NCBI GenBank assembly: GCA_964349985.1
Contig: CAYGIR010000002.1
Coordinates: forward strand, 1 to 33,235
DNA: 33,235 nt
From: an uncultured Candidatus Saccharibacteria bacterium
GTDB lineage: Bacteria; Patescibacteriota; Saccharimonadia; Saccharimonadales; CAYGIR01
Direction of reading: 5' to 3'
In this document: positions 1 to 33,235 of the stretch, piece by piece
Numbering within the stretch: position 1 is the first letter of the stretch
Layout: each line of letters begins with the position of its first letter
The notes under the pieces: generated by a model
The model's input: the letters and a program-made list of their open reading frames with translations, nothing else
Told to the model about the DNA's origin: nothing
The model's database searches: none
Made by a program: the position numbers and the translations under genes

Positions 1-122
1 CGTCTCATGTCTGAGTTCTGGTCAAAATTATTAGAATTTAGCGTTCCTAACTCAATCCCTGCCATATCTAAAATCCTCAGGGTTGTATCAGAATCATTTT
101 TTGCTGTCATAATTTCATGCAT
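1..122 (-). CDS. hypothetical protein, N-terminal fragment running off the window start
   Basis: ATG at 122-120 with AAGGAGA 6 nt upstream. Frame is open to base 1 (MHEIMTAKNDSDTTLRILDMAGIELGTLNSNNFDQNSDMR...). No family recognised. Confidence 0.4.
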   Translation of the reverse strand, partial: MHEIMTAKNDSDTTLRILDMAGIELGTLNSNNFDQNSDMR

Positions 123-148
123 ATTGTGTCTCCTTTATCACTTATAAT

Positions 149-176
149 GAAAAACCGCTCACTTTTGTGACGGTTG
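149..176 (-). terminator. candidate intrinsic terminator or attenuator downstream of rpsI
   Basis: Minus-strand RNA AACCGUCAC-AAAA-GUGAGCGGUU (9 bp stem, one bulge) runs into a U-run. Caveat: it lies only ~15 nt upstream of the SD of the next gene. Confidence 0.4.
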
Positions 177-308
177 ATCGTTTGTATTTGAGAAATATTT
201 ACTGAGTTACGTAAACATACCGGACAAACCGCCACACAGCGTGTCTGTAAACCAAGTATACTTCGTATTTTGCATAGACATTATATTACCATTACTAACA
301 AGATTTGT

Positions 309-707
309 CTAGCGTTTGGTGAATTGACGTTGTTTGCGAGCACCCTTGAGACCGAATTTCTTGCGCTCTTTTTCGCGGGGGTCCCGTCCTAGTAGATCGG
401 CGCGCTTGAGAGTACTACGAAGGTCTTCGTTCATAACCGCCAGTGCTTTTGCTATACCAAGTCGGATTGCATCTACCTGGCTACTGTGGCCTCCACCAGA
501 TACAACAACACTAACATCGTATTTGTTCATTATTTCCAAAACGATAAAAGGCTTCTCGAGCTCATGATACAAGGATTTGCTACCATCGAGATACTCGAGA
601 GCGGGCTTCCCGTTAATAGTAATTGTACCTTTTCCATTAAATACACGTACACGTGCGGTTGAGCTTTTACGCCGTCCTAGCGCGTAATGATAGTGTTGGT
701 CGCTCAT
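309..707 (-). CDS. rpsI: 30S ribosomal protein S9
   Basis: 132 aa. S9 hallmarks GRRKSSTARVRV and C-terminal KGARKQRQFTKR. ATGA overlap with rplM stop. Confidence 0.97.
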   Translation of the reverse strand: MSDQHYHYALGRRKSSTARVRVFNGKGTITINGKPALEYLDGSKSLYHELEKPFIVLEIMNKYDVSVVVSGGGHSSQVDAIRLGIAKALAVMNEDLRSTLKRADLLGRDPREKERKKFGLKGARKQRQFTKR

Positions 708-1198
708 GCTTGATCTCCTTTATGATTAGAGGACGAAGAACTCGCTTTGGTATCTGATATCTTTGTGCTTTTGAGAGACATAATCTCTGGTTTCTGGGGC
801 GCATGGTCATGATCTGCTCCCGGATAGACCTTTAGTCGTTTGAGTCGTTCCGCTCGTAGTTTATTAACTGGCAACATACCTCGTACCGCTTTAGTGATAG
901 GCAAGATTGGGTCTTTGATCAGTTGCGCGCTCAAAGTAGTCGTAGTCAAACCACTAGGATAACCACTGTACCGATAGTATTTCTTAGCCTCAAGTTTATT
1001 ACCAGTAACAACCAAATGGGCGGCATTTATTATCACTACAAAATCGCCACAATCAATATGTTTGGTAAATTGCGGTTTTCGTTTGCCCATAAGTAACTCA
1101 GCTGTAACGGTAGCCATTCTGCCCAAGGGAACTTCCGAAGCGTCAATCACATACCACTTTCTAAGAACTTCGCTTGGCTTTGCGCTATAAGTTTTCAT
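704..1198 (-). CDS. rplM: 50S ribosomal protein L13
   Basis: 164 aa. N-terminus MKTYSAKPSEVLRKWYVIDA is typical of L13. Ser-rich C-terminal tail. ATGA overlap with rplQ stop. Confidence 0.97.
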   Translation of the reverse strand: MKTYSAKPSEVLRKWYVIDASEVPLGRMATVTAELLMGKRKPQFTKHIDCGDFVVIINAAHLVVTGNKLEAKKYYRYSGYPSGLTTTTLSAQLIKDPILPITKAVRGMLPVNKLRAERLKRLKVYPGADHDHAPQKPEIMSLKSTKISDTKASSSSSNHKGDQA

Positions 1199-1674
1199 CC
1201 CTGAGAATCCTTTTTAACTACTGGTTTTTTAATCGGTGTTTTTTTAGGGGGCTTGGTGATCGGGCCTGCAGGCTTTTGTTGGGTTTTTTCAACCTGACTA
1301 ACCGGTGCCTGTTTAAGATCATCAACAAAGCTTACTCTTGCCATCTGCGCATTGTCACCACGACGTAATTTGGTTCGTTCGATCCGCAGATGACCACTGG
1401 ATCGTCCGCCAAGCAAGGGAGCAATTTCGTCAACAAGCTTATGCGCAGTCGCAACTGTTTGTAACTCGCTGATGATTTGTCGACGATTATGTAAATCACC
1501 TTTTTTGGCCTTAGTAATGAGTTTCTCTACGTAAGGGACAATTTCTTTTGCTTTAGGCAAGGTTGTTTCGATTGATTCATGCTTAATCAACGATTCGGCA
1601 AGGCTCTGCACAAGTGCTTCTCGCTGATCTCGTTCTCTGTGAAACTTTCGACCTTTATACCCATGTCTATGCAT
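1195..1674 (-). CDS. rplQ: 50S ribosomal protein L17
   Basis: 159 aa. L17 core (MHRHGYKGRKF...TTLPKAKE...) with a Lys/Pro-rich C-terminal tail. Follows rpoA as in the alpha operon. Confidence 0.96.
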   Translation of the reverse strand: MHRHGYKGRKFHRERDQREALVQSLAESLIKHESIETTLPKAKEIVPYVEKLITKAKKGDLHNRRQIISELQTVATAHKLVDEIAPLLGGRSSGHLRIERTKLRRGDNAQMARVSFVDDLKQAPVSQVEKTQQKPAGPITKPPKKTPIKKPVVKKDSQG

Positions 1675-1795
1675 AAGAGGCTCCCTTTGGGCGCGGGGTG
1701 AGAACTTGGAAGCTAGAAGTTAGAGAAGCTACTATTGCCCACTCTCTGCGCACTTCTATCTTCACACTCCTAAATTGTTCTAACAATTTAATCAT
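1667..1795 (-). CDS. intercistronic relay sORF, 42 aa (rpoA stop to rplQ start)
   Basis: ATG at 1795 shares one base with the rpoA TAA (TAATG). Hand translation gives MIKLLEQFRSVKIEVRREWAIVASLTSSFQVLTPRPKGASYA with no internal stop. TAG at 1669-1667 overlaps rplQ by 8 nt. Paralog of the sORF at 9001-9123. Confidence 0.5.
   Translation of the reverse strand: MIKLLEQFRSVKIEVRREWAIVASLTSSFQVLTPRPKGASYA
1675..1794 (-). repeat. spacer cassette copy A (paralog of 9002-9124)
   Basis: Manual alignment to 9002-9124 gives about 78 percent identity over 120 nt with no indels. Shared blocks: CACTCCTAAATTG, TAGAAGTTAG, GAAGCT, TATTGCCC. Confidence 0.85.
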
Positions 1796-2736
1796 TAGGG
1801 TTCCAGTTCCGCTAGTTTATCCTTGACTTCATCCAATGCTTTGCTTCCAAATCCCTTTAATTCGCGCAATTCGAGATCACTCAATACAAACAGGTCATTC
1901 AATCTATGGATATCGTTGTTTATTAATGCGTTGGTTGTACGAGCAGATAGATTAAGATCTTCAATAGGCGTCATGAGTTCAGTTGGTTCTTCAGCCTCAA
2001 TCGCATCAATACCACCGTCCTTCATACCAAGAGGTGCTGAGACTTCTACGCGAGTCTGTCCGGCAAGTGCAGAATACTGGTTGACCAAGATAGCAGCCGC
2101 TTCCTCAAACGCGTCACGGGGAGTAATTGAGCCATCAGTTACAACGCTTATCAACAGTTTGTCCAGATCAGTAATTTGTCCCACACGCGTACTCTCTACC
2201 TTGTATCGAACGCGCAAAACAGGCGTAAAAATAGCATCGAGCGCGACATGATCACTGGCCTTATTGGATGAGCTGGCCTCTATGCTACGATAACCACGAC
2301 CTGTCTCGACAACAATATCCATGACAAACTTAGCCTTTTCATCATCAATCGTAGCAATGATCTGGTCTGGGTTAACTACTTCAATGTCAGCGTTAGTCTG
2401 AATATCTGCAGCCGTTACAACACCCCTACCCTGACGAACAATACGTAGATTTTGGACATCATCTCCAAATACTCGGAAGCGAACGGATTTAAGATTCATC
2501 ATAATATCTACGGCATCTTCTTTGACGCCTTTAACTGTGGTAAATTCATGAGTAACGCCTTCGATCTTAAAGGAAGTTATTGCAGCTCCAGAGATAGATG
2601 ACAGCAAAACCCGTCTTAGTGAATTGCCGAGTGTCATTCCATAACCCGTATGTAACGGTTCAATCGTAAACGTGGAACTCGTATCGCTCTGGTCGTCGAC
2701 GCTCACAACTCCTGGTGTATAAATTGTTTTTGACAT
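1795..2736 (-). CDS. rpoA: DNA-directed RNA polymerase subunit alpha
   Basis: 313 aa. Alpha N-terminal domain motifs (EPLHTGYGMTLGNSLRRVLLSSI) and a C-terminal HhH domain (LNLSARTTNALINNDI). Confidence 0.97.
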   Translation of the reverse strand: MSKTIYTPGVVSVDDQSDTSSTFTIEPLHTGYGMTLGNSLRRVLLSSISGAAITSFKIEGVTHEFTTVKGVKEDAVDIMMNLKSVRFRVFGDDVQNLRIVRQGRGVVTAADIQTNADIEVVNPDQIIATIDDEKAKFVMDIVVETGRGYRSIEASSSNKASDHVALDAIFTPVLRVRYKVESTRVGQITDLDKLLISVVTDGSITPRDAFEEAAAILVNQYSALAGQTRVEVSAPLGMKDGGIDAIEAEEPTELMTPIEDLNLSARTTNALINNDIHRLNDLFVLSDLELRELKGFGSKALDEVKDKLAELEP

Positions 2737-2756
2737 ATAGTTTCTGCCTCCTTGGC

Positions 2757-3380
2757 TTAGCGCGAGTAATACTCGACAATTAATTGCTCATTGATATCTG
2801 GTTCTGCTTCTTCACGAGCCGGCAAACCGGTTATATTGATAACCAGCTTCTTTCGATCGGCTGTAAGCCAGACTGGTAGGCTGGATGGTGCGGGGCTTAC
2901 TTCATCGAGTCGTTTGAAGTACTGTGAATTTTTACTGTGATCACGGACGGTCAAATTGTCACCCGCTTGAAGGCGAATTGATGGTATATCGAATCGTCGT
3001 CCATTGAGCATGAAGTGCCCGTGCGTAACGAGCTGTCGAGCGGCTCGACGGCTAGGCGCGAGCCCGGCACGATAAACAGTGTTGTCGGCACGCTGTTCAA
3101 GTAATTGTAATAACATATCGCCTGTCTGACCTTGACGACGGGTTGCTTCCTTCATGAGATTACTAAACTGCTTTTCTAACAGCCCATAGAGCCTCTTGAC
3201 TTTTTGTTTTTCTCTTAATTGTAAGGAGTATTGGCTAGCCTTGTTACGATTGCCCCGACCAGTGTTTTTCTGACCAGGCATGGCCGTCGCGCGCTTAACC
3301 AACGCCTTGTGAGCTTTTGGATGAAGAGCGTAACCTTCGCGACGACTCATCTTAACAATAGAACCTAGGTCTCTAGCCAC
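2757..3380 (-). CDS. rpsD: 30S ribosomal protein S4
   Basis: I chose the GTG at 3380, with GGAGG 5 nt upstream, giving the canonical MARD...SRREG N-terminus (207 aa). The ORF-track ATG at 3392 would add 4 residues. Confidence 0.93.
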   Translation of the reverse strand: MARDLGSIVKMSRREGYALHPKAHKALVKRATAMPGQKNTGRGNRNKASQYSLQLREKQKVKRLYGLLEKQFSNLMKEATRRQGQTGDMLLQLLEQRADNTVYRAGLAPSRRAARQLVTHGHFMLNGRRFDIPSIRLQAGDNLTVRDHSKNSQYFKRLDEVSPAPSSLPVWLTADRKKLVINITGLPAREEAEPDINEQLIVEYYSR

Positions 3381-3447
3381 GGTAGCCTCCATCCCTATTC
3401 AACAGTAAATCACCATCTTTAGTTGTACTAGAAATAATTATGTTCAT
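3373..3447 (-). CDS. intercistronic relay sORF, 24 aa (rpsK stop to rpsD start)
   Basis: ATG lies 1 nt after the rpsK TAG (TAGTATG). AGGAGA embedded in the last rpsK codons sits 7 nt upstream. Peptide MNIIISSTTKDGDLLLNRDGGYRG. TAG overlaps rpsD by 8 nt. Confidence 0.45.
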   Translation of the reverse strand: MNIIISSTTKDGDLLLNRDGGYRG

Positions 3448-3448
3448 A

Positions 3449-3952
3449 CTATACTCTCCTAGCCTTTCGTGGACGTACGCCACCATGCGCGATACTGGTA
3501 ACATCGCAGATGCTAGCAACATGGATATCCATATTTTGCAAACTTCTGATAGCCGCTTCTCGTCCTTGGCCAATTCCTTTAACATATACATCAACCCTAC
3601 TTAACCCGTGTAACTGCTTGACGATCTGTCCTGCTTTTTCGGCAGCAATTTGTGCGGCGTAGGCTGTGCCCTTTTTGGAGCCTCTGAACCCACATGCGCC
3701 TGCACTGGAAGCGGCCAGAACTCCGCCTGAATAATCAGTAAACGTAATAATAGTGTTATTAAACGTTGCCTGGACATGCATTTGACCTGCGGGGATTGAA
3801 CGCTTAACCTTCTTCTTTTTTGCCGGTTTCGGCGCTGGAGTGCTGCTTTGGGTTGTGTCAGTTGTGTTTGCTGACACGACGTCAGTAGGAATCTCGACTT
3901 CCGTGCTGTGTTCTTGATTTGATATAGGTGATTTGGTATTAGTAGTTGTCAT
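3449..3952 (-). CDS. rpsK: 30S ribosomal protein S11
   Basis: 167 aa. S11 core (HVQATFNNTIITFTD...GSKKGTAYAAQ) preceded by a ~40 aa Thr/Ser-rich N-terminal extension. Confidence 0.95.
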   Translation of the reverse strand: MTTTNTKSPISNQEHSTEVEIPTDVVSANTTDTTQSSTPAPKPAKKKKVKRSIPAGQMHVQATFNNTIITFTDYSGGVLAASSAGACGFRGSKKGTAYAAQIAAEKAGQIVKQLHGLSRVDVYVKGIGQGREAAIRSLQNMDIHVASICDVTSIAHGGVRPRKARRV

Positions 3953-3955
3953 ATA

Positions 3956-4342
3956 TTATGTCTTTGATGCTGATTTAGGTTGAGATCCACCAATAGCGAC
4001 TTTGCGGCCTCTACGAGTGCGGGCATTGGTCCTAGTGCGTTGTCCACGAGAGGGTAGACCAATCTTATGTCTAATGCCCCTGTAGGTATTAATATCTTTA
4101 AGTCGTTTCACATTAGTCGCCACGACTCGTTGCAACTCACCCTCAACCATATATTGATCGTTGATATGATCCTGAATACGCGAAATCTCAGCATCCGTTA
4201 AATTCTTGACACGCGTAACAACGTCTACTTTAGCCGCCGTCAATATATCGACACTGGCCTTAGGTCCAATCCCATAAATATAGGTCAGAGCAATCGCAAT
4301 CTGCTTGCTATCAGGAATAGTCACTCCAGATATTCTAGCCAC
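3956..4342 (-). CDS. rpsM: 30S ribosomal protein S13
   Basis: 128 aa. MARISGVTIP start from a GTG with GGAGG 6 nt upstream. Confidence 0.96.
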   Translation of the reverse strand: MARISGVTIPDSKQIAIALTYIYGIGPKASVDILTAAKVDVVTRVKNLTDAEISRIQDHINDQYMVEGELQRVVATNVKRLKDINTYRGIRHKIGLPSRGQRTRTNARTRRGRKVAIGGSQPKSASKT

Positions 4343-4457
4343 GAGAAACCTCCGGTTTCGTGAGTATTGAGCAAGGAGCCCAGAGCAATGAAATTACAAA
4401 ACTCCATGCTCGTTGCTCCATACTCGTTGCTCTAAAATGCTTTAGCATTTTACTCAT
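4335..4457 (-). CDS. intercistronic relay sORF, 40 aa (rpmJ stop to rpsM start)
   Basis: ATG directly abuts the rpmJ TAA (TAAATG). Peptide MSKMLKHFRATSMEQRAWSFVISLLWAPCSILTKPEVSRG. TAG overlaps rpsM by 8 nt. Confidence 0.45.
   Translation of the reverse strand: MSKMLKHFRATSMEQRAWSFVISLLWAPCSILTKPEVSRG
4402..4432 (-). repeat. 14-nt tandem duplication (two GAGCAnn-type heptamer pairs)
   Basis: Plus strand reads ctccatgctcgttg ctccatactcgttg ctc, with one mismatch between units. Confidence 0.8.
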
Positions 4458-4574
4458 TTAGCCTTGCCTCTGCTTATGCTTTGGCTTTAGTTTATTAATA
4501 ACATATACCCTACCTTTACGGCGGACTATAATATCATCTGGGCTGATTTTTTTGACGCTAGCACGCACTTTCAT
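4458..4574 (-). CDS. rpmJ: 50S ribosomal protein L36
   Basis: Not in the ORF track because it is under 60 aa. Hand translation gives [38 protein letters not shown] (38 aa), the canonical L36 pattern, with GGAGAA upstream. Confidence 0.93.
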
Positions 4575-4756
4575 GCGGATCATTCTCCTATAACTGCGAG
4601 TGAATGACACACTGCTTAATTTATTATAAATGTAGTCATCACATTTACGGAATGGTTCAGTGTAAACAGCAATTTAATTTCCATGGTAAACGTATTTTAT
4701 ATTACGTAACCTTGGGATCTTGAGCTTGTCTTACACTGTGCCGTTCTGTAAATGTA

Positions 4757-4975
4757 CTAACTTTTGCGATAGGTGATTCTGCCCTTAGTTAGATCATAAG
4801 GGGTCAACTCAACCGTCACGCTGTCGCCGGGCACAAGTCGAATATAATGTTTTCTCATTTTGCCGGCAACATGAGCTATAATCTTATGACCATTTTCTAG
4901 TTCTACTCTAAACTGCGTTCCTGGCAAAGCCTCAACGACGGTTCCTTCGAGTTCGATAACTTCTTTATGTGCCAT
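4757..4975 (-). CDS. infA: translation initiation factor IF-1
   Basis: 72 aa from the internal ATG at 4975 ([30 protein letters not shown]...), the standard IF-1 length. The track ORF extends a further 48 codons into secY. Confidence 0.93.
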
Positions 4976-4994
4976 AAGTGTATAACAAGACGTA

Positions 4995-5024
4995 ATTATA
5001 TCACACCCGTCAATAGGATGTAAA
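4995..5024 (-). promoter_or_regulatory. candidate sigma70-type promoter for infA
   Basis: Minus strand TTTACA-N18-TATAAT in the secY-infA spacer. The -10 hexamer ends 19 nt before the ATG and no SD is visible. Confidence 0.35.
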
Positions 5025-5033
5025 GGAACTTTT

Positions 5034-6533
5034 TCAGCTACGTTTCCTTCGTAGTTTGTTAGGTATAAATTTAGCAATTCTACCTCTGTTAGCTCTCTTT
5101 GTAGGCATCGAATTATCATAAAAGAAGTCTGGTTGTTCGTATTGATCGTAGTTGACCATAAGAGCTCGTGATTCGATGGATCGTAGCGTTTCCAGTGCTA
5201 CTGAAACTAAGATCAATATACTGGTGCCACCGATGGCTATACTAGTCTTAAGAAACAACTGCCCAACTATGGGCAACAACGCCAGGCCTCCAAGACTCAA
5301 TGCTCCAAAAAGCGTTAGACGATTAACGATTTTCGCAAGATACTTCTCTGTCTGTAGTCCTGATCGTACTTCCGTGATAAAGCCTCCTTGCTTCTGTAGA
5401 TTCTCGGCAATCTCTTTAGCATTAAAGGTTATACTTGTATAGAAATAAGTAAATACGAATACTAACAGAAAATACACGACTGGATATATATATGGCGTGA
5501 ATCCAGGGGTTTGAAATGTTGCCTGGCTGGGGGTTTGAAACCACGTGACAAGTTTTGTCCCTAGTGACTGGAGATTGGCACTACTAGTTGTTGTCATTAA
5601 CTGTCCAGCAAAACTTGGGACGCTTAGAAACGCGACCGCGAATATGATTGGAATTACTCCGGCCGTTATAAGTTTGACAGGTAAAATGCTCGTAACGCCA
5701 CCATATGCACGATTACCCTGCACCCGTTTGGCGTAATTTATGGTTATTTGTCTAGATGCTTCGTTCAACTTAACAATCATGATGGTTACTACTACAACTA
5801 TCAGAAGTATAAGCCCACCATATAGTAATGCCCCCTTATTAATCGGAAGTGTTTTCCCAAATAATACGAATTTACTACTTTCATCAATAATTGAACTAAC
5901 TATTGAAGATATCGTTTTAGGTAGGCTACTGATAATACCTACGGTAATTAGTAGCGAGATGCCGTTTCCGACACTCTGTTCCGTAATCAGCTCACCAAGC
6001 CACATCAATATCATCGCACCACCGGTTAATGCGGCAACCATCAGAACCCATTGCATCAATGACGCGCCCGCAGTGATATCACCTATGCCCCCGATTTGTT
6101 GCGCAGATTGCCTTACCAAATATATTGCTCCGATCGATTGAATGATCGCCAAGGGGAAGGTCAACATCCGGGTGTACTGATTGATTTTTTTGCGCCCATA
6201 TTCACCTTCCTTATTGAGATTTTCGAGTTGCGGAATCGCTTTAGTCAATAGTTGCAATATAATAGACGCGTTAATATATGGTCCTAACCCTACTAACATG
6301 ATGGAAAAATTCTCAAGGGCACCACCTGATAATACGTTTATAAAACTCAGCAAAGACGGAGTATTGGTAGAATTAAATAAGTTTTCTAAGACCTGTTTCA
6401 GAGTTTCGGGATTACTCAGGGGGATGGGGAGGTGTGCTAAAACACGAAATATCAATAGCATGCCTAGCACCGCTAGAATACGATTACGCATGTCAGCATT
6501 TTTTAATGCCGTCCAGATTACTTTCCAGCTCAT
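5034..6533 (-). CDS. secY: preprotein translocase subunit SecY
   Basis: 499 aa from the ATG at 6533 ([30 protein letters not shown]), with GAGGGA 9 nt upstream. The track start at 6587 is a TTG 18 codons upstream. Multi-pass membrane profile with a basic C-terminal tail. Confidence 0.94.
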
Positions 6534-6594
6534 ATTGCTTATTCCCTCATTTCTCCTATTAAACGGACTTTCGTGCTTTGTTGCCAACTACAGA

Positions 6595-6717
6595 TTAATT
6601 CTGGTTGGAGTTGAGACTATTTAATTCCTGGGGGTAGTTATAGCTACGCCGACAGAAGATAAACAGTTTGTAGCTCTGCGGGATTGATCTGGGATGGTGA
6701 AAAAGTTCGAAAGGCAT
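6595..6717 (-). CDS. spacer sORF, 40 aa (second of two in the rplO-secY spacer)
   Basis: ATG lies 6 nt after the previous sORF stop and in the same frame. Peptide MPFELFHHPRSIPQSYKLFIFCRRSYNYPQELNSLNSNQN. TAA lies 7 nt before the TTG that opens the secY frame. Confidence 0.3.
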   Translation of the reverse strand: MPFELFHHPRSIPQSYKLFIFCRRSYNYPQELNSLNSNQN

Positions 6718-6723
6718 ATATAT

Positions 6724-6801
6724 TTAACCACATGGTGTAGAAAAACCTGAAACAGTTTCACTACATTTACCAAACTGCACAACAATAAGTGATAGGTACA
6801 T
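6724..6801 (-). CDS. spacer sORF, 25 aa (first of two in the rplO-secY spacer)
   Basis: ATG lies 1 nt after the rplO TAG (TAGCATG). Peptide MYLSLIVVQFGKCSETVSGFSTPCG. Confidence 0.35.
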   Translation of the reverse strand: MYLSLIVVQFGKCSETVSGFSTPCG

Positions 6802-6802
6802 G

Positions 6803-7267
6803 CTACTTGGATTCAATTAATTTCTGTCTTTTTACTTGTGGTGTTTTAGTAAAACTACCGCCAGCCTTCTGAATTGCTGCTATTGCCGAGGCACTGCCAG
6901 CCTGGAGATTAACATTCAACTTTTTAGTTACAGAGCCCTTAACAACGAGCTTAACGTTAACGTAAGCATTTGGTACTAGCCCAGCATCAGCCAGAGTAAA
7001 GTTATCTATATTCGCTCCAAGAACGTCCAATTGACCAGTATAGACTGTTTCAACCTTTGGTCGAATAGATCGAAAACCCCTGAGCTTTGGAATGCGTTGC
7101 ATCAAAGGGTTTTGTCCACCCTCAAAACCAGGACGTCTACCGCTGCCAGCTCGTGACTTTTGACCTTTCGTACCCCTACCGGCGGTTTTGCCCTGACCCG
7201 CGGCAATACCACGACCAACCCGTCGGCTAGAACGATTCGCAGTTACTTTGAGTTCATGAAATTTCAT
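6803..7267 (-). CDS. rplO: 50S ribosomal protein L15
   Basis: 154 aa. Gly/Arg-rich L15 N-terminus (RVGRGIAAGQGKTAGRGTKGQKSR). ATGA overlap with rpsE stop. Confidence 0.97.
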   Translation of the reverse strand: MKFHELKVTANRSSRRVGRGIAAGQGKTAGRGTKGQKSRAGSGRRPGFEGGQNPLMQRIPKLRGFRSIRPKVETVYTGQLDVLGANIDNFTLADAGLVPNAYVNVKLVVKGSVTKKLNVNLQAGSASAIAAIQKAGGSFTKTPQVKRQKLIESK

Positions 7268-7878
7268 AGCTTGACCTCCAGCTCTGCTGATTGCACACTG
7301 CTAAGTGGCTTGGCCGTATCTTTGCTGTTGCCTTTGGCTTGCTTGCCCTTAGGCTTAACATTCGTCAACCAATTATCAGGATGCTCAATTGCCTGCATTG
7401 CAGCAAGCGTTGCATACGCTGTATTAATCTTATTCGCTGAACCTAACGATTTGGAAAGTATATTGATAATCCCGGCTACTTCTACAACCGTACGAACCAC
7501 ACCGCCAGCGATCAGCCCCGTACCTGGCACAGCTGGCTTGATAAGAATGCGCGAACCACCAACCTTTACCTCTGAATCATGGGGAATTGTTCCATTAACT
7601 ATATGTATATTTACGAAATGTTTCTTGGCTACATCAACGGCCTTGGTAACAGCACTGGTAACGTCAGCACCCTTAGCGATGCCGATCCCAACCTTGCCCT
7701 TGCGATCACCGACTACTACAAGAGCTCGAAATCTGAATCGTCGACCGCCTTTTACGACGCGTGCGACACGATCAATGTGTATGACCCGTTCATCGTATTG
7801 TTTTTCTTCCGCGGGCATATCTCTGCCACCACGTCCCTGACGATTGCCGCCCCGCTTATCTTGTCCGAATTCACTCAT
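7264..7878 (-). CDS. rpsE: 30S ribosomal protein S5
   Basis: 204 aa from the ATG at 7878, with GAAGGGAG 6 nt upstream. S5 core (VVKGGRRFRFRALVVVGD). Carries N- and C-terminal extensions. Confidence 0.95.
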   Translation of the reverse strand: MSEFGQDKRGGNRQGRGGRDMPAEEKQYDERVIHIDRVARVVKGGRRFRFRALVVVGDRKGKVGIGIAKGADVTSAVTKAVDVAKKHFVNIHIVNGTIPHDSEVKVGGSRILIKPAVPGTGLIAGGVVRTVVEVAGIINILSKSLGSANKINTAYATLAAMQAIEHPDNWLTNVKPKGKQAKGNSKDTAKPLSSVQSAELEVKL

Positions 7879-8006
7879 CAAAAACTCCCTTCGCTTGTTG
7901 CGAGACGCATTATGCCATTAACAATGTCGTATGAACCTACCAAACACACTAATGGTTTACCGAATGCAAGGCATTGTACATGCGAAATATTATAAATAGT
8001 TGTCAA
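7878..8006 (-). CDS. intercistronic relay sORF, 42 codons, TTG start (rplR stop to rpsE start)
   Basis: TTG overlaps the rplR TGA (TTGA). The frame is open across the whole spacer and its TGA shares a base with the rpsE ATG (TGATG). The non-ATG start makes this the weakest member. Confidence 0.3.
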   Translation of the reverse strand: MTTIYNISHVQCLAFGKPLVCLVGSYDIVNGIMRLATSEGSF

Positions 8007-8359
8007 AATTCAAGCCCCCCGGCCCTGGCCGCATCCGCCAATGCCTTAACTCTACCGTGATAAAGCCGACCATTGCGGTCAAACACAACCGATTTTATCT
8101 TGACGGATTTTGCCTTTTCGGCTATTTCCGAACCTACTAGTATGGCCTTTTGCGTCATTGTACCGGTAGATTTCTTATTACCAACCGAAGTCGCATAGGC
8201 AAGTGTTGTGCTATTTGAGTCATCGATAATCTGAGCTGAAACATGCGAATTGCTCACGAAGATAGTAAGCCTCGGGCGTTCACTAGTACCCAAAACCTTA
8301 GACCTTATGCGATTTTTTCGTCGTGCCAAATTTTGTACTTTTTTTTGCAAACGATTCAT
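8003..8359 (-). CDS. rplR: 50S ribosomal protein L18
   Basis: 118 aa from the ATG at 8359, with GAGGAGG 7 nt upstream (the track uses the GTG at 8362). L18 C-terminus YHGRVKALADAARAGGLEF. Confidence 0.95.
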   Translation of the reverse strand: MNRLQKKVQNLARRKNRIRSKVLGTSERPRLTIFVSNSHVSAQIIDDSNSTTLAYATSVGNKKSTGTMTQKAILVGSEIAEKAKSVKIKSVVFDRNGRLYHGRVKALADAARAGGLEF

Positions 8360-8460
8360 CACAGTTCCTCCTCGTGGGAGAATCGATAATTCAACCGTGT
8401 TAATACGGTAGACAATTCTACCTTGGATATTTTACATTCTATGCTAAATCCGATTCTCAT
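8359..8460 (-). CDS. intercistronic relay sORF, 33 aa (rplF stop to rplR start)
   Basis: ATG lies 1 nt after the rplF TAA (TAACATG), with AAGGA in the last rplF codons. Peptide MRIGFSIECKISKVELSTVLTRLNYRFSHEEEL. TGA shares a base with the rplR ATG (TGATG). Confidence 0.45.
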   Translation of the reverse strand: MRIGFSIECKISKVELSTVLTRLNYRFSHEEEL

Positions 8461-8461
8461 G

Positions 8462-9001
8462 TTATTTATCCTTACCTGACTTACCACTTTTGCGAAGAAT
8501 ACGTTCACCCACATATTTGATACCTTTACCTTTATAAGGTTCGGGCTTCTTGAGAGCACGAATTTCAGCAGCCGCCTGACCAACTTGTTGTTTGCTGATG
8601 CCACTGAGAGTAATAATATTTTGCTCAACAGATGCGCTAACGCCATCTGGAAGAGTATATGTGACTTCATGCGAAAATCCCAAATTCATTTTGAGATTCT
8701 GGCCAGCTAAAGTCACTCGGTAACCCACGCCATTAATTTCAAGTTGCTTGGTAAAACCGTTTGAAACACCAATTACCATATTACTAATTAAAGTTCGCAT
8801 GAGACCATGGCGAGAACGGTTCTCCGCTTCATCATCGAGTCTTGTAACACTAAGCTGATTGCCTTCTTGCTGTACGTTTATCCCGGGCATGGTGAACTGT
8901 TTGAGTATGCCCTTGGCGCCGGTGACTGTAATGTAATCAGGATCGATAGTGACCGTCACTCCACTCGGGACATCGATCGGTTGTTTGCCTATTCTACTCA
9001 C
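8462..9001 (-). CDS. rplF: 50S ribosomal protein L6
   Basis: 179 aa. GTG start with GAAGGGAG 7 nt upstream. MSRIGKQPIDVPSGVTV is a typical L6 N-terminus. Confidence 0.96.
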   Translation of the reverse strand: MSRIGKQPIDVPSGVTVTIDPDYITVTGAKGILKQFTMPGINVQQEGNQLSVTRLDDEAENRSRHGLMRTLISNMVIGVSNGFTKQLEINGVGYRVTLAGQNLKMNLGFSHEVTYTLPDGVSASVEQNIITLSGISKQQVGQAAAEIRALKKPEPYKGKGIKYVGERILRKSGKSGKDK

Positions 9002-9123
9002 TAAAAAGCTCCCTTCGATAGTGGAGCGAGCAGTTGGTAGTTAGAAGTTAGGGAAGCTGTTATTGCCCTCTCACTCCGCACTACTATCTCCGCACTCCTA
9101 AATTGTATTAGCAATTTATTCAT
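9001..9123 (-). CDS. intercistronic relay sORF, 40 aa (rpsH stop to rplF start)
   Basis: ATG lies 1 nt after the rpsH TAG (TAGGATG). Peptide MNKLLIQFRSAEIVVRSERAITASLTSNYQLLAPLSKGAF. TAG shares a base with the rplF GTG. Homologous to the sORF at 1667-1795. Confidence 0.5.
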   Translation of the reverse strand: MNKLLIQFRSAEIVVRSERAITASLTSNYQLLAPLSKGAF

Positions 9124-9124
9124 C
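9002..9124 (-). repeat. spacer cassette copy B (paralog of 1675-1794)
   Basis: See copy A. Same orientation, same length class, and the AAATTG-N6-CAATTT hairpin stems are conserved while the loops differ. Confidence 0.85.
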
Positions 9125-9526
9125 CTAATACACCTTACAAATTAACTCACCACCAAGGCGTTGTTTTTTGGCTTCCGAACCTGTCATCATACCCTTGCTG
9201 GTGCTTATAATCACAATACCACGACCTTGTTTTACGATAGGAATCTTGTCTACCGACGTATATAAACGACGGCCCGGTTTGCTTAATCGTGTTATCTCGC
9301 TAATGCGAGCATTCGTGTCAGGAGAGTGAAGTGTGAGCAAAATAGATTTTCCAATTGTCGCATCAACTATTTTCGTTTCGTCAATATAGCCAGATTTCTG
9401 CAAAAGACGAGCAACCGCCTCCTTAGTGTTTGAATGTGGCAAAATTATAGATAATTTATTAACGGCCAATCCGTTACGAATACGTGACAACATGTCAGCA
9501 ATGGGGTCTGTGGAGACTACAGACAT
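9125..9526 (-). CDS. rpsH: 30S ribosomal protein S8
   Basis: 133 aa. DPIADMLSRIRNG motif typical of S8. Confidence 0.97.
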   Translation of the reverse strand: MSVVSTDPIADMLSRIRNGLAVNKLSIILPHSNTKEAVARLLQKSGYIDETKIVDATIGKSILLTLHSPDTNARISEITRLSKPGRRLYTSVDKIPIVKQGRGIVIISTSKGMMTGSEAKKQRLGGELICKVY

Positions 9527-9636
9527 GATACGCTCCTTTCAGTAGTTGTATTGATCTGTGATTGATTAACAACGAATGCGAAGTATGTCCTCGATTCATG
9601 GCTCACGATTTGTTTGAGTAAGGTTAAATATAACAT
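9517..9636 (-). CDS. intercistronic relay sORF, 39 aa (rpsN stop to rpsH start)
   Basis: ATG lies 5 nt after the rpsN TAA. Peptide MLYLTLLKQIVSHESRTYFAFVVNQSQINTTTERSVSCL. TAG overlaps rpsH by 10 nt. No obvious SD. Confidence 0.4.
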   Translation of the reverse strand: MLYLTLLKQIVSHESRTYFAFVVNQSQINTTTERSVSCL

Positions 9637-9641
9637 ATAGG

Positions 9642-9911
9642 TTACCAACTAGCCTTTGTTACGCCAGGTATCTCGCCCTTACTGGCATGTTCACGAAAAC
9701 TCAGACGCGACAATCCAAACTGTCTCATATAAGCGCGCGGTCGTCCGGTTTCACTACAGCGGTTCTTGTAACGGGTCGGAGATGAATTACGGGGAAGATT
9801 GTGCAAGCCTTCGCGATCACCCAAGCCTTTTAATTCAATACGTTTGGCGGCATACTTAGCAATCATTCGCTTACGCTTTTCATCCCTAACTACGATTGAT
9901 TTCTTAGCCAT
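9642..9911 (-). CDS. rpsN: 30S ribosomal protein S14 (long, non-zinc form)
   Basis: 89 aa from the ATG at 9911 ([20 protein letters not shown]...). The track start at 9950 is a TTG 13 codons upstream. C-terminal [11 protein letters not shown]. Confidence 0.95.
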
Positions 9912-10051
9912 TATATGGTTCCTTTCTGGTTTGCGATATTCATTGAGCAACGTTCAATTCGCCATAAATACTGAATAAAAGAATATTCCGATGTCTGAAG
10001 CGATTGATAATACGCGCATTCGTTGAGTGTTAATACACAATCCATGATCAT
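9911..10051 (-). CDS. intercistronic relay sORF, 46 aa (rplE stop to rpsN start)
   Basis: ATG abuts the rplE TAA (TAAATG), with AAGGAGA in the last rplE codons 8 nt upstream. Peptide [49 protein letters not shown] shares a base with the rpsN ATG (TAATG). Confidence 0.5.
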
Positions 10052-10681
10052 TTATTTTTTCTCCTTTTCGGCGAGTTTACCGTGAGGCTTCTCGAAGGGC
10101 ATACCAAATTTGGCCAACAATGCCCTAGCGTGTGCCGGTTCAAGACATCGCACCACGAACACGGCTTGTAGCCCGTGTACGGTAGTTGTTTCCTCAAATG
10201 TTAGTTCTGGAAATACCGACTGATCCGTAATACCAATACTATAGTTGCCAGATTTATCAAAAGCATTTTGTTTAACACCATGGAAATCACGAAGACGAGG
10301 CAGTACAAGATTGATCAGACGATCAGCAAATTCATACATTCTATCACCTCTCAACGTTACCTTGAGCCCAATTTTGTTGCCTTCTCGTAATTTGAATGCG
10401 GCAATAGACAGCTTCGCTATGGTGTCTATGGGTTGCTGTCCAGTGACTTTTTTCAAAGTATTCTCGGCTGTTTCGAGCATCTTCTTGTCATCTTTAGCCT
10501 TGCCCAAACCTATATTAACAACAATCTTCTCAATACAGGGTACCTGGTTCGGATTTGTCAGCCCTAGTTCCTCTTGTAATTCCTTAGCAAATTGTGTCTT
10601 ATATAAAACCTTGAGGCGCGCGGTATGTACAAGAGGCTTAGGCTGCTTTGAGGCCGCAGATTTTGTGTTGACAGTATTCAT
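10052..10681 (-). CDS. rplE: 50S ribosomal protein L5
   Basis: 209 aa. L5 core (IEKIVVNIGLG...FKLREGNKIGLKVTLRGDRMYEF) with N-terminal and C-terminal extensions. Confidence 0.96.
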   Translation of the reverse strand: MNTVNTKSAASKQPKPLVHTARLKVLYKTQFAKELQEELGLTNPNQVPCIEKIVVNIGLGKAKDDKKMLETAENTLKKVTGQQPIDTIAKLSIAAFKLREGNKIGLKVTLRGDRMYEFADRLINLVLPRLRDFHGVKQNAFDKSGNYSIGITDQSVFPELTFEETTTVHGLQAVFVVRCLEPAHARALLAKFGMPFEKPHGKLAEKEKK

Positions 10682-11032
10682 TTATTTCATCTCCTTGCCA
10701 GTACTCTTGTATATACGAGTTTTGGAACCATCATTATCAAGCTTATATCCAATACGTGAGGCTTTCTTGGTAGTGGGTTCATAAGCAGCAACTTTACTCA
10801 CCCAAATTGGCTTAGTAAGTTCAATAATTCCGCCTTGAGGATAGGCAGTATTAGGCTTCTGATGCTTCTTGACTATATTTATACCCTCTACTGTTACCTT
10901 GTTGTCTTTGGGGTGGATGGTAGTAATCTTGCCAGTTTTACCCTTATATTTGCCAGCTAGAACTATCACCGTATCGGCCTTCTTAAGCCTAATCTTAAAA
11001 ACTGTGCTCTTCGCTCTTTGCTCTTTGCTCAT
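10682..11032 (-). CDS. rplX: 50S ribosomal protein L24
   Basis: 116 aa. KOW-type core (KADTVIVLAGKYKGKTGKI). Its first 9 codons are built from a (GAGCAnn)4 heptamer array. Confidence 0.96.
   Translation of the reverse strand: MSKEQRAKSTVFKIRLKKADTVIVLAGKYKGKTGKITTIHPKDNKVTVEGINIVKKHQKPNTAYPQGGIIELTKPIWVSKVAAYEPTTKKASRIGYKLDNDGSKTRIYKSTGKEMK
11003..11030 (-). repeat. heptamer array (GAGCAAA GAGCAAA GAGCGAA GAGCACA) inside the rplX 5' end
   Basis: Read directly on the minus strand. Same unit family as the arrays at 12633, 14154 and 28460. Confidence 0.85.
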
Positions 11033-11033
11033 C

Positions 11034-11402
11034 CTATAGTACCTCCGGTGCCAGGCTGATTATCTTGGCATATCCTTGATCCCTCAACTCACGAGGAACT
11101 GGTCCAAAGATTCTGGTAGCCTTGGGCAGTTTATCATCACCAATGATAACAGCGGCATTATCGTCAAAACGGATTGAAGAACCATCCTTGCGTTGAATAG
11201 CATCACGAGTTCTAACGATAACGGCTCGAACAACAGATTTACGCTTGACGGCTCCAGTAGGATTGGCTGTTTTGACGGTTGCCACAATCACATCACCAAC
11301 TCGAGCATAACGGCGTCTAGTACCACCCAATACCCGAATACAAAGTATCTCCTTAGCTCCGCTGTTGTCGCACACACCCAAACGAGTTTCTTGCTGAATC
11401 AT
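11034..11402 (-). CDS. rplN: 50S ribosomal protein L14
   Basis: 122 aa. [18 protein letters not shown] is the canonical L14 N-terminus. Confidence 0.98.
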
Positions 11403-11809
11403 GACGTAACCTCATTGCCGGTGTCTGAAGACCTATCGGTGTTTTTAACCTCTGACTTTGCATTATCCGGATTCACAACCTGCTTATTCTTTGAAATACG
11501 ACCCACCGGTGCTGAAGGTGATTGAGTACCTGTCGACATAATTTCTGTTTCGGGCTCTTCGTGGCGAATTGTAGCTCGCTCTACTACCTTATCCAAGATG
11601 AATCTTTTCCGAGCTGAAATAGGACGTGTTTCAGCGATTAACACCTTATCACCAACCTTAGCAATATTTTGCTCATCGTGCGCCATAAACTTTTTACTAG
11701 TAGAGTACTGTTTTCGGTAGATCGGGTGGGTCTTGCGGGTACGAATAGTTACCACGATTGTCTTATCGCCTTTATCAGAGGTGACTACACCTGTAAATGA
11801 TTTTGCCAT
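11399..11809 (-). CDS. rpsQ: 30S ribosomal protein S17
   Basis: 136 aa. S17 core ([27 protein letters not shown]) plus a ~50 aa C-terminal tail. ATGA overlap with the rplN start. Confidence 0.95.
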
Positions 11810-11871
11810 TAGAAACTCCCTCTGTTAATTACAGATTTGAGATATTGGATGTGAGATTTTAAATAAAGCAT
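11809..11871 (-). CDS. intercistronic relay sORF, 20 aa (rpmC stop to rpsQ start)
   Basis: ATG lies 2 nt after the rpmC TGA. Peptide [23 protein letters not shown] shares a base with the rpsQ ATG (TAATG). Confidence 0.4.
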
Positions 11872-11873
11872 TT

Positions 11874-12077
11874 TCATAATACAGTTTCCTTAGTTAATTG
11901 TTCGGAAAGTACAGTTAATATACGAGCCAGATCCTTGCGCTTGGTCCTAAGCTGCCTAACATTAGTCATCTCACCCATGTGAACTCTACGACGCGTCTCA
12001 GCGATTTCCTCACGGAGTTTAGTACTCTCTGCCACCAATTCACTAGTCTTGATCTTACGGATTTCGGTAATTTTCAT
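11874..12077 (-). CDS. rpmC: 50S ribosomal protein L29
   Basis: 67 aa. Helical L29 pattern (LREEIAETRRRVHMGEMTNVRQLRTKRKDLARILT) at the expected position between rplP and rpsQ. Confidence 0.95.
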   Translation of the reverse strand: MKITEIRKIKTSELVAESTKLREEIAETRRRVHMGEMTNVRQLRTKRKDLARILTVLSEQLTKETVL

Positions 12078-12181
12078 AACTTACTCCCATCCTTATACAT
12101 AACAGACTCGCGTGATAATAGGCTACTACTTACATCATAATCATTGTATGTTAATTGGATTAGGCAATGTGATACTAGCAT
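12074..12181 (-). CDS. intercistronic relay sORF, 35 aa (rplP stop to rpmC start)
   Basis: ATG lies 1 nt after the rplP TAA, with AAGGAGGAGG in the last rplP codons 6 nt upstream. Peptide MLVSHCLIQLTYNDYDVSSSLLSRESVMYKDGSKL. ATGA overlap with the rpmC start. Confidence 0.5.
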   Translation of the reverse strand: MLVSHCLIQLTYNDYDVSSSLLSRESVMYKDGSKL

Positions 12182-12182
12182 T

Positions 12183-12596
12183 TTACGCCTCCTCCTTGAC
12201 TAAAAACTTAGTCTTCACGGCCAGTTTATGGGCGGCCAAACGCATAGCTTCTCGTGCTGTTTCTTCTGGAACCCCCTGCATTTCAAATAAAATTGTACCG
12301 GGTCGGACCTTCGCTACGAAAAACTCTGGGTTACCCTTACCACTGCCCATTTTGACATCCTGTGGCTTTCTGGTAACAGGCGTATGTGGAAATATGCGAA
12401 TCCATATCTTGCCACCACGTTTGATATAGCGCGTCATCGCCTGGCGGGCCGATTCGATCTGACGTGAAGTTACGCGATCATGGCCTTGCGCTTGTAGAGC
12501 ATACTGCCCGAACGCGATAGCATTGCCGACCGTAGCGACACCACGTATCTTACCCTTGAACACCTTACGATGCTTTTGACGTTTCGGCATCAACAC
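12183..12596 (-). CDS. rplP: 50S ribosomal protein L16
   Basis: 137 aa from the GTG at 12596, with GGAGG 7 nt upstream, giving the canonical [11 protein letters not shown]. The ATG at 12590 is an alternative start. The track ATG at 12614 lies upstream of the SD. Confidence 0.93.
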
Positions 12597-12685
12597 GATA
12601 CAACCTCCAGCCATAATAGCAACGAAGAAGTCTTTGCTCTTTGCTCTTTGCTCATTGCTCTATGTGAAGCGTAGCGAAACTTCAT
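12590..12685 (-). CDS. intercistronic relay sORF, 31 aa (rpsC stop to rplP start)
   Basis: ATGA overlap with the rpsC stop, with AAGGAGA in the last rpsC codons 6 nt upstream. Peptide [34 protein letters not shown] shares a base with the ATG at 12590 (TGATG). Codons 11-18 are near-identical in DNA to rplX codons 1-8. Confidence 0.5.
12633..12660 (-). repeat. heptamer array (GAGCAAT GAGCAAA GAGCAAA GAGCAAA)
   Basis: Four perfect or near-perfect tandem 7-nt units read on the minus strand. Confidence 0.9.
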
Positions 12686-13314
12686 GCGGTTTCTCCTTTG
12701 TATATCCAGACTTTAATTCCTATCAAGCCTGAGCGCGGATAAGTTGCCGTACATTGATGATAGTCCACGTCTGCTCTTATGGTATGTAAGGGTACGCTAC
12801 CTTCAACTGTCTTCTCTCGTCTGGACATTTCCGCACCACCTAGCCGCCCAGAGATTTCAATACGAATACCTTTGGCGCCAGAGCGCATTGTTGCAGCGGC
12901 AGATGATTTGACCGCACGTCTAAATGCTATACGTCTTTCTAGTTGGTGCGCAATATTTTCGGCCACAAGTTTAGCAAATAATTCTGGTTTCTTGATTTCT
13001 TCGATGTTTAAGCGAGTGGGTGTCGCGTATATCTTTTCTATAAGTGCTTTAAGTTCTTGAGCGCCAACTCCACCACGACCGATCACTACTCCGGCCTTCG
13101 CTGTAGAGATTGTTACAGAAACTAGATTTGGTGAGCGTTCAATATCAACCTTGTTGATACTGCCACGGCTTCCGACCTTGCGTTGAATAACCCGTCTAAC
13201 TTCAAGATCCTGTGTTAGGAATTTTGAATAATCGCGCTTATTAGCAAACCATTTGCTCCGCCAGTCTTTGTTCACTTGCAGACGCATACTAATCGGGTTG
13301 ACTTTTTGTCCCAT
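12682..13314 (-). CDS. rpsC: 30S ribosomal protein S3
   Basis: 210 aa. MGQKVNPISMRLQVNKDWRSKWFA is the canonical S3 N-terminus, followed by a KH domain. Confidence 0.98.
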   Translation of the reverse strand: MGQKVNPISMRLQVNKDWRSKWFANKRDYSKFLTQDLEVRRVIQRKVGSRGSINKVDIERSPNLVSVTISTAKAGVVIGRGGVGAQELKALIEKIYATPTRLNIEEIKKPELFAKLVAENIAHQLERRIAFRRAVKSSAAATMRSGAKGIRIEISGRLGGAEMSRREKTVEGSVPLHTIRADVDYHQCTATYPRSGLIGIKVWIYKGETA

Positions 13315-13457
13315 CAGACAACTCCTTTGGACTTATTTAGCAGGTAGCAGGTAGCGTTTGGTAGATCGCAGACAGTGAAAGCTGAAAATCTGTTACCTGA
13401 AATCTGTAAAGTATCTGTGATCTGTGATCTGTAATCTGTAAAATAAATTTTGAACAT
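13314..13457 (-). CDS. intercistronic relay sORF, 47 aa (rplV stop to rpsC start)
   Basis: ATG lies 1 nt after the rplV TAA. Peptide MFKIYFTDYRSQITDTLQISGNRFSAFTVCDLPNATCYLLNKSKGVV. TGA shares a base with the rpsC ATG (TGATG). Contains two heptamer arrays. Confidence 0.45.
   Translation of the reverse strand: MFKIYFTDYRSQITDTLQISGNRFSAFTVCDLPNATCYLLNKSKGVV
13338..13354 (-). repeat. heptamer repeat (CTACCTG)2 plus a partial unit
   Basis: Plus strand reads tag caggtag caggtag. Confidence 0.75.
13413..13440 (-). repeat. heptamer array (TACAGAT TACAGAT CACAGAT CACAGAT)
   Basis: Four tandem 7-nt units. Degenerate extra copies lie at about 13386-13410. Confidence 0.9.
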
Positions 13458-13458
13458 T

Positions 13459-13830
13459 TTATTTGCTTTCCTTTGCTAGTGGTTTTTTGGCTACTCGGAT
13501 TTCACCATCAACTTCTACGTATATATGCGAACTACGGCGTAGGAATGGTAAGGCACGACCGTGCGAAGCAGGGCGATAGCGCTTAATACTTGGGCCGGTG
13601 CTGACCCGTATTTCAGTAATCTGCAAAGTATCGGGTTTGTAGTTGTGGTTGTTGTCCGCATTTGCCCGAGCCGATTCAATAACCTTGCGCACAGCGATCG
13701 CTGAGCGACGAGGCGTATGCTTCAAAATAGTAATAGCATCCTCAACACTGCGGCCCCTGACAAGATCAGCAACCACTGCTACCTTACGCGGACTCATACG
13801 GACACCCTTGGCGCTGGCATTTACGGCCAT
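13459..13830 (-). CDS. rplV: 50S ribosomal protein L22
   Basis: 123 aa from the ATG at 13830 (MAVNASAKGVRMSPRKVAVVADLVRG), 1 nt after the rpsS stop. The track ORF runs 50 codons further upstream, out of frame through rpsS. Confidence 0.94.
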   Translation of the reverse strand: MAVNASAKGVRMSPRKVAVVADLVRGRSVEDAITILKHTPRRSAIAVRKVIESARANADNNHNYKPDTLQITEIRVSTGPSIKRYRPASHGRALPFLRRSSHIYVEVDGEIRVAKKPLAKESK

Positions 13831-13831
13831 T

Positions 13832-14107
13832 TTATTTGCCACCCTTCGCCAACTTACCGCCGTGTGAGCGGAATTTACGAGTCGGACTGAATTCGCCGAG
13901 CTTATGACCAACCATGTTTTCGGTGATGAATACGGAGATATGAACCTTGCCATTATGAACCGCGATAGTTTTGCCGACAAAATCCGGACTAATCGTGCTA
14001 CTACGAGCCCACGTTTTAATTATAGTGCGGTCTTCGTTACCGAGTGCAGCGACCTTCTTGGCAAGCTTAGGATCAATAAATGGACCCTTCTTCAGTGATC
14101 TAGACAT
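13832..14107 (-). CDS. rpsS: 30S ribosomal protein S19
   Basis: 91 aa. [15 protein letters not shown] is the canonical S19 N-terminus. Confidence 0.98.
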
Positions 14108-14108
14108 C

Positions 14109-14204
14109 TTACAGACTCCTTCCAGTCGCCTGAGAGTAGTGATCTAGAACCTCATTGCTCATTGCTCTCTGCTCTCTGCTCTTATGTGAAATGAAATGTA
14201 ACAT
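14109..14204 (-). CDS. intercistronic relay sORF, 31 aa (rplB stop to rpsS start)
   Basis: ATG lies 3 nt after the rplB TAA, with AGAGGA in the last rplB codons. Peptide [34 protein letters not shown] ends 1 nt before the rpsS ATG. Confidence 0.45.
14154..14181 (-). repeat. heptamer array (GAGCAGA GAGCAGA GAGCAAT GAGCAAT)
   Basis: Four tandem 7-nt units read on the minus strand. Confidence 0.9.
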
Positions 14205-14207
14205 TGG

Positions 14208-15044
14208 TTATTTCCTCTTCGCCACATGGCGCGATTTAACAATAAACTTATTATTTGCTTTACGACTTCTAGTCTTATAACCAAGTGTCTTTTGACCCCA
14301 TGGCGTACGTGGGTCTTTGCCAATACCGTGCCTACCACCATCACCGCCACCATGTGGGTGATCCGCCGCGTTCATTACAATTCCACGTACTGTTGGTCTG
14401 ATACCTTTGTGGCGCATACGCCCTGCCTTACCAATTTTGATATTCTGATGTTGCTCATTACCAACCGTTCCGATACTAGCGGTACATTCAATGTGAACTT
14501 GTCTTACCTCACCACTAGGCAACTTAATCTGGGCATATACGCCCTCCCGTGATACCAGCTGCGCACTCGCTCCTGCGGAACGCACCATTTGCGCGCCGCT
14601 ACCAGGCGTAAGCTCAATAGCATGTATTAGACTACCGAGTGGAATACTCTTGAGCGGGAGTCGATTACCTGGTTCAATTGGTACTTCATCGCCACTTTTA
14701 ATACGTTGTCCAACAACCATACCATGCGCGGCAAGAATATAGTGGTAGGTATTGGAACTATCTTTGATTCTGGCGATGCGAGCACTTCTGTTTGGATCAT
14801 ATTCAATATGCTCAATAACAGCATCCGTACCTGCTGCTAGCTTGAAGTTCATAATTCGATAAAATTTACGAACGCCTCCACCTCGATGACGGGTTGTAAT
14901 CCTACCCATATTGTTGCGTCCAGAGTTCTTCTTTTTAATGACAACTAGGGACTTGAGGGGTTTATTTGTCGTGATTGCATCCATGTCTTGGGTGGTCATA
15001 CCACGACGGCCAGGGGTGGTTGGATTATACATACGGATACTCAT
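14208..15044 (-). CDS. rplB: 50S ribosomal protein L2
   Basis: 278 aa from the ATG at 15044 (MSIRMYNPTTPGRRG), with GGGAGGGAG 7 nt upstream. The track start at 15065 is a TTG upstream of that SD. Confidence 0.95.
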   Translation of the reverse strand: MSIRMYNPTTPGRRGMTTQDMDAITTNKPLKSLVVIKKKNSGRNNMGRITTRHRGGGVRKFYRIMNFKLAAGTDAVIEHIEYDPNRSARIARIKDSSNTYHYILAAHGMVVGQRIKSGDEVPIEPGNRLPLKSIPLGSLIHAIELTPGSGAQMVRSAGASAQLVSREGVYAQIKLPSGEVRQVHIECTASIGTVGNEQHQNIKIGKAGRMRHKGIRPTVRGIVMNAADHPHGGGDGGRHGIGKDPRTPWGQKTLGYKTRSRKANNKFIVKSRHVAKRK

Positions 15045-15151
15045 CGGGAAACTCCCTCCCGACAAATATGAAATTGGGATACTGAAATCCTAAACGAATT
15101 CAAAATTAGAAATCTGAAAAGCAAAATTGGCGATAATATGGAATTGTTCAT
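15041..15151 (-). CDS. intercistronic relay sORF, 36 aa (rplW stop to rplB start)
   Basis: ATGA overlap with the rplW stop and ATGA overlap with the rplB start. Peptide MNNSILSPILLFRFLILNSFRISVSQFHICREGVSR. Confidence 0.45.
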   Translation of the reverse strand: MNNSILSPILLFRFLILNSFRISVSQFHICREGVSR

Positions 15152-15483
15152 TTCTTTTTACCTTTAGCAACCGACTTATCATCATCTTCATTTGCGAATA
15201 TAGCTATGCTATCGCCCGACTTTAGCGTTACGTAGGCTTTCTTGATATTAGGTAACTTACCAAACGTTTGTCGTCCACCTTTTTTGACAGTGCGTCGCGT
15301 TTTACCTTTAACATTTATTACATTCACGTTCATAACAGTTACGTCGAATTGTGCCGAAACCGCACCAGCTATAGTAAGCTTTGATGCTGACGTGGGAACT
15401 TGAAAAACATATACAGCACCTTGCTGGCTCATGCCGTAGGCTTTTTCGCTGATCCTGGGCTTCAATGCCATAGTCTTGTCCAT
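15148..15483 (-). CDS. rplW: 50S ribosomal protein L23
   Basis: 111 aa. L23 fold pattern at the expected position between rplD and rplB. Lys-rich tail. Confidence 0.94.
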   Translation of the reverse strand: MDKTMALKPRISEKAYGMSQQGAVYVFQVPTSASKLTIAGAVSAQFDVTVMNVNVINVKGKTRRTVKKGGRQTFGKLPNIKKAYVTLKSGDSIAIFANEDDDKSVAKGKKK

Positions 15484-16151
15484 TATTTAGCCATTCCCTT
15501 TGCTAATTTGGGCTTTTGAATGGGCGTAAGCCATGTGCTAATTACATTTAAAGAATCTTGAGTAATCACGATGTGATCGGCATTAATGACGTCATAAACA
15601 TTTATGTAAGTAGCCTGAATGAGTTTCACATTAGATAAATTATTGGTCGCTCGAATGAACTCTGGTGTTTGATCAGCTACGACCAGCAAAATATTTTTAG
15701 TCGCGCCGATCTTTGCAAATAGCTTGACGGCTTCGGATGTTTTGGAATCCTTAAAAGATATTGCCTCCATAACGATTACATTGCCGTCGGCAGAGGCCAC
15801 ACTCAGAGCTTGCCGTATTGCCAAACGTTTGGCCGATGTGTTGAGTTTGTGTGAATAATTCTCTTCACCAGTGGGACCAAAGACAATACCACCACCTCGC
15901 CAAATTGGGTTACGAGAGGAACCAAAGCGAGCACGACCGGTACCCTTTTGTTTCCAGGGCTTCCGGCCACCGCCTCTGACAAGACCCCTCGTCTTTGTTT
16001 TACCGGCACTGGTACGTCCATTAGCAAGATATGCTACGTAAGCTGCTTTTAGAAGTTCATGGTTTTGTGGCACAACACCGAATACAGACTGATCTAGCTT
16101 AATAGTAGTTGTTGCCTTGTTTCCTGTTTTCGTATAGGTTAATGTGGCCAT
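15483..16151 (-). CDS. rplD: 50S ribosomal protein L4
   Basis: 222 aa. L4 loop motif (KTRGLVRGGGRKPWKQKGTGRARFGSSRNPIWRGGG). Confidence 0.97.
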   Translation of the reverse strand: MATLTYTKTGNKATTTIKLDQSVFGVVPQNHELLKAAYVAYLANGRTSAGKTKTRGLVRGGGRKPWKQKGTGRARFGSSRNPIWRGGGIVFGPTGEENYSHKLNTSAKRLAIRQALSVASADGNVIVMEAISFKDSKTSEAVKLFAKIGATKNILLVVADQTPEFIRATNNLSNVKLIQATYINVYDVINADHIVITQDSLNVISTWLTPIQKPKLAKGMAK

Positions 16152-16765
16152 TACGATTTTGCCTCTTTGATCATGACGATGCCTTTGCGAGGTCCAGGAA
16201 CGGCACCCGTAACACCAATCACGTTATTTTCCATATCAATTAAAGCGACCTTGAGATTACGTACCGTTACTCGTTCATCACCCATTTGGCCAGCCATTTT
16301 TTTGCCCTTAAATATTTTTTGTGGGTACATAGAGCCAATTGAACCTGGGCGTCGATATGAACCACCACCGTGTGTTTTTCGACCACGGTGGAAGTTGTGA
16401 CGTTTAATTGTCCCGGCCCAACCCTTACCCTTGCTGGTTCCAGTGACATGTACGGCGTCCCCAACATTAAAAACGTCGGCTGCGATTAGTGAGCCGACGT
16501 TTAGATCTGGTGAATGTTCGCTAATGCGGTATTCGCGCACAATCTTTGGAAGCATTTTAGATAATCTAAAATGCCCTGCCTGAGCTTTGCCGACTTTTTT
16601 GACCGATTCAGCACCGATCTGCACGGCAGTGTAGCCATCAACTTCGTCAGATTTAATCTGGGTCACAACATTTGGCGTTGCTGAAAGTAAAGTAACAGCC
16701 CGCATAACACCATCGTCCGCGATAGTGCTGGTCATGCCTAATTTTCTAACTATTAATGCCTTCAT
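16151..16765 (-). CDS. rplC: 50S ribosomal protein L3
   Basis: 204 aa. L3 motifs (VTGTSKGKGWAGTIKRHNF...GSIG). Confidence 0.97.
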   Translation of the reverse strand: MKALIVRKLGMTSTIADDGVMRAVTLLSATPNVVTQIKSDEVDGYTAVQIGAESVKKVGKAQAGHFRLSKMLPKIVREYRISEHSPDLNVGSLIAADVFNVGDAVHVTGTSKGKGWAGTIKRHNFHRGRKTHGGGSYRRPGSIGSMYPQKIFKGKKMAGQMGDERVTVRNLKVALIDMENNVIGVTGAVPGPRKGIVMIKEAKS

Positions 16766-16901
16766 TATCTTCCTTATGTTTGTACTGATCCTTGAGCGAA
16801 CTCTAATATACTTGATCTGTACGGGTTTTCATCTCTGTTACGGGGTAATTCGTAACGTGAACCTTGTAATCAAATCAAGAAGTCAATCTAAATTCCCTAA
16901 C

Positions 16902-16931
16902 AGAGTATCAAGAAACCTATACCTCTGTCAA
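16902..16931 (-). promoter_or_regulatory. candidate sigma70-type promoter upstream of rplC
   Basis: Minus strand TTGACA-N18-TACTCT in the 204-nt untiled spacer between orf95 and rplC. Confidence 0.35.
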
Positions 16932-16969
16932 GCTGTTGTTTATTCTACAAGCAGTTAAATTGTGAGCGA

Positions 16970-17257
16970 TCAGCGCAAAACGGTCAAAAACAATCCGGTC
17001 TGAGACCAGAAACCTATAAAACAGGCAATCAACAATATCGCCAATTCAATCTTACGGTCAATTTGAAAATGATCATGCATTGCAAATACCGTACCTATCA
17101 GCAAACCAACTGGAACGGGAATTTGTCTAGTTAAGGCTGGGTCGGTTAGTCTAATCCACTGCGCCCCCACGATCATAAACAATACAATTTTGAGCACATA
17201 TGTACCTTGTAGTTCGCTAGTTCTTTGTCGGGTTACTTTCTTATTTACTCTAGCCAT
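16970..17257 (-). CDS. small integral membrane protein (three predicted TM helices), unknown function
   Basis: 95 aa. Basic N-terminus MARVNKKVTRQR followed by three hydrophobic segments. No family recognised. Confidence 0.6.
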   Translation of the reverse strand: MARVNKKVTRQRTSELQGTYVLKIVLFMIVGAQWIRLTDPALTRQIPVPVGLLIGTVFAMHDHFQIDRKIELAILLIACFIGFWSQTGLFLTVLR

Positions 17258-17295
17258 AAGCAGATTATACAGGATGATTGACTTTTCCCTGTCAT
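17245..17295 (-). CDS. spacer sORF, 16 aa (second in the NUDIX-orf95 spacer)
   Basis: ATG lies 4 nt after the previous sORF stop. Peptide MTGKSQSSCIICLWLE. TAA overlaps orf95 by 13 nt. Confidence 0.25.
   Translation of the reverse strand: MTGKSQSSCIICLWLE
17264..17269 (-). promoter_or_regulatory. TATAAT hexamer 6 nt upstream of the orf95 ATG (possible leaderless start)
   Basis: Minus strand reads cctgTATAATctgcttATG. No convincing -35 hexamer. Confidence 0.25.
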
Positions 17296-17299
17296 GAGA

Positions 17300-17347
17300 T
17301 CATTCCTGATTGGCTGTACCCAGACGTAAAAGCCCTACATGTGGCAT
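17300..17347 (-). CDS. spacer sORF, 15 aa (first in the NUDIX-orf95 spacer)
   Basis: ATG abuts the NUDIX TAA (TAAATG). Peptide MPHVGLLRLGTANQE. Confidence 0.25.
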   Translation of the reverse strand: MPHVGLLRLGTANQE

Positions 17348-17824
17348 TTATGTAATAAGTTGGGACATTTTGGCACCCCGCAGGGCATGATGAAACTGTG
17401 AATGGAGCGGGGACGGAAGATTTGACAAATTGAACCATGCTATTTCGGTAATTTTGTGTGGCTCTCCAATTGTGACACGCTTTGGGTCGACTAAAACACC
17501 ATGTAATAGCCACACCCAGTGGGTTTTATAACCATCATGATTAACCCTATGCGCATCTCCGGCATGAATGAATTTGATCTCCAGAGCATCTACACACAGC
17601 TCCTCCATTACCTCACGTCGAATTGCCGCTTCAATTGACTCGCCAAATTCTAATGCTCCGCCACAGATATCCCAGTTACCGCGCTCATCACGGGCCTCTG
17701 GTCCGCGTTTCATCATAAGTATATTGCCCTTACCATCATGAATAATAGCCGTGACTGTGACCCCTACGTAGTCAATGCCACGCCTAAGATCAATACTATC
17801 ATCTACTATGGTTACACCGTTCAT
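17348..17824 (-). CDS. NUDIX family hydrolase
   Basis: 158 aa. Nudix box GALEFGESIEAAIRREVMEELCV fits GX5EX7REUXEEXGU except that Cys replaces the final Gly. Confidence 0.88.
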   Translation of the reverse strand: MNGVTIVDDSIDLRRGIDYVGVTVTAIIHDGKGNILMMKRGPEARDERGNWDICGGALEFGESIEAAIRREVMEELCVDALEIKFIHAGDAHRVNHDGYKTHWVWLLHGVLVDPKRVTIGEPHKITEIAWFNLSNLPSPLHSQFHHALRGAKMSQLIT

Positions 17825-17902
17825 CTATTAATCTTAACATGTATATATCTCTTCCGGCACCAATACCCACATTCCAACCTCAGACGAGCCGGGGTGCCAA
17901 GG

Positions 17903-18394
17903 CTACATCTTAATTTCAGCGTCGCAACCAGCAGGCAGTGATAGATTCATCAATGAATCGACAGTTTTTGGGGTAGGGTCGAATACGTCAATCAAGCGTT
18001 TGTGAACTCGCATCTCGAACTGTTCACGACCTTTTTTGAAGACGTGGGGACTTTTTACGACTGTAAAGATTGTCTTTTTTGTAGGTAACGGTATTGGTCC
18101 CGCGATTGTAGCACCGGTTCTGAGAGCGGTATCTACAATTTGTTTGGTCGATTGATCGATAACTTTGTGATCATATGCCTTTAATCGGATACGGATACGT
18201 TGACGCATCGCGGGTTCAGGCTTGGTTTGGACTGGTCGTCCGGACTTTGTTTTAGCGGTTACTATCGTGGGCTTCGTTTCTGTAACAGCTTCTACTGCAG
18301 CATCGTTTTCAGACGTGATTTTTTCTTTATTGCTTGCTATGTTCTTCTTGCTGATTGACTTTTTCTGAACCTTGGGCTCTTTCGATTCTACCAT
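17903..18394 (-). CDS. rpsJ: 30S ribosomal protein S10 with ~60 aa N-terminal extension
   Basis: 163 aa. S10 core ([22 protein letters not shown]...). The ATG at 18394 has AAGGAG 6 nt upstream. The internal Met at 18208 (canonical length) has no SD. Confidence 0.93.
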
Positions 18395-18424
18395 GACGTG
18401 CTCCTTCCGTTGGCACGAACCGAC

Positions 18425-18453
18425 AAATTACACACATCCGGCCTTACCGTCAA
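18425..18453 (-). promoter_or_regulatory. candidate proximal promoter for rpsJ
   Basis: Minus strand TTGACG-N17-TAATTT. The -10 hexamer ends about 30 nt upstream of the rpsJ ATG. Confidence 0.4.
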
Positions 18454-18551
18454 CTGCATACTGTCAGCTCTTCTATGCGGTGTAACATCTTTGTAGTATT
18501 ATTGAGAACACATACAACGACTTTTAATCACCACGATTAGTTTACCCATTA

Positions 18552-18581
18552 ATTATACTACAATCACACCCGTGCTGGCAA
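18552..18581 (-). promoter_or_regulatory. candidate distal promoter for rpsJ
   Basis: Minus strand TTGCCA-N18-TATAAT. It overlaps the GTG start proposed by the track for orf284. Confidence 0.4.
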
Positions 18582-19426
18582 CTTACTGGACATACTCAAC
18601 TAACACATTATTCCGCTATGCCAATGAAATGTTGGCATATTCTGTAAGGTTGTGGGATTATATTATTATGGAAGGAACGCCAAGCGGACCAGACCCATCA
18701 GACCCAAACTCGAAATTTAATATTCCAGATATTAACCAGATTAGAGAAGATTGGTTTGAACAAGAAAGCAAAATTATCGATTCTGTTTTTAAAGTTGTGG
18801 GTATTGTAGAAATAGGTGTTCCGGAATATTGCCAAGTACTATTCGATTCCGGAGAATTTACATTGGATGTCATACAGCAGTTATCAGGTCGCTGTGACGA
18901 TCCAGAAATTCGGATTTTCTGCACAGGTTTGTTTGGCTTGATCAATTTGACCCAACTGTGCGAGTTTCTAAACCAAGGACTTCTCGAGGCTTCAGAAATC
19001 GATGACACAATTGAGACTATACTAGCCAATGAATTCGCCAGCCCGGCAGAAACGACTCAGTGGGTGGGTGCGTTACGAGAAATTACGAACAGCCTGCCAT
19101 CTGAGTACAGAAAATCCAACCAAGAATGGGATATTATTGAAAATCAACTAAAAGCTGAGCAAGCTGTTGTCAAAAAAATCAATGAAAGTTTGGGCAGATT
19201 AGCAACAAAACAAGAACACATCACACAATTATTAGTATCAGTGCATGGGGAATACGACGACTGGGGCCAAATTGTCAGAAAACTACTTGGACTTGGCATA
19301 GTACAACTTCTCGCCCGGAGGCCGATTATTGATGATGATATTATTGATATCACCCGGGGAAAATTATCCCTGGATGAAGCCAAAAGAATAATCCAAACAG
19401 CTACGGATATGGAAGGCGATAGTTAG
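18572..19426 (+). CDS. hypothetical acidic protein (up to 284 aa), start uncertain
   Basis: The only long plus-strand ORF that is not a shadow of a minus-strand gene. Its composition is protein-like (Asp/Glu/Ile/Leu rich), whereas the opposite-strand ORFs here are Ser-rich shadows. The track start is a GTG at 18572; ATGs at 18629 or 18668 (MEGTPSGPDPSD...) are alternatives. No family recognised. Confidence 0.6.
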   Translation: MLATYWTYSTNTLFRYANEMLAYSVRLWDYIIMEGTPSGPDPSDPNSKFNIPDINQIREDWFEQESKIIDSVFKVVGIVEIGVPEYCQVLFDSGEFTLDVIQQLSGRCDDPEIRIFCTGLFGLINLTQLCEFLNQGLLEASEIDDTIETILANEFASPAETTQWVGALREITNSLPSEYRKSNQEWDIIENQLKAEQAVVKKINESLGRLATKQEHITQLLVSVHGEYDDWGQIVRKLLGLGIVQLLARRPIIDDDIIDITRGKLSLDEAKRIIQTATDMEGDS

Positions 19427-19444
19427 GAAGGTTTATACGAAAAA

Positions 19445-20626
19445 CTACACGCTGATTTTGGTAACCACACCAGCACCAACCGTACGCCCACCTTCACGAA
19501 TAGCGAAGCGCAAACCCTGCTCCATGGCAATTGGGGCTAATAATTTCACCTTGAACGTTATCGTATCACCGGGCATAACCATCTCTTTATCAGCCGGTAA
19601 TTCTACTTCACCCGTTACATCAGTTGTACGGAAGTAAAACTGCGGTTTATAGCCCTTGAAGAATGGAGTGTGTCGCCCGCCCTCTTCCTTGGTAAGAATA
19701 TACACCTCAGCGTCAAACTCTGTGTGTGGCGTAATCGAGCCTGGCTTGCACAATACCTGACCACGTTCGATATCATCACGTTCGATACCTCGGAGCAATA
19801 CTCCAACGTTATCGCCAGCTTGCCCTTGATCAAGGTTCTTTTTAAACATTTCGACGCCAGTCACAACAACTTTTCTGGTTGGACGAATACCAACAATTTC
19901 GACTTCTTCATTAACTTTAACAATTCCAGTTTCAACACGACCGGTAGCAACAGTGCCACGACCCTTAATTGAAAAAACGTCTTCTATAGGCATTAGGAAA
20001 GGCTTGTCTAATTCACGCTTGGGCTCTGGGATGAAGTCATCCATAGCTTTAACGAGTTCCATGATTGCATCTTCGTTGGATGCGTCTCCTTCTAGAGCTT
20101 TGGTTGCAGAACCCTTGATGATAGGCGCGTCCTCATCGTAACCATTCTTTTCTAGCAATTCCCGTATGTCCATTTCGACAAGTTCGATAAGCTCCGGATC
20201 CGCGAGATCCATTTTGTTCATGAAAACAACGATCTTAGGAACGCCAACCTGACGTGCCAAAAGCACATGTTCGCGTGTCTGAGGCAATGGACCATCATTC
20301 GCGCCTACCACCAAAATAGCACCATCGATCTGAGCCGCACCGGTAATCATGTTTTTGATATAATCAGCGTGACCTGGCATATCTACGTGAGCGTAATGAC
20401 GTTTTTCTGATTCGTATTCCTGATGGGAAGTCGCGATGGTAATACCGCGGGCTTTTTCTTCTGGCGCGTTATCGATTTCATCATATTTGATTGCTTTATT
20501 TACATCGCTTGGAAGTCTTTTTGCCAGCACGGCCGTAATTGCCGCCGTTAAAGTTGTCTTGCCATGATCAACGTGTCCCATCGTACCTACGTTAACGTGG
20601 GGCTTGCTTCTGTCAAAATCTGCCAT
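19445..20626 (-). CDS. tuf: elongation factor Tu
   Basis: 393 aa. [17 protein letters not shown] and NKMD GTPase motifs. AGGAGA SD. Confidence 0.99.
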
Positions 20627-20693
20627 GAAATTTCTCCTAAAATTTATAGTTACTTTTTATGTGAAGTATAGAACTCACACGAGTTACCAAAGT

Positions 20694-20722
20694 ATATTAC
20701 CTGAGCCTCTCAGGAATGTAAA
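20694..20722 (-). promoter_or_regulatory. candidate promoter for tuf
   Basis: Minus strand TTTACA-N17-TAATAT. The spacer contains the palindrome CCTGAG-AGG-CTCAGG. Confidence 0.45.
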
Positions 20723-20755
20723 GAGTTGATTGAGTGTTTTTTCCCCAATATTGAA

Positions 20756-21175
20756 TTACGCATTCGATCTAATCAAAGACATACAAGCCGCCCCAACCAT
20801 ACAGATAACATCTTCAACTTTCCTCAGAATTTCCGGCGAGGCTTCAGGCCTGGTGTAAATCTGATCACCGACTATATATTCTACGCCCGGCTGATGACCG
20901 TCAACCCTGGTTATATTGATGATTTGATGCTGGACGACCTCTATGCTCCTATAGCTGGTAAAATCGATATGCTGAGTGTTACCGTCCATCCCGACAAAAA
21001 TTTGATGACTATTATGAGTCGTGCTAAAAAAATTATCAGGAAATTCCTCGGCGATCTGCGCAATTCTCAAGATCCGATGTTCGCCGGAAAGCTCTATGGT
21101 AGGTGTTGGTGCTCCTTTGATATCGTATTGGTTTGGCGGTCTCAATTTTTTACGAGACCATTTGAATAAATCCAT
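20756..21175 (-). CDS. hypothetical protein, 139 aa, between fusA and tuf
   Basis: Co-directional with the operon and starts 23 nt after the fusA stop. The equally long plus-strand ORF 20726-21169 is Arg/Cys/Trp-rich and looks like its shadow. No family recognised and the SD is weak. Confidence 0.5.
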   Translation of the reverse strand: MDLFKWSRKKLRPPNQYDIKGAPTPTIELSGEHRILRIAQIAEEFPDNFFSTTHNSHQIFVGMDGNTQHIDFTSYRSIEVVQHQIINITRVDGHQPGVEYIVGDQIYTRPEASPEILRKVEDVICMVGAACMSLIRSNA

Positions 21176-21198
21176 AGTATCTGAATCTCAAAACTCGG

Positions 21199-23286
21199 TT
21201 ACTTGGCGTTTTTGGCGATTATCGCTTCGGCTACATTATTTGGTACATCGGAGTAGTGATCTAGCTCCATGCTTGAGCTAGCACGACCCTGAGTGCTGCT
21301 ACGCAAATTGGTTGTGTAGCCAAACATCTCACCTAGGGGTACAAAAGCAGTTATTTCTTTGATCCCTGCGGACAGATCCTCGATGGATTCAATCCTACCA
21401 CGCTTAGAGTTTAAATCACCGATAACGTCACCCATAAATGATTCAGGAGTAACGACGACTACCTTCATGATTGGCTCTAACAAAACTGGATTTGCCTGTT
21501 TAACACCAGACTGGATAGCCATAGAACCGGCTATTTTGAAGGCCATTTCGCTTGAATCAACATCGTGATAGCTACCATCGTATAACTCCGCTTTGATATC
21601 AACGACAGGATAGCCGGCTATCACGCCATTATTCAGTGCCTCAATAATACCTTGTTCGACTGGTTTAATATATTCACTCGGGACAACTCCACCCTTGATA
21701 GAGTTGATGAATTCAAAGCCTTTCCCAGCTTCGTTCTGGCTAACTCGCAACCAGACATCACCATATTGTCCGCGTCCACCAGACTGTCGAATAAATTTAC
21801 CCTGAACTTCTACGCCATCTTTGCGGATTGTTTCACGATAGGCAACCTGTGGCTGACCAATGTTCGCCTCGACACTGAACTCTCGCTTCATTCTATCAAC
21901 TAGAATTTCCAGATGCAGTTCACCCATCCCACTAATGATGGTTTGTCCGGTTTCATCATCAACTCTGATACGGAATGTCGGGTCTTCTTCTGCTAACCTT
22001 TGTAGCGCGATTCCCATCTTTTCTTGGTCAGCTTTTGTCTTTGGCTCAATAGCAATAGACACCGGTGGCTCGGGGAACGTAATACTCTCCAGAACTATTG
22101 GATTATTTAGATCACACAGGGTATGTCCGGTGGTCGTGCCTTTGAGTCCGACAATCGCCGCAATATCTCCAGCGCCAACCTCCGTGACGTCAGTCCGTTT
22201 GTCCGCCTGTAAACGAACAATCCGCCCAATGCGTTCCTTTTCACCTGTGGAACTATTTAAAACATAAGAACCAGCAGCAAGCTTGCCGGAATAAACTCTA
22301 AAATAGGCCAGTTTTCCGACAAACGGATCCGTCGTAATCTTAAACGCAAGGGCCGAAAAGGGCTGGGACTCAGCTGGTTCGCGTTCAATTTCATCACCAG
22401 TTTTGGGATGCGTACCCCAAGTACTACCTCTATCCAAAGGACTTGGCAAATAATCGTTGACCAGGTCCAAGACTTTTTCAACAATCACGCCACGTCCATC
22501 GCCACCGGTGACGACAAAGAATTTGCCAGATAGAACCGCGGTACGAATTGCTTGCTTAATATCCGCCTCAGTAAGGCCTTCCTCGCCAACTTCGAAATAT
22601 TTCTCTAGCATTGCTTCGTCTTCCGCAACGGCATTTTCTATGAGCAGAGAACGATATTTTTTGACCTGATCCATCATATCCTCAGGAATATCCGTCTCCA
22701 CCAGAGCTTTATCGGTAAAGTCTTTGTAGATAAATGCTTTCATTGCGATCAAATCAACAATACCGTTAATTGATTGCTCGAAGCCAATCGGTAGGTGTAT
22801 GGGGAAGGCTCGTTTACTAAGTCTGGCGTGAATTGTATCAAGAGATTTATAAAAATCTCCACCAGTTTGATTGATTTTGTTAATAAAGCAGATCCGAGGA
22901 ACGCCATATTTATCAGCCTGTCGCCAAACTGTTTCACTTTGCGATTCAACACCCATTTTACCGTCAAATACCACACAGGCACCGTCCAACACTCGTAATG
23001 ATCGCTCTACCTCAACCGTAAAGTCAATGTGCCCAGGGGTATCAATTATGTTAATCTGATTACCTCCCCAAAAGCAGGTAACAGAGGCAGCGACTATTGT
23101 AATCCCACGCTCTCGCTCCTGAGCCATCCAATCCGTAGTAGTTTCACCCTCGTGAACAGCCCCGATTTTGTGATTCAACCCCGTTCGATACAAAATACCT
23201 TCGGTCGTCGTAGTCTTGCCAGCATCAATATGAGCAATAATACCCAAATTACGAATGTTCTTCATCTCAATTTTTTTATCAGCCAT
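21199..23286 (-). CDS. fusA: elongation factor G
   Basis: 695 aa. AHIDAGKTT, DTPGHIDF and NKINQ motifs, with EF-G domains IV and V. Confidence 0.99.
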   Translation of the reverse strand: MADKKIEMKNIRNLGIIAHIDAGKTTTTEGILYRTGLNHKIGAVHEGETTTDWMAQERERGITIVAASVTCFWGGNQINIIDTPGHIDFTVEVERSLRVLDGACVVFDGKMGVESQSETVWRQADKYGVPRICFINKINQTGGDFYKSLDTIHARLSKRAFPIHLPIGFEQSINGIVDLIAMKAFIYKDFTDKALVETDIPEDMMDQVKKYRSLLIENAVAEDEAMLEKYFEVGEEGLTEADIKQAIRTAVLSGKFFVVTGGDGRGVIVEKVLDLVNDYLPSPLDRGSTWGTHPKTGDEIEREPAESQPFSALAFKITTDPFVGKLAYFRVYSGKLAAGSYVLNSSTGEKERIGRIVRLQADKRTDVTEVGAGDIAAIVGLKGTTTGHTLCDLNNPIVLESITFPEPPVSIAIEPKTKADQEKMGIALQRLAEEDPTFRIRVDDETGQTIISGMGELHLEILVDRMKREFSVEANIGQPQVAYRETIRKDGVEVQGKFIRQSGGRGQYGDVWLRVSQNEAGKGFEFINSIKGGVVPSEYIKPVEQGIIEALNNGVIAGYPVVDIKAELYDGSYHDVDSSEMAFKIAGSMAIQSGVKQANPVLLEPIMKVVVVTPESFMGDVIGDLNSKRGRIESIEDLSAGIKEITAFVPLGEMFGYTTNLRSSTQGRASSSMELDHYSDVPNNVAEAIIAKNAK

Positions 23287-23588
23287 TATGTCTTAATTCC
23301 TGTCAATTTGTCTCTTTTATCAAATAGCGGTCGAAGTAAGGGTTCGGGAGTGAGAAGCTCTTCAGTCCTTAGTAAAACCGATAGCGCGATCTTCCCTATC
23401 ACATGTCTAAAAATAGTGGGGTTCATTCCTATGCCTGATTCGCGCGAAGCGTCAAATAGAATTCGATCTGGGGATGGAGGAGTTTTGGGTAAGTCGAGCA
23501 CAGTATCATGTGCCGCTCCTGGAATATCCTGAATCATACGGTCGATCGTATCTGTAACGGTTCTACAAAGATCTCCTCGAAAACTCAT
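23286..23588 (-). CDS. hypothetical protein, 100 aa, wedged between rpsG and fusA
   Basis: ATG lies 2 nt after the rpsG TAA, with GAGGT 8 nt upstream. Its TAA shares a base with the fusA ATG (TAATG). 100 codons without a stop. No family recognised. Confidence 0.55.
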   Translation of the reverse strand: MSFRGDLCRTVTDTIDRMIQDIPGAAHDTVLDLPKTPPSPDRILFDASRESGIGMNPTIFRHVIGKIALSVLLRTEELLTPEPLLRPLFDKRDKLTGIKT

Positions 23589-23590
23589 GA

Positions 23591-24070
23591 TTAATACCTC
23601 GCAAAGTGGGCAAAGGCCCTATTAGCTTCTGCCATCTTGTGCGTGTCTTCTTTTTTCTTAACCGCCACTCCGGTACCGTTATAGGCGTCGACGAACTCTA
23701 GTGCCAAGCGGTCTTCCATGCTCATACCCTTGCGTGATCGCGCGGCCGCGACAAACCACATCATAGTCAGGTGACTTTGACGCTGTCCGCTAACCTCAAA
23801 AGGGATTTGGTAATTCGCGCCACCCACGCGACGAGAACGCGTTTCCATTTGCGGACGAACATTCTTTAAGGCCTGATCAAAAACTTCTAACGGATTTTTA
23901 ACGTCTAACTTATCGGCGGCCTTTTGCATCCCGCCATAGACCAACCGTTCAGCCATCTGTTTTTTACCGTTGAGCATCACCCGATTAATGAGTCGCTGAA
24001 CCATAACGCTGTTATACGTACGATCCGGTTTAATATCTCTTATTAAGGATTTAGTGACTTTCCTGGGCAT
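23591..24070 (-). CDS. rpsG: 30S ribosomal protein S7
   Basis: 159 aa. MPRKVTKSLIRDIKPD start and GGANYQIPFEV motif. Confidence 0.98.
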   Translation of the reverse strand: MPRKVTKSLIRDIKPDRTYNSVMVQRLINRVMLNGKKQMAERLVYGGMQKAADKLDVKNPLEVFDQALKNVRPQMETRSRRVGGANYQIPFEVSGQRQSHLTMMWFVAAARSRKGMSMEDRLALEFVDAYNGTGVAVKKKEDTHKMAEANRAFAHFARY

Positions 24071-24071
24071 T

Positions 24072-24485
24072 TTATTTACCCTCCTTTTTAGTACCGTACT
24101 TACTACGACCCTGCTTGCGGTTGGCTACACCCTGAAGATCCAAAGACCCACGCACTATGTGATAACGGACACCAGGAAGATCTTTTACTCGGCCACCACG
24201 TATTAACACAACGGCGTGTTCTTGAAGATTATGACCCTCACCACCAATATAAGCCCATACCTCGTAGCCATTTGTTAAACGGACACGCGCCACCTTACGT
24301 AAGGCAGAGTTGGGCTTTTTAGGAGTTTTGGTAGTTACTTTAACGCAGACTCCCCGCTTAAATGGAGCTGGCTTATCGTAGTTACGTGTCTTTAGGCTGT
24401 TAGTAATACGTTGCATGGCGGGCGATTTGCTTTTGACAGTCACCTTTACGCGCGGATTACGCACTAATTGATTGATTGTTGGCAT
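24072..24485 (-). CDS. rpsL: 30S ribosomal protein S12
   Basis: 137 aa. [12 protein letters not shown] start and [19 protein letters not shown] motif. Confidence 0.99.
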
Positions 24486-24562
24486 ATTACTCCTTTGAGT
24501 TGTGATCTACTGCTGCGAGCGAATGCCGTCCGCCCGGCTCAGACCACTTATTTTATGATGGT

Positions 24563-24591
24563 ACTGTAACAGATATGCAAGACCCTGACAA
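24563..24591 (-). promoter_or_regulatory. candidate promoter for the str operon (rpsL)
   Basis: Minus strand TTGTCA-N17-TACAGT in the untiled 110-nt rpoC-rpsL spacer. Confidence 0.4.
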
Positions 24592-24595
24592 GAGT

Positions 24596-27500
24596 TTAAT
24601 CGTCTACGCGAATTTCTTGGTCAAGATCATGCGTAGGATGATAGCCTGTGCCTACGGGTATACGACGACCCAAAATGACATTTTCCTTAAGCCCGTATAG
24701 TTTGTCAGTTTTACCACTGGTAGCAGCAGCAATCAATACTCGAGTAGTGTCTTGGAATGACGCGGCACTTAAAAAGGAATCAGTAGACAAGCTGGCTTTG
24801 GTGATACCCAATAGTAACTGAGTTACCTTGGCTGGCTGTTTATTAGCGGCGACCAGGTTATCGTTGGCGTCTACTACTGCCAACTTGCTGACTATATCAC
24901 CAGTAACAAACTCACTATCGCCCGCTTCTTCTATTTGTACTCGGCTAAACATCTGCCTAACGATCAGCTCAAGATGCTTGTCAGCAATATTTTGTCCCTG
25001 ACCTGCGAATATCCGCAGGATTTCGTTCATTATGTACCGTTGAGTAGCTTCTACTCCCTGCAAACGCATCAAATCATGAAGATTAATGGAGCCGTTAGTC
25101 AATCGTTGACCAGCAACAATTTGATCACCATCCTTTACATATAGTTGTTTGAAACCAGGTATCTCATAGCGGATTAGGCTCTTGCTACTCGGGACTATTA
25201 TGATGTGTTTCGCGGTTATTTCGGCCTTACCAGCCATTGGGGCAATAAGCGGTTTACTGTTATCATCTTCGGCGGCCAATACATCGCCAATCGCAACTTC
25301 TGATCCACTGGCAATATGTGGCTTGCGTCCTTTTAGTGGTAACTCGACTTTTTCGTCTTTATCAGCGGTAACCTGGATAACATAGTGTTGGCCTTCCTCA
25401 AAGGCAGACACGGTACCGGAGATATCAGATAGGTAGGCTTGACCTTTTGGCGTACGAACCTCAAATAATTCCTCAACACGCGATAGTCCTTGCGCCGTAT
25501 CATCCGCAACTACAGCCCCAGATCGGTGCTTGGAGTCAAGGGATAGCTGCGTACCAGGCTCACCAATAGATTGCGCGGCAATAACACCAATCGGATGATG
25601 CGCCACAACCAGATTACCAGTAGCTGGATCAACACCATAAGATTTTTGGGGTACACCACGGACAGAAGTACATGACAACGCGCTCATAATACGCACACCG
25701 TCAATATTCGCATCGGCGTCAATTTTTTCAGCCATTTCTTTAGAAATCTGCTCGCCGATTTTTAGATACCCCTTCAAAGTCTGGGCTACAAAACGACCCT
25801 GCAAGCGTGAAGCATAACTGACACCAATTTCGGCGGCATCAGATCGTAGCATGCCAAACCCAGGATCGGTGTCATCGTCATCAATCGTAAATACATCCTG
25901 ACCAACATCAACTAAACGACGTGTCAGATATCCCGCGTCAGCAGTCTTAAGGGCAATATCAATCAAAGCTTTGCGGGTTCCACGAGTACCAGTAAAGTAT
26001 TCCAAAGGAGTTAGCCCCTTAACATAACCAGACTTGATAGGTAACTCGATAGCTCGACCTGTCGCATCTGAAAATACGCCTAGCATACCGACTGACATTT
26101 TCATTTGCGATATATTACCACGTGCGCCAGAAGTAATCGCTATAGCCATGGATGATTCAAATCCCTCCATTTGTTTGGCAAGCAAATCTTGAACATGCGC
26201 GTCTATTTTGGTCCATGTTTCAACAGTCAGGCGATACCGCTCTTCTTCCGTAATGAAACCTTGTTCAAATTGTTCGCTAATCGCGGTTGCTCTTAGTTCA
26301 CCATCTTCCAACACTTTGACCATGCCTTTGACTTCCGCAAAATCTCCCATACCCATCGATAGACCCGATCGAGTAGCCCACTCAAAACCAATATCTTTCA
26401 AATCGTCAGCTATTTCAGCCGTTTTATCTTGGCCGTACTTCTGGTAAATCTGCGCCATTACGCTAGTGAGTTTCTTTTTGGTCATCGCTTCGTCTTGAAA
26501 TTCAAAATCCTCTGGAAAAATCTCGTTGAACAATAAACGACCAAAAGTTGTTTGACGCACCTCGCCACGGAAAGGTACACGGACATGAGTCTGCAAGCTT
26601 ATAACACCAGCGTCTCTTGCCATTATTGCTTCTTCCAAGCTTACGAAAGCTTTCAGAGCCGTAGTATTATCGGACCGTTCATAGGTCAAATAATAACAAC
26701 CTAAGACAATATCTTGCTCGATATGCAAAATTGGAGATCCATCGGCTGGCTTTAGCAAGTTTTTGTTGCTTGCCATGATATCCCGCGCTTCGGCCTGAGC
26801 AGCGTCGCTAAGCGGCAAGTGAACGGCCATTTGATCACCATCAAAGTCAGCATTGAAACCTTTACATACAAGTGGATGTAATTGTATCGCACGGCCCTCA
26901 ATCAAAACTGGCTGAAACGCCTGAATCGATAAACGGTGAAGTGAAGGAGCTCGATTTAATAGTACATATTTACCCCTGATAACATCGTCCAAAGCGTCCC
27001 ATACGGCTGTTTCACCGGTCTCAATCATGCGCGTCGCGGAACGAATATTGTGGGCGTATTCATTAGAAATCAACCAACCTATCACAAAGGGCTTGAAGAG
27101 CTCTAGCGCCATCGTCTTTGGCAACCCACACTGATACATCTTCAGCTCTGGCCCAGCCACAATTACTGAACGACCAGAATAATCAACTCGTTTGCCAAGC
27201 AAGTTTTGTCGAAAACGACCCTGCTTACCCTTCAGCATGTCGCTGAGAGACTTCAATCGTCGTCGCTGACCCGTTGCTGCGACGGCACGACCGCTGCGGG
27301 CATTATTATTGTCAATAAGCGCATCAACAGCTTCTTGCAACATACGCTGTTCATTCCTACAAATAACTTCTGGGGCATTGAGATCAATTAGCTTTTTTAA
27401 ACGATTATTACGGTTGATCACTCTACGATAAAGGTCATTAAGATCGCTAGTCGCGAAACGACCACCCGTCAATTGAACCATTGGGCGTAGATCTGGAGGG

Positions 27501-28402
27501 ATCACAGGTAGCACAGAGACGCACATACTACTGGGCTTAATGCCGGCACGATGCATGCTTTCGAGCAAACGTAGTCGTTTCATAATTTTCTTCTTACGTT
27601 GCCCTTTGGATTCTTCAGCTTCCTGCGTAAGTTCCGCGATCAAATCTTCAAGCTTGATCTCAGCCAAAAGATCTTTTAGAGTAGAGCCGCCCATGCCAAC
27701 CGTGATTAGTTCTCGTAAATTATCTGGCAAGTTTCGGTAATCAGTCTCACTAATCAAATTTAGTTTTACTAAGCTAGTCAATTGAGATTTAAACGCGTCG
27801 AACTCTTCTTGGACTTCTTCCAACTCTTTAGTTTGCAACTCAGCCAAAGCCTTTAGATTCGCACTTTCCGCTTGAGCTTCGGCTTCGTATCGCGATTTGA
27901 CGGCTTCTTTTGCGGCGGCAAATTCGGCTTCTTTATCGGCTAAATACTGATCACGTTGTTTAGCGTCAACGCTTTTGATTATATAGCTAGCAAAGTATGC
28001 GATCCGCTCGAGATTTTTGACAGTCATACCTAATAGTAAACCTATAGCGCTCGGTGTTCCTCGCAAGAACCAAATATGCGCCACTGGGCTAGCAAGAGTT
28101 ATATGAGCCATACGCTCACGACGTACTATTGACTTAGTCACGATCTCACCATTTTTGTCGACAGCAGCCTCTCTTGAGCGAACGCCTTTATATTTGGCAT
28201 CGTGTGGATTAACATCTTTTACCGGGCCAAAGATTCTCTCACAAAATAATCCATCACGTTCTGGTTTTTGAGTTCTATAATTAATTGTCTCTGGTTTAGT
28301 AACTTCGCCGTAACTCCATTCCAGAATATCCTCTGGGCTGGCAACTGCAAGACGTACCGCGTCAAAATCAGCGATATCAGTCCCTGATGAATATTTTTTC
28401 AT
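24596..28402 (-). CDS. rpoC: DNA-directed RNA polymerase subunit beta prime
   Basis: 1268 aa from the ATG at 28402, with GGAGGAG 7 nt upstream. NADFDGDQMAVH catalytic motif. The track start at 28444 is a GTG 14 codons upstream of the SD. Confidence 0.98.
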   Translation of the reverse strand: MKKYSSGTDIADFDAVRLAVASPEDILEWSYGEVTKPETINYRTQKPERDGLFCERIFGPVKDVNPHDAKYKGVRSREAAVDKNGEIVTKSIVRRERMAHITLASPVAHIWFLRGTPSAIGLLLGMTVKNLERIAYFASYIIKSVDAKQRDQYLADKEAEFAAAKEAVKSRYEAEAQAESANLKALAELQTKELEEVQEEFDAFKSQLTSLVKLNLISETDYRNLPDNLRELITVGMGGSTLKDLLAEIKLEDLIAELTQEAEESKGQRKKKIMKRLRLLESMHRAGIKPSSMCVSVLPVIPPDLRPMVQLTGGRFATSDLNDLYRRVINRNNRLKKLIDLNAPEVICRNEQRMLQEAVDALIDNNNARSGRAVAATGQRRRLKSLSDMLKGKQGRFRQNLLGKRVDYSGRSVIVAGPELKMYQCGLPKTMALELFKPFVIGWLISNEYAHNIRSATRMIETGETAVWDALDDVIRGKYVLLNRAPSLHRLSIQAFQPVLIEGRAIQLHPLVCKGFNADFDGDQMAVHLPLSDAAQAEARDIMASNKNLLKPADGSPILHIEQDIVLGCYYLTYERSDNTTALKAFVSLEEAIMARDAGVISLQTHVRVPFRGEVRQTTFGRLLFNEIFPEDFEFQDEAMTKKKLTSVMAQIYQKYGQDKTAEIADDLKDIGFEWATRSGLSMGMGDFAEVKGMVKVLEDGELRATAISEQFEQGFITEEERYRLTVETWTKIDAHVQDLLAKQMEGFESSMAIAITSGARGNISQMKMSVGMLGVFSDATGRAIELPIKSGYVKGLTPLEYFTGTRGTRKALIDIALKTADAGYLTRRLVDVGQDVFTIDDDDTDPGFGMLRSDAAEIGVSYASRLQGRFVAQTLKGYLKIGEQISKEMAEKIDADANIDGVRIMSALSCTSVRGVPQKSYGVDPATGNLVVAHHPIGVIAAQSIGEPGTQLSLDSKHRSGAVVADDTAQGLSRVEELFEVRTPKGQAYLSDISGTVSAFEEGQHYVIQVTADKDEKVELPLKGRKPHIASGSEVAIGDVLAAEDDNSKPLIAPMAGKAEITAKHIIIVPSSKSLIRYEIPGFKQLYVKDGDQIVAGQRLTNGSINLHDLMRLQGVEATQRYIMNEILRIFAGQGQNIADKHLELIVRQMFSRVQIEEAGDSEFVTGDIVSKLAVVDANDNLVAANKQPAKVTQLLLGITKASLSTDSFLSAASFQDTTRVLIAAATSGKTDKLYGLKENVILGRRIPVGTGYHPTHDLDQEIRVDD

Positions 28403-28515
28403 AACTTGACTCCTCCAGTTGCGTTTGTGAATAGTATAGAACACGTAGTGAGCATAGAATGTGCTCTTTGCTCACCATCATGCGTAACTTCTTGAGACAT
28501 ACTGAAATATAACAT
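28399..28515 (-). CDS. intercistronic relay sORF, 38 aa (rpoB stop to rpoC start)
   Basis: ATG shares a base with the rpoB TAA (TAATG), with GAGGAGGA in the last rpoB codons 6 nt upstream. Peptide MLYFSMSQEVTHDGEQRAHSMLTTCSILFTNATGGVKL. ATGA overlap with the rpoC start. Confidence 0.5.
   Translation of the reverse strand: MLYFSMSQEVTHDGEQRAHSMLTTCSILFTNATGGVKL
28460..28473 (-). repeat. two-unit heptamer (GAGCAAA GAGCACA)
   Basis: Same unit family as the arrays at 11003, 12633 and 14154. Embedded in the hairpin GTGAGCA...TGCTCAC. Confidence 0.6.
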
Positions 28516-31500
28516 TATGCATCCTCCTCTACAGCGTCATCATCCGAAGCAATCGCCACGGGTGTATCATCATCTTGTGCCAAGCTTGTATCATCAACGA
28601 TTGTAGTAGTCTTAGTAGTAGCGGGCATATCATCGTCCAGTTCCATAACCACAAACTCTTCAACCGAAGCGGATTCAATCATGTCAATTTCTGAAATACT
28701 TGGAGCGGGCACTTCAATTTCGGAGGGATGGTTTGCTTCGTCTTTAATGTTCTCCGCTAATACCGATTCAGCATCAATCAATTTACTTTGTGCTACCATG
28801 TCAATTTTTAGACCAAGCCCCTGCAATTCTTTTACAAGTACATTGAAGCTTTCAGGAACCTTCGGTCCAACGATTTCTGTACCCTTAATGATTGCTTCAT
28901 AGGCTTTGGATCGTCCGTAAACATCATCAGACTTGATGGTAAGCATCTCCTGCAAAGTATTGGATGCGCCATAAGCTTCTAACGCCCAGACTTCCATCTC
29001 GCCAAATCTCTGACCACCGTTCTGTGCTTTTCCGCCCAGGGGTTGTTGAGTAACCATAGTATACGGACCAGTGGATCGAGCGTGGATTTTGTCAGCAATC
29101 ATGTGATTTAGCTTAATCATATACATAGAACCTACGGTCGTAAGTTCGCTATACGCTTCACCAGTGCGTCCATCATACATTTGCTGCTTACCATCCTCTG
29201 GGAATCCTGCTTTTTTCAGCAATTCACGTATTTTATCGGGGCTAACTCCGTCAAATGCTGGACTAGCAATAGTCAAACCCAATGCCCGTGCGGCCATACC
29301 CAGATGTGTTTCAAATAACTGTCCAATGTTCATACGAGATGGCACGCCCAGCGGATTCAAAATTATATCAACTGGCGTACCGTCGGCCATAAATGGCATA
29401 TCTTCTTGGGGTAGAATTCTAGCAATCACACCCTTGTTACCATGACGCCCGCCGAGTTTATCCCCAACACTAATTTTGCGCATCTGGGCTACGAAAACTT
29501 GAATTTGCATCAAAACTCCAGCTTTTAACTCGTGACCATTTGCCCTAGAAAAAATCTTGATACCAACGACCTTACCGTGTTTGCCATTACTCATGCGCTG
29601 TGAAGTATCCCTAACTTCTTTGGCCTTTTCACCAAAAATTGCTCTGAGCAAACGCTCTTCGCTAGACAATTCTTGTTCACCCTTGGGTGTGATTTTCCCA
29701 ACAAGAATATCGCCTGGATGAACCTCGGCACCAATTCTCACAATTCCATCCTCATCAAGATGACGCAAAGCATCCTCTGATACATTAGGAATATCACGGG
29801 TTACGATCTCTGGACCAAGCTTAGTTTCACGCACCTCTACCATATAGTCAACGATGTGTATTGAAGTCAAAGTATCGTTTTCTACGAGCTTACGACTAAT
29901 AATAATCGCATCCTCAAAGTTATACCCGCTCCATGGCATGAATGCGACAATCAGATCTTTGCCCAAGGCAAGCTCACCACCAGAAATAGACATACCTTCT
30001 ACCAGCGCGTCACCCGCTTCAACCCTATCACCCGTATTTACTACAACCTTTTGATTAATACTCGTACCTTCATTACTACGTATAAAGTGCAAAGGATTGT
30101 ATGTTACATTACCAGATTTGTATTTCACTATAACTTCCTCGGCAGCGGCTTTGACAACCTCACCATCATCTTCGGCAACAATCAATTGACCTGTATTAAG
30201 GGCCGCTGAGGCTTCCATACCGGTACCAATGATTGGGGCCTGTGGTTGCACCAGAGGCACGGCTTGTCGTTGCTGGTTACTACCCATCAACGAGCGATAT
30301 ACGTAGTTTTTCTCGATAAATGGTATTAGCCCCGCGCTAGAACCAATAATTTGCTTACGACTGGCATCCATATATGTCACATCATCGGCATCGGCCTCAC
30401 TAGCCATAAGGTCCTTGCGAACACTGACGCGCTCTTGAACAAAATACCCATTCTCATCAATCTCTTCTCCAGCACTAGCAATGACAGCGTGTTCTTCCTC
30501 GCTGGCGTCCAAATATACCACCTCACTAGTTACACGCGCCTTTACAGGCCAAGTTATTTGTGTTGTAACCGATGCTAGTTTTTTAGCGGTTTCGGAAGTA
30601 ATTGTGCTACCCTTCTTAACTATCACTTTGCCTTTATCATCTTCCAAATTCACAGCAGCGATATGGCCTACCGCATCCTTTGCCATAACGGCGTTAATGA
30701 CCCTACGATAAGGTGTCTCAATAAATCCATAATCATTGATACGAGCGTACGATGCCAAGTTTAACACCAAGCCAATATTCGCTCCCTCGGGCGTTTCTAC
30801 GGCACAAATGCGACCATAATGAGTAGCGTGGGCATCACGGACCTCAAATCCAGCTCGTTCACGGCTCAAACCACCTGGGCCCATAGAGCTTAAACGACGT
30901 TTGTGCGCCAGTTCTGATAGTGGGTTAATCTGGTCCATAAACTGGGACAGTTGAGAGCTGGCAAAAAACTCGCGGACAGCGGCGACAATTGGTCTAGCAT
31001 TGATAAGCTGACCTGGTGTAACCGTTTCTATTTCACTCATACTCATGCGGTCTTTAGTATTACGCTCCATCCTAAGTAAACCAATCCTAAATTGTCGCTG
31101 TACCAACTCGCCAACCAATTTAACTCGTCGATTTGCCAGACTATCGATATCATCGACTGGGTCTTGAACATTGTTTAACCGAATAATCTCAGCGATAATA
31201 GCAACCAAATCTTCCAACCGCATTATTCGATTCTCGGCAATATTAGGTATATCTAAATTAAGTCGTTTATTGATCTTGTAACGACCAACTCGTGAAAAAT
31301 CAAAACGCTTAAAGTTATAAAACATGTTCTCAATCAAGCCACGAGCATTATCTACTGTTGCCAAGTCACCTGGTCGTAGACGACGATAAACTTCAATCAA
31401 AGCTTCATTTGTACCCTTGGTTGAATCTTTTTCTAAGGTCAGATCGATATAACTGGTCTTACCTTGATCAACGTGTTTGAAAGCTTCTTTCATGTGAGGT

Positions 31501-32111
31501 TCGGTCATACCTAGCGCCCGAAGAAGTGTCGTAACAGCCATTTTGCGTTTACGATCAATCTTTACAAACAATGCTCCGCTAGCTGCCGTTTCGAATTCTA
31601 ACCAGGCACCCCGTCCTGGTATGACCTTAGCACCGTAATGATTCTGTGTACCATGCATGTCCGCGGTAAAAAATACTCCAGCAGACCGTATGAGTTGCGA
31701 TACAACTACGCGCTCAGCACCATTGATAACAAATGTTCCTCTAGTAGTCATCCAAGGGTAATCACCAAGATAAATTTCCTGCTCTTTAACTTCACCAGTG
31801 ACTTTATTGGTTAATTCAACGGTTGCCTTTAGGGGAGCGTCAAAGCTAACATTGTTTTCGCGCGCTGCGGCTTCTGTTATCTTAGGTGCCTCAAATCTGT
31901 AGCCCTTGAAACTGAGTGATAATTTAGTACCAGTATAATCATCAATCGGACTGATTTCGGCCAGTAATTCACCTAAGCCTTCTTCTACAAACCATTGAAA
32001 TGACCGATTTTGATGATCGATTAGATTGGGTAGATCTAATGCATCGTCACTAGTTGTGTAGTATATACGTTTTTGTTTCGTTGGCATGAGGTTGCTAGTG
32101 CTTTTTACCAT
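28515..32111 (-). CDS. rpoB: DNA-directed RNA polymerase subunit beta
   Basis: 1198 aa. Conserved beta blocks (GRHGNKGV, NPLGVPSRMNIGQ, MIKLNHMIADKIHARSTGPY). Strongly acidic ~60 aa C-terminal tail. Confidence 0.98.
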   Translation of the reverse strand: MVKSTSNLMPTKQKRIYYTTSDDALDLPNLIDHQNRSFQWFVEEGLGELLAEISPIDDYTGTKLSLSFKGYRFEAPKITEAAARENNVSFDAPLKATVELTNKVTGEVKEQEIYLGDYPWMTTRGTFVINGAERVVVSQLIRSAGVFFTADMHGTQNHYGAKVIPGRGAWLEFETAASGALFVKIDRKRKMAVTTLLRALGMTEPHMKEAFKHVDQGKTSYIDLTLEKDSTKGTNEALIEVYRRLRPGDLATVDNARGLIENMFYNFKRFDFSRVGRYKINKRLNLDIPNIAENRIMRLEDLVAIIAEIIRLNNVQDPVDDIDSLANRRVKLVGELVQRQFRIGLLRMERNTKDRMSMSEIETVTPGQLINARPIVAAVREFFASSQLSQFMDQINPLSELAHKRRLSSMGPGGLSRERAGFEVRDAHATHYGRICAVETPEGANIGLVLNLASYARINDYGFIETPYRRVINAVMAKDAVGHIAAVNLEDDKGKVIVKKGSTITSETAKKLASVTTQITWPVKARVTSEVVYLDASEEEHAVIASAGEEIDENGYFVQERVSVRKDLMASEADADDVTYMDASRKQIIGSSAGLIPFIEKNYVYRSLMGSNQQRQAVPLVQPQAPIIGTGMEASAALNTGQLIVAEDDGEVVKAAAEEVIVKYKSGNVTYNPLHFIRSNEGTSINQKVVVNTGDRVEAGDALVEGMSISGGELALGKDLIVAFMPWSGYNFEDAIIISRKLVENDTLTSIHIVDYMVEVRETKLGPEIVTRDIPNVSEDALRHLDEDGIVRIGAEVHPGDILVGKITPKGEQELSSEERLLRAIFGEKAKEVRDTSQRMSNGKHGKVVGIKIFSRANGHELKAGVLMQIQVFVAQMRKISVGDKLGGRHGNKGVIARILPQEDMPFMADGTPVDIILNPLGVPSRMNIGQLFETHLGMAARALGLTIASPAFDGVSPDKIRELLKKAGFPEDGKQQMYDGRTGEAYSELTTVGSMYMIKLNHMIADKIHARSTGPYTMVTQQPLGGKAQNGGQRFGEMEVWALEAYGASNTLQEMLTIKSDDVYGRSKAYEAIIKGTEIVGPKVPESFNVLVKELQGLGLKIDMVAQSKLIDAESVLAENIKDEANHPSEIEVPAPSISEIDMIESASVEEFVVMELDDDMPATTKTTTIVDDTSLAQDDDTPVAIASDDDAVEEDA

Positions 32112-32316
32112 AAAATAAAAATACTCCTGGTTATTGATTAGTAATGTTCAATTATAGTCAGGACTACGTTATGTTTGCGCTATCTCCAGCTAATAATAAC
32201 GATTGCCGACCTCTAATTGTTGTAGTTTTGCGCGCGAAGATTACTATCCGAGGGTTTTTGGGTGACTCTTTAGACAAAAACGAACACCGCCCAGAATACA
32301 CTACTTCTTGATATAT

Positions 32317-32345
32317 AGAGTACAGACGTTAAGCGCGAGAGTCAA
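32317..32345 (-). promoter_or_regulatory. candidate promoter for rpoB
   Basis: Minus strand TTGACT-N17-TACTCT starts 14 nt after the clpP stop and implies a ~200-nt leader. A second perfect TATAAT at 32151-32156 has a poor -35. Confidence 0.35.
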
Positions 32346-32358
32346 GAATTTAATTTAT

Positions 32359-32952
32359 CTACGCCTTGGGTGGGCTGGTTATAACTTTATCTACTACGCC
32401 GTATTTTTGCGCCTCTATGGCAGTCATCCAATAGTCGCGTTCCATGTCAATATGAACACGATCTGGCTTTTGACCGGTGTTTCTGACCATAATTTCTTCC
32501 AGCATTTTTTTGACTCGCAGAGATTCTTTGAGGTCTATTTCCTGGTCTGTTACCTTACCACGAGTTCCAGAGGACGGCTGGTGTATCATGACCGTAGAAT
32601 GGGGTAACAAAAATCGCTTTCCCTTAGTGCCAGAACTCAATAGAAACGCCGCCGCCGATGCCTGCACACCGATACCGACAGTTTGAATATCGTTTTTTAC
32701 GTACTGCATTGTGTCATATATAGCCATAGCGTCATAAACACTGCCACCAGGACTGTTTATATAAAAATATATGTCTTTCTTGGCATCCTCGGATTGCAGG
32801 AACAATAGTTGAGCAACAATTATGTTGGCACTAGCTTCATTAACATCAGTCCCCAAAAATATAATCCGATCTTTCAAAAGCCGTGAATAAATATCATAGG
32901 CTCTTTCATATCGCCCTTCACTCTCTATCACTGTCGGTACTAAAACACTCAT
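32359..32952 (-). CDS. clpP: ATP-dependent Clp protease proteolytic subunit
   Basis: 197 aa. [16 protein letters not shown] and MIHQP motifs. The Ser-His-Asp triad is alignable ([21 protein letters not shown]). AGGAGG lies 5 nt upstream of the ATG. Confidence 0.97.
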
Positions 32953-32979
32953 ACATTCCTCCTGTTATTAGCCACCACC

Positions 32980-33008
32980 AGTGTATACAATTAGCACTCG
33001 CTGGTCAA
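32980..33008 (-). promoter_or_regulatory. candidate clpP promoter
   Basis: Minus strand TTGACC-N17-TACACT, about 28 nt upstream of the clpP ATG and overlapping the CIRCE element. Confidence 0.5.
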
Positions 33009-33017
33009 GAGTGCTAA
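32991..33017. promoter_or_regulatory. CIRCE operator (HrcA-binding inverted repeat)
   Basis: TTAGCACTC-gctggtcaa-GAGTGCTAA matches the TTAGCACTC-N9-GAGTGCTAA consensus at 18 of 18 arm positions. Confidence 0.8.
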
Positions 33018-33054
33018 TGTATGTGCTAATGAGTGGTGCTAGCAGGGTGTAGAT
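33000..33054. repeat. 55-bp direct repeat, copy 1
   Basis: Identical base-for-base to 33181-33235. Contains the CIRCE spacer, the right arm, and further GTGCTAA and GTGCTAG half-site-like motifs. Confidence 0.95.
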
Positions 33055-33076
33055 TGGATATATTTTTGAAGCCCTG

Positions 33077-33106
33077 AGCCAGTTGTAGTTGTAGCTACAA
33101 CTGGCT
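33077..33106. other. perfect 12-bp inverted repeat with 6-nt loop
   Basis: agccagttgtag-ttgtag-ctacaactggct. No flanking U-run on either strand. Confidence 0.7.
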
Positions 33107-33180
33107 GGACTGGAAAAAATAGATTCAATCGGCGCCCTGATAGGATCATTCAATAGTACATACGTACGTATTCTTGACCT

Positions 33181-33235
33181 GCTGGTCAAGAGTGCTAATG
33201 TATGTGCTAATGAGTGGTGCTAGCAGGGTGTAGAT
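33181..33235. repeat. 55-bp direct repeat, copy 2 (truncated by window end)
   Basis: Identical to 33000-33054. It is preceded by the palindrome CTTGACC-TGCT-GGTCAAG instead of a left CIRCE arm. Confidence 0.95.

Follow-up and report, generated by a model that had tools for sequence, protein, structure and literature searches.

Short open reading frames across insert-like spacers of a Saccharibacteria ribosomal-protein supercluster: a candidate translational relay

Bridging open reading frames in the window

The window, that is, the whole 33,235-nt stretch of Saccharibacteria DNA analysed here, contains an RNA polymerase and ribosomal-protein supercluster in which short open reading frames (sORFs) occupy long spacers between consecutive cistrons (Table 1). 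A preliminary description of the sequence listed 15 of them, and all 15 were recovered at their minus-strand positions with a start codon (ATG in 14, TTG in one), a length divisible by three, the reported peptide length and no internal stop. Gene starts were curated by homology and Shine-Dalgarno (SD) sequence before distances between sORFs and genes were measured. With these curated starts, each sORF begins -4 to +5 nt from where the upstream stop codon ends, and the offset between the base following its own stop and the first base of the next gene's start codon is -1 to +10 nt, in agreement with the earlier account. The SD sequences proposed for the sORFs were also found, as a match of at least 4 nt within the end of the upstream gene for 13 of the 15 starts, and all remaining junctions within the units are 23 nt or shorter, or overlapping. 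The suspicion that such bridging exceeds chance was borne out by 2000 dinucleotide-preserving shuffles of each spacer: among the 23 spacers between 30 and 300 nt long, 15 are bridged, versus a mean of 1.27 in the shuffles (sd 1.05, maximum 6; Poisson-binomial P(>=15) = 5e-18). Two details required correction. The window is not strongly AT-rich, as had been stated, and has 43-46% GC, with an off-frame stop density of about one per 13-15 codons; the tandem pair of sORFs said to fill the rplO>secY spacer ends about 60 nt before secY and is therefore not a clean relay.

Table 1. Putative relay open reading frames of the window, in gene order
Junction	Coordinates	Strand	Length	Remarks
rpoB>rpoC	28399..28515	-	38 aa	TAATG start overlap; ATGA stop/start overlap; small GAGCA-type hairpin, fold z -2.2; SD 6 nt
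rpsG>fusA (orf100, candidate long relay ORF)	23286..23588	-	100 codons	
rplW>rplB	15041..15151	-	36 aa	both ends ATGA
rplB>rpsS	14109..14204	-	31 aa	GAGCAGA/GAGCAAT 7-nt repeats inside
rplV>rpsC	13314..13457	-	47 aa	element family 0 (CAGATNA repeats)
rpsC>rplP	12590..12685	-	31 aa	GAGCAAA 7-nt repeats, 3' arm truncated
rplP>rpmC	12074..12181	-	35 aa	SD 7 nt
rpmC>rpsQ	11809..11871	-	20 aa	TAATG stop/start overlap
rplE>rpsN	9911..10051	-	46 aa	TAATG stop/start overlap
rpsN>rpsH	9517..9636	-	39 aa	stop 10 nt within rpsH
rpsH>rplF	9001..9123	-	40 aa	D1 repeat, paralogous to rpoA>rplQ spacer
rplF>rplR	8359..8460	-	33 aa	hairpin still present, z -2.5
rplR>rpsE	7878..8006	-	42 codons	TTG start within TTGA; TGATG stop/start overlap
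rpmJ>rpsM	4335..4457	-	40 aa	GAGCAAC-type repeat hairpin, z -5.2
rpsK>rpsD	3373..3447	-	24 aa	stop 8 nt within rpsD (GTG start)
rpoA>rplQ	1667..1795	-	42 aa	second D1 repeat copy

The rpmC>rpsQ sORF has an alternative in-frame ATG at 11877, which overlaps the rpmC stop as ATGA, and the rplP>rpmC sORF is annotated as a gene in independent assemblies. A candidate for a 16th, longer relay ORF, missed in the preliminary list, is orf100, which fills the 303-nt rpsG>fusA gap: it starts 2 nt past the rpsG stop, and its own TAA overlaps the fusA ATG. Each of the other frames contains 8 stops in this region, and the probability of an open frame in shuffles is 0.004. Orf100 gave no Pfam match, a search for homologues outside its own species found none, and its strain SNPs are non-synonymous in 6 of 6 cases.

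On the coding strand, the highest-scoring promoter-like matches fall in or beside untiled spacers (secY>infA, 11/12; upstream of rpsJ, 11/12; orf95>rplC, 10/12; rpoC>rpsL, 9/12; orf139>tuf, 9/12), as previously noted for all of these but the one upstream of rpsJ, and promoter-like matches show no enrichment. Several window spacers open with a TGnTAnnnT-like string.

Inserts at normally tight junctions of related genomes

The comparative set comprised 160 loci of related Saccharibacteria, namely 80 genome loci and 80 metagenome loci serving as replication. These relatives usually have a tight stop/start overlap (TAATG or ATGA) at the corresponding junctions, and the median spacer of the tiled junction types runs from -1 to +18 nt in the 80 genome loci (rplW>rplB, -1 nt in 66 other species). 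When spacers at normally tight junctions reach at least 40 nt, they are bridged in 110 of 134 cases at the genome loci against about 5 expected, whereas the constitutively long spacers (orf95>rplC, rplO>secY, secY>infA and infA>rpmJ) are bridged in 4 of 188 against about 6 expected. The metagenome loci gave the corresponding values of 50 of 64 (2.8 expected) and 2 of 68 (2.9 expected). Overall, 140 of 151 inserts (93%) are bridged regardless of hairpin strength and family size, and singletons reach 88%. The rpsH>rplF junction, with a non-overlapping ancestral spacer of about 18 nt, is a natural control: strong hairpins are present there across loci, and only 9 of 31 are bridged.

The long spacers in relatives are lineage-specific insertions of repeated, often hairpin-forming elements. 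Spacers from different junctions within a genome match end to end at 97-99% identity, element families extend to as many as 17 genomes and 13 junction types, and empty and filled versions of the same site are observed. All element-versus-element HSPs (1002/1002) are co-oriented with the genes. The ATG and SD of the sORF occupy the place that the start and SD of the downstream gene hold in species with the empty junction. Some genomes carry 15-17 elements per ribosomal-protein cluster, and the same families occur at non-ribosomal coupled pairs (ABC ATPase>permease, transketolase N-subunit>C-subunit and GAPDH>RpiB). In-frame fusions, such as the C-terminal fusion of rpsQ at locus L031, seem to be a minority outcome of insertion; the rplX, rpsK, rpsQ and rpsJ extensions of the window are possibly element fusions too. 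In some copies the similarity also takes in the final ~13 nt of the upstream genes, suggesting recombination or gene conversion over classical transposition, and neither a transposase partner nor an unambiguous target-site duplication was identified for the elements.

Only three of the 15 window spacers are tied by sequence to a multi-copy family: two are the D1 pair (rpsH>rplF and rpoA>rplQ), 79% identical without gaps, and the third is the rplV>rpsC spacer of family 0, which is common to 10 other genomes. GAGCAAA-type 7-nt repeats occur in four window spacers, with the best-preserved hairpin of the GAGCAAC-type repeats at rpmJ>rpsM. By analogy and from these partial repeats, a mobile-element origin may be extended to the remaining window spacers. 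Most window copies have lost both the hairpin and recognisable family membership, and all have kept the bridging ORF: significant folding is retained in only 3 of the 15. Among copies outside the window, 51% form long hairpins with z < -2. On average, the antisense strand is predicted to fold more stably (116 versus 63), so the hairpin cannot readily be taken as a feature of the mRNA.

Frame statistics were obtained from 125 ORFs that already lay within the limit of -10 to +12 nt. Their sORF frame contains no stop in 5712 codons, versus 0.077 and 0.065 stops per codon in the other frames. An ATG starts 120 of the 125, and an SD of at least 4 nt lies ahead of 88% of the starts versus 18% of random positions. 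The 5' end lies at -1 or -4 relative to the upstream stop in 82, and the 3' end meets the next start by a TAATG-type overlap in 74 and by ATGA in 18. Among about 100 independent sequence clusters in other Saccharibacteria, frame and junction geometry are kept while sequence, length (not in steps of three) and even the phase in which homologous bases are read change. At the strain level, the sORF spacers evolve fast (12.4 SNP/kb versus 3.1 in genes) and nevertheless show neither a stop nor an indel. Shuffles and comparative geometry, the first two checks proposed in the preliminary description, both support its proposal that one phased ORF per spacer is kept as a putative relay linking the upstream stop with the start of the next gene.

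A probable translational relay and its alternatives

The explanation that we regard as probable is that junction-inserting mobile elements carry a translational relay, analogous to the mycobacterial MIRUs. Elements of ~60-170 nt would have been inserted into ancestral stop/start overlaps (TAATG or ATGA), at which the SD of the downstream gene lay within the last codons of the upstream gene. A well-preserved copy begins with an ATG abutting or overlapping the upstream stop and served by the SD in the end of the upstream gene. Next come a first arm made of tandem 7-8-nt repeats, a loop and the complementary arm, and the copy ends with a new SD followed by a stop overlapping the downstream start. 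Ribosomes finishing the upstream gene, or bound to its terminal SD, would read the insert as a throw-away sORF and terminate atop the next start codon, thereby keeping the downstream cistron coupled by termination-reinitiation and/or unfolding of the ribosome-binding site. Reinitiation coupling collapses at distances of ~20 nt (PMC10666635), implying that an untranslated insert of 100 nt would be harmful; with the downstream cistron still coupled, insertion would be tolerable in essential, stoichiometric operons.

A rather doubtful alternative retains translation of the sORFs and places the benefit in shielding the insert from Rho polarity, RNase or a stalled hairpin, the downstream gene initiating on its own SD. 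This protection was already raised in the preliminary description. Downstream genes at filled sites have their own SD (at least 4 nt) in 99% of cases, so independent initiation is possible and the need for hand-over is argued solely from the conservation pattern. Pairing is predicted at similar frequencies in the SD region (0.57) and in the element body (0.60), and unwinding by a passing ribosome could matter. However, protection does not require the sORF to stop on the next start, as the TAATG-type and ATGA overlaps do, nor the same overlap geometry at the 5' end. The data appear compatible with termination-reinitiation, helix unwinding and Rho/RNase protection alike.

It is unlikely that the ORF is simply inherited from master copies, or filtered at insertion only, with no selection acting on the individual sites afterwards. 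Because members of young families share 90-99% identity, the ORFs within such a family do not count as independent cases, and the start and stop modules belong to the copied unit. Singletons and eroded copies are nevertheless 88% bridged, with no drop as the hairpin decays; within-family indels are not multiples of three and phases differ, yet the frames are still open. Moreover, all 15 window copies are intact though most are eroded and fast-evolving.

Functional micro-proteins are a very improbable explanation. Several sORFs are annotated by gene callers, and 14 of 20 within-species sORF SNPs are at codon position 3 and 12 of 20 synonymous, versus 22% expected (P = 3e-4). These coding-like SNPs conflict with a purely throw-away peptide. 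Between species, by contrast, the sORF peptides are unconstrained. Substitutions are uniform over the three codon positions between copies at the same junctions (545/618/553), between copies at different junctions (3513/3591/3581) and in the D1 pair of the window (8/8/8), and 5-34% of aligned columns are read in differing phases among homologous copies. The ~100 sequence clusters are unrelated and have geometry alone in common, and one window peptide searched against 5.8 billion proteins had no homologue outside its own species. The earlier view that the peptide matters little thus holds between species and is less certain within this lineage.

There is scant probability that the spacers serve as regulatory RNA or DNA, whether as internal promoters, 5' leaders, sites of r-protein autoregulation or hairpins for processing or stability, with incidental ORFs. 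The TGnTAnnnT-like string, the long hairpins of many non-window copies and the effect of REP-, ERIC- and Correia-type repeats on mRNA stability (PMC3184786) fit such a role. Nevertheless, the strong promoter-like matches lie in untiled spacers, no Rfam family was matched, and cross-species sequence conservation is found in the untiled spacers and not in the tiled ones. An incidental ORF cannot give zero stops in one frame versus ~0.07 per codon elsewhere, and 12 of the 15 window hairpins are gone while the ORFs remain. Chance or composition, conceivable because stop codons can be scarce in repeat arms and purine-rich SD regions, is refuted by shuffles that do not reproduce the bridging at window, genome or metagenome loci, by normal off-frame stop densities and by the chance-level bridging of constitutively long spacers.

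Comparison with known systems

No description of such relay inserts was found for the Saccharibacteria phylum; a similar arrangement is known in the mycobacterial MIRUs. These have been read as a mobile element inserting at start codons and viewed as harmless through translational coupling (Supply et al. 1997, via PMC3184786 and PMC12548453). As described there, MIRUs are likewise short dispersed repeats between operon cistrons, co-oriented with the genes, with a small ORF overlapping both neighbours; the likeness, judged by published description, is one of arrangement. MIRUs belong to Actinomycetota, whereas the elements here belong to Saccharibacteria/CPR and probably differ in base composition. 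On the same published description, the present elements also differ in being single units instead of tandem VNTR arrays, in having arms of 7-8-nt tandem repeats able to pair into a long hairpin, in comprising many unrelated sequence families, in coupling that at both ends is mainly of the -1 (TAATG) type, and in their high density in ribosomal-protein operons. The Rickettsia palindromic elements (Ogata et al. 2000, via PMC3184786) are, as summarised in that source, also palindromic mobile repeats of ~100-150 bp tolerated in translated sequence through a kept reading frame, but they lie in frame within protein genes and add a peptide, whereas the inserts here usually form a separate cistron between genes.

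Overlapping gene pairs (Huber et al. 2019, PMC6728339; 2023, PMC10666635) have the same ATGA and TAATG/TGATG overlaps with the SD inside the upstream ORF. In contrast to such termination-reinitiation pairs, two junctions would here be chained via a dispensable, insert-borne ORF. The STRR heptanucleotide repeats of cyanobacteria, reportedly described by Mazel et al. in 1990, are likewise tandem 7-nt units located between the genes of operons, the periodicity of the present elements being judged by inspection only. We know of no relay ORF described for STRRs, and, to our knowledge, their sequences are unrelated to those of the elements here. MITE-like, REP, ERIC, Correia and BOX repeats are also small, non-autonomous and often co-transcribed, with inverted-repeat arms, and some intergenic repeats supply an RBS/ATG (Neisseria REP2) or have ORFs joined to adjacent genes; according to the same sources, they differ in lacking an ORF that adjoins the upstream stop at one end and the downstream start at the other (PMC3184786, PMC2229807). 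Synthetic bicistronic designs and "delivery" uORFs rely on a short leader ORF that terminates on the target start and brings ribosomes there, thereby removing structure problems (PMC12548453). Those ORFs are engineered or lie in 5' leaders, whereas the putative relay ORFs described here lie in natural inserts between two cistrons.

Bridging of long spacers in the window and in related loci

In the window, clpP, rpoB, rpoC, the str, S10, spc and alpha ribosomal-protein clusters and rplM-rpsI all lie on the minus strand, the GC content is 43-46%, and the nearest public loci all belong to Candidatus Saccharibacteria/Saccharimonadales MAGs. Gene starts were curated from N-terminal homology and Shine-Dalgarno (SD) position (rplP, rpsN, rpsD, rplV, secY, infA, rpmJ and others), and the gene boundaries assumed in the preliminary description agree with them. 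The 15 short ORFs (sORFs) that it placed in long intercistronic spacers are all genuine at the coordinates given there, each with its own start and stop codon. Given the curated boundaries, 15 of 23 spacers measuring 30-300 nt are bridged. In a bridged spacer, the offset of the sORF start from the last base of the upstream stop codon is -4 to +5 nt, and the sORF end falls -1 to +10 nt from the start of the downstream gene; all other junctions are ≤23 nt or overlapping. When each spacer was shuffled with its dinucleotides preserved, a mean of 1.27 and a maximum of 6 spacers were bridged in 2000 rounds, and the Poisson-binomial tail for at least 15 is 5e-18. An SD match of at least 4 nt precedes 13 of the 15 sORF starts.

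For comparison, tblastn and an SD-aware choice of start served to call the same genes in 80 loci from genomes (species representatives) and 80 from metagenomes, with about 10 kb of sequence to each side of the matched gene in the related genomes; the called starts nearly always agree with their projected positions. The junction types bridged in the window are tight in most Saccharibacteria, with median spacers of -1 to +18 nt. Where long spacers occur at tight-type junctions, 110 of 134 are bridged in the genome loci (about 5 expected) and 50 of 64 in the metagenome loci (2.8 expected). Where a spacer is long in every species (orf95>rplC, rplO>secY, secY>infA and infA>rpmJ), bridging is at chance level, in 4 of 188 and 2 of 68 cases, respectively; these constitutive spacers are the window spacers that are conserved in sequence across species. 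Five to six automatically called "long spacers" (four in L080 and one each in L043 and L017) are gene-call or frameshift artefacts and were excluded; after artefact removal, bridging amounts to 140/151 (93%).

Across 125 bridged elements, the 5712 codons of the sORF frame include no stop. The two remaining frames average 0.077 and 0.065 stops per codon and are open in only 3 and 5 elements. The start codon is ATG in 120 of the 125, and the end offsets cluster at the classical overlap positions, with a start offset of -4 or -1 in 82 and a stop overlap in 92. An SD precedes 88% of sORF starts, compared with 18% of random positions. Bridging is independent of hairpin strength and of family size, and even singletons are bridged in 88% of cases. 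A natural control is provided by rpsH>rplF, the ancestral spacer of which is about 18 nt and non-overlapping: its elements form strong hairpins (median fold z, the predicted fold stability relative to shuffles, -2.8), only 9 of 31 are bridged, and several carry an in-frame TAA within the repeat unit. The ORF is thus kept where the junction was formerly coupled. The earlier reading of the spacers as translational relays is supported and extended by these comparisons, as bridging lies far above shuffles and one frame is free of stops.

Distribution and structure of the spacer elements

Empty and filled sites are clear-cut in the compared loci. In an empty site, ...AAGGAGnnnAAA TAATG Gcn..., stop and start overlap, and the SD lies within the last codons of the upstream gene. 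A well-preserved copy consists, 5' to 3', of an arm of tandem 7-8-nt repeats, a complementary arm, a new SD and a TAATG shared with the downstream start. At least one long spacer at a tight-type junction is found in a minority of genomes (34 of 80), and heavy colonisation is confined to a few, with 17 in L147, 15 each in the window and L029, and 12 each in L019 and L031; a 20-kb locus thus holds up to 17. Copies at different junctions within one genome are up to 97-99% identical over their full length, and the same family occupies different junctions in different genomes. The 208 long spacers fall into 106 clusters, of which the largest (29 members, 11 genomes, 13 junction types) includes the window rplV>rpsC spacer and the second largest has 22 members from 17 genomes at 12 junction types. 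Inside the window, the only evident signs of repetition are the D1 pair, namely the rpoA>rplQ and rpsH>rplF spacers, which are 79% identical without gaps, and GAGCAAA-type 7-nt repeats common to four spacers. Tandem arrays of whole units were found neither in the window nor in the inspected loci.

Relatives at 85-99% identity with orthologous window spacers were not found; the closest other species share just 75-80% identity in L5 and have none of the inserts, and exact-protein look-ups matched only strains at least 99.5% identical. Among all loci, there was no orthologous element pair at 90-99.9% identity. [quoted passage not shown] In L019, the identity of three copies reaches into the final ~13 nt of their three different upstream genes, which suggests that, instead of transposition, similar junction motifs may have undergone recombination or gene conversion.

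A profile search with the peptides of family 0, the element family that includes the window rplV>rpsC spacer, revealed more copies on a 961-kb contig (JGI Ga0500616_0000005; L177-L179; Table). Because these sit at non-ribosomal junctions, the phenomenon extends beyond ribosomal-protein operons. Every catalogued copy is found where two co-directional genes meet, and inter-copy HSPs are same-strand in 1002 cases and opposite-strand in none. On the 961-kb contig, the copy at 283 kb is on the minus strand and that at 320 kb on the plus strand, each matching the strand of its gene; these two copies would suit an orientation linked to transcription better than one linked to replication, the latter being the bias of palindromes mobilised by REPIN/RAYT or IS200/IS605 systems.

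Copies outside the window have a median fold z of -2.0, with 51% below -2 and complementary repeat arms visible, and three of the 15 window copies are still significantly folded (rpmJ>rpsM, -5.2; rplF>rplR, -2.5; rpoB>rpoC, -2.2). At rpsH>rplF, five genomes (L019, L025, L053, L057 and L099) carry an orthologous hairpin family with GTATGAA-type repeats and z of about -4.5 and no bridging ORF. In the RNA predictions, the antisense strand folds more stably than the mRNA strand in 116 copies versus 63, with a mean difference of 2.5 kcal/mol, so the palindrome is apparently not tuned for the mRNA; judging from these folding predictions, it may be a DNA-level feature linked to mobility. Predicted pairing is about equally frequent for the downstream SD and for the element body, and pairing of this SD does not discriminate between coupling mechanisms. 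Searches of the window with Rfam (gathering thresholds) and a tRNA scan returned nothing. On the coding strand, untiled spacers or their immediate surroundings hold the best promoter-like matches, as previously described, and consensus scans for promoters and terminators showed no enrichment; ATGTTATATTT-like 5' ends were rejected as extended -10 promoters.

Codon-level patterns, protein extensions and other window features

The peptide is not selected between species or between paralogous copies. Differences are uniform over the three codon positions in same-junction pairs (545/618/553), in different-junction pairs (3513/3591/3581) and in the D1 pair (8/8/8), and 5%-34% of aligned columns are read in different phases among family members. 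The frame had been expected to stay open as the sequence drifts, with indels in multiples of three; the first part holds, every family copy being open, while the second does not, as copy lengths differ by non-multiples of 3. The window D1 peptide, compared with 5.8 billion proteins, matched nothing but itself. In strains with 99.5% or higher identity to this species (L081-L086 and L167-L176), 14 of the 20 SNPs in sORFs are at codon position 3; 12 are synonymous and 8 non-synonymous (22% synonymous expected, P = 3e-4), and there are no stops or indels. Real genes show 7/4/70 SNPs by codon position. SNP density is 12.4/kb in sORF spacers, 3.1/kb in genes and 0.9/kb in constitutive spacers. The suggestion that the peptides may be irrelevant therefore agrees with the differences between species and paralogues, whereas the within-species SNPs are coding-like. 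The strain data are, at the least, compatible with translation.

A further ORF, orf100, fills the 303-nt rpsG>fusA gap, starting 2 nt past the rpsG stop and forming a TAATG with the fusA start at its end. Shuffles leave its frame open with P = 0.004, and the other frames contain 8 stops each. No Pfam match and no homologue outside the species were found, and its strain SNPs are all non-synonymous. It looks like a 16th, longer relay. In L031, an element has been fused in frame to form a C-terminal extension of rpsQ, and the terminal extensions of window proteins (Table) may likewise be repeat inserts absorbed into proteins.

Several other features of the window are included in the Table. Regarding orf139, which had been taken as a minus-strand protein, this is probably incorrect: there is no codon-position signature on the minus strand (5/7/4), one strain has a stop, and gene callers are split on the strand. 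It lies in the fusA-tuf region, which is hypervariable among strains (38 SNP/kb). Pfam returned nothing for orf139, orf95 or the plus-strand 284-aa ORF. The untiled infA>rpmJ spacer is a candidate for a conserved leader or a regulatory RNA of rpmJ, and the 55-nt repeat may be a genuine tandem feature or else an assembly-end effect.

Table. Element copies outside ribosomal operons and individual features of the window
Feature	Location	Observation
Family-0 copy, ABC ATPase>permease	Ga0500616_0000005	overlaps both neighbours
Family-0 copy, transketolase N-subunit>C-subunit	Ga0500616_0000005	overlaps both neighbours
Family-0 copy, hypothetical gene>metallo-hydrolase	Ga0500616_0000005	overlaps both neighbours
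Different element, GAPDH>RpiB	Ga0500616_0000005	overlaps both neighbours
rplM	704-1198	terminal extension; 164 aa, median 146 in 80 related species
rpsK	3449-3952	terminal extension; 167 aa, median 134 in 80 related species
infA>rpmJ spacer	4575-4756	untiled; strong structure, z -4.1 sense and -6.2 antisense; 3' 50-60 nt conserved in many Saccharibacteria; no Rfam match
rplX	10682-11032	terminal extension; N-terminus MSKEQRAKS encoded by the same GAGCAAA repeats as three spacers
rpsQ	11399-11809	terminal extension; 136 aa, median 104 in 80 related species
orf95	16970-17257	counterpart in 39/80 related loci (tblastn)
orf95>rplC spacer		conserved; promoter-like TTGACA-16-GATACT site
NUDIX hydrolase gene	17348-17824	between rpsJ and rplC; counterpart in only 4/80 related loci (tblastn)
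rpsJ	17903-18394	terminal extension; 163 aa, median 110 in 80 related species
284-aa ORF	18572-19426 (+)	in the tuf-rpsJ interval, on the opposite strand; assemblies call it as 252 aa
147-aa ORF	20726-21169 (+)	in fusA-tuf region
orf139	20756-21175 (-)	in fusA-tuf region
Direct repeat, 55 nt	33000-33054 and 33181-33235	perfect; 181 nt apart, upstream of clpP, reaching the window end; 12-nt deletion at 33020-33031 in one strain assembly

Proposed termination-reinitiation and comparison with known systems

Reinitiation coupling is lost once the stop-to-start distance reaches ~20 nt (PMC10666635), so the downstream cistron should become uncoupled if a TAATG junction received 100 nt of untranslated sequence. 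An insert of the present type would place an ATG on the old stop/start position, keep a frame open and put a stop on the new start, so that two chained overlap junctions would be restored across it. Overlaps of -4/-1 nt or distances of a few nt, together with an SD in the upstream ORF, are typical of cistron pairs coupled by termination-reinitiation, and the spacer ORFs show this arrangement. A relay is, with good probability, the best explanation of the spacer ORFs; its benefit may lie in the hand-over of ribosomes, in the unwinding of structure or in protection from Rho or RNases.

A broader proposal, to which we give slightly less than even credence, is that a diverse superfamily of junction-specific mobile elements in Saccharibacteria acts as portable coupling cassettes (start-on-stop, repeat hairpin, SD, stop-on-start) that spread over translationally coupled operon junctions throughout the genome, stay open under selection well after hairpin decay, and now and then fuse in frame. 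Lineage-specific N- or C-terminal extensions of ribosomal proteins in this group could derive from such fusions, a possible route from selfish repeats to terminal extensions of essential proteins. The hundreds of independent inserts into stop/start overlaps, which survive almost only if the ribosome can cross them, constitute a natural experiment on coupling, and this comparative evidence points to strong selection on translational coupling in ribosomal-protein and other subunit-encoding operons. For annotation, dozens of 30-60-aa "hypothetical proteins" in Saccharibacteria MAGs are probably relay ORFs of repeats. The elements would also represent a compact, naturally evolved insulating coupling cassette, akin to the bicistronic designs of synthetic biology.

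No description of such an element superfamily was found in the literature searched, and full-text searching turned up no paper tying Saccharibacteria or Patescibacteria to translational coupling or MITE-type repeats in this sense. Rickettsia palindromic elements of the RPE type share the frame-preserving tolerance and lie inside genes, whereas the 15 window elements are separate ORFs and the one fusion is that in L031 rpsQ. The closest parallel is the mycobacterial interspersed repetitive unit (MIRU), a short intercistronic repeat with an ORF the ends of which overlap the flanking genes (PMC3184786 section 9; PMC12548453 section 11; originally Supply et al. 1997). On the published interpretation, MIRUs are mobile, take start codons as their insertion sites and are harmless via coupling (PMC3184786; PMC12548453). 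Common to both are the multi-copy repeat, the gene-oriented intercistronic position and an ORF overlapping or abutting the flanking stop and start. The present elements differ in belonging to another phylum and in occurring as single units rather than VNTR arrays, in hairpin arms built of 7-8-nt repeats and in their many unrelated families, as well as in mostly having -1 overlaps at both ends and an extreme density in ribosomal-protein operons. They work like a MIRU, a likeness of described organisation, and are not filed as MIRUs. Overall, by this analogy, they are MIRU-like coupled junction repeats, a known kind of element that appears here as a variant in a candidate phylum.
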